Program-made: the position numbers and the translations under genes
Shown: positions 1 through 64,000 of the stretch, piece by piece
How positions within the stretch are numbered: position 1 is the stretch's first letter
Layout of the letters: the number at the start of each line of letters is the position of its first letter
Source of the DNA: Gemmatimonadales bacterium
GTDB lineage: Bacteria; Gemmatimonadota; Gemmatimonadetes; Gemmatimonadales; GWC2-71-9
Direction: 5' to 3'
NCBI GenBank assembly: GCA_037189525.1
Contig: JBBCJC010000002.1
Location: forward strand, 224,001-288,000
Length of the DNA stretch: 64,000 nucleotides
Notes under the pieces: model-generated
What the model was told of the DNA's origin: nothing
The model's input: only the letters and a program-made list of their open reading frames with translations
Databases searched by the model: none

Positions 1-440
1 CGTGGCGGGATGGCAATCGCGTCGTCGCCCAGGATGTGGCCAAACCGGATCGACACGAAGAGATCAGCACCTGCAGCCCGCAGCGCCTCGAGCCCTTCGG
101 GGCTCCGTGCAGACTGGAGACTCTGCACCGGGAGCGAAAACCGTCGCGCGAACTCCGCGAAGCCGACCAGGCGATCGTCGGTGGTACTGCGACTGTCCGC
201 GAGGGGAAACACCAGACGGTTGAACAGAGTTTGCTCGACGAAACTCAACTGGCTGAGTGCCCGGGCGCGTCCCACAGCGGTCGACCCGACCCGTTCTGAC
301 AGGAACACGGCAACGAGGCGGTCACCCAGCAGCGGGCGGAGCAGGTTGAGCGCGAGGCAGCTTTCGATGTCGCGATTGAGCAGCAGCGCAATGCGTAGCT
401 GTCGGCCAGGTGGCTCGACCGACATGGATTCGGTTGCCAT
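1..440 (-). CDS. Formyltransferase-family protein, partial (runs off the left edge)
   Basis: Hand translation of the minus strand from ATG at 440 gives MATESMSVEPPGRQLRIALLLNRD...GADLFVSIRFGHILGDDAIAIPP, which resembles the formyl_trans_N segment before the N-x-H motif. It lies directly downstream of the 446-1273 gene. It is absent from the ORF track because it has no stop in the window. Confidence 0.65.
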   Translation of the reverse strand, partial: MATESMSVEPPGRQLRIALLLNRDIESCLALNLLRPLLGDRLVAVFLSERVGSTAVGRARALSQLSFVEQTLFNRLVFPLADSRSTTDDRLVGFAEFARRFSLPVQSLQSARSPEGLEALRAAGADLFVSIRFGHILGDDAIAIPP

Positions 441-445
441 GGAAC

Positions 446-1273
446 TCACGTCTTGGGCAGCCGGGGCTCGATCCACCACTTGAGGTCCGCCATCACGACG
501 TCGCGTCCGAAATCGTTGAGCAGGTCGTGTGCGTGCCCCTCGTAGAGCTTGAGCGTTTTGTCACTCGACCCTGCCGTATCGAAGAAGAACTGGCTGCCGC
601 TGGGTTTCGTCACCTTATCGGCCGTGCCGTGCAGAATCAGGATCGGAAGCGTGATCTGGGGAAACTCGTCTTTGAGGCGTTCATCCGCGCGCACCATCTC
701 TGCCACGGTTTGCGTCGGCTGAACTTCCTCCTCGATCAGCGGGTCCGTGTTCATCAGATCGACGAATGCCTGATCCCGCGAGAAGTCCTCGTTCTTGAGA
801 CGAAGGACATGAAGGTGGGGCGTGACATGACTCAGGCCCTTGAGCAACGCCAGCGCCACATCGGGGGCCGGCACCTGATGTGCGAAGCTTTCGCAGATGA
901 GTCCTGCCACCTCGCCCGGGTGATCCAGGGTGTAGACACAGGCAACGACGCCCCCCGCGCTGTGGCCCAGCAAAAACAGGGGCAGGCCGGGATGGCGGGT
1001 CTTCGCGGCCTGCACCGCGGCGTCGACATCACTGACGTAATCGGAAAAGCGCTCGACGTAGAATCGCTCGCCGTCTGAATGCCCTCGGCCCCGGAGGTCC
1101 ACGGCATAGACAGCCAGATGTGCCAAGGCCAGCTGCTCGCCGGCCCACAGATAATGCCCGCTATGGGAATTGAACCCCGGCACGATCACCACGACCCCGC
1201 GCGCGGTCCCCTCGGTGGGCCACGATCGGAGATGGAGCTGACCGCCCGTTCCCTGAATTTTTTCTTCCCGCAT
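446..1273 (-). CDS. Alpha/beta hydrolase, lysophospholipase/monoglyceride lipase family
   Basis: Motifs VPGFNSHSG, DLRGRGHSDG, nucleophile GHSAGG, LHGTADKV, YEGHAHDL. Start placed at ATG 1273 (MREEKI), which follows GGAGG. Confidence 0.9.
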   Translation of the reverse strand: MREEKIQGTGGQLHLRSWPTEGTARGVVVIVPGFNSHSGHYLWAGEQLALAHLAVYAVDLRGRGHSDGERFYVERFSDYVSDVDAAVQAAKTRHPGLPLFLLGHSAGGVVACVYTLDHPGEVAGLICESFAHQVPAPDVALALLKGLSHVTPHLHVLRLKNEDFSRDQAFVDLMNTDPLIEEEVQPTQTVAEMVRADERLKDEFPQITLPILILHGTADKVTKPSGSQFFFDTAGSSDKTLKLYEGHAHDLLNDFGRDVVMADLKWWIEPRLPKT

Positions 1274-1501
1274 GAGCTCACCTCCAGCGATAGGGGTGGC
1301 GGAGATGGAGCCACGACCGAGAGGCCAGCCAGATTTGGCAATATGAAGGGGAAATCCGACCGCGGAAAGGGAGGTTCGTCGGATCGGCCAGCCCGTCAAA
1401 GCTTCCGGATTCGTGACGGCGGTCACGGCGCTGCCGACCAAACGGCGTTACCGTTAGGGACGGGCCGTGAGATCTCTCCAGGCCGTCTTAGGGAAGATAC
1501 T

Positions 1502-3610
1502 ATGACCAGTCAGCGGTTCCGACATCTTGTAGCCGTCATGGCAGCAGCCATGGCGTCATCTGCTTGCGGGGGCGGATCCGGGCCGGATCCCATCGATCGG
1601 CCCGATCCTCCGGACCCGCTTCGGATCGAAGCCATCTCCCCGACCTACGCCACCTCGCCACCGCGCAGTCGTGTCCTGCCAATACCCGTGGTACGAGTGC
1701 GCAACTCCAAGGGACCACGCGAACATGTTCCGGTAGCATTCCATTACAGTTCCGGCGCAACGGACTCGGTCCGCACCAACACTGCGGGTGAAGCGCGGAT
1801 CGAACAGTGGATTGCTCCGGACGCTGGTCAACACCGGCTCGTGGCCAAAGTAAGCGCCACTGATTCTGTCGTTTTCATTGCCGATGTCGTGCCAGCCGTA
1901 CCTGCCCACATCCTGTTCGAGGAAGCTCCGGGGCCTACCCCTGTCGGCACCGTGACATCGGATGTCGTGGTATGGATCGTCGACACCGAGATGCGACCGG
2001 CCGCAGGCCTCGAGGTTCACTTTACGGTCGAAAGTGGCGGCGGTACCCTGACGGGCGCGGTCGCGACCACCAACATCCTCGGTCGCGCCCGTTTGGGTTC
2101 GTGGACGCTCGGCCCGAGCGCCGCACTACAACAGCTGCGCGCCTCGGCCGCGGGCCTCACCAACGTGTTCGACGTGTACGGCGCTCCTGCCCGATTCGAA
2201 GCCGCCTCGGATACCGTGCAACGAGGTCATACCGGGAAGCCGGCGCCAGTCGCGCCGGCCGTACGGGCAATCGATGCACTGGGGCAGCCGATGCCCGACG
2301 TGCCCGTCGCATTCGTCCAACCTCCCACTGTTTCGGGGCATCCCTCGTTCCGCACCGGTGCCGATGGCATCGTGCGCTTCACCGATTGGGTTGCCGCGTT
2401 CGAACCCGGCGACAATCTGGTAGCCGCGGAAACCTTCGGATGGCCGTCGAGAATCGAGTTTCGATTGATCGGTGTCGTGCCAGGTCCGGCGCGGGTCGAA
2501 ATCCTGAGCGGCGGGAACCAGCGCGGCTACGTCGGTAACTTCCTGGGACCGCGACCGGCGGTACGCTTCTTCGATTCGACCGATGTTCCGATTCGGCTTC
2601 TGCCCACGACATGGACTACGACGGGGGGCACCACGCTTCAGCATCAGTCCGTCGCCACCGACTACGCCGGAATCAGCGCCGCCGAAGGCTGGCGCCTAGG
2701 CCCGACACCCGGGCCGGTATCCGTGACCGTGTCTGCCGACGGCATCGCACCCGTCACCTGGACCGCCGAGGCTGAGCCCCTCCCGGCGGGTCGTTTCGAC
2801 ATCGACATTCGGATTATCGACACCCCCGGCCTGACCGCCGAAGACAGCGCGGAAGTCCTGACAAGCTCCGCCCGGTGGACGAAAGTTCTGCGCACCGACC
2901 TGCCTCCCGTCACGATTACCGAAACGGACTCCGTCGTATGCGGCGACCGCATCACAGGCACGATCGACGATTTGCTGATCAATGTCATCATCCAGCATAT
3001 CGACGGCCCCGGGAACATCATCGGGAGCGCTGCCCCCTGCGTCATCCGAGCCGCATCGATGCTGCCCGCGGTGGGATTGGTCACTCTCGATGCCGCAGAC
3101 TTCGTCGGCATCAGACCCGGGCTGCTCGGCGATGCCATGGCACACCAGATTGGGCACATTCTAGGCATCGGAACACTTTGGACGGCGAAGGGCCTCATCA
3201 ACGGCGTATACACCGGGCCTTTTGCCCGTACGGCGTACCACGGTCTCGCCCCGTCCGGCGAAACATTCTTTTCGCACCCGAGCATCCCCATCAGCGGCGG
3301 CGACGTTCCCGGCAACGGTCCGTTCTCGAGAACCGTCGGCCATTGGGTCGGAGTCGGCGCAGAAATGATGGGCATGTCCGTTGAACGCGGCATTGCACTG
3401 AGCGCCATTTCCATTGCCGGTCTCCGCGATCTCGGCTATACGGCAAGCGACGCCGAAGCCGAGCCGCTCAACTTTCCGTCGTTGTTGCGAAGTCTGATGG
3501 GCAGCCCGACCGTAGCGGGGTACGAAGTCATGCCGAACTCCGGGCTGTGGGTCGTCGATCAGAGCAGCCGACTGTGGCGCGTACCCTCGACCGGAGGGGT
3601 ATCGCGATAA
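1502..3610 (+). CDS. Lipoprotein with Ig-like (Big) repeats and a C-terminal leishmanolysin/M8-like metallopeptidase domain (HQIGH variant)
   Basis: Signal peptide with lipobox-like SSAC-GGG. Repeated Ig-like segments (VHFTVESGGGTL...WTLGP; ILSGGNQRG...WRLGP). IDGPGNIIGSAAPC and HQIGHILGIG resemble the M8-like family. Confidence 0.75.
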   Translation: MTSQRFRHLVAVMAAAMASSACGGGSGPDPIDRPDPPDPLRIEAISPTYATSPPRSRVLPIPVVRVRNSKGPREHVPVAFHYSSGATDSVRTNTAGEARIEQWIAPDAGQHRLVAKVSATDSVVFIADVVPAVPAHILFEEAPGPTPVGTVTSDVVVWIVDTEMRPAAGLEVHFTVESGGGTLTGAVATTNILGRARLGSWTLGPSAALQQLRASAAGLTNVFDVYGAPARFEAASDTVQRGHTGKPAPVAPAVRAIDALGQPMPDVPVAFVQPPTVSGHPSFRTGADGIVRFTDWVAAFEPGDNLVAAETFGWPSRIEFRLIGVVPGPARVEILSGGNQRGYVGNFLGPRPAVRFFDSTDVPIRLLPTTWTTTGGTTLQHQSVATDYAGISAAEGWRLGPTPGPVSVTVSADGIAPVTWTAEAEPLPAGRFDIDIRIIDTPGLTAEDSAEVLTSSARWTKVLRTDLPPVTITETDSVVCGDRITGTIDDLLINVIIQHIDGPGNIIGSAAPCVIRAASMLPAVGLVTLDAADFVGIRPGLLGDAMAHQIGHILGIGTLWTAKGLINGVYTGPFARTAYHGLAPSGETFFSHPSIPISGGDVPGNGPFSRTVGHWVGVGAEMMGMSVERGIALSAISIAGLRDLGYTASDAEAEPLNFPSLLRSLMGSPTVAGYEVMPNSGLWVVDQSSRLWRVPSTGGVSR

Positions 3611-3614
3611 GACG

Positions 3615-3649
3615 GCGGACCGGAACCGGAACTCCCGGATCCGGTCCGC
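3615..3649. terminator. GC-rich stem-loop just after the lipoprotein stop
   Basis: GCGGACCGGAACCGG-N5-CCGGATCCGGTCCGC, a 15-bp inverted repeat with one mismatch. No clear U-tract. Confidence 0.4.
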
Positions 3650-3691
3650 GGCACTACCTTTCCGCACCATCTCCCACACCGGAGCCGTGTG

Positions 3692-6600
3692 ATGTCACCC
3701 TTTCTCCCCCGCCGGGGATACCTCGGCGCGTCCCTGATCGCGTTGATTGCCGTCATGGGATCGCATCCGCTTGGCGCGCAAACCAAGCCGGACAGCGCCT
3801 GGTCGATCGAAACGATTCACGGTCCCGGCGTTCCATTTGCCGTGACCCTCGACGAGGGCACCTGGATGTCCCTCGATCTGTCCCCCGACGGACGAACCAT
3901 CGTCTTCGACCTCCTGGGCGACCTCTACACCATGCCCGTTACCGGCGGCACGGCGACCCGGATCACGCAGGGCCCGGCCTTCGATCAGCAGCCGCGCTTT
4001 TCCCCCGACGGCAAGCGGATCGTCTTCGTGTCCGATCGCTCCGGCTCCTCCAATCTCTGGTTCGTGAATCCCGACGGCTCGAATCCCAAGGCCCTGACGA
4101 CCGATCGCGCCTGGGGGTTCACGTCACCGGTGTTCACACCGGACGGCGACTACGTCATCACCCGCCGCTCGTCGCTCAATGAACAGGGCTCCGGTATCAC
4201 GCTGTTCATGTATCACGTGGACGGCGACGGCAGCGGGGTCGAACTGGTCAAAGGGGAGAATGCGCCGGCAGGACCATCGCTCTCACGTGACGGCCGCTGG
4301 CTCTATTTCTCCACCCGGCAGCCCTTCGATCGGGGCGGCGCCATCATCAAGCGCTTCGACCGGCACACCGGACGTATCCTGCCCCTCACGGCGGGGTACG
4401 GCGGCGCGGTCCGTCCAGCGGTGAGCCCCGACGGCAAGACGCTCGCCTTCGGGCGCCGCATCGATGCGCAACAGGTGCTCGTGCTGCGCGACCTCGAAAC
4501 TGGCGCTGAACGAGTCGTCTATCGCGGCTTGGACCGAGACGAGCAGGAAACCACCGGCTCCGCCGATCTGCTGCCGGGCTATGCCTTCACGCCCGACGGC
4601 TCGCAGATCATCGTCTCCGCTCGCGGCAAGTTCCGCCGTATCACTCTCACCACCGGCGCCGAGCAGATCATCCCCTTCTCGGCGCGCTTCGAACAGACGC
4701 TGACCGAGCGGGTGACCGTCTCGTCGCGACTCGATGACGGGCCGGTTTCCCTCAAACTGCTCCGCTGGCACCACGCCTCTCCCGACGGACGACGGATTGC
4801 CTTCAGCGCGGCAGGACAGAACTTCCTCTATGACGTTGCCAGCAAACAGACCCGCCAGCTCGGCAGCGGACCGGGGCATCAGTTCTCACCGGCTATCTCG
4901 CCGGACGGCCGCTGGGTAGCCTGGGTCGACTGGCGCGACTCGACCGGTGGACATGTCTACAAGGCGCCGATCGACGGCGGCGCACCCGTGCGCCTGACCC
5001 AGCGCGCGGCTCACTACGTCAATCCCGCCTGGTCCGCAGACGGGCGCAAACTGGTGGTCCTGCAGGGATCGGGCGGCGAGTTCCGCGGCGACCGCGCCAC
5101 CGAAACCCTTTACTACGAAGTCCGGTGGCTCGATGCGACCACCGCGGGTCCGGCTCATCTGGTCACCGCCTTTCCCATGCGCGGCATCCGGCGCCAGATC
5201 GTGCGCCCCAAGTTCGATCCCACCGGCAGCCGGATCTACTTCTCCGAGAGCGAGGGCGGCTCGAGCCTGATTCCCCGATCGACCGACCTGGTCTCGGTGG
5301 CGCTCGACGGCACCGACCGGCGGATCCATCTGCGTTTCCGCTTTGCCGACGACCTGATTCCCTCGCCCGATGGCAAGTGGGTCGCCTTTACCGAACAGCA
5401 CAACGTCTACGTCGTCCCGCTACCGGTTGCGGGCGCCACACCGGTCGAGGTCCGGCTCGATGGCAGCGTCCTGCCGGTACGCCGCCTGAGCCAGGAGGGC
5501 GGCGCCTGGGTCGACTGGGCCGCCGACGGCAACAGCGTCACCTGGGGCTGGGGACCGAACTTCTATCGCGTCCCGCTCGAACGTGCGCGCCAAGCCAAAG
5601 GCCCCACTCCAGCCGATACGGTTCATATCGCCCTCACGGCGCCGCGGGTCTTCCCCAACGGGCAGGTCGTGCTCCGCAACGCGCGCATCATCACCATGGG
5701 CGCGGCAGGCATCATCGAACGCGGCGACATCGTCGTCGACGGAGGCCGGATCCGCGCCATCGGCGCCGCCGGTTCGGTTGCCATTCCGACCGGTGCCACC
5801 GTCCTCGACATGAGCGGCAAAACCATCATGCCGGGCATGATCGACCTCCATGCGCACTACTACGACGAGGATACAGAGCTCCTGCCCGAACGGGACTGGG
5901 CCCTGGCCATCCAGCTGGCGTATGGCGTCACCACCATCCGCGACGTCTCGGTCCGCAGCCAGACCATCTTTACTCTGGGTGAGATGGTCGAAACCGGACG
6001 GATGATCGGGCCGAGAATCTTCAGCACCGGCGACATCATCTGGGGATGGAACGCGCCCTTCGCGAGCCCGGTCGCCAATCTGGAGGATGCCCGCCGCCAG
6101 GTGCGCCGACTCAAGGCGTTAGGCGCCACGCTGATCAAGCAGTACATGCAGCAGCGGCGCGACCAGCGGCAGTGGGTCGTGCAAGCGGCGCGAGAGGAAG
6201 GACTGATCGTCACGCCCGAAGGCGGCGGCCAGACCTTTTTCGATCTCACCATGGTCATGGACGGACACAGCGGCCTCGAGCACGCCATACCCACGGCGCC
6301 GCTCTATCGCGACGTAATCTCGCTCTTTGCCGCCGCGAAGACGGACTATGTGCCGACTCTGATCGTGGCCTACGGCGGCCCGACCGCGGAGACCTACTTC
6401 CATCAGAAGTACGATGTTCACGACGACGTCAAGCTGCGCCGCTTCACGCCGCACCTCTTTCTCGATGAAAAGGCCCGGCGCCGAGCCCTGCTGCCGGAGG
6501 AGGATTACCATTTCCTCGAGGTGGCCAAGGCGGCCGCGCAGATCCTCAAGGCCGGAGGCAACATCGGCCTCGGTGCGCACGGCAACCGGCAGGGACTCGG

Positions 6601-6910
6601 CACTCACTGGGAGCTCTGGGGCCTGGCACTCGGCGGGCTGACGCCGCTCGAAGCGCTGCGCACCGCCACCACCATTCCCGCCGCGGCCATGGGCCTCGAA
6701 CGCGATCTGGGTTCGCTCGAAGCCGGCAAGATGGCCGATCTCGTCGTTCTGGACGCCAATCCGATCGACGACATCCGGAACACCGAAAAGATCAGTCATG
6801 TCATGAAGGCGGGAGTGCTGCGCGACGGCAATACGCTGGATGAAGTCTGGCCGGCACGCCGGCCGTTCGGGACGTTTTACTGGCAGGGATACGGCGTCCC
6901 GTTGCGCTGA
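3692..6910 (+). CDS. Exported amidohydrolase with N-terminal PD40/TolB-like beta-propeller repeats
   Basis: Signal peptide (…PLGA-Q). Many SPDG repeats. Metal-binding MIDLHAH. C-terminal GSLEAGKMADLVVLDANP typical of Amidohydro_1. Confidence 0.9.
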   Translation: MSPFLPRRGYLGASLIALIAVMGSHPLGAQTKPDSAWSIETIHGPGVPFAVTLDEGTWMSLDLSPDGRTIVFDLLGDLYTMPVTGGTATRITQGPAFDQQPRFSPDGKRIVFVSDRSGSSNLWFVNPDGSNPKALTTDRAWGFTSPVFTPDGDYVITRRSSLNEQGSGITLFMYHVDGDGSGVELVKGENAPAGPSLSRDGRWLYFSTRQPFDRGGAIIKRFDRHTGRILPLTAGYGGAVRPAVSPDGKTLAFGRRIDAQQVLVLRDLETGAERVVYRGLDRDEQETTGSADLLPGYAFTPDGSQIIVSARGKFRRITLTTGAEQIIPFSARFEQTLTERVTVSSRLDDGPVSLKLLRWHHASPDGRRIAFSAAGQNFLYDVASKQTRQLGSGPGHQFSPAISPDGRWVAWVDWRDSTGGHVYKAPIDGGAPVRLTQRAAHYVNPAWSADGRKLVVLQGSGGEFRGDRATETLYYEVRWLDATTAGPAHLVTAFPMRGIRRQIVRPKFDPTGSRIYFSESEGGSSLIPRSTDLVSVALDGTDRRIHLRFRFADDLIPSPDGKWVAFTEQHNVYVVPLPVAGATPVEVRLDGSVLPVRRLSQEGGAWVDWAADGNSVTWGWGPNFYRVPLERARQAKGPTPADTVHIALTAPRVFPNGQVVLRNARIITMGAAGIIERGDIVVDGGRIRAIGAAGSVAIPTGATVLDMSGKTIMPGMIDLHAHYYDEDTELLPERDWALAIQLAYGVTTIRDVSVRSQTIFTLGEMVETGRMIGPRIFSTGDIIWGWNAPFASPVANLEDARRQVRRLKALGATLIKQYMQQRRDQRQWVVQAAREEGLIVTPEGGGQTFFDLTMVMDGHSGLEHAIPTAPLYRDVISLFAAAKTDYVPTLIVAYGGPTAETYFHQKYDVHDDVKLRRFTPHLFLDEKARRRALLPEEDYHFLEVAKAAAQILKAGGNIGLGAHGNRQGLGTHWELWGLALGGLTPLEALRTATTIPAAAMGLERDLGSLEAGKMADLVVLDANPIDDIRNTEKISHVMKAGVLRDGNTLDEVWPARRPFGTFYWQGYGVPLR

Positions 6911-6920
6911 GGAATCACAG

Positions 6921-6949
6921 GGGGCGGCTGCACTGGTGGCAGCCGCCCC
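6921..6949. terminator. Perfect hairpin between convergent genes (probable bidirectional terminator)
   Basis: GGGGCGGCTGC-ACTGGTG-GCAGCCGCCCC, an 11-bp perfect stem between the stops at 6910 and 6952. Confidence 0.6.
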
Positions 6950-6951
6950 GC

Positions 6952-7728
6952 TCAGTCGGGCTCGGTGACGTAGCAGGGATAGGCAGTCTTCTGTCGCCGG
7001 GCGGCGTCTGCGTCCAACTCCACCACAACGAGCGGCTGTTCCGACGTCGTCTCCGCGAGAAGGGAGCCGTCTGGCGCAAAGGCAAACCCCTTGCCTCCGA
7101 ACTCCACCCCGCCCTCACCCGAGCCGACCCGATTCGAACTCACCACATAAGCGCCGGACACGATCGCGGCCATCGCGCCCGCCGTGAGCCATTTGGCGTG
7201 TGAGGTGCCCGCCGCCCGCGGCACCGCAATCAGGTCCGCGCCCGAACGGCCATACCAGCGGGCCTGTTCGTTGAACATCAGGTCGGTACACAAGAGCACA
7301 CCGACCGTGAGTCCGCCGACCCGACGAACCGGTGACTGGGTCCGACCCGACTCGAACCAGGTCGCCTCGTACCAACCCGGCTCCTCCGGGAAGGAACGCT
7401 TGCGGTGGAGCGGCCGCATCTCTCCCGCTTCGAGGGCAAACGCCTCATTGGCCAGACGCGCGCCGGCACGAACCGGTCGCGACGAAATGATGGCGGGCAC
7501 CTCGAGCGAGGCGAGCGCATCGAGGCCACGCTCGTGCCGTTCCACCGCCCCGAGCGCGATCTCGGCGTCGACCCGGGCTTCGGCCGCCATCCAGGCACCG
7601 AACGGCATTTCGTTCGTGATCAGCAAATCGGGCTCTGCCGTCTCGACCGCTCGGCGGATCGTTTCCCATGCAGAGCCACCCGGCTCCAGCCCGTCGGGCC
7701 ACTCCACCAGCGCACACCGCACACGCAT
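6952..7728 (-). CDS. Carbon-nitrogen hydrolase (nitrilase superfamily)
   Basis: E-K-C triad context: ITNEM, HRKRSFPEEPGWYEATWF, LLCTDLMF. Also SSNRVG. Confidence 0.9.
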   Translation of the reverse strand: MRVRCALVEWPDGLEPGGSAWETIRRAVETAEPDLLITNEMPFGAWMAAEARVDAEIALGAVERHERGLDALASLEVPAIISSRPVRAGARLANEAFALEAGEMRPLHRKRSFPEEPGWYEATWFESGRTQSPVRRVGGLTVGVLLCTDLMFNEQARWYGRSGADLIAVPRAAGTSHAKWLTAGAMAAIVSGAYVVSSNRVGSGEGGVEFGGKGFAFAPDGSLLAETTSEQPLVVVELDADAARRQKTAYPCYVTEPD

Positions 7729-7831
7729 GTAACCTCCCTATGAACCGGGCAAACACCGGCACCCGCACTGTTGCCGCCAGCGAGTATATTCCGGTTTCGC
7801 GTCCGATCCCAGCCCCACTGAACGGCAGACC

Positions 7832-8974
7832 ATGTTCCGACTCCGGATCGTTCCCCATGACGTGGCGCGATGGCTTGGCGCCTGCTGCCTGTCAGGACTG
7901 GTAGTTTCGACTACCTCTGCACAGCAAACGACCGGCCCCACCGGTTTAACCCGCGAGGCAGTCGTCGCGGGCATCGCAGACCTGCGCAAGATCACGACGC
8001 CGAACGGCATCGAGACACTGGAAGAACTGGAGATCGACGGTACCCGCCAGTGGATCTCGATCCGCGGCCGCGACCGCGCCAATCCGGTGCTCCTGATGAT
8101 CCACGGCGGTCCCGGCAGCCCCACGATGCCCGTCAGCTGGGCATTCCAGGGTCCCTGGGAAGACTACTTCACCGTGGTGCAGTGGGATCAGCGCGGCGTC
8201 GGCAAGAACGCGCGTACCGCCGACCATGCCGCCCTCACGCCGACCCTCACCGTCGAACGCTCAGTCACGGACGCCGAGGCGGTCGTGGCGCACCTGCGCC
8301 GGCGGTTGGGTCAGGACCGGGTGGTGGTGATGGGTTATTCCTGGGGCTCGATCGTCGGGATCCTGCTGGCCCAGAAGCGGCCGGAATGGCTGCACGCCTA
8401 TGTCGGGCTCGGCCAGGCCAGTCCCAAAGGCGATGACTATCTCTACACTCGGCTGATCGAACTGGCCACCGCGTCCGACAACCGCGAGGCCCTGGCGGAG
8501 CTGCGAGCCATCGCGCCGTATCCGAATGGCGTGCCACCTGCGCAGAGCGTGATCACCTCGCGGAAATGGGCCCGACACTTCGGCGGCGCCTGGTATGGTC
8601 GCACCGACTTCGGACCCTATATGGCGAGCACGGCGTGGGCGCCGGAGTACAGCGAAGCCGAGCTCGAAGCGATGGATAAGGCCTCGGGATGGGCCACGCT
8701 GACGCTGCTCGCCCCGATGTTCAGCCAGCGGCTCGACACGCTTCCCGCCTTCAAGGTGCCAGTCGTGTTCCTGATGGGACGCCACGACCTCCACACCCCG
8801 TATCCGCCGGCCCGTGCGCTGTTCGACCGGATTGCTGTGCCCCGCAAGCGGTTCGTCACGTTCGAGAATTCGGCGCACGTACCGATGATGGAGGAGCCGG
8901 GTCGCTTCCTTGCGGCATTGATCGACGAGGTACTGCCCCTGACCGGGAGGGCGGCTCGTAAGCCCGATCGCTGA
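7832..8974 (+). CDS. Exported alpha/beta hydrolase (proline iminopeptidase-like)
   Basis: Signal peptide (…TSA-Q). HGGPG, WDQRGVG, GYSWG, GRHDL, SAH motifs. Confidence 0.85.
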   Translation: MFRLRIVPHDVARWLGACCLSGLVVSTTSAQQTTGPTGLTREAVVAGIADLRKITTPNGIETLEELEIDGTRQWISIRGRDRANPVLLMIHGGPGSPTMPVSWAFQGPWEDYFTVVQWDQRGVGKNARTADHAALTPTLTVERSVTDAEAVVAHLRRRLGQDRVVVMGYSWGSIVGILLAQKRPEWLHAYVGLGQASPKGDDYLYTRLIELATASDNREALAELRAIAPYPNGVPPAQSVITSRKWARHFGGAWYGRTDFGPYMASTAWAPEYSEAELEAMDKASGWATLTLLAPMFSQRLDTLPAFKVPVVFLMGRHDLHTPYPPARALFDRIAVPRKRFVTFENSAHVPMMEEPGRFLAALIDEVLPLTGRAARKPDR

Positions 8975-9097
8975 TTGCGATCACACCTCTGATTTGGGAG
9001 TTTCGCCGGCTTCAACCGGTGGGGGCGGGGGCGGTGTCGGCCCCGCACCGCCCGAACACCCCGCACCAACCAGCAACGATAGAACGAACGGACCGAG

Positions 9098-9433
9098 TTA
9101 GGTGTTGTCCTTGATCGTGGTAGACGTGCCGTTGGTCTTGACCGAACTGATTCCGCCTTCACACGAATCGGCGGAGGCATACATCTGACTGGTACCGATC
9201 ACCTGGGAATTGGCAGCCTTCAAGTTGAAGTAAAACTTGCCGTTGGAGGCCGTGTTGCGCTCGTAACGCTCATCGGCGCCACAGTTGGACTGCACCGACG
9301 CAATCCCGTTTTGCGCCGACGCCTTGGCCTTGTACAGCTCGCTGTTGAGGATGACCTCGCCGTTTCCGGCCTTCAAGACGAACTTGAATTGTCCATCGGC
9401 ACTCGTTGCCAATTCATACCATCCAGCCATCAT
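9098..9433 (-). CDS. yegP: YegP family protein (tandem DUF1508)
   Basis: Two repeats: FKFVLKAGNGEVILNSELY..ASAQNGIASVQ and FYFNLKAANSQVIGTSQMY..CEGGISSVK. GGAGG RBS. Confidence 0.9.
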   Translation of the reverse strand: MMAGWYELATSADGQFKFVLKAGNGEVILNSELYKAKASAQNGIASVQSNCGADERYERNTASNGKFYFNLKAANSQVIGTSQMYASADSCEGGISSVKTNGTSTTIKDNT

Positions 9434-9606
9434 TTGCCTCCTCTGGGTCGATTAGCACCTGCTGTAGATATCGGCACATCATGGCTCACGCCAGGCAAGC
9501 CGGTACCGATGTGATAGGATAGCCCCCAATCATAGTCACCTCGAAGCCGCCGAGCCTGTATCTTACGAGCCCCGCGACTTCACTCGAGCCCAATCCAGGT
9601 CAGAAG

Positions 9607-11676
9607 ATGCCCATCTTCCCTTTGCTCATTGCCCTGTCTGCCACACTCGGCGCAGGAACGCCGCCGTCAGCCCCGATGGTTCCCGTCTCCGTCGGCTGGC
9701 ACGATCCGGCAGTCTCCCCTGATGGAACCCGGATTGCCGCAGCGCTGTCGGGCCGGATCTGGATGGTCCCGATCGCAGGCGGCAAGGCCGAGCCGGTCAC
9801 GAGCGGATCGGGCTGGGATCAGCATCCGGCCTGGTCGCCGGACGGACGGTTCCTCGCCTATGCGCACCAGCGTCCCGGCCGCGCCGAGTTGATCGTGCGG
9901 ACCCTGGAAACGGGAGCGGAACGGACTGTCTACTCGACCGAGAACGGCCGCATCGTGGGCCAGATCGCCTGGCGCGGCGTCGACGGCGAACTGGTCTTCG
10001 TCCTCGAAACCCACCAATTCATGGCCCACCTCTGGTCGATCTCGCTGCGCGCCGACAGCAAGCCCAAGCAGATCACCCACGGCACCGGGCAGGCCGAGTG
10101 GTCGTTTGCGTTGTCGCCGGACGGGAAAGAAGCGGTGGTGGAGTGGGTGCAGTACGGACCAACCGACCTCTTCAAGGTCACCCTCGACAGCGCCCGATCG
10201 ACCCGGATTACCGAAACGACGGGTGAAGAGTTCACGCCCACCTGGACCCGTGACGGCCGGCAGCTCGTCTACATCCGGCGCGATGACGGCGTCGACAAAG
10301 TCATCATGCGCGACGTGGCCGACGGCACCGAGCGGATCGTGTTCGAGAGCCCCTTCGACGGCAAACAGCTCTCGCTCCTCCCCGACGGCCGCTCGGCCGT
10401 GATGGTAGCGGGGCGACGGTTGCATCGCCTCGATCTGACCACCGGCAAAGCAACACCGATCGCCGCCGACGCATCGCTGCCGGCCGCGCCGACGCCGGGT
10501 GACCTGCTGCTCACCAACGTCAGGCTGTGGGACGGCACCGGCGCCCCGGTGCGCAACGACGCCTGGGTGCAAGTCACAGCAGGGCGCATCACCGCGGTAG
10601 GATCGGGACCTGCGCCAGCTGCGGACGGCGTACCTTCGATCGACGGCGGCGGCAAGTTCCTGATGCCCGGACTCGTCGACAACCATTTCCACTATTGGCG
10701 TCACTGGCTCTTCGACGGCGCCCGCCGGCTGGCCCAGGGCATCACCACCGCGCGCGACCCGGGTACCGAGCTGTCGGAGGCGCTCAACATTCGTGATGCG
10801 ATCCGGCAGGGCGTGCTGGTCGGGCCCGACATGTTCACCACCGGTCCGTTGATCGACGGACTCTGCGGTTTTCACCCGATGGTCGACGTGCTGATCGACA
10901 GCCCCGCGGCAGGACCGGCATTGGTCCGGGCCCTCAAGGCCGCGGGCGTCGATGCCATCAAGGTGTATCACTGCCTCTCGCCCGAGGTGCTCGAGCCGAT
11001 CGTCAAGGAAGCCCGCCGGCTGGGCCTGCCCGTCACCGGCGATCTCGGCAATCGGACCCACTGGAACACGGCCATCGCCGCCGGTGTCACCGGACTCAAC
11101 CACGCCTACACCTATCGTGGCGCGTATCTCGACCCGCGCTATCAGGTCTTCCAGACGGGTGACCTCTCGCAGATCATGTTCGCCCGCTTCCGTCTGCAGG
11201 GGAACATTCCGATCGATCCCGATCGGCCCGAGGTCGATTCGGTCCTGGCCACCATGGTCCGCAACGGCGTCGCCTTCGATCCCACCATCAATGTCTTTGC
11301 CGTCAGCGACTCGGCGCGGCGCGCGCTTGGTGTGGAGGAAGGGATCCGCGCCGATCAGCGCTGGCAGAACATGGCGCGGTTCGTCAAGAAAGCGGTCGAT
11401 GCGGGAGTGATGCTGATGGCCGGGACGGATGCGAACTCGCTCAGCGCCGAGCTGGAACACTACGAGAAGATCGGAGTGCCACGCACCATCATCTTGCAGT
11501 CGGCGACGGTCAATGGCGCCAAGTGGCTGGGCAAGGAAGCGGATTTCGGGACCATCGCACCCGGGCGTAAGGCGCACCTCCTCCTCGTCGACGGCGATCC
11601 GCTCACGGCCATCAAAGCAATCCGCGATGTCGAGTTGGTGGTGAAAGACGGCCGGGTGGCCTTCCGACGCCAGTAG
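9607..11676 (+). CDS. Second PD40/TolB-repeat amidohydrolase
   Basis: Signal peptide, SPDG repeats, MPGLVDNHFH, AGTD, GTIAPGRKAHLLLVDGDP. Confidence 0.85.
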   Translation: MPIFPLLIALSATLGAGTPPSAPMVPVSVGWHDPAVSPDGTRIAAALSGRIWMVPIAGGKAEPVTSGSGWDQHPAWSPDGRFLAYAHQRPGRAELIVRTLETGAERTVYSTENGRIVGQIAWRGVDGELVFVLETHQFMAHLWSISLRADSKPKQITHGTGQAEWSFALSPDGKEAVVEWVQYGPTDLFKVTLDSARSTRITETTGEEFTPTWTRDGRQLVYIRRDDGVDKVIMRDVADGTERIVFESPFDGKQLSLLPDGRSAVMVAGRRLHRLDLTTGKATPIAADASLPAAPTPGDLLLTNVRLWDGTGAPVRNDAWVQVTAGRITAVGSGPAPAADGVPSIDGGGKFLMPGLVDNHFHYWRHWLFDGARRLAQGITTARDPGTELSEALNIRDAIRQGVLVGPDMFTTGPLIDGLCGFHPMVDVLIDSPAAGPALVRALKAAGVDAIKVYHCLSPEVLEPIVKEARRLGLPVTGDLGNRTHWNTAIAAGVTGLNHAYTYRGAYLDPRYQVFQTGDLSQIMFARFRLQGNIPIDPDRPEVDSVLATMVRNGVAFDPTINVFAVSDSARRALGVEEGIRADQRWQNMARFVKKAVDAGVMLMAGTDANSLSAELEHYEKIGVPRTIILQSATVNGAKWLGKEADFGTIAPGRKAHLLLVDGDPLTAIKAIRDVELVVKDGRVAFRRQ

Positions 11677-11687
11677 GTTCGATACAA

Positions 11688-11728
11688 TACCGGGAAAATA
11701 CCGCACGGCAAGCGGAATTTTCCCGGTA
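11688..11728. terminator. Long hairpin between convergent genes
   Basis: TACCGGGAAAAT-ACCGC...GCGGA-ATTTTCCCGGTA inverted repeat between the stops at 11676 and 11791. Confidence 0.6.
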
Positions 11729-11790
11729 CTCTGTTGTGCCAACCGACTGCCACCGCTGGATTTCCCGCCACCCTTACCGACGCGGACGGC

Positions 11791-12609
11791 TCAGGCCAAG
11801 CAGGACATTTCGCGTCGATAGCGCGCCGGCGTCACGCCGAGGGCGGCGCGAAAGTGTCGGCTCAGGTGGCTCTGATCGACGAAGCCGACCAGGTAGGCCG
11901 TGGCCGAGGGTGTTCGTCCCTCAGCAAGCAGCGCCTTGGCCCGCTCGATGCGGAGATGCGTCTGGTACGCATGAGGCGGCAGTCCCACCGAGCGGCGGAA
12001 CGTGCGATTGAGATAGGCGGGGTGGAGGTCGACCAGCGCGGCAAGCGCTTCGAGTGAGACGTTCTCGCGCAGGTGCGACTCCAGGTACGCCTTGGCCCTT
12101 TGCACGGCGCGCGGCTCCCGTCCGGTGCCGCCATCGCTACCGAAGCACAGATGGCGTCCCTCCAGGAGCTCGAGCAACGTGAGCACGGCCTGCTCTCGTT
12201 CGAGCCGGGATGCGGCGCTCTCGATGCCGTCACAGATGCATTGCACCGCCCGGACCGCCTCGGCGTCCGATGCGACGTGGCGGATCAGACGGAGCCTGCT
12301 CAGGTCGGCGCCATAGACCGCCGCGATGAGACGCGCTTCGAGATACAGCATTCGATATCGCACCGCTGTGCCCGAGGCGAGGTATCCGGTGTGCGCCTGT
12401 CCCGGCCCGATCAGGGTGAGCGAGCCCGGTCCCGCAAAGTGGATTGCTCCTTGGCACCAAAAGGCGCCATCCCCCTGATCCACGATACCGATCGACAGCG
12501 AATCGTGGGCGTGGCGGCCATAGACGTGGGACACCAGCACGGCGTCCATCATCTCGAGATGCTCAACGTCGGGTACCCGCCGGATGGTGAACTGCTCGCG
12601 AATCGTCAC
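11791..12609 (-). CDS. AraC family transcriptional regulator
   Basis: N-terminal cupin (RHAHDS...GQAHTG). C-terminal double HTH with GFVDQSHLSRHFRAALGVTPARYR. Confidence 0.92.
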   Translation of the reverse strand: MTIREQFTIRRVPDVEHLEMMDAVLVSHVYGRHAHDSLSIGIVDQGDGAFWCQGAIHFAGPGSLTLIGPGQAHTGYLASGTAVRYRMLYLEARLIAAVYGADLSRLRLIRHVASDAEAVRAVQCICDGIESAASRLEREQAVLTLLELLEGRHLCFGSDGGTGREPRAVQRAKAYLESHLRENVSLEALAALVDLHPAYLNRTFRRSVGLPPHAYQTHLRIERAKALLAEGRTPSATAYLVGFVDQSHLSRHFRAALGVTPARYRREMSCLA

Positions 12610-12668
12610 GGAGGTAGGATAGCACGCGCCGCCGTCGTTCCGCCATTGCCGGCGGCGGCGCGGAGATG

Positions 12669-14420
12669 CTACGGAGCCCCGAGTTCGATGACGGGAAAGA
12701 TGATGCGCGATAGGCGCCGCCGGTCGTGATAGATCGTCTGCTCGGCAACGCGCCAGACGGTGTCCGTGGCAATCGGATTGCCGGTATTCTGATTCGGATT
12801 GAAGAACGGCGCGGCGCTGCTCGTCACCTCCAGTCGGATTCGGTGACCCGGCTCGAACGCGTGCGCGAGATCGGAAATCTCGATCCGATAGCGTTCCACC
12901 TGGTTCGGGGTGAGCAGCACCTCACGATCGAGGCCGTTCCGATAGCGGGCGCGAATGATGGCGACGGGATTGACACCCAGCTTGAGCGCTCGGCCATCCG
13001 GCTGAACGTCGAGCAGTTTCACCACGAAATCGGTATCACGGCCGTCGCTCGCGGCAAAGAGTTCCACCGCAACGGTTCCCGCGATCGCCACCCGCTCGGT
13101 GAGCACCTCGCTGCTGTAGACGAGCACGTCGTGCCGATACTGCCCCGGTCGGTGGTCGCCGGTGCGAAGTAGCAAGGTGTCGGGGAAGTCGAGACGGACG
13201 GGATTCCGCGGATCGTAGCGGAAGCGGTCCGGGCGCTCGTCGGCAGGCCGATCCCACGACAGCACGCCGTCACCCTCCACCGTATTCGCGCGCCCGCCGC
13301 TCCGCAGGTAGAGCGATCGTTCGCGCGATTCGACCGGCGGATAGGCGCCGAAGGTCTGCCATCGATTGGCGCCCATCACGTAGGTACGCGCGCGTGGCCA
13401 GTCGGGCGCCGGCGCCGTCCCCTTGAGGCACCAATCGAAGAAGGTCCGATGAATGGCCTTGTTGTCGATCCTCGAATCCGCGGTGAACTCGAAGCCCGCC
13501 TCCCGGAGTGCGCCCCCGGAGAAGGTTTGGCTGTGATTCCACGGCCCGGCAATCAGGAAGTGATGATCGGGGCGAGGATTGTGTGCCTGGATGCCGCGCC
13601 AATAGAAAAGCGCGCCGGCCTGATCACCGTCGAACCATCCCGTCGTTGTGAGAGTCGGAATCGTGATGCCGGCGAAGTCGGCCGGAGTAAAGAGGATTCG
13701 CTGCCAGTAGGCGTCGCGTGTCGGGTGGTTGAGAAACTCACGAAAGAGTCGAATCGGGCGGCCCGTGAGCACCGAGTCCATGGTCAGAAGCGGACGATGG
13801 GAGAACACGGTTTCCCAATCGACTCCCGCGAGATTGCCCTGCTCCTGCCGCAGCGAGCGGCCATAGAGCCAATTCAACGCCCATTGCAGACCGAAGGCGC
13901 CGCCCACGGCGGGGAGTTCGTCGAGATACCGGCCGGCCGGCGCGGTCGGCGCGATGCAGCGGAGGTGCGGCGGATGCGCCCGGGCGGCGAGCCACTGGAC
14001 CGTGCCCATGTAGGAAACGCCCATCATGCCGATCCGTCCGTCGGACCAGGACTGCTGCGCCAGCCACTCGATGCTGTCGTAGCCGTCGTGTTCTTCCTGG
14101 AAAAAGAAGTCGAAATCGCCGTCGGAGTCTCCTCTGCCACGGACATCCTGGATCGCAAAGGCGTAACCGGCGGCGGTGAAGTACGCCGCAAGCTGGGTGG
14201 TCATCTCGTTCAGGTTGGCCCGGCCGTAGGGCGTCCGAATCAGGATCAGCGGGTGCTGCCCGCGGTCAGCCGGCAGCCAGACGTCGGAGACGAGGGTAAC
14301 CCCGTCGCGCATCGGCGTTCGGAGACCCAGCAGGCGGCTCGTCTGGGCCGCCCCGGTCGAGGTCACGGTCAGGCAGAGCAGAAGAAAGCAGGCCCATAGA
14401 GCGCGAGGGTGAATCCGCAT
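12669..14420 (-). CDS. CocE/NonD family exported hydrolase (peptidase S15)
   Basis: PMRDGVTL, RTPYG, QDVRGRGDSDG, nucleophile GVSYMG, GWFD, GPWNH, PepX_C-type C-terminus. Start placed at ATG 14420. Confidence 0.92.
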   Translation of the reverse strand: MRIHPRALWACFLLLCLTVTSTGAAQTSRLLGLRTPMRDGVTLVSDVWLPADRGQHPLILIRTPYGRANLNEMTTQLAAYFTAAGYAFAIQDVRGRGDSDGDFDFFFQEEHDGYDSIEWLAQQSWSDGRIGMMGVSYMGTVQWLAARAHPPHLRCIAPTAPAGRYLDELPAVGGAFGLQWALNWLYGRSLRQEQGNLAGVDWETVFSHRPLLTMDSVLTGRPIRLFREFLNHPTRDAYWQRILFTPADFAGITIPTLTTTGWFDGDQAGALFYWRGIQAHNPRPDHHFLIAGPWNHSQTFSGGALREAGFEFTADSRIDNKAIHRTFFDWCLKGTAPAPDWPRARTYVMGANRWQTFGAYPPVESRERSLYLRSGGRANTVEGDGVLSWDRPADERPDRFRYDPRNPVRLDFPDTLLLRTGDHRPGQYRHDVLVYSSEVLTERVAIAGTVAVELFAASDGRDTDFVVKLLDVQPDGRALKLGVNPVAIIRARYRNGLDREVLLTPNQVERYRIEISDLAHAFEPGHRIRLEVTSSAAPFFNPNQNTGNPIATDTVWRVAEQTIYHDRRRLSRIIFPVIELGAP

Positions 14421-14539
14421 CGGTCCAACATCCCGGCTCGGGGCCAAGGGCGTCTAGGATGTTCTTGACCTTCCCCTCCGGGATGGCGCGATACAGCTAC
14501 TTTTCGTTCTCACTGCTCCCGATTGCGCTCTCTGATGCG

Positions 14540-16912
14540 ATGAGCCCTCTCGACCGCGTTCCCGCCTCCCTCGCCGAAGCGGACGGCTCGCTGCTCGGTC
14601 ACCGGGTCGGCGCCTATCGCATCGTCCGCGAGATCGGCTCCGGCGGAATGGGGTCAGTCTACGAAGGCATCCGCGACGACGACCAGTTTCAGCACCGTGT
14701 CGCCATCAAGGTGATCCGCCGCGGAATGGATACCGGTCGCACCCTGCAGCGCTTCCGCCAGGAACGCCAGATTCTCGCCAGACTGCAGCACCCGAACATC
14801 GCGGCGTTACTGGACGGCGGTGTCACCGACGACAGACGCCCCTACTTCGTGATCGAGTACGTCGAAGGCGCGCCGTTGCTCGAGTATTGCGATCAGCGCC
14901 GGCTCGGCATTCGTGAGCGAATCGGCCTGCTCCGCCAGTTGGCGTCAGCCGTGCAGAGCGCGCATCAGAATCTGGTCGTTCATCGCGACCTCAAACCCGG
15001 CAACATCCTGGTGACCGCCGCGGGCGATGTCAAACTGCTCGACTTCGGCATTGCCAGGCTGCTGGGTGACTCGACCGAGAGCGGAACGCAGACAGATCTC
15101 GGCTCGCGCGTCTACACGCCGGAATACGCCAGCCCCGAGCTGATCCGCGGCGAACCGGTCAGCGTCGCAGTCGACGTCTATGCCATGGGAGTGCTCAGCT
15201 ACGAGCTGCTGACGGGAACCCGCCCCTTCCTGCGTGGCGAGCGTGGTCTGGCCGCGCTCGAGCGAGCCATTCTGGAGGACGAGCCTCGCCGGCCTAGTAC
15301 TGCCGTCGATGCGCCGGCCGCGGCCGCGCGCGGCGAATCGCTCGCGAGCCTGCGCCGCCGTCTAACCGGTGAACTCGACAACCTGGTGCTGATGGCGCTC
15401 CGGAAGGACCCGTCCCGGCGCTATCCGTCCGTCGCCGCGCTGAGCGACGACCTGCGGCGGTATCTCGACGGCCTTCCCGTCGCTGCGCAGCCGGATCGCC
15501 TGGGCTACCGTGTCCGGAAGTTCATCGGGCGACACCGCACTGTGGTCGGACTGTCGGCGGTCGTCGTCCTGGCACTGATCGGCGCCATCGTTGTCACCAC
15601 CGACCAGGCCCGCCGCGCCGATGCCGCGGCACAAACCGCTGAACGGGAGCGTACCCGCACCGCCGCCGTGAATCGGTTCGTGGTCGAGATGCTGGCCGAG
15701 GCGGACCCGGGAACAGCCCGGAGCGCAGTGACGGTAACCGAGGTACTCGATCGCGCCGCGCACGACGCCGGACGGCAGCTGGCCGCGGAGCCCGAACTGG
15801 AGCGCGCCGTCCGCGCCACCTTGGGACAAACCTATCTCAGCCTGGGCCGGTACGACGAAGCCAAGCGGGAGTTTACCCGCGCGCTCGAACTGGCCACCGC
15901 TCGCGACGCGGCAACCGGCGCTCCGATCAGCGACGACGCGGTTGTCGCCCGCAACAACATCGGGACGGTGTTGCAGCAAGCGGGCGATTGGCGTGGCGCC
16001 GACAGCGTTTGGCAGGAGGTCGTCCACGAACTGCAACGGCAGGATCGGCGCGACAGTCTCTATGCTTCCGTGCTCGGCAACCTGGGCACCGCCCGCAGTC
16101 AGCTGGGTCGCGTCGCCGAGGGCGAATCGCTGCAACGTGACGGCGTGGCCATCTGGCGTTCCCTGTCTGGCCGGCACACCGATGAGCTGGTCACCGCGCT
16201 CAACAATCTCGGCGTGAGTCTCGGCCGCCAGCAGCGCTGGACCGCGGCGGAGTCGCTGCACCGGGAGGCGTACGACATTGCCCGGACCCGATTGGGTCGC
16301 CGCCATGTGCTGACCGCGGCTGCGCTGAATGGGATGGCCGGAGCGCTCGACCTCCAGGACCGTCTGGCCGAGGCCGATACCGCCTACCGGGAGGTCCTGG
16401 CTATCCGCCGCGAGCTGCTCGGTGTGGATCACCCCGAGTATCTCTTCACCCTGTTCAATTTCGCGGCCTTTCTGACGGTGCAGAATCGCTGCGCCGAAGC
16501 CATCGTCGTTGCCCGCGACGTGCTGGGCAACCGGGGGAAATCGCTCGCCGAAAGTCATCCGGCGGTTGCCGGCAGCTTGCAGACCGTCGGGCGCTGTCTC
16601 GATCGTCTGCCGGACGGGAATCGAGCCGAGGCCGGGCGGGCGCTGCTCGAAAGCCTCGAACTCCGACGACGCCATCTCCCCGAAGGTCATTGGCTCATTC
16701 GCGTCTCGGAGAGCGTCTACGCCGAGCACCTCGGACTGGTGGGCCGTTTTCGCGAAGGGGAACCGCTCATCGTCGCTGCGTACCAGGCGCTCCTCGATCA
16801 GCTGGGCGCCGAGTCGCCCCGCACGATCGATGCACGGGCCCGCGTCGTCACGTTTTACCAGCGGGCCGGACGCCCGGATCGAGCGCGCTCCTTCCGAGGA
16901 CCGCTGCAGTAA
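14540..16912 (+). CDS. Ser/Thr protein kinase with TM helix and TPR repeats
   Basis: GSGGMGSVY, VAIK, HRDLKPGN, DFG, YTPEYASPE. TM segment VVGLSAVVVLALIGAIVV. Repeated NNLG-type TPRs. Start is uncertain (14459 or 14540). Confidence 0.92.
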   Translation: MSPLDRVPASLAEADGSLLGHRVGAYRIVREIGSGGMGSVYEGIRDDDQFQHRVAIKVIRRGMDTGRTLQRFRQERQILARLQHPNIAALLDGGVTDDRRPYFVIEYVEGAPLLEYCDQRRLGIRERIGLLRQLASAVQSAHQNLVVHRDLKPGNILVTAAGDVKLLDFGIARLLGDSTESGTQTDLGSRVYTPEYASPELIRGEPVSVAVDVYAMGVLSYELLTGTRPFLRGERGLAALERAILEDEPRRPSTAVDAPAAAARGESLASLRRRLTGELDNLVLMALRKDPSRRYPSVAALSDDLRRYLDGLPVAAQPDRLGYRVRKFIGRHRTVVGLSAVVVLALIGAIVVTTDQARRADAAAQTAERERTRTAAVNRFVVEMLAEADPGTARSAVTVTEVLDRAAHDAGRQLAAEPELERAVRATLGQTYLSLGRYDEAKREFTRALELATARDAATGAPISDDAVVARNNIGTVLQQAGDWRGADSVWQEVVHELQRQDRRDSLYASVLGNLGTARSQLGRVAEGESLQRDGVAIWRSLSGRHTDELVTALNNLGVSLGRQQRWTAAESLHREAYDIARTRLGRRHVLTAAALNGMAGALDLQDRLAEADTAYREVLAIRRELLGVDHPEYLFTLFNFAAFLTVQNRCAEAIVVARDVLGNRGKSLAESHPAVAGSLQTVGRCLDRLPDGNRAEAGRALLESLELRRRHLPEGHWLIRVSESVYAEHLGLVGRFREGEPLIVAAYQALLDQLGAESPRTIDARARVVTFYQRAGRPDRARSFRGPLQ

Positions 16913-16925
16913 GATTTCGGCGGTG

Positions 16926-18779
16926 CTAGCCTTCCGTTCGACCACCCGATGCGTCGGCTCGGTGCGTGGTATCGAAAACGAGCCGGCTCGCACCCTCACC
17001 GTCACTCACCCGTTTGCAGCGGCCGAGCCAGAGGAGCGACCGGCCGCCAAGCCATCGGGTGTGCTGGAACGCCCGCTCCACCAACACGCCGTCCCGCGGC
17101 ACTTCCCCGTCTTCGATCCGAAGCGGCGGCTCGCGGGTCACGTCGCCCGCCGGATCACTGCGTAGCAACTGGCCACGCGGATGGATCAATTCGGGATCGT
17201 CCTGGCCTTCGACGAAGCGGAGGAGCGCGCGCCGCTCCAGTTGCACCGCTCCCGAGCCCGCCGTGCCGCCGGCCGGTACCGCCACGAACGGGATCCAGTG
17301 GCGCGGCACCGGTGACGCCAGTCGATAGCTGAGCAATGCCTCGGCCGGCGCATCCGGCATGACCTGGCGGAGCGGGTCCTGATTCGGCTCCCGATAGCGA
17401 TCGAGCCTATCACCCGAGACACCCTGGACCACGCGCTCCACTCCCCAGACGACGTTGGCCATCTCGTCACGAAAGAGCGCCACCGCTTCGACCGGTGCGC
17501 CCATCTCGACCCGGGGTAAAGCCGGTGGCAGGAACAGCAGATCGCGCAGATAGGCCGGCGCCCCGGGTTCGGTGGCCAGTTCGAACATGGACCAGCGCGA
17601 CCCGTCCGGATTGCGGGACGGCCCGACCGTGATGATCTCGCCGAAGGTGTCGCGTACCGTACAGGAGCGGACCCGCGTGACCGTACCGACCGGCAGATCG
17701 ACGGGGACGAGAAACCAGTCATCGCCGTAGGCCAGGCCAAACTCCACCAGCAGGAGCCGCGTGAGATCGGTGCGGCTGGCCTCGAGCTGCGCCAGGTTGA
17801 CGCGGGTATCCTCGAACTCCCAGAACCGGCTGGCCGGCATGCCCGGGTAGCGCACGGCCGACGGCAGCATGGCCGGCTGGGGAGGCCGCGTCGATTCCGG
17901 CGGTGTCGCCGCGCGCCCCAGATCGGGCCCGGCCGCGGCGCGGAAACTGTACCAGTCGAGGCGACCATCGGTGTATTCGTCCGCCACGAGGGTGACCGGC
18001 CCCGCCTCCATATGCGCACCGAGCGCCAGGCCGTACTCCAGCCGCGCAGGGTTCCAGGCGCCGGTATCCTCGGCGGGATCGGTCAATCCACCGTCGTACC
18101 ACGCCAGCCACCGCATCGCGGCCCGGATCACGGCCGCCCGCCGCGCCGCCGGGATGGCCGGGGCAGCGGGCAAGGTCCCGATGGTGCCGTCCGCCCGAAC
18201 CCGCGATCGGAACGACCGGGCCAACGCCGCCCCGTCGAGCACACCGGCGCCGGTCAGTTCGGCCAGCGCCGCACCCTCGGGGTCGGCCGCCGCATCGGCA
18301 GGCCGCTCGATCCGCATCAGGAAGGGTTCGTGCTCCAAATAGCGCGCCGCCATCGCTCCAGCTTGCTCGGCATCGAGGCAGGACAGAAAATGGAGTCCTG
18401 CCTCGACCCGCAGACGCGGGTGGCTCCGCCGCACCGGCTCCTGTTCGATCATGACCTCGAGCGGCAGGTCGAGCGTCGCGTAGTCGACGGCCGCGGCCGC
18501 GGCATCGCGGGCGGGCGGCACACCCGCGTGATAGCGCTCGATCGGCGCCGCCTCGACATCCACCCGGACGTCGATCGGACTCCCGCCGTCTTCACCGGCC
18601 AACTCGAGCATCTGCCACTGTCGCCCGATCAACCAAAGCGGGTCCGCCAGCTGCGCCTGAAGACCGGGACCGAGATCGGGCGTGGCCGGCACTACCTCGA
18701 GCCGCGACCAGGTGGTGATCGAAGGCCGTCCTTGCAGCAGCTCCGCAGCGAGGGTCGCGCCCCGGACGACGAAACTCAT
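16926..18779 (-). CDS. Conserved-looking hypothetical protein, 617 aa (gene 5 of the large operon)
   Basis: Long ORF with an ATGA overlap on the upstream stop (18776-18779). Trp/Pro-rich motifs LADPLWLIGRQWQ, YPGMPASRFWEFED, FRDEMANVVWGVE. No recognisable domain. Confidence 0.85.
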   Translation of the reverse strand: MSFVVRGATLAAELLQGRPSITTWSRLEVVPATPDLGPGLQAQLADPLWLIGRQWQMLELAGEDGGSPIDVRVDVEAAPIERYHAGVPPARDAAAAAVDYATLDLPLEVMIEQEPVRRSHPRLRVEAGLHFLSCLDAEQAGAMAARYLEHEPFLMRIERPADAAADPEGAALAELTGAGVLDGAALARSFRSRVRADGTIGTLPAAPAIPAARRAAVIRAAMRWLAWYDGGLTDPAEDTGAWNPARLEYGLALGAHMEAGPVTLVADEYTDGRLDWYSFRAAAGPDLGRAATPPESTRPPQPAMLPSAVRYPGMPASRFWEFEDTRVNLAQLEASRTDLTRLLLVEFGLAYGDDWFLVPVDLPVGTVTRVRSCTVRDTFGEIITVGPSRNPDGSRWSMFELATEPGAPAYLRDLLFLPPALPRVEMGAPVEAVALFRDEMANVVWGVERVVQGVSGDRLDRYREPNQDPLRQVMPDAPAEALLSYRLASPVPRHWIPFVAVPAGGTAGSGAVQLERRALLRFVEGQDDPELIHPRGQLLRSDPAGDVTREPPLRIEDGEVPRDGVLVERAFQHTRWLGGRSLLWLGRCKRVSDGEGASRLVFDTTHRADASGGRTEG

Positions 18780-21700
18780 GTGATCCCCTTCCCCATGACC
18801 GCAGTGGCGGGGAGCGCCTGCGTCAGTCCGGCAACGAGGTCCCGGAAATCGAACGAGGGCACGTCACGCTGGAAGTTGTGGGACAGGTACGTCATCGGGA
18901 GGAACTGACCGAGTCCCTGGAGATCGGCAGGACCGACCATGCGCAGCTGGGCGAGAGTCCCCGCTTCGCGCACCACCTCGATCAGCTCGTCGGTCGACCA
19001 AGCCGGCGCCGCCCCATTGCCTGGTACCGCGAGGAGGACCGCCTGGGAGGCGCGGCTCCCCGGCGCGTCGTAGTGGAACGCCAGACCGGTGGTCTCGGTT
19101 GCCCCAGGAATCGTTTCGACCCACTCATCAGCCACGATACCCGCCAGGTCCGCATCGAGATCGGCGCCGGCGGGCGCATACGCCACAATAGCCAGCCGCG
19201 CCTCACGCGGTTTCGAACCTCCGTCCGGCAGCCCCATCCAGGGCGTACCGTCCCGATGCGGGAGCTGCCAGGCCCGGAACCGCGCTGCCGGCACCACGCC
19301 GCGAACCAGCTCCTGCCCGGTGAGCAGCCGCTGCACCGGCTCGACGCCGGGTCGAACCATGCCCATCCGCTGAATCCATTCCCGAATGACGAGCCCATCG
19401 CCCACCAGCGCGGCGCGATCGTCGTCGCTGGCCGAGAGCTCGCTCGAACCGGTTCGGAAGGCGGGCAATACGGGGAAGGCTTCGCCCAGCACAGTCCGGA
19501 TCCGGGCGACATGATCCGGTTCGCCCTCGGTATCCTCCAGCTGATCCAGCGCCGCGACCGCGGGTCCCAGCACCGCGAGGGCAGCGACAGCAATCGGACG
19601 TAGCTCCGCCGCTGCACTGGGAAGAGGCGGCGGATCGAATCCGGCAGCCTTGGCCTTGGTGATGGCGCGCCGGAGCGCGGCGGCCGTGGGATTACGCGCG
19701 GCAACCACGTCCTCGAGCGCCTCGAACGCGGCGCGCGCCGCGGCCGCGATCCGATCGGCGCGGGTTCGCAGTTCGGCCACCCGAATGCCCTCCTCGGCCG
19801 GTTGCTCTGGCAACGCGAGGTCCGTCGCCGTTGCCGTCCGGCGGCCTTGGAGTAATGCGGCCGCCCGTTGCAGCAACAGTTCGGTCGAACGGAATCCCAA
19901 GGTGCCGGCTGCTGCCCCCGTCGGCGGCCCGGCCAGCACCTCCAGCGTGGCGCCCTCACCCGCCTCGGCGAGATGTCCGGCCCAATGCTCCCGCAACGCC
20001 GTCTCGAGCCCGCTCTGCCCGCCGGCACCCGGACTGCTCGCAGTAACCAGAAGCGAGATCGGCGACCGCTCGAGATCGGTTACAACCGCCGAGAGTTTGG
20101 TAAGCTCCGCACCGGCCCGAACGATGCGACCGGCAAAGCGGATCTTTGCCGGCGCGCCCAGCAGCCCCGCAACCCACGCATTGACGCGTGGCTCCGCCTG
20201 CGCCCGGGCATCCCGGAGCGCGCGCCAGCCGGCACCTTCGTCGGTCGCGGAGAGGAGGAGCAGCAGGCGGTACTGGCAATCCGATCCGCTCCGAGTGGTC
20301 CGCGCCACAGCCAGATCGACCGCGCGCTCCTGCCGATCGAGTATCGCCAGAGCCGCCCGCGCTCCCGCTGGGCGGCCCAACACCATCTGATGCACCGATT
20401 CCGCCACGACCAGGTCACTCACGGCATCGAAGCCGTCGTCGATGGCTGTCAGCTCCGCAGTGAGCCCGTTCCGGTCGGCCGGGGTGCTCGCGCCGAGCTT
20501 GGTCAGGACGGCCGCGGGATTGCGCCGCCACTGCTCGAGCAGGGCGACGCCATCCACCACGTCGCGCGCTGCACTCTGTTCGACCGGTCCGGTCGGCGGC
20601 GGCTCGCCGGGACTGCGAAACGGCGCCAGCTGCCGGAGCGGATAGATGAAACGCGCCAGGCGGGCATCGCGATCGCGCAACCCGCGTTCCAGCCGGTAAC
20701 CGAGCAACGCCGCAAGCGATTGCCCGCGCGCAACCCCTTCGAGCAGCGTCAGACCGCGCCGAACCCGGGTCGAGGTCAGATCGATGTTGAGGAGTTCCCG
20801 CTTCCCGTCCTCGTCATGCCGGTGCGCCAGATGGCCGCTCCGCAGGATGGCGAGCGTTTTGGCCTGCTCCAGCGACGGCGCATGGAGGTACCCCAGACTT
20901 TCCGGCTCTCGGTCGGGCCGGACATCGAAGACCCATCCGTACCCGCCGAGGTGAACCCCATCAGCCCGCTCCTTCCGCAACTCCTTGAGCCGCAGCGTGG
21001 CAAGCGACGTCACCCAGGCATCGAGACGGGTGGAAAATCCGTCCAGCACACCCCGGAACGCCCACTCCACCTCGGCTGCGGGGCGCGTCGCGAGCGCTTC
21101 CAGTGCCGATACGAACCCTGCCAGCTGGGCAACGTCCGGGTCCGCGCGCCGGCCCCGCTCGTTCAGACGGTGCGCCACATGTTCGGCGACAGTGCGCTGC
21201 CCGGTCGTTGCGGGGATGACGAGATTGGCCAGTTGATGTGGCGTCGAGACCGTGACGGCATCCCCCTGCCCGGCCGGCGCGGCGGTGAGAAACATCATCT
21301 CACCGGCACGGAGGGCGGCCCGGGTCGGCGCGGCCGTGCCTCGACGCGCCTGGTCCGCAGCAACCACGCGCGCCGCCGCCCGATCGATTTCCAGCACGGC
21401 GGCGTGAGCAACCAGCGCTTCCAGCAGGGTCGGCGCGTTCTGCCGATTCGATAGCTGCGCTCTGCCATCGGGCGCCCGAACCAGCGCCGCGATCTCGGCC
21501 AGATAGGCGAGCGGCGCGTCGTCAGGATGATCGGCCGGACGGGTCCACGGCACCGCGAGTGGGAACGACCGGGGATCGGTGGTAAAGTGCTGCAACCGCA
21601 CCGGCGCCGAAAAGCCGCCCAACTGGCGTCCCACCATGCCGGCCAGCACCTGCTGCGCCGTCGCGTGAGCTTCGAGCCCGGTCACGTTGGTCTGCATCTC

Positions 21701-23308
21701 GGGCCCGTAGACGTGCCGGAACCGCGCCCGGCTCGCCACCGGCGCCTGCTGGAGAATCCGCGCCAGCTCCGTATCGGGGTCGCGGTCGGGCCCGAGCCGA
21801 GGCACGGCGGGAAGCGCGGCATTCCAGGCAGCGCGGAGGCGCTGCAGGAGCTGATGCAGACCGCTTTCAAAAGGATCGCCGGTTTGCGAGACAAATTGAC
21901 CTCGCGCCATAATGGGCAGCACCCCGTACGGTTGCGGCCCCGTCCGGAACGCCGGAATCGGCCCGCCGGGTCGCACATGCTGGAGCACGTGGCCGCGGGC
22001 CTGCGCGACCGTAGCGTCATCGAGCAGCGGGTCCATCAGCTGATCGAGATAGTAACCCGCGGTGGCCTCCCAGACCGCCGTGAGCACGAGGCCGGCGGTG
22101 GCCTCTTCGCTCGATGACGCGCGTGTGGCGTGCTCGAGCCCGGCCTTACCTGCCGGCAATCCCAGAGCGGTTTCGAGCACCCGCGCTGCCGAGCTGGCGC
22201 CCAGCTTGGGCAAAGGCGCCGCCGGATCGAACGCAGCCGTCAGGTCGGCATCTTCCGGGGACCCGGCCCGCGCCGCTTCGGTCGAGTTGGTTGGCGTCCC
22301 GGCCGCCGGAAAACCGAACCCATCGGCATGTACGTGTCCGCGGAAGAGATCGGCCAGGTCGGTTGCAGCCTGCTCCGGTGTTTGCGTCCAGTCCACCCCG
22401 ACCACCAGCAGCTGATCGAAACCGAGTTGCAGGGGTCGGCTGTCGAGCATATCAGCCGCTTCAATCGTGACGGCGAGCCCCTGCGCAACGGCAGCGGCGT
22501 AATCCACCATCCAGCGAGCCGCAGGATCGAGCGGCAGACCCTCGTCTGGAGTGACGGCCTCCTCGGTGTCGTCCGAGTCAGCCACCGGATCGACAGCCAG
22601 ACCGACAGCGACCGAATCGGGCACATGCTCGCCCCATTTCCGGGCCGCCACCTTGACGCCGCGTAGACCGACGATCAGCCATCGATCCGGCAGCGCACGA
22701 GCATGGGCACCCTCGCGCCAGGCCGCGTCGCGCAGCGTCGGATCAGGAAACGCCGGCTCCGCAGACGTACCAGCCGCCTCCTGGTTCGTCGGCGCCGTCG
22801 CATCGGCGACCCAGCGCGCTCGCCGCGGACCGAGCATGCGGGCCAGTTCCTGCCACGCCGCCGTCGTTCGGTCCCTTTCGCCGGCCCAACGCTGAGTCCA
22901 GTACCATCGCCCCGCGTCCACTTCGGCCTGGGTCAGCGCGGGCTCATGCTGATCGACATGAATCTGATCAGGAAAGATCCGGACCCGGAGCGCCTTTCGG
23001 TCGGCGGTGAATCGGGTCTCCAGTCGCACCGGCAGGAGCGCGATCGGATAGCCGGCTGCGAGCCCCGCCACCAGTTCGTCGGCGCCGCGGTCGCCCTCCA
23101 TTTCGTTACTGAGTTCGCGAATCCTGTCGCGGATCGCATCGAGCCGGCTCCGTCGGGTGACCACGTCGCGCGCGAGCGTCGCCACTCGGGACGGGGCCGC
23201 CGAGCGCTCGGCCGCGCTCAGAAGCCGCGCCGCGCGGGCCAGCGCCGCTTCCGCGTCGGCCAGGTCGGCGCGGGCCCGCTCGAGTTTGGTGAGTCGCGAG
23301 TCGGGCAT
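18776..23308 (-). CDS. Large hypothetical protein, ~1510 aa (gene 4)
   Basis: Start reassigned to ATG 23308 (MPDSRL), 2 nt after the upstream stop. N-terminal coiled-coil-like segment, then LLPVRLETRF, RLDAWVTSLA, and C-terminal DEWVETIP...AFHYDAP. Confidence 0.85.
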   Translation of the reverse strand: MPDSRLTKLERARADLADAEAALARAARLLSAAERSAAPSRVATLARDVVTRRSRLDAIRDRIRELSNEMEGDRGADELVAGLAAGYPIALLPVRLETRFTADRKALRVRIFPDQIHVDQHEPALTQAEVDAGRWYWTQRWAGERDRTTAAWQELARMLGPRRARWVADATAPTNQEAAGTSAEPAFPDPTLRDAAWREGAHARALPDRWLIVGLRGVKVAARKWGEHVPDSVAVGLAVDPVADSDDTEEAVTPDEGLPLDPAARWMVDYAAAVAQGLAVTIEAADMLDSRPLQLGFDQLLVVGVDWTQTPEQAATDLADLFRGHVHADGFGFPAAGTPTNSTEAARAGSPEDADLTAAFDPAAPLPKLGASSAARVLETALGLPAGKAGLEHATRASSSEEATAGLVLTAVWEATAGYYLDQLMDPLLDDATVAQARGHVLQHVRPGGPIPAFRTGPQPYGVLPIMARGQFVSQTGDPFESGLHQLLQRLRAAWNAALPAVPRLGPDRDPDTELARILQQAPVASRARFRHVYGPEMQTNVTGLEAHATAQQVLAGMVGRQLGGFSAPVRLQHFTTDPRSFPLAVPWTRPADHPDDAPLAYLAEIAALVRAPDGRAQLSNRQNAPTLLEALVAHAAVLEIDRAAARVVAADQARRGTAAPTRAALRAGEMMFLTAAPAGQGDAVTVSTPHQLANLVIPATTGQRTVAEHVAHRLNERGRRADPDVAQLAGFVSALEALATRPAAEVEWAFRGVLDGFSTRLDAWVTSLATLRLKELRKERADGVHLGGYGWVFDVRPDREPESLGYLHAPSLEQAKTLAILRSGHLAHRHDEDGKRELLNIDLTSTRVRRGLTLLEGVARGQSLAALLGYRLERGLRDRDARLARFIYPLRQLAPFRSPGEPPPTGPVEQSAARDVVDGVALLEQWRRNPAAVLTKLGASTPADRNGLTAELTAIDDGFDAVSDLVVAESVHQMVLGRPAGARAALAILDRQERAVDLAVARTTRSGSDCQYRLLLLLSATDEGAGWRALRDARAQAEPRVNAWVAGLLGAPAKIRFAGRIVRAGAELTKLSAVVTDLERSPISLLVTASSPGAGGQSGLETALREHWAGHLAEAGEGATLEVLAGPPTGAAAGTLGFRSTELLLQRAAALLQGRRTATATDLALPEQPAEEGIRVAELRTRADRIAAAARAAFEALEDVVAARNPTAAALRRAITKAKAAGFDPPPLPSAAAELRPIAVAALAVLGPAVAALDQLEDTEGEPDHVARIRTVLGEAFPVLPAFRTGSSELSASDDDRAALVGDGLVIREWIQRMGMVRPGVEPVQRLLTGQELVRGVVPAARFRAWQLPHRDGTPWMGLPDGGSKPREARLAIVAYAPAGADLDADLAGIVADEWVETIPGATETTGLAFHYDAPGSRASQAVLLAVPGNGAAPAWSTDELIEVVREAGTLAQLRMVGPADLQGLGQFLPMTYLSHNFQRDVPSFDFRDLVAGLTQALPATAVMGKGIT

Positions 23309-23310
23309 CG

Positions 23311-26292
23311 TCAGCCGATCAGGTGTGAGGCGTGGATGGCCACCCGGGCCGGCTGCTGCAGCATCAGCGCCGCCTGGTGCGCAGCGTTCTGCCCGAACTG
23401 CGCCGTGCCCGCCGTATGACCCTGCAACGGGTTCTGGTCGAGCACCAGATAGCGACCGGGTCCGGTGCCGGCATCGAGCCACGTCGCGCCGCGCCATTCC
23501 GCGGGCAGCGCGGCAATCGCTCGGGGTCCCGGTTCATCGAATCCGAACCGCGGTTCGGTAGGCTGCTCCTGGATCACGAAGAAGAACCCATCACCCGCCA
23601 CCGCCTCTTCGTCCGTCAGGTCGAAGCCCGCAAACGCGAGATCGGGTTCCAGCCGGCCGGTGAAGACGGGAGCCCGCAGGTCGTCGCCCGTCGGGTTCCG
23701 CTTGAGCCGGCCCGCCGCGGCGCGCCAGGCGTAGAGCACGGCATTCGGATACCGCGACAGGAGCCGGCCGCGCACCAGCAGCACCAGCTGCCCGCCAACC
23801 GACACGCCGCTATGACTGCCTAACACAGAGTTGTCTCGCCAGCGATGGATCGGTTCGATATCGGGCCGGCCGTCGATGCGGTCCCAGAAGTACCGGAGCG
23901 CGGTAGCTCGGCCATCACTCGGGAAGCGGCGCCAGAGCAGCTCGCCATTGAGCTCGGTGTTTGCGCCGGCAAGGAATGCCTCGATGAACCGCGGATTGGT
24001 TTCGAGCAGCGTGATGGCGTTCGGCGGAATCCCGTCCGCCCCCGGCAGGAACCGGTTCCGATCGGTCTCGGCCAACAGCCGATAGAGCGGCGTCTCGATC
24101 ACCGGCGCGGCCATCACCCGGTCGAGCGTCTCCGGCACCCGGATGGCCTCCATCCCGGCAAGATCGAGTTGCCCGGCAACCGAGACCATGGCCCGGATCC
24201 GCTTCGGCACCGTCACCGCGGGATCCGTCGCCGATCGGACATCCGCAGCCAGCGCTGAGAGCTCGAGCGGCACCAGCGGCGCCCGGGGCGTCGCGACATC
24301 GACATGGAGCACCTCGAACGTCTGCGCCCGCGCCGTCTCGAACCGCCGCACTGCGGCCGCAGCCTTCACCAGCCCCTCGACCGGAGCAGTGGTCCGACCG
24401 AGTCGTCCGCCACGCGCTACCCGGAACGGGCCACCGGAGGTCGTACCGGTCGTCCGCGTCAGGATCACGGTCCCATCGGTGCGGAGCGCGGCATCGAGCG
24501 CAGCCCGGGTAACCACACCCTCGGCGCCAAGATCGCTGCGTGCGGCCAGGACGGGATTCTGTGCCCGCGTACCGGTCAGCGCTCGCGCCGACGTGCGCAG
24601 CAAGGCAAGCTCGTCCCGGTCGACCTCCAACGCGAGCCCAAACGCGGCGAGCGACACCTTCGAGGTTCCCATCGGCTCCGGCACGGCGGCATTCAGCGCG
24701 ACGCTGCCCAGGATACCATCGGGCACGAACCCCGCCGGATCGACACCGCTCCAGCCGGCGGCAAACATGGCAACCATCTTGGTCCGCGCCGGCGCTCGGC
24801 TGCCGGTGCGCCGAGCCAGGCGTTTCAGAATCGGACTCTGGCCGCTGGTGAGGCGCCGCATGGCCGCCCCGACCGCCGCATCGGGCACGCTGCTGCCCGC
24901 GATACGCCGTCGCGCAACCGCCCCCGCCGATCGCACCCGATCGAGCAGTGGCGCCGCAACCGTCGCGAGTCGATCCGGATCCAGCGGCGCCAAATGCCGT
25001 GTGTGCAGCTTGCGCAACCCTTCGAATGCCAGTCGTCCGCGGCTCAGGAGTTCGTTGGCCTTCAGGATATCGCCGACCTGATCCCAGCAGACCCGCATGA
25101 AGTCTTCCTGATACGTCCGCACCACCTGCGCACCGAGGCCCGCTGCCACCCGGGCCCGCGGATCGAGATTGAGTGCGCGGAACCAGGGCGGCGCGTCATC
25201 CGGCACCAGATAGCGCCGAGCATGCTCCGCCGCGTAGAGCGGGGGCGCCAGCGCTCGGGTACGCGCCTCGCCGTCATCGGCGGCGCGCAGCCGTTCCGGC
25301 GCCTCGACGATGTCCCGGAGCCAGGTCTGGAACGCTTCCGCAATCTCCTCCAGCGCCGGCGGCCGGCCGCTCGGCGCCCGCAGTACGCCGTCGAGCGTGG
25401 TCATCGCGTCGGCCGGCGTCAGGGTGAGCCCCGGCACGTCCGGCGCCGCAGCGCCCAAATACATCGGCTCCGCACCAACCGTGGCGGGGTCAGATTGCAT
25501 CGGCCGAAGTTCCCGCGCCAGCGACTCGAAGTCTCCGCCGGGACCGGTCGCAAACTCCCAGTGGTAGTACACCGGCAGCACCAGATCGCTGGACTGGTTC
25601 GCGTCCCACGCCGGGGCCAACGTGGCGTTGGCATCGGGAGGATTACCCACGCCGCGCAGCCGTCCCACCTCGAACGCCGGAACCAGACACGCGGCATACC
25701 GCCGCCCGGCCACGAGTCGGCGCGGGCAGACCAGTCGCGACACGTTCCGCTCCGGCCGCTCGGCCAATTCGCCGGCGAGTGCCGCGGGCGCCGTCGCCTC
25801 GGTCAGCAGCTGCGCATGGGCCCAGGCCCAGCTTTCGGCCAGATCCGGCAGTTCCGTGGCGACCGCCTCGCGAGGCACGATCACGATCGGGAGCGGCGCC
25901 CCCCGCGGCAACGTCGGCGCAGCGACCACCTCCAAATCGACCACGACCAGCACACACCAAGGCTTCAGTTGCTCCGAGCCGTCCGGTCGCGCCGGCGTGA
26001 ACAACCAGGGAAAGTCCGGCGGATCGAACTCGATCGCCGCGCAGTAGTTGGGTTCGGCGTCCGTACTCCCCCGCGCCGGGTCGGTGCGCACGATGAGCCG
26101 GGGATCGACGCCCAGCACGTCACCGGGGCCGATGAGTTCCAGGTTGATCTGATGCTCGCCGAGATTGGAGACGGTGAGCGCTACCCCCACGCGAGCCCGG
26201 GCCGGCAGCGGCGTGGTACCGTCGTCGACAGCCTCGACCTCCGCGACCAGGCCGCGTCGGGTCCAGGGCAGAAATCGATAGGCATCGGCCAT
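23311..26292 (-). CDS. Large hypothetical protein, 993 aa (gene 3)
   Basis: Long ORF 2 nt from both neighbours. Motifs YRFLPWTRRGL, DFPWLFTP, PVYYHWEFATG, ELLWRRFPSD, FVIQEQPTEPRFG. Confidence 0.85.
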   Translation of the reverse strand: MADAYRFLPWTRRGLVAEVEAVDDGTTPLPARARVGVALTVSNLGEHQINLELIGPGDVLGVDPRLIVRTDPARGSTDAEPNYCAAIEFDPPDFPWLFTPARPDGSEQLKPWCVLVVVDLEVVAAPTLPRGAPLPIVIVPREAVATELPDLAESWAWAHAQLLTEATAPAALAGELAERPERNVSRLVCPRRLVAGRRYAACLVPAFEVGRLRGVGNPPDANATLAPAWDANQSSDLVLPVYYHWEFATGPGGDFESLARELRPMQSDPATVGAEPMYLGAAAPDVPGLTLTPADAMTTLDGVLRAPSGRPPALEEIAEAFQTWLRDIVEAPERLRAADDGEARTRALAPPLYAAEHARRYLVPDDAPPWFRALNLDPRARVAAGLGAQVVRTYQEDFMRVCWDQVGDILKANELLSRGRLAFEGLRKLHTRHLAPLDPDRLATVAAPLLDRVRSAGAVARRRIAGSSVPDAAVGAAMRRLTSGQSPILKRLARRTGSRAPARTKMVAMFAAGWSGVDPAGFVPDGILGSVALNAAVPEPMGTSKVSLAAFGLALEVDRDELALLRTSARALTGTRAQNPVLAARSDLGAEGVVTRAALDAALRTDGTVILTRTTGTTSGGPFRVARGGRLGRTTAPVEGLVKAAAAVRRFETARAQTFEVLHVDVATPRAPLVPLELSALAADVRSATDPAVTVPKRIRAMVSVAGQLDLAGMEAIRVPETLDRVMAAPVIETPLYRLLAETDRNRFLPGADGIPPNAITLLETNPRFIEAFLAGANTELNGELLWRRFPSDGRATALRYFWDRIDGRPDIEPIHRWRDNSVLGSHSGVSVGGQLVLLVRGRLLSRYPNAVLYAWRAAAGRLKRNPTGDDLRAPVFTGRLEPDLAFAGFDLTDEEAVAGDGFFFVIQEQPTEPRFGFDEPGPRAIAALPAEWRGATWLDAGTGPGRYLVLDQNPLQGHTAGTAQFGQNAAHQAALMLQQPARVAIHASHLIG

Positions 26293-26294
26293 GG

Positions 26295-29200
26295 TCAGGC
26301 CTCCTCCTGCTGCTCGACGACACGGAGCGCCGCCCGATCGGCCCGCGCACCGAGCGCAGCCTGCGCCAGGCTCACCGACCGGATCCCTGCATCGGACAGC
26401 ACCACGGCCTCGGCCGGCGCATTGAGAGTCTCCGCCGACACCACCGCGAGCGCCGGTGCCGTCACCGCGAGGCGGGGGGCAACCGCCGGACCGCCGAGCT
26501 CGCTTCGGATCGGCGAACGCGCCACGGCGCCCGCTTTGGCCTGCCAGTTCACCGTCGCCGTCGACAAGGCGCCAAGCTCTGCCAGCTCCGCACGCAGCCA
26601 GGCCCTCGGCCGAGTCGGCTCCTGGACGCCGGAGAGATCGAGATAGAACGTTTCGTAGTCGAGGTCGCCCGACACGGCGGGACCGGCCGAGAATCCCGGG
26701 CTGCCCACCGCGACACCCGCCGGGAGCGGTTCGAACGACGGCAGAGACAATTGTTCCTCGGGCGAAACATCGAAGAAGTGGCTCCGCGCAAACGACTCGG
26801 TCACCACCGGCGGTTCCTGCAGCACTCGGCTCCCGATTCGCAACCCGGCCAGATCGAACCGATTGGCGCCCTGGACGGCAGTTTCGCCGAATCGCTGAAG
26901 CGTCAGGTTGAACGGCACCACGCGCTGGGTGAACGACAGCGCGGCAAGCGGATGCGCCGGCACGGCATCGGGCGTCGCCCCGCTCGCGAGCGTCGCCAGC
27001 TCATCGGCGCCCGCGGGAAGCGCGGCCCGCCAGTTTCCGGGATCCCGTAACGACTCGGCCAGCAGCCCAGCCACGTCCGTACTCCCGTCGAGCGCCGGGG
27101 GCGCCGCCTCGCCCCAGTCGATGTCGAACGATTTACTAATGTCCCACCAGAGGATCTCGAACGTCGCCGTGCCCCAGAGCCGCCAGTAGCCGGGGCCCTG
27201 CAGCGTAGCCGCGACGTCGACCCCGGCGAGTGAACGCCCTTTATAGGTGACCCGCGCCACGATCACGACCTTGAGCACGAACATGTCGCGGGTGAACAGA
27301 CCATCGACCTCGAGCTTGCCCTCGAGTCCCACCGGACCAAGCTTGGCCTTGGCCGACCCCTTGAAACCGATCTGGAACGAGTTGGAGGTGACGGCCAGGT
27401 AACCCGAGATCTCGATCGTGAATCCGCCCCGCTTGATGGGCGAGATGCCGAGCCGGGCCAGCGACGACGGCATCCCGGGCGGGAGATCCTTGAAGTCGGG
27501 ATGGAAGCCGCCGAACGCGAGCAGGAACGCGCTCGTTTCGCCCCAGTCGATGCGCAGCAGGAAGGAGCCCTGGAGACTGAGCCCGCCGATCTTCGAGTCG
27601 CGCAACTGGGCCAGGAGCCCGAACTGCTTCGCCACCAGATCGAGGTGGCCGAGCACGTCGACCTTGAGCTGCAGGATCGGCTTGGCGGGCGGCTCCGGCT
27701 TCACCACACTCACCGTGCCGAAGAGGACGAGCCGCGCCAGTTTGATCTCCTGCTCACCTGGCAGAGCCCCGTCGATCTGCGCAATGATGCCGAGCCGGGC
27801 CGTCACCAGCTTCTTCGAGAGATAGCGAATCTCCACGAACGGCCCGACCGTGAGGCTTTCCGCGCTCACCGGGAACGCCGTTCGGAGCCGCGGCAGGATC
27901 CGGGGCGCGTCGGCCACCGGATCTTTCGGGAAGAGAATGTCGTCCAGTACCCCGCTCTTGAGACCGGCCTGGAGCGCGGGAACGTCCGCGCCGTGATTCA
28001 GACCGATCATCCCGCCCACGCCGTTCAGCGTGAGCCCCCAGAAGAGGGGATATCCCTTATCCCACTGTACGAAGAGGAGAAACAGCACCGACCATGTAGT
28101 GCGCTCCTCACCAACCGGCGCCTTGGTCGAAATGATGACCAGCGCCTTGAGCTGCGGCTTGACGAACTTGATGTCGAGCACGCCCGCGTACTCGCCCGCT
28201 GCGGGATCCCACCAGAGGAAGCCGCCGCCCTTGATCGGTCCCTTGGTAATCGAGAGCCCAAGTCCTTTGGGCGACAGGAACCCGGCATCGTAGCCGAGCC
28301 CACCGATCCGATGCGCGGGCGTCTCGTCGTCCTCGTCGCCGATCAGCGCGAGGTCGAGGCGGAAGCCGGCCCGGTCCACCACCGCGGTGAACGGACCAAG
28401 CGGGAAGGCGATCCCCGCCGCCAGCGTCAGGGCCAGGCTCCTGGGCCCCTTTCCCTTTTCGAGGCCGAGTTCGAGATAATGGAGACTGAACCGCCCCTTC
28501 GAGGTGGCGACCGGCAGCCGCACCACGAAGCGAGTTCCACCCTCCAGATGCACACCGGTCGACGAGTCCAGCACCAGCGCCGTCGAGAATGTGCTCCGCA
28601 CTTCGGCGCCCGACAGGTTCTTGAGCAGGCCGTCACTCTCGCCGAAAGCCAGCACCAGGGTCGCTTCTTCCGCACCGAGGCGGAGGCGCGCACCGTCGGA
28701 ACTGGCCTCACTGGCGACGCTGAGCCGGTTGATCTCGATCCGGCTCCCGGTCTTCGAACCGATCCGGAAAGCTTTGTCCCGTCCTTGGCTCCAACGAACG
28801 CGAAGCTGCGCCTGCGGATTGGTCCCGGCCCGAAAGCCGACTGGCGACACCAGCAGATTGAGGGCGTCGGCCAGCGCCGTCTGCACCACGAACCGATGCT
28901 CGCCGGTGCCGACGTCGAACCCGACGCTCCCGCTCAGCGAAACGACCGCGCCTCCGCCATGACTGCCGGGAATGGGCACGATCGTGAGGCCGACGGCCAG
29001 TTCCGGATTGTCCAGGTCGTGCAGCACGAGGGTCCCGGCTCGGCCGGTGGCCAGATCCGCGAGTGGCGTGGGCGAGTCGGGCTCGGGATCCCACCCGTAG
29101 TGAACCCGGAGCCCCAGACCGAGCTTCTTGAGCGGCTCCTCGAACCGCGGCGCAAGCTTCCACAGCCCGATGCCCGTCAGGGCTGCCCACCAGTCGAGAC

Positions 29201-29657
29201 GAGGGCTGTCGCTTTCCACATCCGTGAACGCGGTGAGCAGCCGGTTGAGCGCCAGCTGCTTTACGGCTTCGGGGTCTTCCGTCAGGACACCGAGCGCCCG
29301 CCCCGCCGCCGCAACGCGCGGGGCATGCAGCTCCAGCAGCTCCGCAGAGGAAGTTTCCGCGATGATGTGGAAGACATCCCAGCCGCTCAGGTTGCCGCGG
29401 GCCAAACCCCCGCACACGGCGACCAGCGTCTGCCCCACCATCAGCAGGTCGTCGAGCACCGCCTCGGTCTTTTCCCGGCTCCGCGCCAGCACCTGCCGCT
29501 GCTCGTCCGTCAGCTTCGCACCGGTCTTGAGGCCGAGCTCGGTTTGGACCCGAATCTGCTCGGGGGAGTCGCCCAGATACTGCTCCAGCCAGAGCCCCAT
29601 CCGATCGACCAGGGTCTTGATCCACTCGAGCAGACCGGTGTCCTTGTCCTCAGCCAT
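26295..29657 (-). CDS. DUF6603-like beta-strand-rich protein, 1120 aa (gene 2)
   Basis: GLGLSITKGPIKGGGFL...EYAGVLDI...TLNGVGGMIGLN...FGGFHP...GYLAVTSNSFQIG, recalled as the DUF6603 signature. Long run of amphipathic beta strands. Overlaps the upstream stop by 8 nt. Confidence 0.7.
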   Translation of the reverse strand: MAEDKDTGLLEWIKTLVDRMGLWLEQYLGDSPEQIRVQTELGLKTGAKLTDEQRQVLARSREKTEAVLDDLLMVGQTLVAVCGGLARGNLSGWDVFHIIAETSSAELLELHAPRVAAAGRALGVLTEDPEAVKQLALNRLLTAFTDVESDSPRLDWWAALTGIGLWKLAPRFEEPLKKLGLGLRVHYGWDPEPDSPTPLADLATGRAGTLVLHDLDNPELAVGLTIVPIPGSHGGGAVVSLSGSVGFDVGTGEHRFVVQTALADALNLLVSPVGFRAGTNPQAQLRVRWSQGRDKAFRIGSKTGSRIEINRLSVASEASSDGARLRLGAEEATLVLAFGESDGLLKNLSGAEVRSTFSTALVLDSSTGVHLEGGTRFVVRLPVATSKGRFSLHYLELGLEKGKGPRSLALTLAAGIAFPLGPFTAVVDRAGFRLDLALIGDEDDETPAHRIGGLGYDAGFLSPKGLGLSITKGPIKGGGFLWWDPAAGEYAGVLDIKFVKPQLKALVIISTKAPVGEERTTWSVLFLLFVQWDKGYPLFWGLTLNGVGGMIGLNHGADVPALQAGLKSGVLDDILFPKDPVADAPRILPRLRTAFPVSAESLTVGPFVEIRYLSKKLVTARLGIIAQIDGALPGEQEIKLARLVLFGTVSVVKPEPPAKPILQLKVDVLGHLDLVAKQFGLLAQLRDSKIGGLSLQGSFLLRIDWGETSAFLLAFGGFHPDFKDLPPGMPSSLARLGISPIKRGGFTIEISGYLAVTSNSFQIGFKGSAKAKLGPVGLEGKLEVDGLFTRDMFVLKVVIVARVTYKGRSLAGVDVAATLQGPGYWRLWGTATFEILWWDISKSFDIDWGEAAPPALDGSTDVAGLLAESLRDPGNWRAALPAGADELATLASGATPDAVPAHPLAALSFTQRVVPFNLTLQRFGETAVQGANRFDLAGLRIGSRVLQEPPVVTESFARSHFFDVSPEEQLSLPSFEPLPAGVAVGSPGFSAGPAVSGDLDYETFYLDLSGVQEPTRPRAWLRAELAELGALSTATVNWQAKAGAVARSPIRSELGGPAVAPRLAVTAPALAVVSAETLNAPAEAVVLSDAGIRSVSLAQAALGARADRAALRVVEQQEEA

Positions 29658-32310
29658 GGGTCAGCTCCGGATGCTCCGGTGCGCGTGCGAGCGGAAGGAC
29701 ATGTACGGTGACGTCGATCGGCAGCGCGGAAGCCCGATCCTCCGCGGACTTGAGCGTATGGGTCACCACAATCTCGTCCGTCGCTCCGGTGAACCCGACG
29801 AGGCCGATGTTCGACTCGAAGATGATCATCCGGGTGTGCTCGATGAACGTGAGCGCGGTGGTGGAGTGCCGAGCCGCTACCCGCGCATATTCTTCGAGCA
29901 GCGGATCGGGGTCGGTGTCGCCCGCGGTAATCGTCAGCTCGCCGCCCACCAGTTTTGCCGGCTGGATCGAGAGGTCCAGATCTTCACGCGGCCTGGGGTC
30001 CCGTGCCGGTGTGATCTGCCAGGCCCAATCCGGCTTTTTGTCTGCAGGAATCGAGGTGCCCGCCGGCCAGCCGTCGGCCGGCACGATCGACGGCCGCTGC
30101 TTCATGCGCACCAGGCGACCGATCCCCGGAGCCGCGCCGCCGGGTACCACGATCGGCGACAGCCCTTCCCAGCCCAGCCTGACTCGGCTGGGTATGGGCA
30201 GCACGCCCTGCAGCAGCCCGTGGGTTCGCACGATCGGCAGAAAACTCTTGGCCGCGGGGTTATGGAGCGCGCTCGCCGTGAGCTGCACGATCCGTGATGC
30301 CGCTTCGTCCTTGCCGCCCTTCCAGTAGTCGAGTGACAGACTGGTCCCGTAGTGCACGTCGCCCGACAGGATCACCACTCGCGGGTGCGTGGCCACCCGC
30401 GCGATGAACTCTTCGAACGCCAGTTCATTGGCCGCCCACGACTCGACGTCGTTGACGAACCGGCCTTCGATCTGCCCCGTCGGGTTGCACTCGGAGTAGT
30501 CGAGTCTGGCGGCCGAGAGCTTCACGTCGTGGACCGCATCGGCCAGTGGCTGCGCAATCTGCTCGATGATGCTGGGGCCCAGCACCGGTACCGGCGAGAC
30601 GAGGAGCAGCAGTTCGCGCTCCGGCGGCGCCGAGGTGCCCGCCGGCAGCTGGGTCTTGAGACTCTCGCCCAGCAGACTGGCCGGCGTCGGCAGCGCGTTG
30701 GGAAAGCCGCGCCGAGTCCTGGTGTCGAGCACGACGGTATGGTGCTTGATGCCTGGTAACTGATAGTGCCACTTGATCTGCTTGGTGGCGTCGGGTTCCG
30801 CGCCCAGACCCAGGCACTGATCCAGCGCCGCGGTGTCGGCAGCGGGGACGTGGTGATTCGGCGCGAGGACCTTGGCGGCCTCGGTCAGGAATGCGGCATT
30901 GTCGCCGCTGGCTGCGAAGGTATCGGGATCGTTGCCCCAGCCCTGGAAAATCCCATACGCCAGGAGCCCGTTCCGCAGAATAGCACGGCCGAACGCACTC
31001 CGGTTCACATTGGTGATCCAGTCGCGGCTGATGTTCCAGTCGTCGGTCACCTCGTGATCGTCGAAGATCATGTAGGTGGGCACGTTGGCGAGCGCCCGCG
31101 CCACCTTGGGCACCGTCGACCGGAAGTTCATCACCTCTTTCCACTGCCTGGCGAGTTTCGGCGCCTCGTCCCGGGTCCAGGCGACCACGCTCGGATGATC
31201 GCTGCACAGCTCGGGCTGGGTCAGCACGTCGGGTCGTGCCGTATCGGGGCCGAGAGCGCCGAGCATCTCCGTCACGCCGAGCTTACAGATCGGACCACTG
31301 CCGGGGCGCGCCGGTTTGGGACCGGGGCTCAGGCAAAGCTCCTCCGACCAGGGGCGGTCATCGGGTGACCAACCGCACTCACCGCACAGGACCACCGGCA
31401 GCGGCCGCCAAACACGCGGGCTCCATACGGCCAGATACATCGCCGCGTACTCCCGAAACGTCAGGAGATGATTCTCCGCGTCGCTGGTCGTGAACTTCGC
31501 ATCGGACTGCAGCACCTTCGCACGCCGCGCAACCGGGAAATTCGCGATGTGCGCATCGATATCCTGACCTGGCGATGTCGGGGTCCCACCGAGGGTCAGC
31601 CGCTCGTGCACGACCGCGGCGTCGACATCGGTGCCGTTTTGCAGATCCGTCCCCAGCCCGCTGAGCATTTGGAGCAGGGCGCCCGCCACGTCGTCCGCAT
31701 AGATCTGGTCGCCGGTGAGGAAAAGCTGCTGCGGACGCGAGAGCGGATCGCCTCGCGTCCGGCCGATCTCATCGTCGAGCCAGGCCAGGGCGTCGGGGCC
31801 GTACGCATGCGGCTTCCGGCAGCTCCCGTGCACCAGCTTGAGGCCGGCGATCGTTTCCGCCGAGAGCACGAACGACGGCAGCTGGCCATCGTTGTCGTAG
31901 CCCAGGCGTTTGGTGAGCGGGGCCATCGGGTGGACCCCCGGTAGCCGACTGTCAGGTTTTTCGTCAGTGAGCAGACCGGCGGTCCGCAGATCGCTCGGGA
32001 CCCCGTCGCCCTCGAACCCGAGCCCATAGGAGTAGATAACCCCGGCCCGAAGTGGCGCCGCTTCCGCCTTGGCCGTTACCACCGCCACATGCAGCGCGCG
32101 CCCGAAGGCGACGGTCTGGAGCGACCCGGTGGCGACCGGTTCCTCTCCGGACTCGACTGAATTGGCGGTGTCACCCGCCTGTTGTTGATTGAGCCAGACC
32201 TTGAGGGTGACGGTGGCCGGAACCGAGAGGGCAATCCACACCGACACCCGCCGGGGATCGACCCGTCGAAGGATGGGACCCGCCAGGACGAACGGAAGTT
32301 GCGCCGGCAT
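29650..32310 (-). CDS. PhoD-like (alkaline phosphatase D family) metallophosphoesterase without export signal (gene 1)
   Basis: HGSCRKPH, LTGDQIYADD, IFDDHEVTDDWN, LDTRTRR, LSGDVHY metal-ligand motifs. The N-terminus MPAQLPFVLAGPILRRVD lacks a Tat/Sec peptide. Confidence 0.85.
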   Translation of the reverse strand: MPAQLPFVLAGPILRRVDPRRVSVWIALSVPATVTLKVWLNQQQAGDTANSVESGEEPVATGSLQTVAFGRALHVAVVTAKAEAAPLRAGVIYSYGLGFEGDGVPSDLRTAGLLTDEKPDSRLPGVHPMAPLTKRLGYDNDGQLPSFVLSAETIAGLKLVHGSCRKPHAYGPDALAWLDDEIGRTRGDPLSRPQQLFLTGDQIYADDVAGALLQMLSGLGTDLQNGTDVDAAVVHERLTLGGTPTSPGQDIDAHIANFPVARRAKVLQSDAKFTTSDAENHLLTFREYAAMYLAVWSPRVWRPLPVVLCGECGWSPDDRPWSEELCLSPGPKPARPGSGPICKLGVTEMLGALGPDTARPDVLTQPELCSDHPSVVAWTRDEAPKLARQWKEVMNFRSTVPKVARALANVPTYMIFDDHEVTDDWNISRDWITNVNRSAFGRAILRNGLLAYGIFQGWGNDPDTFAASGDNAAFLTEAAKVLAPNHHVPAADTAALDQCLGLGAEPDATKQIKWHYQLPGIKHHTVVLDTRTRRGFPNALPTPASLLGESLKTQLPAGTSAPPERELLLLVSPVPVLGPSIIEQIAQPLADAVHDVKLSAARLDYSECNPTGQIEGRFVNDVESWAANELAFEEFIARVATHPRVVILSGDVHYGTSLSLDYWKGGKDEAASRIVQLTASALHNPAAKSFLPIVRTHGLLQGVLPIPSRVRLGWEGLSPIVVPGGAAPGIGRLVRMKQRPSIVPADGWPAGTSIPADKKPDWAWQITPARDPRPREDLDLSIQPAKLVGGELTITAGDTDPDPLLEEYARVAARHSTTALTFIEHTRMIIFESNIGLVGFTGATDEIVVTHTLKSAEDRASALPIDVTVHVLPLARAPEHPELTHG

Positions 32311-32484
32311 CTCTCCCGCACTGCTAAGCGAGCGTCAAGATTCTGACCAGCGAGATCAGGCTACTATGATCGCGCCGATGACGAAGAACCGCCAGATGGC
32401 GAAATTCGGTCGCGCCGCGTTGCGGCAGGTTTGGGGCGGCGCTAGGCTTCCGGCCGATTAACCCCAGCTGCGAGCCATCAGACC

Positions 32485-33774
32485 ATGACGTCCCCGACTC
32501 CATCGATCACGTCTGTTCCTTCCCAACCGCTCCGCGTGGCCATCCTGGGCTTCGGCACGGTGGGGTCATCGGTGGCCCGGATCCTGGTCGAGCGTCCCGA
32601 CCTGGCCGATCGGCTCCAGCTCACCCACGTCTATAACCGCGGCATCGATCGCAAGCGGGTCGACTGGCTCCCGTCCGTTACCTGGACCGACGACCTGGAT
32701 GTGATCTTTGCGGCCAAGCCCGATGTCATCGTCGAAGTTGCTGGTGGTGTCGACCCGGCCGGTTCATGGGTCCGCCGCGCGCTCAGCCAGGGCGCGTCGG
32801 TGGTCACCGCCAACAAGCTCATGGTTGCTGCGCACGGACCGGAGTTGTTGCGCCTGGCGGTCGACCATCATGCCCAGCTGCGCTTCGAAGCGGCGGTAGG
32901 CGGCGGCATCCCGCTGATCCACGGCATCAAAGAGGGGCTCGCGGGCGATCGGCTCTCTCGGGTGACGGGGATTCTCAATGGCACCTGCAACTACATCCTG
33001 AGCCGGATGGCCGCGACCGGCGAACCGATGGACGCCGTGCTGGTCGATGCCCGCCGGCTGGGTTATGCCGAAGCGGATCCGAGTGCGGACCTGGACGGCC
33101 TCGACGCAGGGGCCAAGATCGTCGTGCTGGCGGGGATTGCCTTTCACCGGCACCTCCCGCTCGACGAGGTGCCGCGCCGGTCGATCCGGCCGATCAGCAG
33201 CGACGACTTCCGCTATGCCGCGCGGCTGGGTTGCACCATTCGTCAGCTGGCATCGGTGGAAGCGGCTGGACCCGACACGTTCCACGCCTTTGTCGGTCCG
33301 GCGCTGGTACCTGCGCATTCGAGTCTGGGGCGTAACGATGGCGCCGACAACTTCGTGACGGTGACCGGGCAGTTTCTGGGCGTGAGCAGTTTCAGCGGAC
33401 CTGGCGCCGGCGGCTCGGCGACTGCGGTGGCAGTCGTGTCGGATCTTCTCTCGCTTGCCGCGCGGCCTGGTCGCGACGTCCGCGAGGAGTGGCAGCCGGC
33501 GGCGATCGTGCCGCCGCCGTTGCGGCCGTACTATGTGCGGTTCGTGGTGCGGGATCGACCTGGCATTATCACCACCATCGCGGCCGCGTTCGAGCGGCAC
33601 GGGATCGACATCGATGCGGTGCTCCAGGAGCCGGGGTATCCCAAGGATGCGTTGCCGTTCGTGATCACGGTGGAGCCGTGCGAGCAAGCTGCTCTCGAGG
33701 CGGCGCTGGCAGACTTTGCGGGCGCGGATTTTCTGGCGGCGATGCCGGTGGTGCTTCCGATCGTCCTCACCTGA
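32485..33774 (+). CDS. hom: Homoserine dehydrogenase with C-terminal ACT domain
   Basis: ILGFGTVG, VVTANK, FEAAVGGGIP, GILNGTCNYIL, GYAEADP..DLDGLD, GPGAGG.ATA.AVVSD, DRPGII (ACT). Confidence 0.95.
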   Translation: MTSPTPSITSVPSQPLRVAILGFGTVGSSVARILVERPDLADRLQLTHVYNRGIDRKRVDWLPSVTWTDDLDVIFAAKPDVIVEVAGGVDPAGSWVRRALSQGASVVTANKLMVAAHGPELLRLAVDHHAQLRFEAAVGGGIPLIHGIKEGLAGDRLSRVTGILNGTCNYILSRMAATGEPMDAVLVDARRLGYAEADPSADLDGLDAGAKIVVLAGIAFHRHLPLDEVPRRSIRPISSDDFRYAARLGCTIRQLASVEAAGPDTFHAFVGPALVPAHSSLGRNDGADNFVTVTGQFLGVSSFSGPGAGGSATAVAVVSDLLSLAARPGRDVREEWQPAAIVPPPLRPYYVRFVVRDRPGIITTIAAAFERHGIDIDAVLQEPGYPKDALPFVITVEPCEQAALEAALADFAGADFLAAMPVVLPIVLT

Positions 33775-33814
33775 GACAGTTCGCCAGGTTAGGCCCCCGG
33801 GGACTGCCGTTGCC

Positions 33815-34240
33815 TCGCGAGTATCGCCCCTCCTCATTGGTCACTACTATGTGATGCTAAGCTCGGTAGTCGACGCCAGGTGTGCCGTGCAGGACACATT
33901 CCTGAAGGCATGGCGGCACTGGGATTCCATCCACGCCAATCTTTGGAGCGCACCTGGCTTTATCGGATTGCCGCCAACGTCTGCCTTGGCATGCCGAACC
34001 GGGCGAATCGCCGCCGTCACCGCCCGGTCGACACCATAGCTAACCCAGCAACGGTGCGCGACGACAGGACCCTCGATCAATAACTGGCTGAGCACTGGGT
34101 CGAACCTATCTCGGACGCGCTGGTGCCCTAGGCGAGGATCCGGCGGATCCCGAAACGCCCGCCATCCCTAAAAGGGAATATTCGGATCGCATTCGTGGCC
34201 GCGCTGCAGTACCTGCCACCCTGGCAGCGCGCTGTATCCC
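33815..34240 (+). pseudogene. Decayed ECF sigma-70 factor (SigG-like)
   Basis: Frame-shifted pieces: HYYVMLSSVVDA..AVQDTFLKAWR, RTWLYRIAANVCL, EHWVEPISDALV, NIRIAFVAALQYLPPWQRAV. There are in-frame stops (TAA 34081, TAG ~34129) and the gene is truncated within region 4. Confidence 0.75.
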
Positions 34241-35054
34241 TCCACACCCCAGTCCCCAACTGGTGCACCGTCCCCGTGCTCAGCTAAGGACGACGTGATC
34301 ATACTCATATGCTGACAATGCTGATCCTTACAGATCTTTGCCATATGTAACAGCCCATCCGCAACGATCAGGCGCAGCGGCGGGCCGTCCATGATCGAAG
34401 GACCGCCCGATGGCGAAGCCGGCTGAAGTACCTAATACGCAAAACTGTGAGCGACCAGCGGTGAACCGCAAGGAGTTCCTCGGGGGATGAGGGACTCCTG
34501 AACAAGAGGAGACTGGCATGGGCAGCAGCGCTGCGTAGGCATCACACTAGGGCCGAATGGCCCTCACAAGAACTAGACAGTGACCTGTATCACTGCGCTA
34601 GCCGCGTTGACGCTTCAAGTTGACCTACTAGCTTCGGTCCCGAGAAGACAGCGATTGAGTACAAAAATGAGACGCGGAATGATCGCGCCCATCCGAAGGA
34701 TGCCCCTTGCCAGTAGGCATCCAGATGTCGGGGCATAGTCTGACGCAGGAATGCACCGATAGCTACAGAGCGAACGAGCGCTAGATGAAGAGATCCCAGG
34801 TCATGAGGGTTCTCGACGGTGCTTGCACGTCTCGTGACGGGGAAGGCATGGCGTGCAAGGGTTGGCTCGGCGCTGTAACGAACCTCTCCATTTCCTTGTC
34901 TCGTGCAAATTCTTGCGCCCCTTATAACGGGATATGCGGCTAAAAGCATGTTCGCATGTGACCTCCGTCACTTATGCTATGCGTGCTCGATCCCCATGTT
35001 GAAGACCATCCAAGTTGGTGTGTATCCAGTACCGAGATACCGTAGACCGGCATT

Positions 35055-35975
35055 ATGAGCAATCAAGCACAGGGTACGTCGCTGGCGCCTCATCAGCAGG
35101 TCGACCGCCTGGTACGGGATTTGGCGGAAACACCCTATCCAATCCTGATCCTTGGCCCGACGGGTTCCGGGAAGAGTACGCTTGCCAGGTACATTCACTC
35201 GATATCGCCTCGCGCCGTCCACCCATTTGTGGAGTGTGCGGTCACATCGATTCCGGATGAACTCAGGCAGGCGGAACTACTCGGCTCTATGAAAGGGGCC
35301 TATACAGGTGCCTATCACGATCGCGTTGGCTTTGTCGAACAAGCGCACACCGGCACATTGTTTCTCGACGAGCTTGGGCACGCGTCGCTTCGCTTTCAAC
35401 AAACACTCCTTGGCATTCTCGAGACTGGCCTCGTTCGACGAATCGGCAGCAGCTATCAGCGCACAGTTGATGTCCGAATCATCTGCGCGACATCTGTGAA
35501 TTTGGCAGCTCGTTCGCAGGAAGGCCTGTTCCTCGAAGAGCTACTCTATCGGGTGGACTGCCTCACGGTTTCTTTACCATCACTTCGTGAGCGTCGTCAG
35601 GAGATTGTACCACTTGCAACTCGATACTTGCAGGAGGCGTTTGTAGAGCTGGGTCGTGACTTTGTTCCTGTGTTGTCTGATGATGCGGCGGTGATTCTTC
35701 GCAATGCACCGTGGCCCGGAAACATGAGGCAGCTCCGGTCAGTTTGCCAGTACATTGCCAGCAGACTGCGGAGCCCACGTCCTGTTCAACCGACTGATAT
35801 TCCCGAACAGATCCGCGGAATGACAAAAGGGCATCAAACGAAACACGAAGAAGCTCAAGCGTTGTTAGACGCCACACGGGGCAACAAATCCGAGACTGCG
35901 CGCCTGATGGGTATCTCGCGACCGTCGCTCTACAAGCTCCTGGCCGAAGCATCTACGACGGTCCGTAAAGATTGA
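35055..35975 (+). CDS. Sigma54-dependent transcriptional activator (bEBP) lacking an N-terminal sensor domain
   Basis: Walker A GPTGSGKS from about residue 34, GAYTGA loop, LFLDE, WPGNMRQL, C-terminal Fis HTH GNKSETARLMGISRPSLY. Confidence 0.9.
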   Translation: MSNQAQGTSLAPHQQVDRLVRDLAETPYPILILGPTGSGKSTLARYIHSISPRAVHPFVECAVTSIPDELRQAELLGSMKGAYTGAYHDRVGFVEQAHTGTLFLDELGHASLRFQQTLLGILETGLVRRIGSSYQRTVDVRIICATSVNLAARSQEGLFLEELLYRVDCLTVSLPSLRERRQEIVPLATRYLQEAFVELGRDFVPVLSDDAAVILRNAPWPGNMRQLRSVCQYIASRLRSPRPVQPTDIPEQIRGMTKGHQTKHEEAQALLDATRGNKSETARLMGISRPSLYKLLAEASTTVRKD

Positions 35976-35996
35976 CAGCAACTATCCAAACACAAG

Positions 35997-36010
35997 TGTA
36001 AAACTCTACA
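35997..36010. promoter_or_regulatory. Candidate upstream activator sequence (palindrome)
   Basis: TGTA-AAACTC-TACA inverted repeat about 65-80 nt upstream of the -24 element. Confidence 0.35.
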
Positions 36011-36074
36011 ACTCCGGCCCTGCGCCCCCGGCGCTAACGCGTTGTCATACAACAGCGTTGCCGTTTGGTCGTTG

Positions 36075-36091
36075 CTGGCCCACCGCCTGCA
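36075..36091 (+). promoter_or_regulatory. Sigma54 (-24/-12) promoter of the T2SS operon
   Basis: CTGGCCCACCGCCTGCA = TGGC...TGCA with exact GG-N10-GC spacing, ~35 nt upstream of the gspE ATG. Confidence 0.7.
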
Positions 36092-36124
36092 CTACAACAG
36101 GTGAGGCCCGCCTCGAGGCGAACC

Positions 36125-37621
36125 ATGTCCATGCCTACGTTGCGTACACGTCTTGCCCTGCACGACATGTTTCGGCAGGAGTACCTCGCTTACTACAAGG
36201 TACTCCCCCTAGAGGTCGTGGACGGACAGGTTCGCGTGGCGGTATCGGGCGATCCCGAACCGAACGTCCTCGAGGATCTCGGTAAGACGTTCGACGCCGA
36301 AGTCGAGCCGATCCAAACAGATCCGGAGCAGCTGCTCGACGGTATTCGCTCGGCGTTCGCGACTGCGGAATCGGTGTCACATATGTTTGCGGGAAGTCTC
36401 GCGGCTGAAGCCAATGAGGCTGTCCCGCGAATCTCATCAGTTGCGGACGCCCGAGATCAGGCAAACCAGGCCCCGGTCATTCGCTATGTCAACTTGGCGA
36501 TCCGCGACGCGTTCGAGTCGGGTGCAAGTGACATCCATCTCGATACGACACGCGGGGGCCTTAGAGTCCGGCTCCGTATCGATGGCGTGCTCTTCGATTA
36601 CCAACCCCCTCCACCGGGTATACAGATCCCGATCCTGTCACGGATCAAGTTATTGGCCGAACTGGACATCGCAGAACGGCGCGTACCACAAGATGGCCGG
36701 GTCCGGGTGCGGTTGGACAACCAGGAGCTCGACCTTCGTGTTGCTGTTGTTCCCGCGCTTCATGGAGAATCTGTCGTAATACGGCTGTTGGATGGCGGAG
36801 CGGTCAATGTCGATCTCAAGGGTCTTGGTATGGATCCGGAAACGTTCGCTGCCGTTTCCACCCTAACCCAAAAGGCGAATGGCGTTGTGCTCACGACGGG
36901 CCCTACGGGGAGTGGGAAAACGACGACGCTATACGGCATGCTCGGACAACGGCGCGTTGTGGAGGAAAAGCTCATCACGATCGAGGATCCAATCGAGTAC
37001 TACTTGGACGGTGTCACGCAAATACCGATCCGAAATGGAAGCGGGCTCGGATTTGTCGACGTCTTGCGCAGCATCCTGCGCCACGATCCGGATGTAATCA
37101 TGGTCGGTGAAATGCGGGATGCCGCTACGGCTGCCGTTGCGGTCCAGGCAGCCCTGACCGGGCACCTGGTGCTCTCTTCTCTCCACACTAATAACGCGGC
37201 CGCGGCAGTAACTCGTCTGATCGACCTTGGTGTCGACCCGTATATCCTAGCCGCCACGTTGGAGGGCGTCGTCGCCCAAAGGCTGGTGCGACGGATCTGT
37301 CGCCACTGCTCAGCACGCTATTGGCCCGGAGCAGCCACCGTTTCGGTTGCTGCGGGGAGATCGATCGACGGCGTCGCTCTGTACCGTGGAATCGGATGCT
37401 CCGAGTGCCGGAATACTGGCTACCGAGGACGGATCGGAATCTTTGAAGTCCTTGTCTTAGATGAGGCGCTCAAGCGACAGCTCACGAGTGGTCACGAAGT
37501 AGACACCATACGACACGCCGCAGTAGAAGGGGGAATGCGTACCTTACGTCAGGATGCCTGGAATAAGGTGTTGACAGGAGCAACTACAGTCGAGGAGGTC
37601 ATTCGTGTACTCGGGGCTTGA
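36125..37621 (+). CDS. gspE: Type II secretion ATPase GspE/PulE
   Basis: ASDIH, LDIAERRVPQDGR, GPTGSGKTTT, TIEDPIEY, LRHDPDVIMVGEMRD, LHTN, CxxC...CxxC. Confidence 0.95.
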   Translation: MSMPTLRTRLALHDMFRQEYLAYYKVLPLEVVDGQVRVAVSGDPEPNVLEDLGKTFDAEVEPIQTDPEQLLDGIRSAFATAESVSHMFAGSLAAEANEAVPRISSVADARDQANQAPVIRYVNLAIRDAFESGASDIHLDTTRGGLRVRLRIDGVLFDYQPPPPGIQIPILSRIKLLAELDIAERRVPQDGRVRVRLDNQELDLRVAVVPALHGESVVIRLLDGGAVNVDLKGLGMDPETFAAVSTLTQKANGVVLTTGPTGSGKTTTLYGMLGQRRVVEEKLITIEDPIEYYLDGVTQIPIRNGSGLGFVDVLRSILRHDPDVIMVGEMRDAATAAVAVQAALTGHLVLSSLHTNNAAAAVTRLIDLGVDPYILAATLEGVVAQRLVRRICRHCSARYWPGAATVSVAAGRSIDGVALYRGIGCSECRNTGYRGRIGIFEVLVLDEALKRQLTSGHEVDTIRHAAVEGGMRTLRQDAWNKVLTGATTVEEVIRVLGA

Positions 37622-38072
37622 TTCCAATAGGAGTCGCGCATCGCTGTCGAGGCGGGGCTTTACCCTACTCGAGATTATGGTCAGCATCACGATCATCGCC
37701 ATTCTGGCGGGGTTGGTGGTCCCGATGGTCTTTCAGCATGTTGGCGATGCCAAACGGGCAGCTGCGGAAGCCGATATCGAAGCGCTCGGCCTGGCACTCG
37801 ATTCATACGCGCTTGCCGTGGGGCGATATCCAACGACGGATCAGGGTCTCGCGGCACTGGTCACCCGGCCGGAGCCAGTGGCCAGCGGATGGCGCGGCCC
37901 ATATCTGAAGCGCGGTGTTCCGAAAGATCCTTGGGGCAACGACTACCAGTATACGAGCCCGGGGACTGTGAATTCGACCAGCTACGACCTGGTGAGCTAT
38001 GGACGAGACGGGCAAGCCGGTGGCCTCGGCGATGACGCGGATATTCGCTCGTGGGAACGGGCATCCCAATGA
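37605..38072 (+). CDS. gspG: Major pseudopilin GspG
   Basis: Prepilin site G|FTLLE. YPTTDQGLAALV, WRGPYL, PKDPWGNDYQY, SYGRDG. Confidence 0.95.
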   Translation: MYSGLDSNRSRASLSRRGFTLLEIMVSITIIAILAGLVVPMVFQHVGDAKRAAAEADIEALGLALDSYALAVGRYPTTDQGLAALVTRPEPVASGWRGPYLKRGVPKDPWGNDYQYTSPGTVNSTSYDLVSYGRDGQAGGLGDDADIRSWERASQ

Positions 38073-39241
38073 AGCGCTATCGCTACCACGGCGTTTCCAC
38101 GAGCGGCGCGCGGACATCCGGCACCATCGTGGGCAACACATCACAGGAGGTCGATGCCGTCCTCGCCGAGCGCGGCGTGCATACCCTGGCCGTCGTACTG
38201 GATTCACAGAGTCCAAACCGTGTTTCGCGGCAACAACTGGCCATCGTATTCCGGTCAATCGCCACGTTGTCGGGAGCCGGGTGCACGCTTCCACAAGCAA
38301 TTGCGACAACGGAGCATCAGGTGGCAACCAAACGTCTCAAGCCCGGACTGGCCGACACGCTGCGCCTAGTACTCCAGGGAGAGTCGTTGGCCGATGCCTT
38401 GGAGTGCACCCTCTCTCCCCCGCCGAGCGTCATCGGCCTCATTCGGTTTGGTGAATCGAGCGGGCAGCTGGAAATGGCCTTGGCCGAAGCCGCATCGCAG
38501 CTCGAAACGGAGGCATCTGCCGTGGCAAGTATCCGAAAGGCGATGGCTTATCCGGCGGTGTTGGGTGTAGCTGGCAGCGCATCGATGCTCGCAATCGTCT
38601 ATTGGGTGCTGCCCCGTTTCACAGCATTGCTGATCGATTCAGGGCAGCCGTTGCCAGCCGCAACGGGATTCGTACTGGGCGGCGCGGCGTTGTTGCGCAA
38701 ATACGGCTTACTCACCTTTTTCGTCATCCTCCTTTCCGCTGTCGGATTGGTGCAGTGGGTTCGTGCGACGAATCGGATCGAACGCGTTTATGCCGTTTTC
38801 CTCGAGATCCCGCTACTCGGTCCCACCCGATCAACCTGGATCGCGGCACGGTTGAGTAGAGTGCTTGGTACGCAACTCTGCTCCGGCCTACCCCTTCTCA
38901 AGGCGCTCGACATCACGCACGCCGGTATCCGTGACCCTTGTATCGCTGCGAGACTCCGCCAGGCAATCGATGAGATCAGCAAAGGTATCGGCGTTGCGTC
39001 GGCGTTCGGAACAGCGCGCCTCCTGCCCGTGTCGATCCTACCGCTGGTTGCCATCGGCGAGTCGAGCGGAAACCTCGGCACCATGCTGTTACGGAGCAGC
39101 GAGATCTGCTCGAAAGAGGTCGACCAGCGCGTTAGCGTGATGATTGGCATGCTCGAGCCAGGTCTCGTGATCGCCCTGGGTGGAGGTGTGGCGGTGCTGG
39201 CAGCTGCCATGTTGCAAGCGGTCTATGCATTGCGGCCGTAG
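38069..39241 (+). CDS. gspF: Inner-membrane platform protein GspF
   Basis: Two T2SSF repeats (GESSGQL; GESSGNL), AMAYP, MLEP plus TM. ATGA overlap with gspG. Confidence 0.92.
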   Translation: MKRYRYHGVSTSGARTSGTIVGNTSQEVDAVLAERGVHTLAVVLDSQSPNRVSRQQLAIVFRSIATLSGAGCTLPQAIATTEHQVATKRLKPGLADTLRLVLQGESLADALECTLSPPPSVIGLIRFGESSGQLEMALAEAASQLETEASAVASIRKAMAYPAVLGVAGSASMLAIVYWVLPRFTALLIDSGQPLPAATGFVLGGAALLRKYGLLTFFVILLSAVGLVQWVRATNRIERVYAVFLEIPLLGPTRSTWIAARLSRVLGTQLCSGLPLLKALDITHAGIRDPCIAARLRQAIDEISKGIGVASAFGTARLLPVSILPLVAIGESSGNLGTMLLRSSEICSKEVDQRVSVMIGMLEPGLVIALGGGVAVLAAAMLQAVYALRP

Positions 39242-39506
39242 ACCCGACCGTCACAGAGGACAAGGCTTCACGCTCGTCGAGCTTCTCGTTGTCGTTGTGA
39301 TCATCTCAATTGCCGTTGGTGGAGCCGCTATGAGCCTGACTGCCATAACCTCCGAGGCTTCGCCCACGATAACACCGGCCCTATGCCGCTCCGATGCAGT
39401 CAGGCGGCGTCAGGACGTACGTGCAGATTGGAATGGCCAGACGCTTCTCTGTCTCCCGGACGGCCGTGTCATCGGCCTCGGTGCGCGAGAGCTGGAAGGA
39501 GAATGA
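39225..39506 (+). CDS. Short minor pseudopilin (GspH-like)
   Basis: G|FTLVELLVVVVII prepilin motif. 93 aa. Located after gspF. Confidence 0.75.
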   Translation: MHCGRRPDRHRGQGFTLVELLVVVVIISIAVGGAAMSLTAITSEASPTITPALCRSDAVRRRQDVRADWNGQTLLCLPDGRVIGLGARELEGE

Positions 39507-39510
39507 TCTG

Positions 39511-39846
39511 GTGCCGCCGCGAACTAACGCCGGATTCTCACTGTTAGAGGTGTTGATTGCGCTGTCGATCGTGAGTATTGCGGGCCTAGCAGCGATATCC
39601 AAAGTAGGCGCCGCTGGTACCACACTGCGCGAGGTTGCCAGACGCGAAGCAGAAATGGAAGCCGCGCACAACCTGTTGGCAACGGCCATGACCTGGTCCC
39701 GCCGTGAACTCGACCAACGACTCGGCTCGACCCGATCTGGGGCTTTCGTCCTGAGTGTGAGTCGACCTCGATCCGGACTGTACCGCCTGGCCGTTCGCTC
39801 CGACCACGATCTGCTCGTGACAGTCGTCCACGTGGAGGCACCGTAG
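39511..39846 (+). CDS. Minor pseudopilin (GspI-like)
   Basis: G|FSLLEVLIALSIV. GTG start preceded by AAGGAG. Confidence 0.8.
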   Translation: MPPRTNAGFSLLEVLIALSIVSIAGLAAISKVGAAGTTLREVARREAEMEAAHNLLATAMTWSRRELDQRLGSTRSGAFVLSVSRPRSGLYRLAVRSDHDLLVTVVHVEAP

Positions 39847-39852
39847 CTTGTC

Positions 39853-40386
39853 ATGGCCAGCCGCCGGGGATTCACCCTATTGGAGGTACTCGTTGCGCTG
39901 ACCGTCTCCGGTGTGGTGCTGCTGACGGTTCATCAACTGGTCGTTGCAATGACGAGCTACCTGGACGACGTTCGCCGCTCATCCAGGACCCACAGCGCCG
40001 AGATGAACGGCCGCCGCTGGCTCCGATCGGCCTTGGCATCGACTATGTCGCCGACCGATTCATTCCCATTCGCCGGGACGAACGTATCCCTCACCTTTTC
40101 AGCTCGAGTACGGCAAGCAGGTGGCTGGTATGAGCTGGAGCGAATTCTGATTGATCTACAGGGCCGTGACCTCGTCGTGCAACGATCGTTGAGTGGGCGG
40201 CTGGTCCTGGCATCGCAGATCGAATCGATGACAATCGACTATTGGCTCGATGGCGAGTCGAGTCGGCCATGGCTCCGAGGATGGTTGTCATACGGGACCA
40301 TGCCTCACTTCGTCCGGTTCCGACTCAAACGCATCGATCGTTCGACGGTCGACACGTTGGTCTTGATGATTCGAGGCCGCCAATGA
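39853..40386 (+). CDS. Minor pseudopilin (GspJ-like)
   Basis: RRG|FTLLEVLVALTV. C-terminal W.....P..VR motif typical of GspJ. Confidence 0.82.
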   Translation: MASRRGFTLLEVLVALTVSGVVLLTVHQLVVAMTSYLDDVRRSSRTHSAEMNGRRWLRSALASTMSPTDSFPFAGTNVSLTFSARVRQAGGWYELERILIDLQGRDLVVQRSLSGRLVLASQIESMTIDYWLDGESSRPWLRGWLSYGTMPHFVRFRLKRIDRSTVDTLVLMIRGRQ

Positions 40387-41204
40387 ATCGAAACGGATCA
40401 GCCATGCTTGCTGCGCTATGGCTCCTGGCGCTTCTCGCTGCGATTGGGCATTGGGGCTTTCGAGAACTTGAGGACGACATCCGTGCTGCCATGAACCGAA
40501 TCAATCTGACGAAGGCTGCTTGGGCACGTGACGCCTGCCTGGAAATTGCCAAGGGCGACTTTCGCGACCTCTGGGCGTCGACCATGCGCAATGGTACCGA
40601 TGAGCCACGTCAACTGACGATGACACAGCTTCGGCAGCTTGACCAGGACTCGATTGCGCTGGCGGAGGGAGTCTGGTGCCGAATGATTTTCACCGATGTC
40701 AATGCCCGGCTCAATCCCAACATGATCGACTCCTCTACGGTCAATTGCCTCGTGGAAGAGGATGATCTCGTGTCACGCTGGATAAATCATCGCCCTCATG
40801 CATCCGTCGAAGCGCTCGCACAGACCCTTGCACTTGATTCGGCCCGTGTCATCGGGCTTCGTGATGTCGTTTCGGTATACAGTACCGGCTCCCTCAATGT
40901 GAATACGGCATCTGCTCAAGCCCTCGCGTGCGCCATTGGTGTGTCGGAGGCATCCGTAAGGGCAGTAATCCACGCCCGGGAACAGTATCGGGGGTTTGTC
41001 ACGGTAGAAGACGCACTCGCTGCGATCCCGATCGCCGACCGACCCCTGCATACCGCTATCGTCGTTCCACTGACGACATCCGTGATTCGCTTCGTCGTGA
41101 ACGTTTCCGGCACGGCAGGGCAACCCCCTGTCCATGCCACGGCAACGGTCCAAGGCACCACATCGGACCACCGGATGCTCATTTTTCAGAGAGAGGCCGA
41201 ATGA
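40383..41204 (+). CDS. Minor pseudopilin GspK-like
   Basis: RNG|SAMLAALWLLALL (no E5, as in GspK). D.NARLNPN and LNVNTAS motifs. ATGA overlap. Confidence 0.8.
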   Translation: MNRNGSAMLAALWLLALLAAIGHWGFRELEDDIRAAMNRINLTKAAWARDACLEIAKGDFRDLWASTMRNGTDEPRQLTMTQLRQLDQDSIALAEGVWCRMIFTDVNARLNPNMIDSSTVNCLVEEDDLVSRWINHRPHASVEALAQTLALDSARVIGLRDVVSVYSTGSLNVNTASAQALACAIGVSEASVRAVIHAREQYRGFVTVEDALAAIPIADRPLHTAIVVPLTTSVIRFVVNVSGTAGQPPVHATATVQGTTSDHRMLIFQREAE

Positions 41205-42100
41205 AAGGCCCCATCCGCCTGCGAATCGCCTCCGCTCCGACTCCCGGCAGCGCAATCGATGATCTCCTTCAGTCAGTGGGGTCGGCGCCACGACGTGTGG
41301 TCGTGGTACTTGGCGATGCGTTGGTACAGCGCCGCCGCCTCACCGATCTGCCGCCGGCACGTCGATCGACTACCCGGCGGCTGGCTCAACGACACAGCAC
41401 ACGGTACTTCCGCATTCGAGATGGGGGCGTCCTTGTCGATCTCGTGCCGGAGATGCCGTCAGGTCGGGAAAAGGCGTGGCTGGCCGCCGCCGCCCCAGGC
41501 GAACTCGTCGATTCGCTCCTGGCAGCGGCCACTCGCCTCGGCTACTTCATCGAGGATGTCATACCGGATACCAGAGCAGGGTGGTCCGGCCTCAGCTTCC
41601 TTCCCGCCTCCGAGCAGTGGAGGCGACTGAAGCAGCATTGGAAGAACACGGCACATATCGCTCTTGGGGTGTTGTTGATCGTCGCGATGGCGTGGACCGC
41701 TTCATTTGTAATGCGGTGGCGCATCGTTCGGCAGTTGGACTCCGGATTAGCGAGTGTCGATAGTGTGGTGGCTGCCGTAAGCGAAGCCCGTGCAGCGTAC
41801 GGCATGCTGCACGAGTTGACGACAACGATGCAGCAAGCCCAAGGCGACCGCAACAAGCTCAGTGCCCTGATGACGGCTGTTGTCCGCGCGCTCCCCGATT
41901 CTGTGGTTTTAACCACAATGTCTCTCGATCTCTCGGGGACTGGTCGGCTCGCCGGGTTTGCTGAAGAGGCGCTCGCCGTCAACGCCGCACTTCACCAGGT
42001 GCCCGGTCTCGTGAACCTTCAGCTAGAGGGCGTACCAGTCGTAGACGCAACCGGTGGGCGCAGCTGGATGCGTTTTGCCCTTCGCTCGGTACAACCGTGA
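41201..42100 (+). CDS. GspL/PilN-like assembly protein
   Basis: Cytoplasmic region, single TM, coiled coil, then ALPDSVVLTTM...LAGFA (PilN-like). Confidence 0.7.
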   Translation: MKGPIRLRIASAPTPGSAIDDLLQSVGSAPRRVVVVLGDALVQRRRLTDLPPARRSTTRRLAQRHSTRYFRIRDGGVLVDLVPEMPSGREKAWLAAAAPGELVDSLLAAATRLGYFIEDVIPDTRAGWSGLSFLPASEQWRRLKQHWKNTAHIALGVLLIVAMAWTASFVMRWRIVRQLDSGLASVDSVVAAVSEARAAYGMLHELTTTMQQAQGDRNKLSALMTAVVRALPDSVVLTTMSLDLSGTGRLAGFAEEALAVNAALHQVPGLVNLQLEGVPVVDATGGRSWMRFALRSVQP

Positions 42101-42654
42101 CTCCGATTCGTCTTCACAGTCGTGTCGCTGGCCTCCTCGGTTTGGGCGTAGTTCTCGTGCTCGGCACCCGCGGAGTGTCCCACGCCGAGCGGACCTTGCA
42201 GACGCGCCGAGAGGTTGCCGAACTGCGAATTGCTCGCCAGCACCTTGCACTTCGTACGCTGAGCGAGATCGAAGCAGGTCGGGGTCGGACGGATTCACTC
42301 GTCCAGGCGTTTCAGGAGGCTGTCATACCAGCTGCAGAGTGGGAGTCTGGCGCTGCAGAGCTGGGAACTCTCGTACGGGAAGCATTGATGCGATTCGGTG
42401 CTGTGATCGAGTCTATATCTCCGGTGCCTCGGGACACGACATTAGGGTCTGTTGTGAAGCCTGTATCAATCCGTGTGGTATTTCAATCGGAATTGCAGGG
42501 CGTGGTCGACCTGTTCGCTTATGTCAACCGCGCTCGGACAATACTCGTTCCTCGATCGATTCAGATTGTGTCGACCGACGCATTTGCAGAATCGAGTGTA
42601 CCCGAGGTGCTCAAGGTTGAGCTTGTTATCACCGGATGGTACATCAACCGATGA
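42097..42654 (+). CDS. GspM/PilO-like assembly protein
   Basis: N-terminal TM, coiled coil, ferredoxin-like C-terminus (VSIRVVFQSELQGVVDLF). GTGA overlap. Confidence 0.65.
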   Translation: MTPIRLHSRVAGLLGLGVVLVLGTRGVSHAERTLQTRREVAELRIARQHLALRTLSEIEAGRGRTDSLVQAFQEAVIPAAEWESGAAELGTLVREALMRFGAVIESISPVPRDTTLGSVVKPVSIRVVFQSELQGVVDLFAYVNRARTILVPRSIQIVSTDAFAESSVPEVLKVELVITGWYINR

Positions 42655-43145
42655 GAACGCTGATGATACTCTCCTACGTTGTGAGAGGATGTTTGATCCT
42701 TGGCTGCATCGTATCGATTGTCAAGGTTGCGACGCTAGGCCGGGATGTGCGGACCGCATCCGCGACGGCCCACAATGCAGATGCCATGTCTGACAGCCCT
42801 ACCCCAGGCGCGGACAGTCTTTCGCTGGTCATCGTGAGTCAGCGAGCACCATTTCGCGTCAACCGGTTCGTACCAGCCACTGTGCCGCCGGTCGGTACCC
42901 CAAGCCAAGCTAGCCAGACTGATGATGTGGCTGCAGCACGTATAACCGGCTTTGTGATGGGCCCCCGGGTCATGGCAGTCATCGAGGGCATTCCTGGCAT
43001 TTCCCCATCTGTGGCCGTCCGCGCGGGCGACAAGGTCGGTAACTGGTTAGTTCGCGGCATCTCGAAGAGCGGGGTCGTGCTCGAACGATCCGGACGGGTC
43101 GTTCGACTGACGCTGCCCGAGCTTACACGGGGGAAAGGCCAATGA
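42651..43145 (+). CDS. Single-TM hypothetical protein in GspC/PilP position
   Basis: TM, Pro-rich linker, then ITGFVMG..AVIEG...VRAGDKVG.W.VRGI (GspC HR/PilP-like). Coupled to gspD. Confidence 0.55.
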   Translation: MRTLMILSYVVRGCLILGCIVSIVKVATLGRDVRTASATAHNADAMSDSPTPGADSLSLVIVSQRAPFRVNRFVPATVPPVGTPSQASQTDDVAAARITGFVMGPRVMAVIEGIPGISPSVAVRAGDKVGNWLVRGISKSGVVLERSGRVVRLTLPELTRGKGQ

Positions 43146-44590
43146 GATCTGTGCTGCATGTCTGGGTAGCGCTGGCGTGTTTGCATCCGGGTCTCGGTTA
43201 TGGCCAGGACAGCACTAGTGTCCGGATCTCCGGCGACAGCATCGTCGTTCGAATGATCGACACCGACCTGCGAGCGGCGGTTCAAGCGATGGGGGCACTT
43301 CTCGATAAACCGCTCATCGTCGGCATGTTGGAGCCGTCCACTCGAATCAGCTTTGAAACGCCGCATCCGGTTCCGCGATCCCAGCTTCCCGCGCTGCTAC
43401 GAGGGCTCGTCGAGACCAGAGGCCTGCAATGGTCCGAGGACTCGCTATTCTATCGAGTCGTTCAACCCAATCCTGGTGGACAGGCCGATCAGCGCTCGGA
43501 GCCTGTTGCCCGCGGAAGTACCCAGCTCTTTGTGATACGCCTTCGCCATGCCAGAGCGACGGATGTGGCCGCGACAGTCAATCTGCTTTTCGGCGGACTC
43601 GGTGAGTTCAGTGGACAACGGGGGTTGTCGACTGGCACGCTCTCCGAGCAACTGAATCGTGCAGCCGCCCCACCAAACCAGGCCGAAGGCGTCAGACCAG
43701 GCGTGCCACCGCAAGGGCGCGCTGAGCTCGCGGGCTCTGTGACACTGGTACCGGACGAGATCACCAATTCGCTGCTAATCCGGGCAACCGAGTCAGACTT
43801 TCAGGTGATCAGCGAGGCCGTGAAGCAGCTCGATATCCGCCCGCTCCAAGTATTGATCGAGGTATTGATCGTCGAGTTGAGAAAGGACCGGAGCTTTAGC
43901 TTTGGTACGACGGCCGACTGGAGTCGTGACAACGGAGCATCGTCGTATGAGGCCGGGTTTGGTAATGCGATGGCCGGGGACATCGTCGTACGGTTCATGC
44001 GAATGGCACGCAGCGATGTAAGTGCACTCATCGGCGCAGCACAATCCCGCGGCGATGTCGACATCGTCTCCCGACCTGTCGTCCTAGCGTCGAACAACAC
44101 GGAGTCACATTTCATGGTAGGGTCGCAGCGCCCGTTCGTGCAAGTGAGCCGGTCCCTGCCCACCGATGTCCCCAGTCGTGATCAGGTGGTGCAGTACCGC
44201 GACGTCGGTACCAAGCTGACCGTTCGGCCGACCATCAACGATGACGGGTACGTCTCCTTGCTCCTGCAACAGGAGATCAGTGGTGCTACCGATGAAAGCC
44301 AGTTTGGAGCGCCGATACTCTCGACCAGAGAGGCCAGAACCCAGGTCCTGGTCAAGGATGGGCAAACCATCGTGATCGGCGGGCTACGCGATCGGCAGCG
44401 AGACCGGACCAGCTCTGGTATTCCGATTCTTTCATCACTCCCGCTCGTTGGCGGCCTGTTCGGCGGGACACGCCGTCGGTCGATTGAGACGGAACTCTTC
44501 CTATTTCTAACGCCGACCATCATCAGAAGCGACGACGATGTAGACACGATCACCACACCACGAATTCCTGAACTGATCAAGAAGCAGTGA
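43142..44590 (+). CDS. gspD: Type II secretion secretin GspD
   Basis: Signal peptide. LRHARA, DEITNSLLI, LDIRPLQVLIEVLIVE, YRDVGTKLTVRP, VKDGQTIVIGGL, GIPILSSLPLVGGLF, ELFLFLTPTII. Confidence 0.95.
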   Translation: MRSVLHVWVALACLHPGLGYGQDSTSVRISGDSIVVRMIDTDLRAAVQAMGALLDKPLIVGMLEPSTRISFETPHPVPRSQLPALLRGLVETRGLQWSEDSLFYRVVQPNPGGQADQRSEPVARGSTQLFVIRLRHARATDVAATVNLLFGGLGEFSGQRGLSTGTLSEQLNRAAAPPNQAEGVRPGVPPQGRAELAGSVTLVPDEITNSLLIRATESDFQVISEAVKQLDIRPLQVLIEVLIVELRKDRSFSFGTTADWSRDNGASSYEAGFGNAMAGDIVVRFMRMARSDVSALIGAAQSRGDVDIVSRPVVLASNNTESHFMVGSQRPFVQVSRSLPTDVPSRDQVVQYRDVGTKLTVRPTINDDGYVSLLLQQEISGATDESQFGAPILSTREARTQVLVKDGQTIVIGGLRDRQRDRTSSGIPILSSLPLVGGLFGGTRRRSIETELFLFLTPTIIRSDDDVDTITTPRIPELIKKQ

Positions 44591-44614
44591 ACGCCACGTC
44601 TGGAACGGATCATC

Positions 44615-45670
44615 ATGACAATGTTTCACGTTCCCGGGCCGCGACCTGCTGCCCGTGATGCAGAGATCTCGCGCGACCTTATCGCCGAAACAGCCGAAAC
44701 ATCCATACTAGGAACCTCACCCGAGATACGGTATGCTGTCGCAACTGCGAGGCGCCTTGCCAAAGGCGACTTACCAATCCTACTCATCGGCGCGACAGGA
44801 ACCGGGAAAGAACTGTTCGCAAGGGAAATCCATCGATGGAGTGGACGGTCGGGCGCTCTCGTCGATGTGAATTGTGCGGCCATTCCCCGCGAACTCGTCG
44901 AAGGCACCTTGTATGGTCATCGGAAGGGGGCGTTCAGCGGTGCCATTGAAAGTGTCTCAGGTCTGATCGAGGACGCGAACGACGGCACATTATTTCTCGA
45001 TGAGCTTTGCAGTATGCCCTATGAGTCGCAGGGCAAGCTCCTTCGAGTCCTAGACAGCAAGGATTTCCGCCGAGTCGGCGAGACGAATAAGCGGAAAAGC
45101 CGCTTTCGCGTCGTGGCGGCAGTCCAGGAGAATGTGGGTGACAAGGTCGCCGATGGCTCGGTCCGGTATGACCTGATCCAGCGAGTGGCTGGCGCGGTGC
45201 TTACGCTACCACCTCTCGACCAGCGTCGAGGCGATGTCGTACTATTGGCCCGCTATTTCGCCGCCCGGGCCGGTGTCGAACTCGCACAGAGTGCCGAACC
45301 AGTCCTGCTCGGCTACCCGTGGCCTGGGAACGTGCGTGAACTACGGAGCGCCATCGAGCGCGCTGTCTTTCTCATCGATGAGAGCGTGCTCGATGGTCGG
45401 GCTATGGCCGAATCGCTTGGGCTTGGAACGGCAATACTCCACATGCCGAACGGCGGAGCACCCCGGCAAACGGCGATACCTGTTACAGTGCGGGATCGCC
45501 TCCTCGACGTATGCGCGGCCAACGATTGGAATGCGGAGCGCGCGGCGGTAGCGCTGGGCCTTGGCCGGACCACTTTCTTCAAGCAGCTGCAACTGCACGG
45601 GATCTCACTCAGGAAGGAACGGTCATCCATCGAGCATAGGGCCTTGAGCGATCATGAGCCCAAACGATGA
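44615..45670 (+). CDS. Second sigma54-dependent activator lacking a sensor domain
   Basis: GATGTGKELFAR, VNCAAIP, GAFSGA, LFLDE, QGKLLRVL, WPGNVREL, C-terminal HTH. Confidence 0.9.
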   Translation: MTMFHVPGPRPAARDAEISRDLIAETAETSILGTSPEIRYAVATARRLAKGDLPILLIGATGTGKELFAREIHRWSGRSGALVDVNCAAIPRELVEGTLYGHRKGAFSGAIESVSGLIEDANDGTLFLDELCSMPYESQGKLLRVLDSKDFRRVGETNKRKSRFRVVAAVQENVGDKVADGSVRYDLIQRVAGAVLTLPPLDQRRGDVVLLARYFAARAGVELAQSAEPVLLGYPWPGNVRELRSAIERAVFLIDESVLDGRAMAESLGLGTAILHMPNGGAPRQTAIPVTVRDRLLDVCAANDWNAERAAVALGLGRTTFFKQLQLHGISLRKERSSIEHRALSDHEPKR

Positions 45671-45854
45671 GGACAAGATCAACCAGAAGGTTTCACGCAG
45701 TGAGGCGTACTTCACGCCTTATGCGGCCATTTTGCCCCGTACGAGTTTTCGAGGGAGCGTGGCCGGGCACCTTCGGGCTCGCAGCGTCCCGACCGAGACC
45801 ACGCCGCGGCGAGACATCGAATAGCCACCTGGCAATGGAGTACTGTTACCCAAT

Positions 45855-46499
45855 CTAGGGGCCAGGATCATCGCCGAGGTCATTGAGCGTCTCGTACTGC
45901 AAGATCTCCACCCGAACATCGGCGAATGAGCGAGTAACCCCCACAGCATTGACCGTAGTCAGTGTTCCCCAGCTGGGAAACTGTAGACCGGTGTACACTT
46001 CGAAGTACTCCCGGACACATTTGACAGGTAGTCGCTTCGACGGTTGCCCCACAGAGTGGGCCGGGCACTCAAATGCAAGACGCTCCCCTTCCGCAAGGTA
46101 GTGCCACTTATCCCCGTCATCCAAACTTAGAACGCTTCGAAGCTTCTGACCCTTCTCGTAGATGTGGAATTGCCGTCGCAGCTCACGCGCTGTTACGGCG
46201 ATTCCGCGGCAACCCTCGGCCCGACTTATGGCAAGCGTATTCACATTACAGTTCTCGTCCTTCATATCGGTCAGAATTAGGGACCAGGCGCCGAAGTCAA
46301 CAACGGCATAGGTCGTCGGAAACGACTTGACCGGACTGAGGTGTGCGGCAAGAGCGGTGAGGCCGCAGAGCGGTGCTTCATGTACCGGGCCAAAGCGTCG
46401 GAGTGACTCGGCCAGAGCCTTCGTTGCCATGTCAGCGGGTAGATCCACCGACGCAAATCCAGCAAACTGCTGAGTAAGTCGAACACGCTCGCTCACCAA
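45855..46499 (-). CDS. Hypothetical protein, probable orphan immunity protein
   Basis: Intact 214-aa ORF immediately downstream of a decayed RHS C-terminal toxin fragment. No recognised family. Confidence 0.55.
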   Translation of the reverse strand: MVSERVRLTQQFAGFASVDLPADMATKALAESLRRFGPVHEAPLCGLTALAAHLSPVKSFPTTYAVVDFGAWSLILTDMKDENCNVNTLAISRAEGCRGIAVTARELRRQFHIYEKGQKLRSVLSLDDGDKWHYLAEGERLAFECPAHSVGQPSKRLPVKCVREYFEVYTGLQFPSWGTLTTVNAVGVTRSFADVRVEILQYETLNDLGDDPGP

Positions 46500-46589
46500 G
46501 TCGCTCCCGCATGAAGTCGAGGCTAATTAGGATAGGACGCCCGGCACGTTTCATGGCCACAGGATAATGAAAGCGTTTCGCGCGTTGGG

Positions 46590-47125
46590 TTCGCTTCGGT
46601 TCACGATGGCGCGATGACGAGCACTCGCCGCAGCACTGTTGCTGTTCCGACTGAGTGGTCCCTGTACGCCGTACGTCGTTTAGAGAGCCGCCGCACATCC
46701 GACTGGCGAGGTCAACAATGTTGTTGATGAAGGCACCAAACTGCTTGGTAGTCCGAACCCCGAGAGACCCCAAAATCCCCTCGCTCCAAGACATGTTGAC
46801 GAATGGGTGCCCAACCGCGATACGTCCGAGCTTACGTGATCCGACGATCGTTCCAATGTGGTCGCGGCCAAGCCGATGCGGCTGATCTCTCGCCGGTCAG
46901 CAGGTCGTGGCCTAGCAACGCACCCACGATGTCTATAGGGTCCCCAGCAACCGGAATGAATCCAAAGCCGATCGCAGACGCATCGAACACGGTCGCCCAC
47001 TGATGACCTCGGGACACATCCCAAAACGGGGCAGAGAAGTTGGCGGGGTTCCGTTGACGAAGGCGTAGAGGTTGAGCCCGCCGGCGGCGAGGCCGATTGG
47101 GCATTTCTGCGTGAACCACCTGAGG
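46590..47125 (-). pseudogene. Decayed orphan RHS C-terminal toxin module
   Basis: FTQKCPIGLAAGGLNLYAF...NPANFSAPF mirrors the intact RHS core end FTQEDPIGLAGGLNLYGF...DPVNFSDPFG. Other frames continue with GFIPVAGDPIDI..GHDLLTGE (pre-toxin-TG-like), GHPF/HVLERGDF/LGVRTTKQF and RRTAYRDHSVGT. Multiple frameshifts. Confidence 0.75.
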
Positions 47126-47192
47126 CTAGACCGCCCGACCGATCTTATTACGAGAGAGTCCAAGCCTATGGGCCAGGACTCTCTCGCACCCT

Positions 47193-47543
47193 TCACCATA
47201 CGGCAAGCGGCTTATTCTCACCGGAAAGGAAGTGCGCCCACTCCCCACCACGCTGGTCATTCGGCCCCAAGGGAATGACCAACCGATCCCCGGAACTGAA
47301 GTCGACCTCAATAGCTGCTGCACCAGCCACGGCGCGTGCTACGCGACTTCCGATCAGTTCGCAGAGCGCGTCGCGGGACCCCCCTGCCGGGAACCTGATT
47401 TCGCGAGCGCCTCGTCGAATGAGCGGGTGTGCGATACACCGGAGGATCCGCCCGTGAAAATGGATCTCTACGTAGTCCATCACGAAGCTCACAGCGCTTA
47501 CCTCTTCCCCCAGCAGCTCGTCCAGCGGGTTCTTCTCAGTCAT
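47193..47543 (-). CDS. Probable cognate immunity protein of the RHS toxin
   Basis: 116-aa ORF with a GGAGG RBS starting 28 nt after the RHS stop. Confidence 0.7.
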   Translation of the reverse strand: MTEKNPLDELLGEEVSAVSFVMDYVEIHFHGRILRCIAHPLIRRGAREIRFPAGGSRDALCELIGSRVARAVAGAAAIEVDFSSGDRLVIPLGPNDQRGGEWAHFLSGENKPLAVW

Positions 47544-47571
47544 TCCCCCCTCCCAGCAATTGCCCGTTTCG

Positions 47572-50500
47572 TCATGGAAGGTAGATGTGAGCTGTGGGGT
47601 CGTCTGGCCGAAGTGTCCGCCCAGTCGTGGGACTGACAGTCTGACCGCTCTTATTCATGTAGATCACACGACGCCGATGATGAGCCGTCTCATCCATGAC
47701 CCTCACTCCTGTAACGCGAGCATCCATGCCCTTTCCTCCCTGCCCACCTAAGAACTGGACTCCCGGCGCCCGAGTAGCATGAGGACCTGTCGCGCCAGTG
47801 GGAACGGGAATTGAGGTCCCTTTTGACGTGACGAGGAAGTCTACTGCCCGTTCACCTCCGCGAGCCACATCTGCAACGTCATCAGCCGCTCCGAGGGCTC
47901 TGCGTAGGACGCCCACTGATGGTACGCCGGGTAGGGCACCTGCAACGTCTAGCGCCGCATCAATTGCCGTACCGACCGACGGGGCCGCGATGAACTTCGC
48001 GACACTGACCACCGCCATCCCGACATCAAGGCAGTTCGAAGGCGGGATGGGACAGAGCCCGAAGGGGTCGCTGAAGTTAACTGGATCGCCAGCAGCGAAG
48101 CCGTAGAGATTCAGCCCACCGGCCAGCCCGATCGGATCTTCCTGGGTAAACCGCCCCGTCCGCGCATCATAGTACCGATTCCGCCGGTAGTCCAATCCCC
48201 CCGCCCCGTCGCGCTTGCCCTCGAGCAGCGACCCGTGCCATGCGTACCGGGTTTGATTCCCATGCTGCTGGTCGTACGCCGTGCGAGACCCAAACCACGA
48301 AATGATATAGCACCGATTCGCCCCCGTCCCCAGCGCGACACAGGGGAGCGCCCCGTTATACGCTGTATCTACGACACCACTCCCGAACGCTCCCAGCGGC
48401 GCCGTCCCCTGAGCATTCCAGAACGGCACGATCGTCTTGGTGCCCGTCCATGTCACCGGGGTAGCGACCGGCGTGTCCGTGTAATTAAAACGGATGACAC
48501 TGAGCGGCGCATCGATGATCGGGCCCGGCGTGTACAACACCTGCCCATAGAATCGATTGGGATCCGGCACTCCCGGCGTATTGCTATGCGTCACGCTGTA
48601 AGGCCCCGAGTCCTGTTCCCACTGCGCACTGGCAGCAGCCGTCCCCGGCGCCTGGATCTCTGCCAACTCCTGCGTCCCATCCCACACGGTCCGCCGGATA
48701 AAATCCGAGTAGCATTCCGGCTGAACCGAGTTCACACACGGACTCTGCATCCAAGTCCAGACGCGGCGCCCTAAGGCATCATACCGATACTCCTCGTTGT
48801 AATGCTCGACCCACGGCGTGAAGCTCGCCGGCGTCACCCAGGTATCGAGCGCCACCAACCGGTTGTCGAGCCCATAGATCGACACCCGCTCGCGGTCAGT
48901 CCCGGAAAAGTAGGACGTTTCGCGATCGTAGTCAGTGTTCCCTGCGGCATCGTACGTGTACACTGAGGCACCCGATTGCGTCCCGGACTTCGTAATGCCC
49001 GTTAACCGCCCTGTGCTGGCCTGGTACGCATAGGCTTTGTTCGCAGTGAAGTAGACGACTGAGGCGCCCGCCTTCGTCGAGTCGAAGCGACTGCTGGTGT
49101 AGAGGTTCCCCATTGGGTCGTGCGCGAGCGTCTCAGCCGACCCGAACTCGGTCGTGCTTCCGAACGGATTGCGCCACGTACTCCGCGTCCCGAGCGTCGC
49201 CACAGCCCCCAGGCCGCCGTACGTCGCCTGCGTTCGGTTGTTATAAAACGCCCCATCGCCCGAGCGCAGCAGTTTGCTCCTGGCGTCGTACCGCATCGTG
49301 TCGATGTTGCGAATCGGGTTGTGCGGCCAGCGACCCCCCGTCGTCCCGCCATCATTGTTGATACGATCCCGAACCAGCCGGCCATCGGCATCCCAGCTCA
49401 TGCGGCGCGTGTAGGACCCGGGGTAGACGATCGTACTGTCTTCGCCGCGGACGGTCTGCTGGAAGGAAAAGACTGCGCCGGAGGCATCCCGGACCTGGAC
49501 GAGATCGCCCGTAACCGCGTGGTAGGCGTACTTGATCGAATCCCCCGCCGCCGTCGCGAAGATCGACGGGGCACGCACGCGGCGCCGCCGCCCATTCCGG
49601 TCGTAGCTGTACTGAATCGTGTAGCTATGCCCGCTGAAGGTCGTGTCCACCCGGGCAATTTGTTGGGTCTCGGTCTCGAGCAGGCCGTGCGGATAGTACG
49701 TCCGCGTCACGCGGGCATACCGATTGTTGGCTGTGGCGAGCTGGCCATCTGGCGCATAGCTATAGGTCTGACTATCCCGCGGGACCACGTACGGATACGG
49801 GAAGCCGGCGGAAGCCCCTCCATGTTTCGCCAGATAGAGCCAGGTCGGCTGCGCGCGGCTCACGGAGGGGATGACGCGGATGACGACCCGGTTGAGCGCA
49901 TCGTATGTCGAGGTGATCACCGGTCCGGAGGGGAACCGGCGTCCGACCTGGACGGTGGGGTTCCCCGCGTGATCGACGACGACACTGTCGATGCCGCCAT
50001 CGGGCGCCTGCTCCGCAATCTGCCGCCCGGCCTGGTCGTAGCGCCACTGCGTAGTGAGCGTATTGATCCCGTTCGGATTTGGCCTCATCCACCGCATGGT
50101 CGACAAACGCTGACTATTGTTGTTGTAGGTATGCCGGACAAAGGTCGACTCCTGCGGTGCGCCCCCGCCGAACGCGGTCACGAGACTCGTGTCGTCCGTG
50201 ATCCGGTCGAGCAGGTCATAGGTCAATCGCTGCTCGACTTTCTGGTTCTGCGCGGTGTCGATCGGTGAGATGGTTTTGATCAGGCGGCCAATCACGTCGT
50301 TGGTATAGGTCGTGACGTATTGCTTCGGGGTCTTGACCGTCTCGGTGTTTCCCCTCGCATCATAGGTATACGTGTAGGTGGCCGTCTGTCCGTTGACCTT
50401 CGGCAGAACGATCGTCAGCAATCGCTTCGACGTCGCATGGTAGGTGAAGTTGACGCGGCGCGAGGTATCCGACGCGGGCGTCCCGGACTGCTGCCAGAGC

Positions 50501-52185
50501 CGCTTCCCATCAGTCGCGTCGAGCTGGAACACCGTCGTATCTTTCTCGGGCCGAATGATCATCGCCAGCTGATCGAACTTCGTGTTCCAGACGTACCGCG
50601 TCGTATCCCGCACGCCCGGGGTACTGGTGACGGAGTCGATGACGTGCGTCGGGTTCCCGACCCCCAAGTCGTACACGAGGTGCTGCACACGGCCCGTCGG
50701 CGTCTGAATCCGCACCGGTGACCATCCGCAGGTCTGGGGCCACGGCGGCACACACATCTTATGTTGCACGCGCGTCGTATTCCCGTACGCATCGGTCAGC
50801 TTCCGGGCTGGGCCAAAGCGCGACTGCATGATGACCGTCGTATCGCCCACGTCGGTACGGGGTCCGTTGATGAACGTCGTCACGTCGCTGGTATCGACCG
50901 CCGTCGGAGCGCGCCCGCGACTTTCGGAGGCGATCAGACTCACGACGATATCGTTGGTGGGATTGCTCATCTTGATACGAGAGGAGATCAGCCGCTTCCC
51001 AGTGTCATACCCAAAGGTGTCCACGACTGCCATTCGATCGGTGCGCTTCGCCATGAGATTCGAGTCGGCCGCACCAGTCCGATATGCAAAATTGACGGCG
51101 GCCGCCCCGGGGTTGGTGATTGCGGTGACCAAGCCACCAGGATTCGTCACGGTCGTGACCCGCGACGTGCCACCTATCGGCGGGGCAATGACCGACGTGA
51201 GCCGATTCGACGGGTGAAGAAACGTGTACTGCTGCCCAGCCGGTGGGAGCGTAATGATGAGCGAACCGGCGCTGTGCGTGAAGGTCGTGGTATGGCCGAA
51301 CCGATTGACCGTTTCCACATGCTGTCCATTGGCATCGAACTGAATCCGGACGCCTTCCGCGCCGACACGGGTCCATGGCTTCAATGGTGTCCCGGGATTG
51401 TAGATGAGGGTGTCGACGCGAGCGTACGCCGAAGTAGTCCACCGATTGGTCGCGTTGGGCAAGAACTGCCGAGCGCTGCCATCCCCATCGACCCAAACGA
51501 TAACCTGGTGTGCCGGGTTCGGCGCCAGCAGTTGCTCGAGGCCGGCCAGCCACCATCCGGCTCCGAACCGACTGTTCTTCCGGTTGACGATCGGCATAAT
51601 TCCCGTGACCGGAGGCCCGGCGATCGGGACGCCCCCATAGATATTGGCGACCTCGTACTTGTAGTTGTAGAACCCGGTAGTGTCGTTGAAGGCGTTATAG
51701 ACGAACGCCAGTCGCCGTATTGAACCGGGGGTCCACTGATTCCCCGGCCACCGCTGCGTTTGTGCCGGCTGGTCGACCCCATTGATGACGAGCCAGAACC
51801 TGACCTGGACACTGTCGGGAATCGTCGTCGTGATCGATTGCAACACCCGGATCGCGATGATCGGATAGGGATGGGCAAACTCGCTGTTGTATAAGAGCGT
51901 CGGCGTGCGCTGCGTATCAAAGGTCCGCGTGCTGGGCAGCTGATGCACGATCCGGAGGTTCCCGCATTCGGCTGCCGCCGATGGCCCGACCGCGATTGTC
52001 AGACAGGCGCTACGTTCGACCGGATAGCCCGAGTTGTCGATATCCACCCCGGCCGCAGGTGCTTGCTGCGTGGCCATGATACGGTTGATGGTACGCGCGA
52101 GCCACGACGGCGTATCGCGCGAGAGGGTGCTGATCGGCAGGATGGCCACGGCCATCATCGCGGGCAGAAAGGCACGAACACGCAT
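47572..52185 (-). CDS. RHS/YD-repeat polymorphic toxin with N-terminal signal peptide
   Basis: Many YD repeats (YDARGN, YDLLDR, YDQAGR, YDALNR, YDALGRR). Core end RNRYYDARTGRFTQEDPIGLAGGLNLYGF..DPVNFSDPFGL. C-terminal extension of ~160 aa. N-terminus MRVRAFLPAMMAVAILPI. Confidence 0.93.
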   Translation of the reverse strand: MRVRAFLPAMMAVAILPISTLSRDTPSWLARTINRIMATQQAPAAGVDIDNSGYPVERSACLTIAVGPSAAAECGNLRIVHQLPSTRTFDTQRTPTLLYNSEFAHPYPIIAIRVLQSITTTIPDSVQVRFWLVINGVDQPAQTQRWPGNQWTPGSIRRLAFVYNAFNDTTGFYNYKYEVANIYGGVPIAGPPVTGIMPIVNRKNSRFGAGWWLAGLEQLLAPNPAHQVIVWVDGDGSARQFLPNATNRWTTSAYARVDTLIYNPGTPLKPWTRVGAEGVRIQFDANGQHVETVNRFGHTTTFTHSAGSLIITLPPAGQQYTFLHPSNRLTSVIAPPIGGTSRVTTVTNPGGLVTAITNPGAAAVNFAYRTGAADSNLMAKRTDRMAVVDTFGYDTGKRLISSRIKMSNPTNDIVVSLIASESRGRAPTAVDTSDVTTFINGPRTDVGDTTVIMQSRFGPARKLTDAYGNTTRVQHKMCVPPWPQTCGWSPVRIQTPTGRVQHLVYDLGVGNPTHVIDSVTSTPGVRDTTRYVWNTKFDQLAMIIRPEKDTTVFQLDATDGKRLWQQSGTPASDTSRRVNFTYHATSKRLLTIVLPKVNGQTATYTYTYDARGNTETVKTPKQYVTTYTNDVIGRLIKTISPIDTAQNQKVEQRLTYDLLDRITDDTSLVTAFGGGAPQESTFVRHTYNNNSQRLSTMRWMRPNPNGINTLTTQWRYDQAGRQIAEQAPDGGIDSVVVDHAGNPTVQVGRRFPSGPVITSTYDALNRVVIRVIPSVSRAQPTWLYLAKHGGASAGFPYPYVVPRDSQTYSYAPDGQLATANNRYARVTRTYYPHGLLETETQQIARVDTTFSGHSYTIQYSYDRNGRRRRVRAPSIFATAAGDSIKYAYHAVTGDLVQVRDASGAVFSFQQTVRGEDSTIVYPGSYTRRMSWDADGRLVRDRINNDGGTTGGRWPHNPIRNIDTMRYDARSKLLRSGDGAFYNNRTQATYGGLGAVATLGTRSTWRNPFGSTTEFGSAETLAHDPMGNLYTSSRFDSTKAGASVVYFTANKAYAYQASTGRLTGITKSGTQSGASVYTYDAAGNTDYDRETSYFSGTDRERVSIYGLDNRLVALDTWVTPASFTPWVEHYNEEYRYDALGRRVWTWMQSPCVNSVQPECYSDFIRRTVWDGTQELAEIQAPGTAAASAQWEQDSGPYSVTHSNTPGVPDPNRFYGQVLYTPGPIIDAPLSVIRFNYTDTPVATPVTWTGTKTIVPFWNAQGTAPLGAFGSGVVDTAYNGALPCVALGTGANRCYIISWFGSRTAYDQQHGNQTRYAWHGSLLEGKRDGAGGLDYRRNRYYDARTGRFTQEDPIGLAGGLNLYGFAAGDPVNFSDPFGLCPIPPSNCLDVGMAVVSVAKFIAAPSVGTAIDAALDVAGALPGVPSVGVLRRALGAADDVADVARGGERAVDFLVTSKGTSIPVPTGATGPHATRAPGVQFLGGQGGKGMDARVTGVRVMDETAHHRRRVIYMNKSGQTVSPTTGRTLRPDDPTAHIYLP

Positions 52186-52569
52186 GCGCGCTCCAAGAAA
52201 CGGGTCGATCCCGTGCAGAGCATGCGCTGCGCCATGATCCCGGTCACCGTAACAGCTGCAATGATATGGATTTAGAAATTATCCTCGATCCTACCCGCAA
52301 CCGGGATCGAACCACGCCCGAACGCTGCCGAACGCCCAAGGACGCGCCGGGCAGGAATTCACATCAATCGCTTGATTAGTATTAGGAGCCGAAAGAGGAT
52401 GCTGGCGTCGAGAAGGGCAGGCGAGAAATTCTGCCGGGCACAAGGCACGGCTTTCCTGTTCAATCCTGGTTAATCCAAGGTTCTTCCGAAGGACCCGCGC
52501 GCCGAAATATGTCGCCCTGCTTTCCAGAAGAAACCGATCTTGTCATTCCCACCTTGCGGCAAGATCGGA

Positions 52570-52590
52570 GGCACACGTGGCCCGTGTGCC
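52570..52590. terminator. Hairpin downstream of the S8 peptidase
   Basis: GGCACACG-TGGCC-CGTGTGCC, 18 nt beyond the stop at 52608. Confidence 0.35.
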
Positions 52591-52607
52591 CCCGTTGAAC
52601 CCCGCTA

Positions 52608-54320
52608 TCAACAGATCGGAAACCCACCAATGAGCATCATATCAGTCGCCGTCCTGCCCACGGACGTTACGGTGACCCTCAAGCGGAACTGATCCGTGGG
52701 GGAAGCCATTTCCTGATAAACATTTGAGTTGGAGCCTACAGGCTGCCAAACATTACTACAATCCAGTCGCTCCCACGCATAGGAGTTGTTAAATCCGTTC
52801 GTCGACATCGCAGTCCAGGTATCGAGCCCACCCGTTGGAGTACTGGGCCCAACGATCCAAGTGGCGAGTTTACCGTAGACGGCCTGCGGTGCATCGACCC
52901 GACCATAACCATAGTACGCATCATGGCCGGCCGCACCCCTGTCGATGGCATTCGAGGTCAACCGAGACCGTACCTGAGCCGCCGTCAGCGTCGGATGCTT
53001 CGTCCAAACTAGCGCCGCAACACCGGCGACAACAGGTGCCGACAGGGATGTTCCACACGAGCTCCCATGGGATCCATTGTCCACCATGTTGGTTGCCCAG
53101 AATGGGGCGGCCAGTTCAGCCTCATTACCATAAGTCGAATAAGTCGAACCGTAGGGGCATTTTCCGGAAAATGCAAAACTGTCGCTTGGGGTCGTTCCAG
53201 TCACCGCAATGACTTGGGCGTGTCGGGCGGGATACGTAATTGTATTCGCCGTGTTATTGCCGGCACCTGCGACGAGAAGGTGCCCAGCGTTAGACGCCCC
53301 AATCACGGCTTGATGCCTCCACCAATCGTTGACAGGGTCGCCGAAACTCATATTGATGATCTCGCGTGATCCGCCGTTGTTCTCAAGCCAGTTGAGCGCT
53401 GCGATTTGGGAGCCAACGGGACAATTAGATTTTGAGATCCCATAATCGAAATAACAGATACGAATGGAACGAAAGTGCTTTGGCTTCGGGCTAATGCCAA
53501 CATACCCGAAGCTGTTCATTCGGGCGGAAGCAACCCCGGCAACACGACTGCCATGCACCAGATCCCACGGCTGATAGCAGCGTTCGACAAGTCCGGCGAT
53601 GTATATGTACGAACACGCAGATGATGCGTGTCCAGGTCCATCATAGGACCATACGTCGTAGTGCACCGAATCGATCCCGCTATCAATCACGGTCACAATG
53701 GCACTGTCCCCATAGTTGCCCTCGGCTGCCCAAACATGATGCGCTCCGACCTTCTGAAGGCCCCAATCCTGGGCCTCGGAGAACATTACCGCGGCCGCTC
53801 CAGCGCCAGCACTCGAAAGCTCGCTGCTCCCGGCAGCTCCGATCTCGTCAACGATGTCGAGCTTTCGAAGGACCGGAGCCATCTGAGGATCGATGGTTGC
53901 TTGAAAGAAAGGAAGGCTTCGATAGGTCCGTACAACCTGAACGCCAAGGCGCTCGAGCTCTGCTCGCCCCTCCTGATAGGTTGTCTTCGTGATAGCCGGC
54001 GTATAGCCCATCTCCCGCGTTCGGCGATCACCTGGCGCTTTGAGAGCAATAAAAGCGCTACCCCGAGTGACCGCGATCGCCGCAACGAGTTCCTCGTCCG
54101 ACAGCTCAGGCGGGAGGCCTTCCGTGACAGGGATACTGCGGATGTAGTCCAATGGTTCGGGAAACGTCGGAATGGCGCCTGGCGGGTCGACGTGTGTCAC
54201 ACGACCCTCGATCCGTGGTTGTGCACCAGGTCCCTGTGGTTCTGCCAGATCATCGACTGTGCAGCTCGCCGCCAATAGTGCCAGCCCAGCCAGGATCAGT
54301 CGTCCCTGTTGCCGTCGCAT
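52608..54320 (-). CDS. Subtilisin-like S8 serine peptidase, lipoprotein
   Basis: Lipobox LALLAAS-C. Triad VIDSG / HGSRVAG / GTSLSAP. Oxyanion GAGN. YYGYGRVDA. Confidence 0.92.
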   Translation of the reverse strand: MRRQQGRLILAGLALLAASCTVDDLAEPQGPGAQPRIEGRVTHVDPPGAIPTFPEPLDYIRSIPVTEGLPPELSDEELVAAIAVTRGSAFIALKAPGDRRTREMGYTPAITKTTYQEGRAELERLGVQVVRTYRSLPFFQATIDPQMAPVLRKLDIVDEIGAAGSSELSSAGAGAAAVMFSEAQDWGLQKVGAHHVWAAEGNYGDSAIVTVIDSGIDSVHYDVWSYDGPGHASSACSYIYIAGLVERCYQPWDLVHGSRVAGVASARMNSFGYVGISPKPKHFRSIRICYFDYGISKSNCPVGSQIAALNWLENNGGSREIINMSFGDPVNDWWRHQAVIGASNAGHLLVAGAGNNTANTITYPARHAQVIAVTGTTPSDSFAFSGKCPYGSTYSTYGNEAELAAPFWATNMVDNGSHGSSCGTSLSAPVVAGVAALVWTKHPTLTAAQVRSRLTSNAIDRGAAGHDAYYGYGRVDAPQAVYGKLATWIVGPSTPTGGLDTWTAMSTNGFNNSYAWERLDCSNVWQPVGSNSNVYQEMASPTDQFRLRVTVTSVGRTATDMMLIGGFPIC

Positions 54321-54408
54321 AGCTCCTCCTCACGCAGACTGTGGATAGGTCGTATGAAGCGGAGCGCGACCTCGGCACGTCCGCTGGTGAGCAGCATGAC
54401 CGAGCGCC

Positions 54409-54849
54409 CTATTTCCGGAGTGCCTTGGTTCGGACACCATCACGGATACCGGTAGCGCCCATTCCTGCAAGGTCCGCAGATGCGCACGACCCCGATGTCG
54501 GCTGGGTCATCGTATACATCCATATTCTCGAGACGCCATTGTCTGTCATCATCGGATCAGGAAATGGACCGCAGTCGACCTCCGTCCCGCGGCTCATCGT
54601 GGTCAAGCGCACATCGGTGAAGTACGGCACGACCGTCGTAGCACTCGACCGAAGGACGGCTTGAACGGATGCGGTGGACTGATCCACCACGATCATCCAT
54701 TCGATGACATCGGCAGGCGGACCAGACGTAGACTGCAGGATGGGAGTATGGGATGGCATGGGGAGTTGCGATCGAGGAGTGCCCTGAAGAAGGAAGAGCT
54801 GCCCGATGCCCAACGCGCCCATTGCCGCAACGATGAGGGGTGTACGCAT
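54409..54849 (-). CDS. Small exported hypothetical protein
   Basis: ATG 54849 gives MRTPLIVAAMGALGIGQLFLL (signal-like). Two Cys. Upstream of the S8 gene. Confidence 0.55.
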   Translation of the reverse strand: MRTPLIVAAMGALGIGQLFLLQGTPRSQLPMPSHTPILQSTSGPPADVIEWMIVVDQSTASVQAVLRSSATTVVPYFTDVRLTTMSRGTEVDCGPFPDPMMTDNGVSRIWMYTMTQPTSGSCASADLAGMGATGIRDGVRTKALRK

Positions 54850-55171
54850 TTTCCTATAGCCTCGCCGGAAGGGGTTGGCTTCGTACTCTCTCAAGTTATG
54901 AGCCAGCCTCCTGTCATACGGTTACATGTTGTGAGAACGCGACTTACGGAGGTTACATACAACGCCTCGCGAACGCCGCCGGACGCGCCCTGACCTGGCG
55001 CGGTCAATCGCGAACGGACGATCCGTACGATCTCGCCGCTGTGCAAGCGGCGGAGAAAGACGTCGACAAGTCATGAGCAAGTTGACGAGAACCGGGAGCG
55101 GACCTGATGCTCTAGCCGGTGTCCCGCCGCCCGAACAGGAAGCAGGACGCACGAGTAATTCGTTCAGCCCA

Positions 55172-55756
55172 TCAGGGCCGCCACCATGGCTGGTACGCAG
55201 CGGACGACGACACGACCGTCTCCCCGCTGCCGTCGAGGTTGCTGATGATGATTCTGATCGACCCGCCGTACGGGCGTGGAACGGCAACCCGCATCCCGTC
55301 CAGGGAGAAGGAGGAGAACGGGCTTTCGAAGTCGAGCACAGGCGTCTGATAGGTGCTCAGGATCGTCCCGTCCAGCCGGGTAACCCGGATCGCGCCCGGC
55401 ACCGAGTAAATCACCTCGGTCCCTGTCGGAGACCAGCGAAGAAATCCTGGCACGTCGGACTCGGTCAGACTCCGAATCGAACCGCTATCCGGATCCGCGA
55501 TCCAGACGCGGTCGGTATCGTCGTACGTCAGCCATTTCCCGTCGGGCAACCACGCAGGATTCCGTGAAGACAGGCCCGTTGACACTCGCTGAGCCCCTCG
55601 CAAATCTGCTCGCATCCACCACACCTCAACTCGGCCGTCGCCCAGGTTCGTGAGGAACGTGAGGCGGTGCCCATCCGGCGACCATTTCGGCACCAGCTCG
55701 TTCCCGAGCGGGGCGTTGGCCCATTGCAGGTCCGATCCATCGATAACGCACTCAGA
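55172..55756 (-). pseudogene. N-terminally truncated TolB/PD40-repeat protein
   Basis: PKWSPDG, PAWLPDG, RWSPTG, FSLDG, QPWWRP repeats. The frame stays open up to the stop of the upstream gene, with no signal peptide or convincing start. Confidence 0.6.
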
Positions 55757-57877
55757 CTACCGCAAGCGCTTCGAACCCAGCAAACTGTGCTGCACGACGG
55801 TCCGAGGTTTGACCTCCTCGTGCGGAACCGTGAAGACCAGCCGCCGAGTCCAGCCCAACTCCAGCTCGACGACCGTCCCGAAGGCATCGCGCGCCGTCCG
55901 CCACCGTTTGGCTTTCGGCAATGCACCGCCCGTCGCGGTGAGCGATGCTTGAATCAGATCGTCACCCGGCTGCGCGGTCTCTTCCAGGCGAGCGCAGGTG
56001 ACGCAGCGGCTACTCACGACGTCACGCATGCACACCTGTCGCGCACATGACGAGCAGGCAACCCGGTGTTTCTCGCAGGCCAGATTCGCGCATGCCGGAC
56101 ACGGTCGGGTGCCCGTCAGCGAGTAGGCAACTCCGTCGACATGACACGTGGTCCGGTGCGCCTCGCAGCCCCATCGACCGGGCTGGTCGGCCAGCGGCAA
56201 CAGGTGCGAAGTACAATGCCGCTCACCATCCTCTGCACACGAACCGCCGTGCTGATCGCAAATATTCTTTCCGCAGGTGGCACAGGGGCTCACCTCGTCA
56301 CTGGCCAGGTTAGAACCAGGCTCATCCTCACAGGAGGATCGATGTTGTTCACAACTCAGGCGACCCGAGCGATCCGAGCGGCGGAGATGACCAGAGCAAT
56401 GCACCTGCCCATCGACTGCGCAGACCGTTTGGTGGTGTTCGCAGACGTATCGCTCGCATGATGCGCACCTGACTGCTTCATCGCGGCCCACCGGCTCCGC
56501 CTGGCTCCCCTCGCACAGCACGACGCACCCGTCGCAGAGCCATCGCGTTCCTCTGGGCGACGACGACGCAGTTTCGACCGCATGCGCGCGACAGAGTCCA
56601 CGATCACAGATCGCGCACGATACCGCACACTCGGGGCAGACGCGGTGGTCACCGGCACTGCACTGGACGGCGTGCTGCCCGCAATGCACTCGACCGCAGG
56701 GCCGACAGACCGAGGCATGATCGGCACAGACCGGATGGCTCCCGATCGCGCATTCGCGCAGACCATGCTCGGCACAGCTTACCTCCCCGCACACACCACA
56801 CCGGGCGCTGCACGAGGAACAGCTCGCATGGCCATGCCGACACACCCGTACGACGGCCGGCACTCCGCCACATGTCGGGCAGCTGTAGTCCCAGACGGCT
56901 TCGCCACTCAGAAGCCGAGTCGCCAAGAAGGAGGCGCCGACCCCGGCAGGCGTGCGCATCGACCAGGTCACCTGCTGCGCCAGGACCGACCATTCGATCA
57001 GCTGCAGCGGATGCACCGTAATCGTGGTGCGATAGCGGTCTTCCTCCTCGCCGCGCCGCCGAGCGTGTTCCGCCTGGACTTGCCGTTTGCCCTGCGCGGC
57101 ATCCGGCGGCGCATCGGCCTCGATGTCCGCAATCAGCGTCGTATAGTAGCGCTCCAGCCGCGCCAGCTCCTGGGCCAGAGCCTGATCCGCATCACGGCCG
57201 ATGGTCGCCAGCTGATCGCGCAGGATCTCCTCGAGTTCGTCGAACGCCAGCGGCAGGAGCTGATCCATTCCCTTGGCGGCGACCGCCACGGCATTCTCAG
57301 GTAGCTGCGCCACACCGTGGGCCGGCACCGATGCGCCAGACAAGAGCTCCGCCAGGCCGCCAGGTGCGCGCACCCCGGTCGACAGATCGAGCGGCGGCGA
57401 CTCCACTAGTCGCTCATCGATGAGTGCGCCCGCTTTGATCGACACCCGGGCGACGAGCCGCCCGATGGGCAGCATCGAGAGTTCGGCCCGGCTCCCCTCG
57501 ACCGCTGCACCCTCCACCTCGACCGGGAAGGCCACCTCTCCTTCGTCCGGATCACGACTCGGCACGAGCAGTCCCCGGTGCTCGCGATGCCCCCGTGCCC
57601 GGACAGCCGTTACCAGCCGTTCGAACACCGGGCTTCCGATACCCAACAGCTCCGCATCAGGATCGACATTCAGCGCATCGGGTGTCAGCGCTACCGTAAC
57701 CGACGTGCGTCCATCCCAAAGCTGCTGCTCAGCCGGCGGGATCTCGAACTCGATCAACCCGTTACCCGTATCGAGGGGAAGTGCGCCGATCAACGAGGTA
57801 TACCGCTCGAGCAGCTGCCGGGGACGAGGATCGATCGGCGCCGGATGATGCTCAGGTGGCATTGCAGACTCCGTCAT
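55757..57877 (-). CDS. Helicase-partner protein (YqhG-like position) with a long tandem Cys/His zinc-finger array
   Basis: N-terminal GSPVFERL and coiled coil ELARLERYY. About 300 aa of C-x2-C/D-x4-C-x2-H repeats. ATGA overlap with the helicase. Confidence 0.8.
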   Translation of the reverse strand: MTESAMPPEHHPAPIDPRPRQLLERYTSLIGALPLDTGNGLIEFEIPPAEQQLWDGRTSVTVALTPDALNVDPDAELLGIGSPVFERLVTAVRARGHREHRGLLVPSRDPDEGEVAFPVEVEGAAVEGSRAELSMLPIGRLVARVSIKAGALIDERLVESPPLDLSTGVRAPGGLAELLSGASVPAHGVAQLPENAVAVAAKGMDQLLPLAFDELEEILRDQLATIGRDADQALAQELARLERYYTTLIADIEADAPPDAAQGKRQVQAEHARRRGEEEDRYRTTITVHPLQLIEWSVLAQQVTWSMRTPAGVGASFLATRLLSGEAVWDYSCPTCGGVPAVVRVCRHGHASCSSCSARCGVCGEVSCAEHGLRECAIGSHPVCADHASVCRPCGRVHCGQHAVQCSAGDHRVCPECAVSCAICDRGLCRAHAVETASSSPRGTRWLCDGCVVLCEGSQAEPVGRDEAVRCASCERYVCEHHQTVCAVDGQVHCSGHLRRSDRSGRLSCEQHRSSCEDEPGSNLASDEVSPCATCGKNICDQHGGSCAEDGERHCTSHLLPLADQPGRWGCEAHRTTCHVDGVAYSLTGTRPCPACANLACEKHRVACSSCARQVCMRDVVSSRCVTCARLEETAQPGDDLIQASLTATGGALPKAKRWRTARDAFGTVVELELGWTRRLVFTVPHEEVKPRTVVQHSLLGSKRLR

Positions 57878-60006
57878 ACCACGAGCGGCGCTTCGGCATC
57901 GCCACCGATAGCCGTGACCGTGATCGGCAGCCGATCGGCCTGCGCCAACAGCCAGACCTCCCGTCCCCGTCCGGTCAGACCGACGATCCGATAGACCGGC
58001 CCGTAGTCCGGATGCATGCCCGCGGGCTCCACCACGGGGCCCATGCTCAGCATCTCCAATACCTCGGCCACTGCGATACCCAACTGGTGCCGCGTCCCGT
58101 CGACGCCCGGTGCCAGCGTCATGTGCACGGTTCCATAACCGAGCCGGAGCCGGGCCGGCACGGTGAGACTGGTGAACTCGTCCTTGAGCCGCTGCGCCGC
58201 ATCCGCCGCGGCGATGACCGAGCTGCGCTCCTCTTCCTCGAGCGCTGCCGTCCGCTCCGCCGCAACCTTGTCACCCAGCTCCTCGATCTTCTCCCCGAAT
58301 GTGTCATCGGTTTCCGCCGCGAGCCAGAGCTGACCCAAGTGGCCCTCGAAGCTTTCCCCGCCATCGTCGTCCATCCGCTCGAGGATCAGGTCCAACTCAC
58401 CCACCACCAGTTCGAACAGCCGGATCTTCGTGTGCAGCAAGCGAAGGATGTGCGCTTCGATCGTGTCTTTCGCTGCGTAGTTGTACAGTTCGACCTCGCG
58501 CTGCTGGCCGAACCGGTGAACTCGGCCGATCCGCTGCTCGACGACCATCGGATTCCAGGGCAGTTCGTAGTTGACGAGCTGGTGACAGAATTGAAGATTC
58601 AGGCCTTCCGTGCCGGCCCGGGTGCTGACCAGTACACCCTTCGGCTCGCGCCTGAATCGGGTCAGCGCCCGGTGCCGGTCGGCACGATTCAGGCTACCCT
58701 GAAATACGATTGCCGGGCGGCCGAGTTCCTTTACGCGCTGATTGATCAGGTCGATCGTGGGCAGGTGCTCGCTGAACACTACGGCCCGATCCTCCGATCG
58801 CGCCAGCATCGCCGAAAGCTCCTCGAGCTTCGCATGGGTGCCGACCGCGGCCGCTTCGTCTGCCAGCAACTGCGCCCGGCGGCGGAACGCGGGCACGATC
58901 AACTCGCCCTGGCCGAGATGCGCCATCGATGATGCCAGAGCCGGCGACGACGAACAGAGCCGCTGCGCCAGCCGGAGACACTCCAGAAAGAAGATCCCGC
59001 GCCCCGTCCTGGCCCGCCGGCGCCGCCGGTCAGCTCGTTCTTCCTCTTCAGTCGTCGCCCGGAATCCGTCGCGATAGAGGTCGCGCAGGAACCGCGCTGT
59101 CCCGGCATAGAGCCCTGCCTCAGCAGGCGTCAGAATCACGTCGGGGTGCCGGGGACGTCGTGCCGGCAACGACATGATATGCGCCACACTCGAGCGCCTG
59201 GTCCGGATCATCACCCGGCTGGTGAGGTCGCGCAGCGCCGCGGCCTGACGGACTTCCCGCCCGGTCCGGTCGGCAACGTAGATCTGCTTGAATTCCTTCC
59301 AGGTGCCGAGATGCCCCGGTCGCAGCAACGTCACGAGGTTATAGAGCTCGCGGAGATCGTTCTGAATCGGGGTCGCGGTGAGCAGCAGGAGGTAGTTGCG
59401 ACGGATCTGCTGGATCAGCTGATAGCGGGCCGACTCGTGGTTCTTGCACTTGTGTGCCTCATCCACGATCACCAGGTCCCAGCGGTGCTTGAGTAGTTCC
59501 TCAGCATGCCGCCGGTGCCTGGCGCGGTCGTACGACGCAATCGCCCGAGGCGAGCGGGCCCACTGATCGGGAGATTCGATTGGTTCGAACGTTTCGAGGA
59601 ACTTGTCCTCCAGCTCCTCGACCCACTGGGTCACCAGACTCGCGGGGGTCAGGATCAGGATTCGGCGGGCGAGTCCGCGTACCTCCAGCTCTTTCAGGAT
59701 GATGCCGGCTTCGATGGTTTTACCGAGACCGACTTCGTCCGCCAGAATGACGCGCCCGCTCATCGGCGGCTGCAGGGCTTGCAGCGCAACATTGATCTGA
59801 TGCGGCAGTTCGTCGATCCGGTTCATGTCGAGGGTGATCAGGCGGTCGAACGCCGGCAGGAGGGCGAGTTCCTCCGCCATCCGGCGTACACGCAACCATG
59901 CAGCGCCGGAGGCCGGCGCGCGGAGGCCCAGGCTGAAGGTTGCCAGGGAATCCTGGTCGACCTCCCACAGGGGCGTGGAGGTTCCTGCCGTTGGTTTCGC
60001 GGTCAC
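57874..60006 (-). CDS. SNF2-family DEAH helicase/ATPase (YqhH-like)
   Basis: LPHQ, ILADEVGLGKTIEAG, DEAH, LTATPIQN, TEGLNLQ, NYELPWNPMVVEQRIGRVHRFGQ. Confidence 0.93.
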   Translation of the reverse strand: MTAKPTAGTSTPLWEVDQDSLATFSLGLRAPASGAAWLRVRRMAEELALLPAFDRLITLDMNRIDELPHQINVALQALQPPMSGRVILADEVGLGKTIEAGIILKELEVRGLARRILILTPASLVTQWVEELEDKFLETFEPIESPDQWARSPRAIASYDRARHRRHAEELLKHRWDLVIVDEAHKCKNHESARYQLIQQIRRNYLLLLTATPIQNDLRELYNLVTLLRPGHLGTWKEFKQIYVADRTGREVRQAAALRDLTSRVMIRTRRSSVAHIMSLPARRPRHPDVILTPAEAGLYAGTARFLRDLYRDGFRATTEEEERADRRRRRARTGRGIFFLECLRLAQRLCSSSPALASSMAHLGQGELIVPAFRRRAQLLADEAAAVGTHAKLEELSAMLARSEDRAVVFSEHLPTIDLINQRVKELGRPAIVFQGSLNRADRHRALTRFRREPKGVLVSTRAGTEGLNLQFCHQLVNYELPWNPMVVEQRIGRVHRFGQQREVELYNYAAKDTIEAHILRLLHTKIRLFELVVGELDLILERMDDDGGESFEGHLGQLWLAAETDDTFGEKIEELGDKVAAERTAALEEEERSSVIAAADAAQRLKDEFTSLTVPARLRLGYGTVHMTLAPGVDGTRHQLGIAVAEVLEMLSMGPVVEPAGMHPDYGPVYRIVGLTGRGREVWLLAQADRLPITVTAIGGDAEAPLVV

Positions 60007-60018
60007 CGAATCTCCACG

Positions 60019-61293
60019 TCAATCGACCCGTACCCCAAGCGCTCGCCAGAAGGCCACCTCGGCGAGGACTCGAGTACCGTACTCGCGAGCCTTCTTGGCT
60101 TTCGAGGATGCCGAGCTTGGATCAGCCACCACCAGAATGTCGAGCTTCTTCGTCACCCGCGGAAGCACCACGAGACCCGCACTACCTGCCAGCTCCTGAG
60201 CCCGCTCGCGCGTCATCGGCACACCGTTCTCGCTGCAGAGCGATGTACCCGTGAAGCACACGGACTTTCCGACCAGGCTTTCGGACTCCTGAATCTGTGG
60301 AGAGACCGGCAGGCGCTCATACTCCTCATTGAGGAGCGCCTGAAGACCGGCTGGCGGCAGCCCCAGAAGTTCCCGAACCGTCTCAAGATCGGATCGCTCA
60401 GGTACGGTCACGACCCCATCGGCGCGCGCCTCTCCAACGAGCGCTCGAAGATATCGACCATGCGCTGCGATGACGTCGACTCGAGACATGCCCCAGTCCA
60501 GCGCCACGTCGATCAACGCCTCGGCTTCGTCGCGCGTTACGGCACGGTCTTCGAGAACACGGTCGAGCACAGACAAGTACTCCGCCTCGACCGCCGACGT
60601 TGCTTCGTCACCGGGGAGCGCGTCGACGAGTCGGGCAAGGTACGCCCGGCTTTCCCGATGCAGCTCGCGGGCACGCGAACGTCCCATGGAACGGCCCGAT
60701 GGCGACAGACCGTGCCACGACCTCGCAGGTGGCGCTCCGTGGTAGAAATCAATGTCGAGCGGTGCCGGACTGGGTAGGCCACCGCGTCGCGCAAGAGCAG
60801 CCAAGAGGGAAGCCGTTGCCTGGGCATCTCCCAACGCATCGTGAGCGGGAGTGAGTTCGATGCCAAGCTCTTTGCAGCAGGCGGCGAGTTTCCGGGTTGG
60901 CGCGTCTGTCAGATCCCGATAGGCCAGCGCGAGCGTACAGAGGGAAGGCAATGGCGGCATCATGACGTCGGCTCGGCGGAACTCCGACGCCAGGAAGCCC
61001 AGGTCAAAACGCAGGTTATGACCGACGACTACGGTATTACTGAGTCGTGACGCGATATCGCCCGCAGTTTCCGTAAACGGTGGGGCATGGACGACGTCCG
61101 ATGCCATGATTCCATGGATGTCGGAGCGACCGACGTCCCGATTGGGATTGACGAGGGTCACGAACTCATCGACCACATGGAAATCGGGATGCATGCGGAC
61201 GATCGCGATCTCGATGACACGGTCGGCGCCGCGGTAGTTGAACCCGGTTGTTTCGACATCGATCGCGGCAAAGCACAAGGGCTGAGATTGCAT
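60019..61293 (-). CDS. DEDDh 3'-5' exonuclease (DnaQ-like) with TerB-like middle region and C-terminal BRCT domain
   Basis: IDVETTG, HNLRFD, HDALGDA. Middle LEDRAVTRDE and ADGVVTVPE. BRCT VCFTG...VTKKLDILVVAD...SKAKKAREYG..LAE..F. Confidence 0.88.
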   Translation of the reverse strand: MQSQPLCFAAIDVETTGFNYRGADRVIEIAIVRMHPDFHVVDEFVTLVNPNRDVGRSDIHGIMASDVVHAPPFTETAGDIASRLSNTVVVGHNLRFDLGFLASEFRRADVMMPPLPSLCTLALAYRDLTDAPTRKLAACCKELGIELTPAHDALGDAQATASLLAALARRGGLPSPAPLDIDFYHGAPPARSWHGLSPSGRSMGRSRARELHRESRAYLARLVDALPGDEATSAVEAEYLSVLDRVLEDRAVTRDEAEALIDVALDWGMSRVDVIAAHGRYLRALVGEARADGVVTVPERSDLETVRELLGLPPAGLQALLNEEYERLPVSPQIQESESLVGKSVCFTGTSLCSENGVPMTRERAQELAGSAGLVVLPRVTKKLDILVVADPSSASSKAKKAREYGTRVLAEVAFWRALGVRVD

Positions 61294-61419
61294 ATCACAT
61301 TCCCGCGAGTATAGTGCTGAGATTGCTCGGCTTACGTTGATAGCCTAATTCATCAAACCCAAGCAGTTCGACGACGGTTAGCTTGACTACCAAGAGAATG
61401 CCTATGCTTAAGATCCCTC

Positions 61420-62436
61420 TTAGGTTACCCCGTCAGGGCCTACCCACAACTCGACTCGCTCGATCGATCCGTCGTGACCTGCAATTGCGTTCCTTCCCGC
61501 ATCTTTGGCAAATCGTTTCGCCTCAGCCGCAATTGATAGTGCCTCGTCCTCAGTCATTGATGATCCAGAAGGTAGCTCACAGACCCCCATCGATATCGTC
61601 GGCCGCTCGTTAAGTTGGTGATACTCCGCTGACGCTAATGATGACCGAACCCGAAGCAGCAACGGAAGCACGACAGATTTGGGTGAATTTGGCAAAAGAG
61701 CAACAAACTCATCCCCACCGAATCGATAGACCACCCCATGGCCGAAAAAACCCGATTCTATGATCCGCATTAGTTTAGGCAAAATCACTCGGTCAACGAC
61801 GGGTTCCGTAAGGGCCGAGTTGAAGAGTTTGAAATTGTCGACATCGATGAACACAACAGAGACAGGTAAACGTCTGCTATCACAATCATCCCTAAGCAAG
61901 GGGAGATCTACCCAGAGCTGTGACGGTGCCAAGAAAATGCCGTGCTTTGGATCGTATGCCTTGACAACAGATGTGCCAACTGGGGTACTGGCACTCAGGC
62001 ACTGCGCCGTGAGATAATCTTGAGCACGAGGGATACGAACTGAGAGGGCAGTTGTAAACCATTCTTGACGCGAGAAATAGCGGAATGGTTCCAACCGTTC
62101 ATCGAGTGCCGTAAGCATCTCTGGATGCTGCGTGTTTCGTCGATACCCGTCAACTTGCCTCGCGATAAGGCGCCGCTCATACAGGATAACCGTCTTTAGA
62201 ACACTCACCATGCCTTGCGGTAAGGCGAGATCGCCACTAGAAGTCCTTCCTCGGTTCACTGTATCCGCGAGCTGAATCAACAAATCTGAAAGGAAAGAGG
62301 CATCCGCAGGTTGGGGAGTACCGCTACCCAGAGCTTCTGACAGCCGATGCTGAAGGAAGCCAAGTTCCTGATTCAGCGAGGAAGCCGCATTGACAACCAG
62401 ATCGAAGTACTGCCTTGGAATGGCTATGACCTCCAT
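61420..62436 (-). CDS. GGDEF-domain protein with unknown helical N-terminus (divergent)
   Basis: FIDVDNFKLFN, YRFGGDEF, TISMGV, AKDAGRN. Low-GC segment. Start at ATG 62436 or 62460. Confidence 0.85.
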   Translation of the reverse strand: MEVIAIPRQYFDLVVNAASSLNQELGFLQHRLSEALGSGTPQPADASFLSDLLIQLADTVNRGRTSSGDLALPQGMVSVLKTVILYERRLIARQVDGYRRNTQHPEMLTALDERLEPFRYFSRQEWFTTALSVRIPRAQDYLTAQCLSASTPVGTSVVKAYDPKHGIFLAPSQLWVDLPLLRDDCDSRRLPVSVVFIDVDNFKLFNSALTEPVVDRVILPKLMRIIESGFFGHGVVYRFGGDEFVALLPNSPKSVVLPLLLRVRSSLASAEYHQLNERPTISMGVCELPSGSSMTEDEALSIAAEAKRFAKDAGRNAIAGHDGSIERVELWVGPDGVT

Positions 62437-62847
62437 ACGACCCCCATCAATCGAGAACAAGGACCGATGCTCTCAGCGACATATCGACCCGCACCCTCGA
62501 TCGAAAGCACCGATAACCCTCTGTCTGTATTTATAACGACCGACTCGATCGACAGCTCCATTTAGTAACCAGGACGAGCCGGACGCACCTGACCCACAAC
62601 GCCATCAAGTAGCGCCCCGACCTCCTTGCGCAGCTGTATAGCGCGCCGCGACCGCCGGTGTTGAAGCTTTGCGAAGATCTCAGCTAACATGAGGCGTTTC
62701 GAACGATTCGCGAAAACCATCTCTTCAAGTTCGTAGATGGTATGCTCGATATAGGTCGCACCATGAAAGCCTCTTCGTCATGTCAGATCCCATGATGAAC
62801 CGATTCCACCAGGACCGAGCCGGGTGGACAAGGTTCATATGACCAAT

Positions 62848-63000
62848 CTACTCGCTCTCGAACTCATGGCTCGTGAACTTGAGCGTCCGGCTGTTCTCCG
62901 TGACCACACGGATAGTCTGTTCGCTCGCCCCGTTCGGGAGGCGAGCTTCGATTTCTAGCGTCACCGACACCTCTGCTCCTGGTTGGCCAGCCATGACGAG
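62848..63000 (-). pseudogene. C-terminal remnant of a DUF499-type ATPase gene
   Basis: AGQPGAEVSVTLEIEARLPNGASEQTIRVVTENSRTLKFTSHEFE* resembles, from memory, the extreme C-terminus of DUF499 proteins. Only ~50 codons are present. Confidence 0.6.
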
Positions 63001-63111
63001 GGTGTCCCGAAGGCCCCGTACGCCACGAAGGGCGAACCGCAACTCCGCGTTCGCCCTTCGTCGTTTCGCCCCTGCCAGGGCGCGGGCCCCCGATCCGGCC
63101 GGTCCACAGAA

Positions 63112-64000
63112 CTATCGGGGGGTCGTCAGGGAATCGAAACGCGGGTGTCCATGCAGCGGCAGGAAGACCGGATCGAACCGGAGCGCCGGCGCGCCGATGA
63201 TCCAGGATTGCGGCCGCCCATATGTTTCGACCAGCAGATCGATGGCCTCCGACGGCTTTCCCGCCAGCACGGCAATCCGCGCCCGGATCAGCGCGATGTA
63301 GTCCCCCATGACGAGGTCTTCTGTCGCGGTCAACCGGGGAGCCGCCTCGATGACCCGGATCGCCTCGCTCCGACGCCCGACATAAGCCAGGGCCAGAGCC
63401 TGCAGCGCCCGAAACTGAGGATCGGTACTGGCCCGGTCCGCCCGAACGGCAAAATGGCGCGCCGCCTCCGCAGCCCACCGGACCACGGCTGCGCTGTCAC
63501 GCCGCTGCGCGAAGATCTCCGCAAACGCCAGCGCCCGACTGCCCGAGTCGTTGTCGAACAGCGCCACCGGCGCCGTCATGACCGTGTCCTGCTGCCCGGG
63601 CGTGAGCACCCAGTAGAGATCGTCGTACATCGCAAGCTGCGCGAACAGGAGTTGCCGATCCGTGTCCGGCGGCGCATCGGCCACCACCTGCCGCGCCTGC
63701 TCGAGGTCGCCCAGACCAAGATGGGATCGGACGAGATACTGGAGCACCTCGCCGTTCGACGGCGCCACCAGTTGGGCTCGGCGGAGGATCCGCAGCGCGT
63801 CCGCGGGACGGCGCAGCGCGAAATACAGTGTGGCAAGACTGCGAGCGCTCCGGACGGACCGCGGATCGAGCAGATGGGCCCGCTCCGCCATCGCCAACCC
63901 TTCCTCGGCCCGCCCCGCATTGAAGAGGATCCTGCCCGCCAACCGAAGGAAATCGGCGTCGGCGCCGTGCCGGATCATCCCCTCCTTCACGATCTCCGTC
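63112..64000 (-). CDS. TPR-repeat protein C-terminal part (probably a kinase/TolB-TPR fusion), partial
   Basis: TPR-like repeats (AERAHLLDPRS; AQLVAPSN) and terminal LRFDPVFLPLHGHPRF. Start is probably beyond the right edge. Confidence 0.8.
   Translation of the reverse strand, partial: TEIVKEGMIRHGADADFLRLAGRILFNAGRAEEGLAMAERAHLLDPRSVRSARSLATLYFALRRPADALRILRRAQLVAPSNGEVLQYLVRSHLGLGDLEQARQVVADAPPDTDRQLLFAQLAMYDDLYWVLTPGQQDTVMTAPVALFDNDSGSRALAFAEIFAQRRDSAAVVRWAAEAARHFAVRADRASTDPQFRALQALALAYVGRRSEAIRVIEAAPRLTATEDLVMGDYIALIRARIAVLAGKPSEAIDLLVETYGRPQSWIIGAPALRFDPVFLPLHGHPRFDSLTTPR

Follow-up and report, generated by a model that had tools for sequence, protein, structure and literature searches.

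The window, a 64,000-nucleotide stretch of a Gemmatimonadales contig, carries five large co-directional genes whose extents and internal features are given in Table 1. Read from the sequence in order from gene 1 to gene 5, the junctions comprise an 8-nt overlap, two successive 2-nt gaps and an ATGA overlap; together with the coordinates, they bear out an earlier sequence-only reading of the locus as five coupled ORFs. The length of gene 4 is counted from an internal ATG start, the mechanical ORF beginning at 23497 (1573 aa) and overlapping gene 3 by 187 nt. The five ORFs have GC3 values (0.77-0.84) similar to those of the flanking genes and many homologues each, indicating that all are genuine genes. 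Neither a sigma-70-like promoter nor a notable terminator was found on the operon strand.

Table 1. Genes and protein features of the five-gene cassette, with positions numbered along the window.
Feature	Position	Strand	Description
Gene 1	32310-29650	minus	886 aa; predicted leaderless PhoD-family metallophosphoesterase, occupant of the swappable enzyme slot
Gene 2	29657-26295	minus	1120 aa; DUF6603 protein, core subunit
Gene 2 helical head, residues 1-178	29124..29657	minus	divergent; helical in the model, pLDDT about 40-80
Gene 2 putative amphipathic meander beta-sheet, residues 181-848	27114..29117	minus	41 consecutive strands of mean length about 10 residues in the model
Gene 3	26292-23311	minus	993 aa; core protein without known family
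Gene 4	23308-18776	minus	1510 aa; core protein without known family
Gene 4 helical domain, residues 863-962	20423..20722	minus	homologous to gene 5 residues 121-230
Gene 5	18779-16926	minus	617 aa; core protein without fold match
Gene 5 helical insert, residues 121-230	18090..18419	minus	weak SAM-like shape, a lead only

Pfam agrees with the earlier view that only gene 1 has an enzymatic signature and that genes 3-5 are familyless, returning PhoD for the former and zero matches for the latter; NCBIfam, PHROGs and PADLOC gave no meaningful match for any of the five proteins (PADLOC-DB 2.0, 0 families at E<=0.1). A crude N-terminal scan, heuristic in kind and distinct from SignalP, also upholds the statement that no protein has a signal peptide or lipobox: in none of the five did it detect a Tat motif, a lipobox or an h-region of Sec type, and their best 12-residue N-terminal hydropathy is 0.67-1.65, versus 2.6 for a neighbouring control gene. 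The core proteins contain no ATPase and no conserved transmembrane helix, and genes 2-5 lack homology to one another save for a helical domain common to genes 4 and 5. For genes 1, 2, 3 and 5, comparison with solved structures by sequence yielded nothing meaningful.

Gene 1 matches Pfam PhoD (PF09423) at 31.3 bits (cut-off 27) over short stretches only, and DUF7800 weakly. Residues C164, D201, Y204, D206, D417/D418/H419, D423/D424, D651 and H653 are invariant or at least 90% conserved across 16 aligned homologues, and the motifs SC164, GD201xxY204xD206, D417D418H419xxxD423D424 and D651xH653 are kept; presumably, these correspond to individual Fe3+ and Ca2+ ligands of PhoD. Gene 1 is thus predicted to be a PhoD-type phosphodiesterase, sharing the Pfam match and Cys/Asp/Tyr/His motifs with Bacillus subtilis PhoD and Streptomyces chromofuscus PLD; the available text on these enzymes describes a metal site coordinated by Cys and Tyr and containing two Ca2+ in a usually extracytoplasmic, Ca2+/Fe3+-dependent protein whose presumed substrate is teichoic acid or phospholipid (PMC4223295). 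Unlike them, gene 1 encodes a leaderless protein of 886 aa with large inserts that is coupled or fused to DUF6603: the export leader expected of PhoD enzymes is absent (no Tat motif, no h-region), and in 13 of the 16 homologues the first conserved motif lies 2-11 residues past a Met.

Inspection of the neighbourhoods of homologues revealed that genes 2-5 form a fixed core and that the first slot is swappable, both as had been proposed from sequence. Gene 2 lies ahead of gene 3 in 60/60 metagenome loci, gene 4 follows in 45/45 and gene 5 in 25/25; when class I loci were found through DUF6603 alone, genes 3 and 4 came after gene 2 in 25/25. The first slot is PhoD-like in 20 of 40 metagenome loci, the remainder holding PLD, S8, trypsin-like, M14 or haem peroxidase enzymes, an unknown occupant or nothing, with no coupled enzyme in 8/40. 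M64 also occurs there in genome loci, and at least seven slot enzyme classes are named by Pfam. Near-identical cores carry different enzymes (L093 versus L096/L097; L090 versus L095). Gene 1 distances correlate with core distances (Spearman 0.71-0.82), indicating that PhoD is a long-term partner rather than a fast-swapped tip.

Several cargoes bear additional elements. Of 10 PhoD cargoes from Micromonosporaceae, 3 have peptidoglycan-binding tails; a transglycosylase-like domain seen by eye in two long PhoD tails found neither Pfam nor PDB support and was set aside. Eleven cargo ORFs of the trypsin-like and S8 classes carry a helical tail of ~140 residues, whose by-eye likeness to CFI-box-CTERM was rejected, a profile built from 10 of the 11 (one of them poorly aligned) giving an hhalign probability of 0.04% against a two-sequence template. 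Two other S8 cargoes do match CFI-box-CTERM, one above the cut-off.

The gene 2 head is a candidate docking site for the enzyme, and an enzyme is fused at this position in P0168. Heads fall into three related subtypes, A being homologous to B (86%) and to C (72%). In a first set, type-A heads were PhoD-linked in 19/19 cases, yet scattered across the core tree; the idea of a cargo-specific adaptor failed on an independent set, in which 12/12 heads linked to PhoD were assigned to the promiscuous type B, and the head-cargo link survives in one direction only, type A implying PhoD. The predicted complex of PhoD(130-886) with gene-2(1-215) is weak, with an ipSAE of 0.48 versus 0.00 for the best control, at least 29% of contacts shared between runs and partner pLDDT of at least 43; 116 solved pairs out of 157 clear the mark applied, as do 2 mismatched pairs out of 215, but values <=0.60 account for only 18 of those solved pairs and for both mismatched ones. 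Natural fusions join neighbours: PhoD and DUF6603 in one 2138-aa chain, DUF6603 and a gene-3 relative in 4 class II loci, and genes 4 and 5 in 5 of 7 long gene 4 homologues. These three kinds of fusion and the weak complex prediction lend indirect support to the earlier suggestion of a multi-subunit machine. Among long DUF6603 proteins (n=13), 8 also have an alpha/beta-hydrolase Pfam match and 2 an LCAT-like one.

Gene 2 had been called DUF6603-like, and Pfam places DUF6603 (PF20248) on residues 386-967 at 283 bits against a cut-off of 27, spanning profile positions 4-501 of 502. In the AlphaFold2 model (pLDDT 75, pTM 0.60), 34 strands of the long meander present one face that is 78% hydrophobic and 5% charged and an opposite face at 32% and 28%; model and alignment together point to an amphipathic sheet. 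Long DUF6603 forms extend the sheet by internal repeats of ~220 residues (hhalign up to 89.9%); no repeat was detected within the sheet of this locus. The ApoB100 beta-belt (PMC11839476) and AsmA/RBG bridges (PMC10345924), as far as the available texts describe them, are likewise long amphipathic meander sheets with helical inserts, and mean strand lengths are close (about 10 residues in gene 2 versus 11). The ApoB100 belt is one of the best-ranking superpositions (Z 13.3, rmsd 10.9, 287 aligned); with 41 strands only and 6% identity, the likeness to apoB is one of analogy, not homology. VPS13, ATG2 and TamB were not among the matches listed for the gene 2 model, which may yet have such a fold.

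A gene-3-like partner is common to both classes of DUF6603 cassette, a remote homologue accompanying class II (hhalign 96.4% and 36.9%). In the ESM Atlas, gene 4 retrieved hypothetical clusters only, and results overall comprised only hypothetical or DUF6603 clusters. The putative coiled coil at the gene 4 N-terminus is a by-eye call on a poorly conserved stretch. The helical domain common to genes 4 and 5 is supported by an hhalign probability of 53.9% (E 1.3e-4), and the gene-5 profile also matches this part of fused gene-4 halves. Gene 5 has 3954 representatives at E<=0.001; its model (pLDDT 85.6, pTM 0.82) found no fold match and no BFVD match at E<=0.001, and the fold is probably new. In relatives, adhesin/lectin or surface-type domains are added to genes 3, 4 and 5, including FG-GAP/VCBS inserts in gene 3 and IPT/TIG, collagen, PASTA, PA14, WD40, P-domain or Ig additions in gene 5.

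Tc (ABC) toxins, RHS cocoons and extracellular contractile injection systems are built from large leaderless subunits encoded in an operon and carry interchangeable cargo. The cassette shares the leaderless large subunits and interchangeable cargo and, unlike those systems, matches no Tc, RHS or phage-tail family: TcA, TcB (SpvB) and TcC (RHS core) are absent from the five proteins (Pfam/NCBIfam, E<=1), and PHROGs and Pfam gave no significant match to sheath, tube, baseplate or HK97 shell homologues. Fold comparisons, which covered the models of genes 2 and 5, produced no convincing TcA or RHS-cocoon match, RHS/TcB-TcC chains ranking low for gene 2 in Foldseek (probability <=0.10), and an RHS cocoon would probably have too little room for a metalloenzyme of 886 aa. 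A phage, capsid or tail origin found no support, the only trace in viral contigs being a gene-5 fragment at the end of one, with no gene-3 relative; the sole phage-collection match is an UNVERIFIED, unannotated 76%-GC record that is probably bacterial DNA. The Tc, capsid, encapsulin and tail options raised by the sequence-only reading gained no support from the gene 5 fold or the viral collections, and its remark that no characterised function is known for the set stands, no characterised system matching. Streptomyces umbrella toxin particles offer an analogy in working, as multi-subunit assemblies with variable lectin tips and a variable active part; in the available text, UmbC combines a TAT signal with ALF repeats and a C-terminal toxin, often accompanied by an immunity gene (bioRxiv 10.1101/2023.12.09.570830). 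None of these traits was found in the cassette, whose enzyme, unlike the C-terminal toxin of UmbC, is a separate upstream or N-terminally fused protein.

Together, genes 2-5 and the slot enzyme probably constitute an undescribed, lipid-binding protein machine with interchangeable enzymes, whose function may lie in delivery, defence or lipid handling. Our leading interpretation, to which we give a probability of roughly 45%, is a cytoplasm-built, lipid-associated particle that brings a swappable envelope-attacking enzyme to its targets. Cytoplasmic synthesis would supply the four core proteins in coupled amounts, and these would assemble into a single large complex in which the one-sided hydrophobic DUF6603 sheet grips or wraps lipid, as an apoB-like belt or groove; the leaderless enzyme, here of PhoD type, would ride at the gene 2 head, and genes 3-5 would form a scaffold displaying variable lectin or adhesin domains. 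Having no export signal, the particle might leave by lysis or in membrane vesicles and attach to a polymer or to the surface of a foreign cell, letting the enzyme cleave envelope phosphodiesters (phospholipid or teichoic acid).

Some features of the cassette run against the particle reading. No release route is encoded near it, and the immunity gene expected for an antibacterial toxin is missing: genes for immunity, transport or lysis were not conserved around the cassette, and no recurring family beyond close-kin neighbours lies 3' of gene 5 (227 ORFs, 42 loci) or 5' of PhoD (104 ORFs, 29 loci). The empty slots, the failure of cargo-specific heads and the long-term partnership with PhoD weigh on the same side, as do the many cargoes (proteases, peroxidase) that are not lipid enzymes and, by Pfam, the lack of recognisable adhesin additions in this window's copy.

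An alternative that we regard as rather unlikely is an intracellular defence or programmed-death complex: its variable domains would detect invaders or a damaged envelope, the core would polymerise through the SAM-like domain common to genes 4 and 5, and an enzyme held at the membrane by the amphipathic sheet would kill its own cell. Occurrence is patchy and mobile (6/301 genomes of the host phylum, 0/124 in the host family sample, 43/251 in the family of an actinomycete genome), with 13 plasmid records, several adjoining integrases; RefSeq plasmid records label gene 2 relatives 'DUF6603 domain-containing protein' beside hypothetical genes. The lack of leaders would suit this model, and trypsin-like, MBL and alpha/beta-hydrolase classes overlap defence effectors in the available text of PMC12642450. 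However, PADLOC is silent, and Pfam identifies neither an NTPase nor any other known sensor among the core proteins; most cargo families and domain additions belong to extracellular types, and the SAM-like match (VIA, best Z 4.9, rmsd 3.2, 71 aligned) lies within background; PhoD, M64, peroxidase and tyrosinase are absent from the main text of PMC7159879.

A new self-contained secretion system, with the DUF6603 sheet as a large barrel in the producer's envelope, genes 3-5 as scaffold and the leaderless enzyme as export substrate, is a reading that we judge improbable. Gene 2 residues ~464-840 superpose best on the large barrels FimD (Z 13.8, rmsd 5.9, 252 aligned, a partial superposition) and LptD (Z 10.9, rmsd 5.6, 226 aligned), and the cargoes are secreted-type enzymes without leaders; the fold matches are nevertheless generic (5-14% identity, flat Z spread). 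Outer-membrane barrels have aromatic girdles, unlike the hydrophobic face here (2% Tyr, 2% Trp), and the Sec signal expected of an usher- or LptD-type barrel was not seen in the heuristic scan. Further, the sheet is extensible through repeats, the core offers no ATPase or conserved transmembrane helix, and cassettes occur not only in Pseudomonadota, Acidobacteriota, Myxococcales and Gemmatirosa but in Actinomycetota and haloarchaea, monoderms included. Since lipid-free belts collapse in AF2 models, according to the available text of PMC11839476, the curvature of gene 2 may be an artefact.

An intracellular lipid-handling assembly, either a bridge-like transfer protein (RBG/AsmA-like analogue) or a lipid-droplet coat with a lipid-modifying enzyme, would accommodate the amphipathic, extensible sheet, its ApoB100 match and the lipase-, LCAT-like, PLD and PhoD partners, but is about as improbable, given that the slot also takes proteases, peroxidase and peptidoglycan-binding tails, that the patchy mobile spread is unlike housekeeping, and that gene 2 has no AsmA/Chorein-N Pfam domain and no N-terminal hydrophobic helix, whereas AsmA-like proteins are marked by such domains and an N-terminal transmembrane anchor in the available text of PMC10345924.

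Within a literature search directed at openly accessible main texts, no publication was found on the function of DUF6603/PF20248, on CFI-box-CTERM or DUF7800, or describing the system; comparative-genomics papers may yet contain it in their supplementary tables. About 4,200 conserved core residues are without described function in the libraries searched, gene 5 alone accounting for thousands of sequence clusters, and the cassette is compact and self-contained, making whole expression and direct imaging feasible. Phosphoesterases, phospholipases, lipases, a peroxidase and proteases of four classes all find a place on its fixed scaffold, none of them with a leader, which suggests an unrecognised route by which folded enzymes reach membranes or the cell exterior. 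In its boldest and doubtful form, the particle reading would describe a prokaryotic lipoprotein-particle weapon: an apoB-like belt round a lipid core or membrane piece, three new-fold scaffolds bearing arms of lectin or adhesin type, and a leaderless hydrolase or oxidase, exchangeable for others, carried out of the cell on it. If true, this would be a class of enzyme delivery, spanning bacteria and archaea, unrelated to Tc, contractile, RHS cocoon and umbrella toxins.

All five minus-strand genes that the sequence-only reading had placed at window positions 16926..32310 are present with the coordinates and lengths it gave, gene 4 measuring 1510 residues when started from an internal ATG. The genes are joined by an 8-nt overlap, two successive 2-nt gaps and an ATGA overlap, and lie between a divergent homoserine dehydrogenase gene on one side and a convergent Ser/Thr kinase-TPR gene on the other. 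A type II secretion block begins about 2.7 kb from the operon; substrates of such systems normally require leaders.

Operon genes, other loci in the window, and individual features of homologous loci (L-numbers)
Feature	Region	Positions	Strand	Observation
Gene 1, PhoD-like enzyme	window	29650..32310	-	886 aa
Gene 2, DUF6603 (PF20248) protein	window	26295..29657	-	1120 aa
Gene 3	window	23311..26292	-	993 aa
Gene 4	window	18776..23308	-	internal ATG at 23308
Gene 5	window	16926..18779	-	617 aa
Candidate ORF	window	9667-11742	-	691 aa, without Pfam match; adjoins AraC regulator; overlapped by opposite-strand ORF of similar length
Type II secretion gene set	window	35055-45670	+	GspE, G, F, pseudopilin, K, secretin; lower GC (57-61%); sigma-54 activator on each side
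Possible polymorphic toxin locus	window	47572-54320	-	1537-aa RHS-repeat protein downstream of S8 peptidase; same lower-GC island as type II secretion block
Co-directional trio, could be defence or repair module	window	55757-61293	-	424-aa RNase T-type exonuclease, 710-aa SNF2 helicase and a 706-aa protein with no family in Pfam
Slot occupant	L114	8450-11206		hydrophobic segment (19-residue hydropathy 2.77)
Slot occupant	L150	5103-6572		hydrophobic segment (1.91); nuclease-like motif by eye, without Pfam match
Peptidoglycan-binding protein	L104	19239-20006		abuts gene 5; weak pesticin/lysozyme-like match (E 0.009); possible lysis or effector gene, one locus only

Genes 2-5 proved invariant across genome and metagenome loci and gene 1 replaced by other enzymes, as had been predicted. 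The 20 loci from a gene-5 scan of species genomes share one core gene order wherever upstream sequence is present. In a gene-3 scan of metagenomes (601 confirmed stretches, 67 loci kept), gene 2 comes before gene 3 in 60 of 60 loci with room; a complete gene 3 is followed by gene 4 in 45 of 45, and gene 4 by gene 5 in 25 of 25. These counts overstate independence because several loci are near-duplicates. As a guard against anchoring bias, DUF6603 itself served as a second starting point: it matched 43 of the 251 genomes that share a family with an actinomycete genome and none of 14 control genomes, and 25 of the 40 regions retrieved (out of 62 match rows) carry genes 3 and 4 downstream (class I), with gene 5 visible in 18 and the remaining seven stopping too early. 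Gene 3 also occurs on 13 plasmid records (eight inspected individually) from Streptomyces, Nocardia, Rhizobium, Paraburkholderia, Gemmatirosa and four haloarchaea. Some cassette copies (L017/L041, L141, L144, L152) carry frameshifts or stops, through sequencing error or decay. L158 (MT835531.1), filed as 'Bacteriophage sp.' and UNVERIFIED, contains genes 2-5 at 76% GC and is probably bacterial DNA.

The slot upstream of gene 2 was surveyed in the 40 metagenome loci that have 1.2 kb or more of sequence there: it holds a PhoD-like enzyme in 20, PLD, S8, haem peroxidase and trypsin/Nal1-like enzymes in two each, M14 in one and a coupled protein of no known family in three, eight being without a coupled enzyme. 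The 17 genome loci checked upstream gave five PhoD, two PLD, three S8 (one called by eye, frameshifted), one trypsin-like, two M64, one unassigned and three with none; the 25 class I actinomycete slots gave 10 PhoD, four M64 (one by eye), two trypsin-like, one S8, one PLD, five unassigned, one with none and one long fusion. Differing enzymes sit on closely related cores. PhoD distances correlate with core-gene distances (Spearman 0.71-0.82, 10-16 loci), indicating that the partnership with PhoD is stable as well. A single 2138-aa chain fuses a PhoD-like enzyme to DUF6603, and the other 12 long DUF6603 proteins have an alpha/beta-hydrolase match in front in eight cases and an LCAT-like one in two. 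Gene 1 is a PhoD-family variant without a leader, none being found on inspection, and retains the PhoD metal-ligand motifs; PhoD exemplars are extracytoplasmic and use Fe3+/Ca2+, with teichoic acid and phospholipid as thought targets (PMC4223295). The trypsin-like and S8 cargoes of L035, L090, L095-L097, L131, L138 and L139 (upstream ORFs) have in common a helical tail of ~140 residues which, standing on two unrelated protease folds, is a candidate targeting or docking domain. The tabulated L114 and L150 occupants look putatively toxin-like.

The other 15 of the 40 DUF6603-anchored regions (L118-L127, L129, L137, L146-L148) make up a second class, in which the partners differ. Of these partners, two correspond by hhalign (96.4% and 36.9%) to the halves of gene 3, and the gene-3-like partner may be split, whole or fused, joining DUF6603 itself in four loci; a third, of ~1200 aa and no known family, shows a trace of gene-5 similarity at most (4%). 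Class II enzymes are MBL-fold or Gln_deamidase_2, often alongside a LamG protein, and some class II DUF6603 proteins exceed 3200 aa. The deepest core of the system is thus the pair of DUF6603 and a gene-3-like protein.

Gene 2 is a DUF6603 member. Its model (pLDDT 75, pTM 0.60; 55-sequence alignment) comprises a helical head modelled with low confidence, 41 consecutive strands (residues 181-848) interrupted by short insertions of helix, and a mixed tail. Across the alignment, hydrophobic residues make up 78% of one sheet face and charged ones 5%, against 32% and 28% on the other; for comparison, nine gene-5 strands gave 61% versus 40%. In each strand the more hydrophobic side was taken as the face, which inflates the contrast in both proteins. 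Fold matches were to generic large curved sheets only: FimD (Z 13.8, rmsd 5.9, 252 aligned), apoB100 (Z 13.3, rmsd 10.9, 287 aligned), porins (Z about 12, rmsd 11-12) and LptD (Z 10.9, rmsd 5.6, 226 aligned). Internal repeats of ~220 residues, about four in number, occur in the long hydrolase-fused forms and suit a belt or groove that can be extended more than a barrel of fixed size. Lipid-free AF2 models collapse, according to an apoB paper (PMC11839476), making the curvature of the gene 2 model weak evidence. Predicted as a complex, PhoD residues 130-886 and gene 2 residues 1-215 scored 0.48 against 0.00 for the best control, with contact agreement of at least 29% and partner pLDDT of at least 43, weakly supporting docking of the enzyme at the gene 2 head; the mark was reached by 116 of 157 solved and two of 215 mismatched pairs, but just 18 of the solved pairs, together with both mismatched ones, reached it at 0.60 or below. 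A cargo-specific gene 2 head was rejected, having failed in an independent set.

The gene 5 model (pLDDT 85.6, pTM 0.82; 113 sequences) found no match as a whole 617-residue chain in PDB and BFVD (best Z 4.9), a search that single domains may escape. Its N-terminal 60 residues are conserved yet modelled with low confidence, and may fold upon a partner. Genes 4 and 5 have a helical domain in common and are fused in five of seven long homologues, three of these fusions forming a divergent group (49-53% mutual identity). Added domains gave Pfam matches in 15 of 29 longer gene-5 relatives scanned: IPT/TIG in seven, collagen in three (one also with TIG), and PASTA, PA14, WD40, P-domain, DUF2934 and a weak Ig once each. 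FG-GAP/VCBS repeats occur in gene-3 relatives, in two haloarchaeal plasmids the annotation gives gene 4 a BGTF surface domain and gene 5 a lamin-tail domain, and three PhoD cargoes bear peptidoglycan-binding tails; the window's copy carries none of these surface additions.

The sequence-only reading had pictured a large machine with the phosphoesterase as cargo or partner; the fixed core, swapped enzyme and fusions support that picture in part, the function among its proposed roles staying conjectural. We rank first, at a probability of roughly 45%, a lipid-associated particle that would carry the enzyme and be released from the cell, because most of the enzymes and added domains belong to extracellular types, yet all lack a leader, and because coupling and fusions link the subunits. 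Against such release, the 42 downstream and 29 upstream flanks show no recurrent gene for release, a transporter or immunity, and the enzyme is absent from some cassettes. An intracellular defence complex appears unlikely, though next in rank; the operon matches none of the PADLOC systems. In the main text of PMC7159879, term counts gave zero for PhoD, M64, peroxidase and tyrosinase. A self-contained secretion pore is improbable; a transmembrane-like segment is conserved in none of the core proteins, and the system differs by tested features from outer-membrane barrels with a signal. A lipid bridge or droplet coat ranks last; tested features also distinguish the system from AsmA proteins (PMC10345924).

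The system is set apart from Tc toxins by tested features, the fold comparison covering genes 2 and 5 only. Tc particles resemble it in overall logic only. The same fold-level coverage, genes 2 and 5, leaves the exclusion of tail proteins incomplete. Umbrella toxins are likewise set apart by tested features and similar in overall logic only (10.1101/2023.12.09.570830). The literature searched, supplements lying outside the search, yielded no paper that names DUF6603 or PF20248; relative to that literature, the five-gene system is new.

In this genome the operon is present once, at 68.9% G+C against 65.5% overall, and none of 295 tiled 15-kb genome windows, in a tiling that cuts the operon itself apart, reaches 68.8%. 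Gene 5 was found in one of 40 related genomes (42% identity), and DUF6603 in six of 301 genomes of the host phylum, this one counted, and in none of 124 in the family sample. The G+C excess and this sparse occurrence in the phylum and among relatives indicate that the operon was likely acquired horizontally.

What the first reader, a model, noticed from the sequence alone, without database searches (positions are those of the whole stretch)
35055..54849. Dedicated T2SS co-located with a Sec-signal RHS toxin and a subtilisin lipoprotein: candidate T2SS-delivered polymorphic toxin locus
Seen in sequence: a gspE-G-F-H-I-J-K-L-M-(C)-D cluster is convergent on an RHS toxin/immunity array. The RHS has a signal-peptide-like N-terminus and no PAAR or VgrG region, and no T6SS genes lie in the window. 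Further signal-bearing genes (S8 lipoprotein, small exported protein) sit upstream in the same lower-GC block. Knowledge: characterised diderm RHS toxins mostly use T6SS (or T9SS/Tc). Sec export alone suffices only in monoderms (WapA). T2SS exports folded periplasmic proteins and lipoproteins such as PulA. Inference: this T2SS is the outer-membrane route for a folded RHS cage, which I do not know to have been demonstrated.
Basis: partly seen in the sequence, partly recalled or inferred. Interest (0 to 1): 0.75.

Follow-up and report, generated by a model that had tools for sequence, protein, structure and literature searches.

The report
Type II secretion for Rhs toxins
In a group of Gemmatimonadota bacteria, one lineage of type II secretion machine sits again and again beside large signal-peptide Rhs toxin genes and shares a predicted promoter type with them, so it likely serves as their own exit route through the outer membrane, a pairing we did not find in print and that is untested at the bench.

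Summary
The genes are as described, and the link is far beyond chance. The window holds an intact gspE-G-F-H-I-J-K-L-M-C-D cluster between two sensor-less sigma-54 activators, facing an Rhs gene with a signal-like N-terminus, its immunity gene and a decayed orphan cassette. In 151 genomes of the order this T2SS lineage forms one GspE/GspD branch. 20 of its 29 loci have Rhs within 20 kb, against 0 of 27 other gspG loci (0.6 expected). A sigma-54 motif trained on Rhs upstream DNA also finds sites before these gspE genes (28 of 48; controls 5 of 473). The toxin tip folds most like the DNase PT7 and is predicted to bind the next gene's product. Against: 15 genomes carry this Rhs family without the T2SS lineage, some nearly complete; a folded Rhs cocoon (65 A) exceeds the published GspD gate (about 50 A); secretion is untested. 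The subtilisin is not a conserved part (0 of 159 loci). The genome also has a distant T6SS. A Xanthomonas Rhs is already known to need xpsD. Verdict: new variant, T2SS export about 60% likely.

The parts
35055..35975 (+). bEBP1: sigma-54 enhancer-binding protein with AAA+ and HTH only, no sensory domain, Tyr variant of the sigma-54 contact loop
   Evidence: PF00158 1e-47, HTH_8; Walker A at residue 33; 80% copy at C2:338.5-339.4 kb
36076..36090 (+). weak sigma-54 (-24/-12)-like site about 50 nt before the likely gspE start
   Evidence: best PWM site, only 5.8 bits here; strong sites at this position in many relatives
36125..37621 (+). gspE secretion ATPase (longest ORF from 36065)
   Evidence: PF00437 1e-119; clade A of the GspE tree, long end branch 1.14
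37605..38072 (+). gspG major pseudopilin
   Evidence: TIGR01710 above cutoff; only PF08334 match in the genome
38069..39241 (+). gspF platform protein
   Evidence: PF00482
39225..39506 (+). short gspH-like minor pseudopilin
   Evidence: N-methyl motif, sub-cutoff TIGR01708
39511..39846 (+). gspI-like minor pseudopilin
   Evidence: N-methyl motif, sub-cutoff TIGR01707
39853..40386 (+). gspJ-like minor pseudopilin
   Evidence: N-methyl motif
40383..41204 (+). gspK
   Evidence: PF03934 4e-8
41201..42100 (+). gspL-like
   Evidence: position and homologues in related loci; only PilN at E 0.02
42097..42654 (+). gspM-like
   Evidence: NF040576 7e-12, below cutoff
42636..43145 (+). short gspC-like protein
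   Evidence: position; 29-46% homologues just before gspD in related loci; no family hit
43142..44590 (+). gspD secretin, short form: N0-like domain, one N domain, secretin core, very short C-terminal tail
   Evidence: clade A in the GspD tree
44615..45670 (+). bEBP2: second sensor-less sigma-54 activator; in most relatives it lies between gspD and a co-oriented Rhs gene
   Evidence: PF00158 6e-52
45855..46430 (-). candidate orphan immunity gene (imm2)
   Evidence: position after the orphan tip; 74% DNA match to a remnant behind the second Rhs gene on C5; no family hit
46631..47115 (-). decayed orphan Rhs-CT cassette, broken by frameshifts
   Evidence: 41-45% tblastn matches in two frames to the PT-TG and tip of homologue P0002
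47193..47543 (-). imm1, predicted cognate immunity protein (116 aa)
   Evidence: 26 homologues; complex score 0.84 against best control 0.01
47572..52185 (-). Rhs polymorphic toxin, 1537 aa: signal-like N-terminus, family-specific N-domain, YD shell, DPxG autoprotease motif, C-terminal tip from residue 1378 (nt 48054 down)
   Evidence: tip:
52220..52234 (-). sigma-54 (-24/-12) consensus-like site starting 49 nt before the Rhs start
   Evidence: 13 of 20 such sites in relatives lie 46-58 nt before the start
52608..54320 (-). S8 subtilisin-like lipoprotein; passenger, not a conserved part
   Evidence: PF00082; lipobox and D/H/S motifs read in the sequence; 0 of 159 loci
54409..54849 (-). small exported protein, accessory of this Rhs subfamily
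   Evidence: homologues upstream of the closest Rhs relatives L104, L105, L183, L184
54653..55017 (-). leader and 5' end of the small gene; right edge of a frame duplicated at C2:326641-326998
   Evidence: 71% DNA identity

Best explanation
This is a member of a Gemmatimonadota T2SS lineage that is genetically tied to a family of signal-peptide Rhs toxins and likely exports them across the outer membrane. Shown: gene content, one T2SS branch, repeated adjacency to Rhs, polymorphic tips, a shared sigma-54-type motif. Inferred steps: (1) the two sensor-less activators switch on the gsp operon and the Rhs genes together through sigma-54; (2) Sec moves the Rhs into the periplasm, where the YD shell closes around the self-cleaved tip, predicted to be a PT7-like DNase; (3) the pseudopilus, matured by the prepilin peptidase encoded elsewhere, pushes the protein through the short secretin, which would need wide gate opening or a not fully closed shell; (4) the released or surface-held Rhs kills neighbouring bacteria, while cytoplasmic Imm1 covers the tip's conserved face; (5) stand-alone Rhs genes of the same family use this T2SS in trans where it exists, and are relics or use another route where it does not.
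For: GspE tree: 28 rows including the window form one side of a branch, SH-aLRT 99 (quick tree); GspD tree: 30 rows, support 99 (FastTree). Rhs within 20 kb: 20 of 29 clade-A gspG loci against 0 of 27 others, 0.6 expected; 7 of the 9 misses lie on contigs of 18 kb or less. Genome level: the Rhs N-domain is in 21 of 25 clade-A genomes against 15 of 126 others. Three genomes not used to build the Rhs profile (G239, G206, G249) show the full layout with Rhs on both sides. Rhs-anchored loci with 3 kb or more upstream: gsp genes in 37 of 42 metagenome and 21 of 52 GTDB loci, 33 of 59 after clustering at 70%. G043, G013 and G050 carry two gspG loci and have Rhs only beside the clade-A one. The layouts differ (divergent, co-oriented, both sides, convergent) but the link persists. 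Signal heuristic: 87 of 120 homologues against 398 of 1110 long genome ORFs and 6 of 36 P-loop proteins. Strict sigma-54 motif before 20 of 126 Rhs against 26 of 1054 control genes. The PWM from those sites scores 10 bits or more before 28 of 48 clade-A-type gspE, 0 of 23 other gspE, 5 of 473 controls; it reaches 8 bits before 0 of 22 other gspG. rpoN and a prepilin peptidase are in the genome. 112 tips fall into 85 families. The window's tip occurs in 510 representatives, often at the end of 1.2-2.9k aa proteins, 4 of 63 aligned ones carrying PT-HINT; its best fold match is PT7(Bc), Z 6.2, rmsd 3.2, 71 aligned, next 3.6. Tip with Imm1: score 0.84, best control 0.01 (mark reached by 116 of 157 solved and 2 of 215 mismatched pairs; run agreement 95% or more, partner pLDDT 92). 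Precedent: PMC7259588.
Against: 15 of 36 genomes with this Rhs family have no clade-A gspG. G137 (3 contigs, 97% complete) has three full-length signal-bearing Rhs genes and long arrays, but no gspG and one secretin only, with 31% identity to this GspD; G062, G012, G109 and G134 have solo full-length genes. Only 25 of 62 N-domain hits are within 20 kb of a clade-A gspG, and Longimicrobium copies are mostly solo. Two clade-A loci on long contigs have no Rhs (G140, G084). The RhsA cocoon is 86 x 65 A (PMC8765631) while the open GspD gates are given as 53 and 48 A (PMC9251779). The association may have arisen once, so the counts are not independent events. A duplicate of the same frame in this genome has lost its T2SS and holds lasso-peptide genes instead, so the frame can carry other cargo. 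In this copy the gspE site is weak and GspE has a long branch. The short secretin N-region is shared with the class-B lineage, so it is no Rhs-specific adaptation.
Confidence: 0.6

Rival explanations
1. Co-regulated conflict island without a cargo link: the T2SS and the Rhs genes share a sigma-54 regulon and travel together, but the T2SS secretes other proteins and the Rhs leaves the periplasm by another route (type IVa pilus secretin, vesicles or lysis).
For: Full-length signal-bearing Rhs in genomes without GspD; size mismatch between cocoon and gate (PMC8765631, PMC9251779); frame reused for lasso genes.
Against: Of the window genes used as queries, only Rhs and the activators recur beside this T2SS; the link survives many rearrangements; Bcn-A activity needs xpsD (PMC7259588).
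Confidence: 0.22
2. The T2SS works as a display or contact device rather than a plain secretion pore: it places the Rhs on the cell surface or at the tip of an extended pseudopilus, and only the tip or an unfinished shell crosses to the target cell.
For: Many homologues carry long Ig-like N-terminal extensions that suit adhesion; the gate is smaller than a closed cocoon; the secretin is short.
Against: Only 1 of 120 homologues matched a lipobox pattern; the window's own Rhs has no Ig extension; no direct evidence for contact dependence.
Confidence: 0.12
3. In this genome the pairing is a decaying relic: the family link is real, but this inverted copy is no longer functional.
For: Convergent layout, long GspE branch, weak gspE site, broken orphan cassette, sister copy with the T2SS deleted.
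Against: All 11 gsp frames, both activators, Rhs and imm1 are open; ATPase motifs are intact; the Rhs has a good sigma-54 site.
Confidence: 0.06

Closest known systems
Xanthomonas perforans Bcn-A (PMC7259588; passages, section 21 and part 1 of section 27 read)
   Same: Rhs-family antibacterial protein with a downstream immunity gene; activity is in the supernatant and is lost in an xpsD (T2SS secretin) mutant.
   Different: The paper describes Bcn-A as devoid of a signal sequence and needing ORF2 and ORF4; it tested the host's xps system, not a T2SS in the toxin locus, and the effect could be indirect. Here the Rhs has its own signal-like N-terminus and an adjacent T2SS lineage with shared predicted promoters.
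'T2SS/Sec-dependent' polymorphic toxins of Zhang et al. 2012 (PMC3482391; passages read, supplements not seen)
   Same: Signal peptide, RHS repeats, variable C-terminal toxin, immunity gene.
   Different: There 'T2SS' is the default label for any signal peptide, also in monoderms, and Table 1 lists no signature genes in the neighbourhood. Here a real gsp cluster is the neighbourhood signature.
T6SS-delivered Rhs effectors (RhsA PMC8765631, Tse5 PMC10684867; passages read)
   Same: YD shell with a DPxG autoprotease motif and a C-terminal tip; only the 50-residue core end matches them in sequence.
   Different: No PAAR or VgrG domain here; a signal-like N-terminus and a family-specific N-domain instead.
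WapA of Firmicutes (known from passages in PMC7259588 and the abstract listing of PMC12704120; Sec export recalled)
   Same: Signal-peptide YD-repeat toxin with immunity.
   Different: Monoderm, no outer membrane to cross.
PT7(Bc)-PIM7 (PDB 8owu; 10.1101/2021.10.19.465003, passages read)
   Same: Best fold match of the tip in two searches; polymorphic toxin whose immunity protein covers the active site.
   Different: 14-18% identity, Z 6.2 only; no sequence-profile match; catalytic residues not mapped.
HrpR/HrpS of Pseudomonas syringae (PMC3105312; passages read)
   Same: Two activators lacking regulatory domains, with variant sigma-54 contact loops, tied to a secretion system.
   Different: Not adjacent to each other here, and loop variants differ between loci; hetero-hexamer formation untested.
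Serratia marcescens PhoP-regulated T2SS (PMC13729183; abstract only)
   Same: T2SS used in interbacterial competition.
   Different: The word Rhs has 0 occurrences in that paper; different regulator.

Membership tests
Type II secretion system | GspE ATPase, GspF platform, GspG major pseudopilin | tested here: met
   PF00437, PF00482, TIGR01710 above cutoff; GspE scores higher to TIGR02533 (528 bits) than to PilB (478), both below cutoff
Type II secretion system | GspD-type secretin in the cluster | tested here: met
   best NCBIfam TIGR02517; the ten best PDB hits are all T2SS GspD
Type II secretion system | minor pseudopilins H, I, J, K | tested here: met
   three N-methyl pilins plus PF03934; H/I/J names rest on weak hits and order
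Type II secretion system | GspC, GspL, GspM | tested here: inconclusive
   M sub-cutoff; L and C by position and lineage homologues only
Type II secretion system | prepilin peptidase available | tested here: met
   one PF01478 gene elsewhere in the genome, none in the cluster
Type II secretion system | secretes folded periplasmic proteins | not testable with these tools
   needs a mutant secretome
Rhs polymorphic toxin | YD repeats and core with DPxG autoprotease motif | tested here: met
   PF05593, TIGR03696; motif read in the sequence, with a 19-residue spacer rather than 18
Rhs polymorphic toxin | variable C-terminal tips among homologues, orphan cassettes | tested here: met
   112 tips in 85 families; orphan in the window
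Rhs polymorphic toxin | cognate immunity gene directly downstream | tested here: met
   position; predicted complex 0.84 against 0.01, a model, not a measurement
Rhs polymorphic toxin | closed cocoon and toxicity of the tip | not tested
   the shell was not folded; toxicity needs the bench
T6SS Rhs effector | N-terminal PAAR/VgrG domain or adjacent vgrG/eag | tested here: not met
   no such Pfam or NCBIfam hit; PAAR-like pattern in 1 of 120 homologues; the genome's T6SS is about 470 kb away
Sec (SPI) substrate | basic n-region, hydrophobic h-region, cleavage site | tested here: inconclusive
   n- and h-regions pass a crude heuristic; many relatives have a clear AxA-Q site; the window's own site is ambiguous; SignalP not available
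PT7-type DNase toxin | same fold and catalytic residues | tested here: inconclusive
   Z 6.2, rmsd 3.2, 71 aligned; Foldseek prob 0.94, E 0.3; residues not matched
sigma-54 enhancer-binding protein | AAA+ domain with GAFTGA-type loop and HTH | tested here: met
   PF00158 for both; variant loops; HTH_8 hit for bEBP1 only
T9SS substrate | T9SS machinery in the genome | tested here: inconclusive
   PF11751 not found, but the controls did not ring either

The most novel reading that the evidence does not exclude
A dedicated, sigma-54-controlled T2SS subtype is the outer-membrane exporter for a whole family of Sec-exported Rhs toxins in Gemmatimonadota. It passes a toxin-loaded YD cocoon wider than the known GspD gate, which makes it a new delivery class for polymorphic toxins. 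A second T2SS lineage beside teneurin-like YD proteins (L089, L092) may be an independent origin of the same pairing.
Probability: 0.45. Interest if true: 0.86.

Novelty: new variant of a known kind. Interest (0 to 1): 0.73.

Why it matters
Signal-peptide Rhs toxins of diderms have been filed under 'T2SS' by default, without a locus that names the outer-membrane route. This gives a concrete and recurrent gene set to test. It would extend the T2SS to a dedicated antibacterial toxin exporter, test the size limit of the secretin with a 65 A cage, and describe a main competition weapon of a little-studied phylum in which T6SS sheath genes were found in only about 22 of 151 genomes (18, 4).

Tried and rejected
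S8 lipoprotein as a system part: rejected (0 of 159 loci). 'No T6SS in the genome': my first search (PF05943) was blank, but a T6SS-iii-like cluster was then found, so that reading is withdrawn. Short secretin as an Rhs-specific trait: rejected, class B shares the N0-plus-one-N layout; only the shorter C-terminal tail is typical of clade A. The strict sigma-54 pattern alone was not enriched before gspE (2 of 29); only the PWM was. Single-sequence fold of the tip: pLDDT 46, unusable. No convincing Pfam family for the tip (only a weak 17-residue 2C_adapt hit) and none for imm1 or imm2; no PDB sequence match for the tip profile. A metagenome scan with the single protein found nothing. No RNA holder was listed. 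Plasmid searches gave no close relative of the Rhs N-region or GspD, so no cultured host was identified. G134's second secretin is a 229-codon fragment beside an insertion sequence, not a working T2SS. The Rhs shell was not modelled and no Rhs-T2SS complex was predicted. Literature searches listed no paper on a T2SS-Rhs locus in Gemmatimonadota; the library lacks most subscription journals, and supplements of PMC3482391 were not seen.
Full report
Observation. ORF listing, translation and family scans confirm an 11-gene gsp cluster at 36125-44590 (+) in the order E-G-F-H-I-J-K-L-M-C-D, all frames open. It lies between two sigma-54 enhancer-binding proteins (35055-35975, 44615-45670) that lack sensory domains. 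On the minus strand follow a candidate second immunity gene, a frameshifted orphan cassette, imm1, the 1537-aa Rhs, an S8 lipoprotein and a small exported protein. GC is 0.58-0.61 against 0.67 on the left. Named homologues place the organism in Gemmatimonadota (76 of 79 GTDB loci are titled as members; the others read Acidobacteria, Thermoleophilaceae and 'uncultured bacterium').

Own genome (98% complete). This is the only gspG. The other secretin is distant (27%) and has pilin-like genes nearby, so it is probably PilQ. rpoN and a prepilin peptidase are present. A second Rhs (41%) with a small downstream gene sits alone after tig-clpP on C5. A T6SS-iii-like cluster lies about 470 kb away; my first sheath search missed it. 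A second copy of the frame lies at C2:326.6-339.6 kb: both activators (80-84%), only the tail of gspD, and the leader plus broken 5' end of the small gene, with lasso-peptide genes where S8 and Rhs stand here.

Co-occurrence. In 151 genomes of the order there are 56 strong gspG loci (11 weak hits dropped). I fetched up to 20 kb around the 55 in other genomes and sorted them by gene order, already seeing Rhs neighbours, then checked the grouping on trees. The 28 GspE rows of the window's type form one side of a branch (SH-aLRT 99; quick tree, the careful search did not finish). GspD gives the same group (30 rows, 99, FastTree). One locus with E-G-F order (L015) fell outside and was counted as non-A. 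Using Rhs N-domain hits (62 strong hits of 66) and listed core hits (55 of 205 were not listed), 20 of 29 clade-A loci have Rhs within 20 kb, against 0 of 27 others (10 class B, L015, 4 class C, 12 orphan or unclassified gspG), with 0.6 expected. Seven of the nine misses are on contigs of 18 kb or less, and one of them (G037) has a gspE fragment beside an Rhs gene at another contig end. G140 and G084 are true misses. The N-domain is in 21 of 25 clade-A genomes and 15 of 126 others. Kin are not independent, so the P values overstate. A phylum sample (251 genomes, overlapping the first) added G239, G206 and G249 with the full layout, G185 with a clade-A T2SS and eight distant Rhs genes, and two class-B loci (G200, G210) with a different YD protein directly upstream, teneurin-like in G210. 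From the Rhs side, loci with 3 kb or more upstream carry gsp genes in 37 of 42 metagenome and 21 of 52 GTDB cases (best 80 of 195 and of 117 confirmed matches kept), or 33 of 59 clusters at 70% identity. The usual layout is Rhs divergent from gspE and/or gspD-bEBP2-Rhs in one direction; the window's convergent layout is unusual. S8 occurs in 0 of these 159 loci; the small protein in 4, all close relatives of this Rhs.

Signal peptides. A crude rule passes 87 of 120 homologues, against 398 of 1110 long genome ORFs and 6 of 36 P-loop proteins. Many failures look like mis-called starts, by inspection. Full-length genes in the fetched loci mostly show a hydrophobic leader, often ending AxA-Q. The window's own cleavage site is ambiguous.

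Shared regulation. A strict -24/-12 pattern occurs before 20 of 126 Rhs genes against 26 of 1054 control genes; 13 of the 20 lie 46-58 nt before the start, and the window's lies at 49. A PWM from these sites reaches 10 bits before 28 of 48 gspE of the Rhs-linked type (some near-duplicates, and metagenome rows not placed on a tree), 0 of 23 other gspE (many operon-internal) and 5 of 473 controls. It reaches 8 bits before 0 of 22 other gspG, and before 14 of 38 Rhs genes of a partly overlapping set. The window's gspE site is weak (5.8 bits). The activators carry varied contact loops and mostly no N-terminal domain, as HrpR and HrpS do (PMC3105312, passages). Promoter function is inferred.

Toxin. 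112 homologue tips fall into 85 families. The window's tip is found in 510 representatives, often ending large proteins, and 4 of 63 aligned members carry PT-HINT. It folds confidently (pLDDT 91.6). Its best match is PT7(Bc) in both searches (Foldseek prob 0.94, E 0.3; Z 6.2, rmsd 3.2, 71 aligned, next 3.6), a DNase (10.1101/2021.10.19.465003, passages). That is a moderate match and DNase activity is a prediction. The tip and Imm1 score 0.84 against a best control of 0.01 (mark reached by 116 of 157 solved and 2 of 215 mismatched pairs; run agreement 95% or more; partner pLDDT 92), and the interface includes conserved residues 60, 80 and 98 of the modelled tip.

Results against. Fifteen genomes have this Rhs family without a clade-A gspG. 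Some are fragmented or hold remnants (G091 keeps bEBP2, gspD and gspM between two Rhs), but G137 (3 contigs, 97%) has three full-length genes and long arrays with no gspG and no GspD, and G062, G012, G109 and G134 have solo genes. The RhsA cocoon measures 86 x 65 A (PMC8765631, passages); open GspD gates are given as 53 and 48 A, with expansion only hypothesised (PMC9251779, passages). The secretin here is short, but class B shares that N-region. The duplicate frame shows that cargo can be swapped and the T2SS lost.

Mechanism. Most likely (0.6): sigma-54 co-activation, Sec export, periplasmic folding and self-cleavage, passage through this T2SS, killing of neighbours, protection by Imm1. Only the genomic and modelled steps are shown. 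Rivals: a co-regulated island with another exit route (0.22), surface display or contact delivery by the same machine (0.12), a dead local copy (0.06).

Known art. Zhang et al. use 'T2SS/Sec-dependent' for any signal-peptide toxin and list no neighbourhood genes (PMC3482391, passages; supplements not seen and may list Gemmatimonas loci). The Xanthomonas Rhs bacteriocin Bcn-A loses activity in an xpsD mutant but is described as lacking a signal sequence (PMC7259588). A Serratia T2SS acts in competition (PMC13729183, abstract). PMC10684867 (passages) repeats the T2SS label citing Zhang. Searches listed nothing on a linked T2SS-Rhs-activator module or on Gemmatimonadota Rhs export. Verdict: real, a new variant of known kinds, interest 0.73.

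Noticed in passing
G000 C2:326641-339585 (L264): Second copy of the activator frame with the T2SS deleted to a gspD tail; cargo is a lasso-peptide-like cluster (B2, cyclase, FkbH domain, isopeptidase-like, ADOP permease) behind a broken copy of the small gene.
   Followed up: partly
G000 C2:749-767 kb (L263): T6SS-iii-like cluster (TssB, TssC PF17541, VgrG, TssG, DUF4123, vWA); this sheath type was found in 4 of 151 genomes of the order.
   Followed up: partly
G000 C5:1055014-1060400 (L002): Solo paralogous Rhs with a small downstream gene right after tig-clpP, followed by a remnant like imm2. G109 (L073) also has its solo Rhs near tig and clpX.
   Followed up: partly
L089:15100-17493 and L092:3-5540: A class-B T2SS subgroup has a different YD protein directly upstream of gspG; in L092 it is teneurin-like (FN-plug, NHL, YD shell). 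Possible second origin of a T2SS-YD pairing.
   Followed up: partly
G137 (L064-L069, L083): 34 Rhs core matches in long orphan arrays and three full-length signal-bearing Rhs genes, one behind a bEBP2-like gene, in a genome with no T2SS found.
   Followed up: partly
L075 (G091:C43): Partly deleted clade-A T2SS (bEBP2, gspD, gspM) between two Rhs genes.
   Followed up: no
L034:4970-11047: T2SS-linked Rhs whose tip is a phage-type lysozyme (PF00959), a periplasm-acting toxin.
   Followed up: no
window 55757-62460: Cys/His-rich 706-aa protein, SNF2 helicase (weak DISARM DrmD-like hits), DEDD exonuclease-BRCT and a low-GC GGDEF gene: possible defence block beside the island.
   Followed up: no
window 16926-32310: Five large co-oriented ORFs (617-1573 aa) with only DUF6603 and PhoD-like hits; unexplained.
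   Followed up: no
window 33832-34264: Decayed 67% copy of a stretch at C2:691473-691906 at the island's left edge; identity not checked.
   Followed up: no
G000 C2:190264-191988: Paralogue of the S8 lipoprotein (42%) in its own low-GC islet with one downstream gene.
   Followed up: no
L005, L010-L014, L024-L027: Strong gspG hits with no other gsp gene detected nearby, mostly in one genus that often has a T6SS.
   Followed up: no
L110: Record titled Acidobacteria has the same layout and match identity as L109 (Gemmatimonadetes); possibly mis-binned.
   Followed up: no
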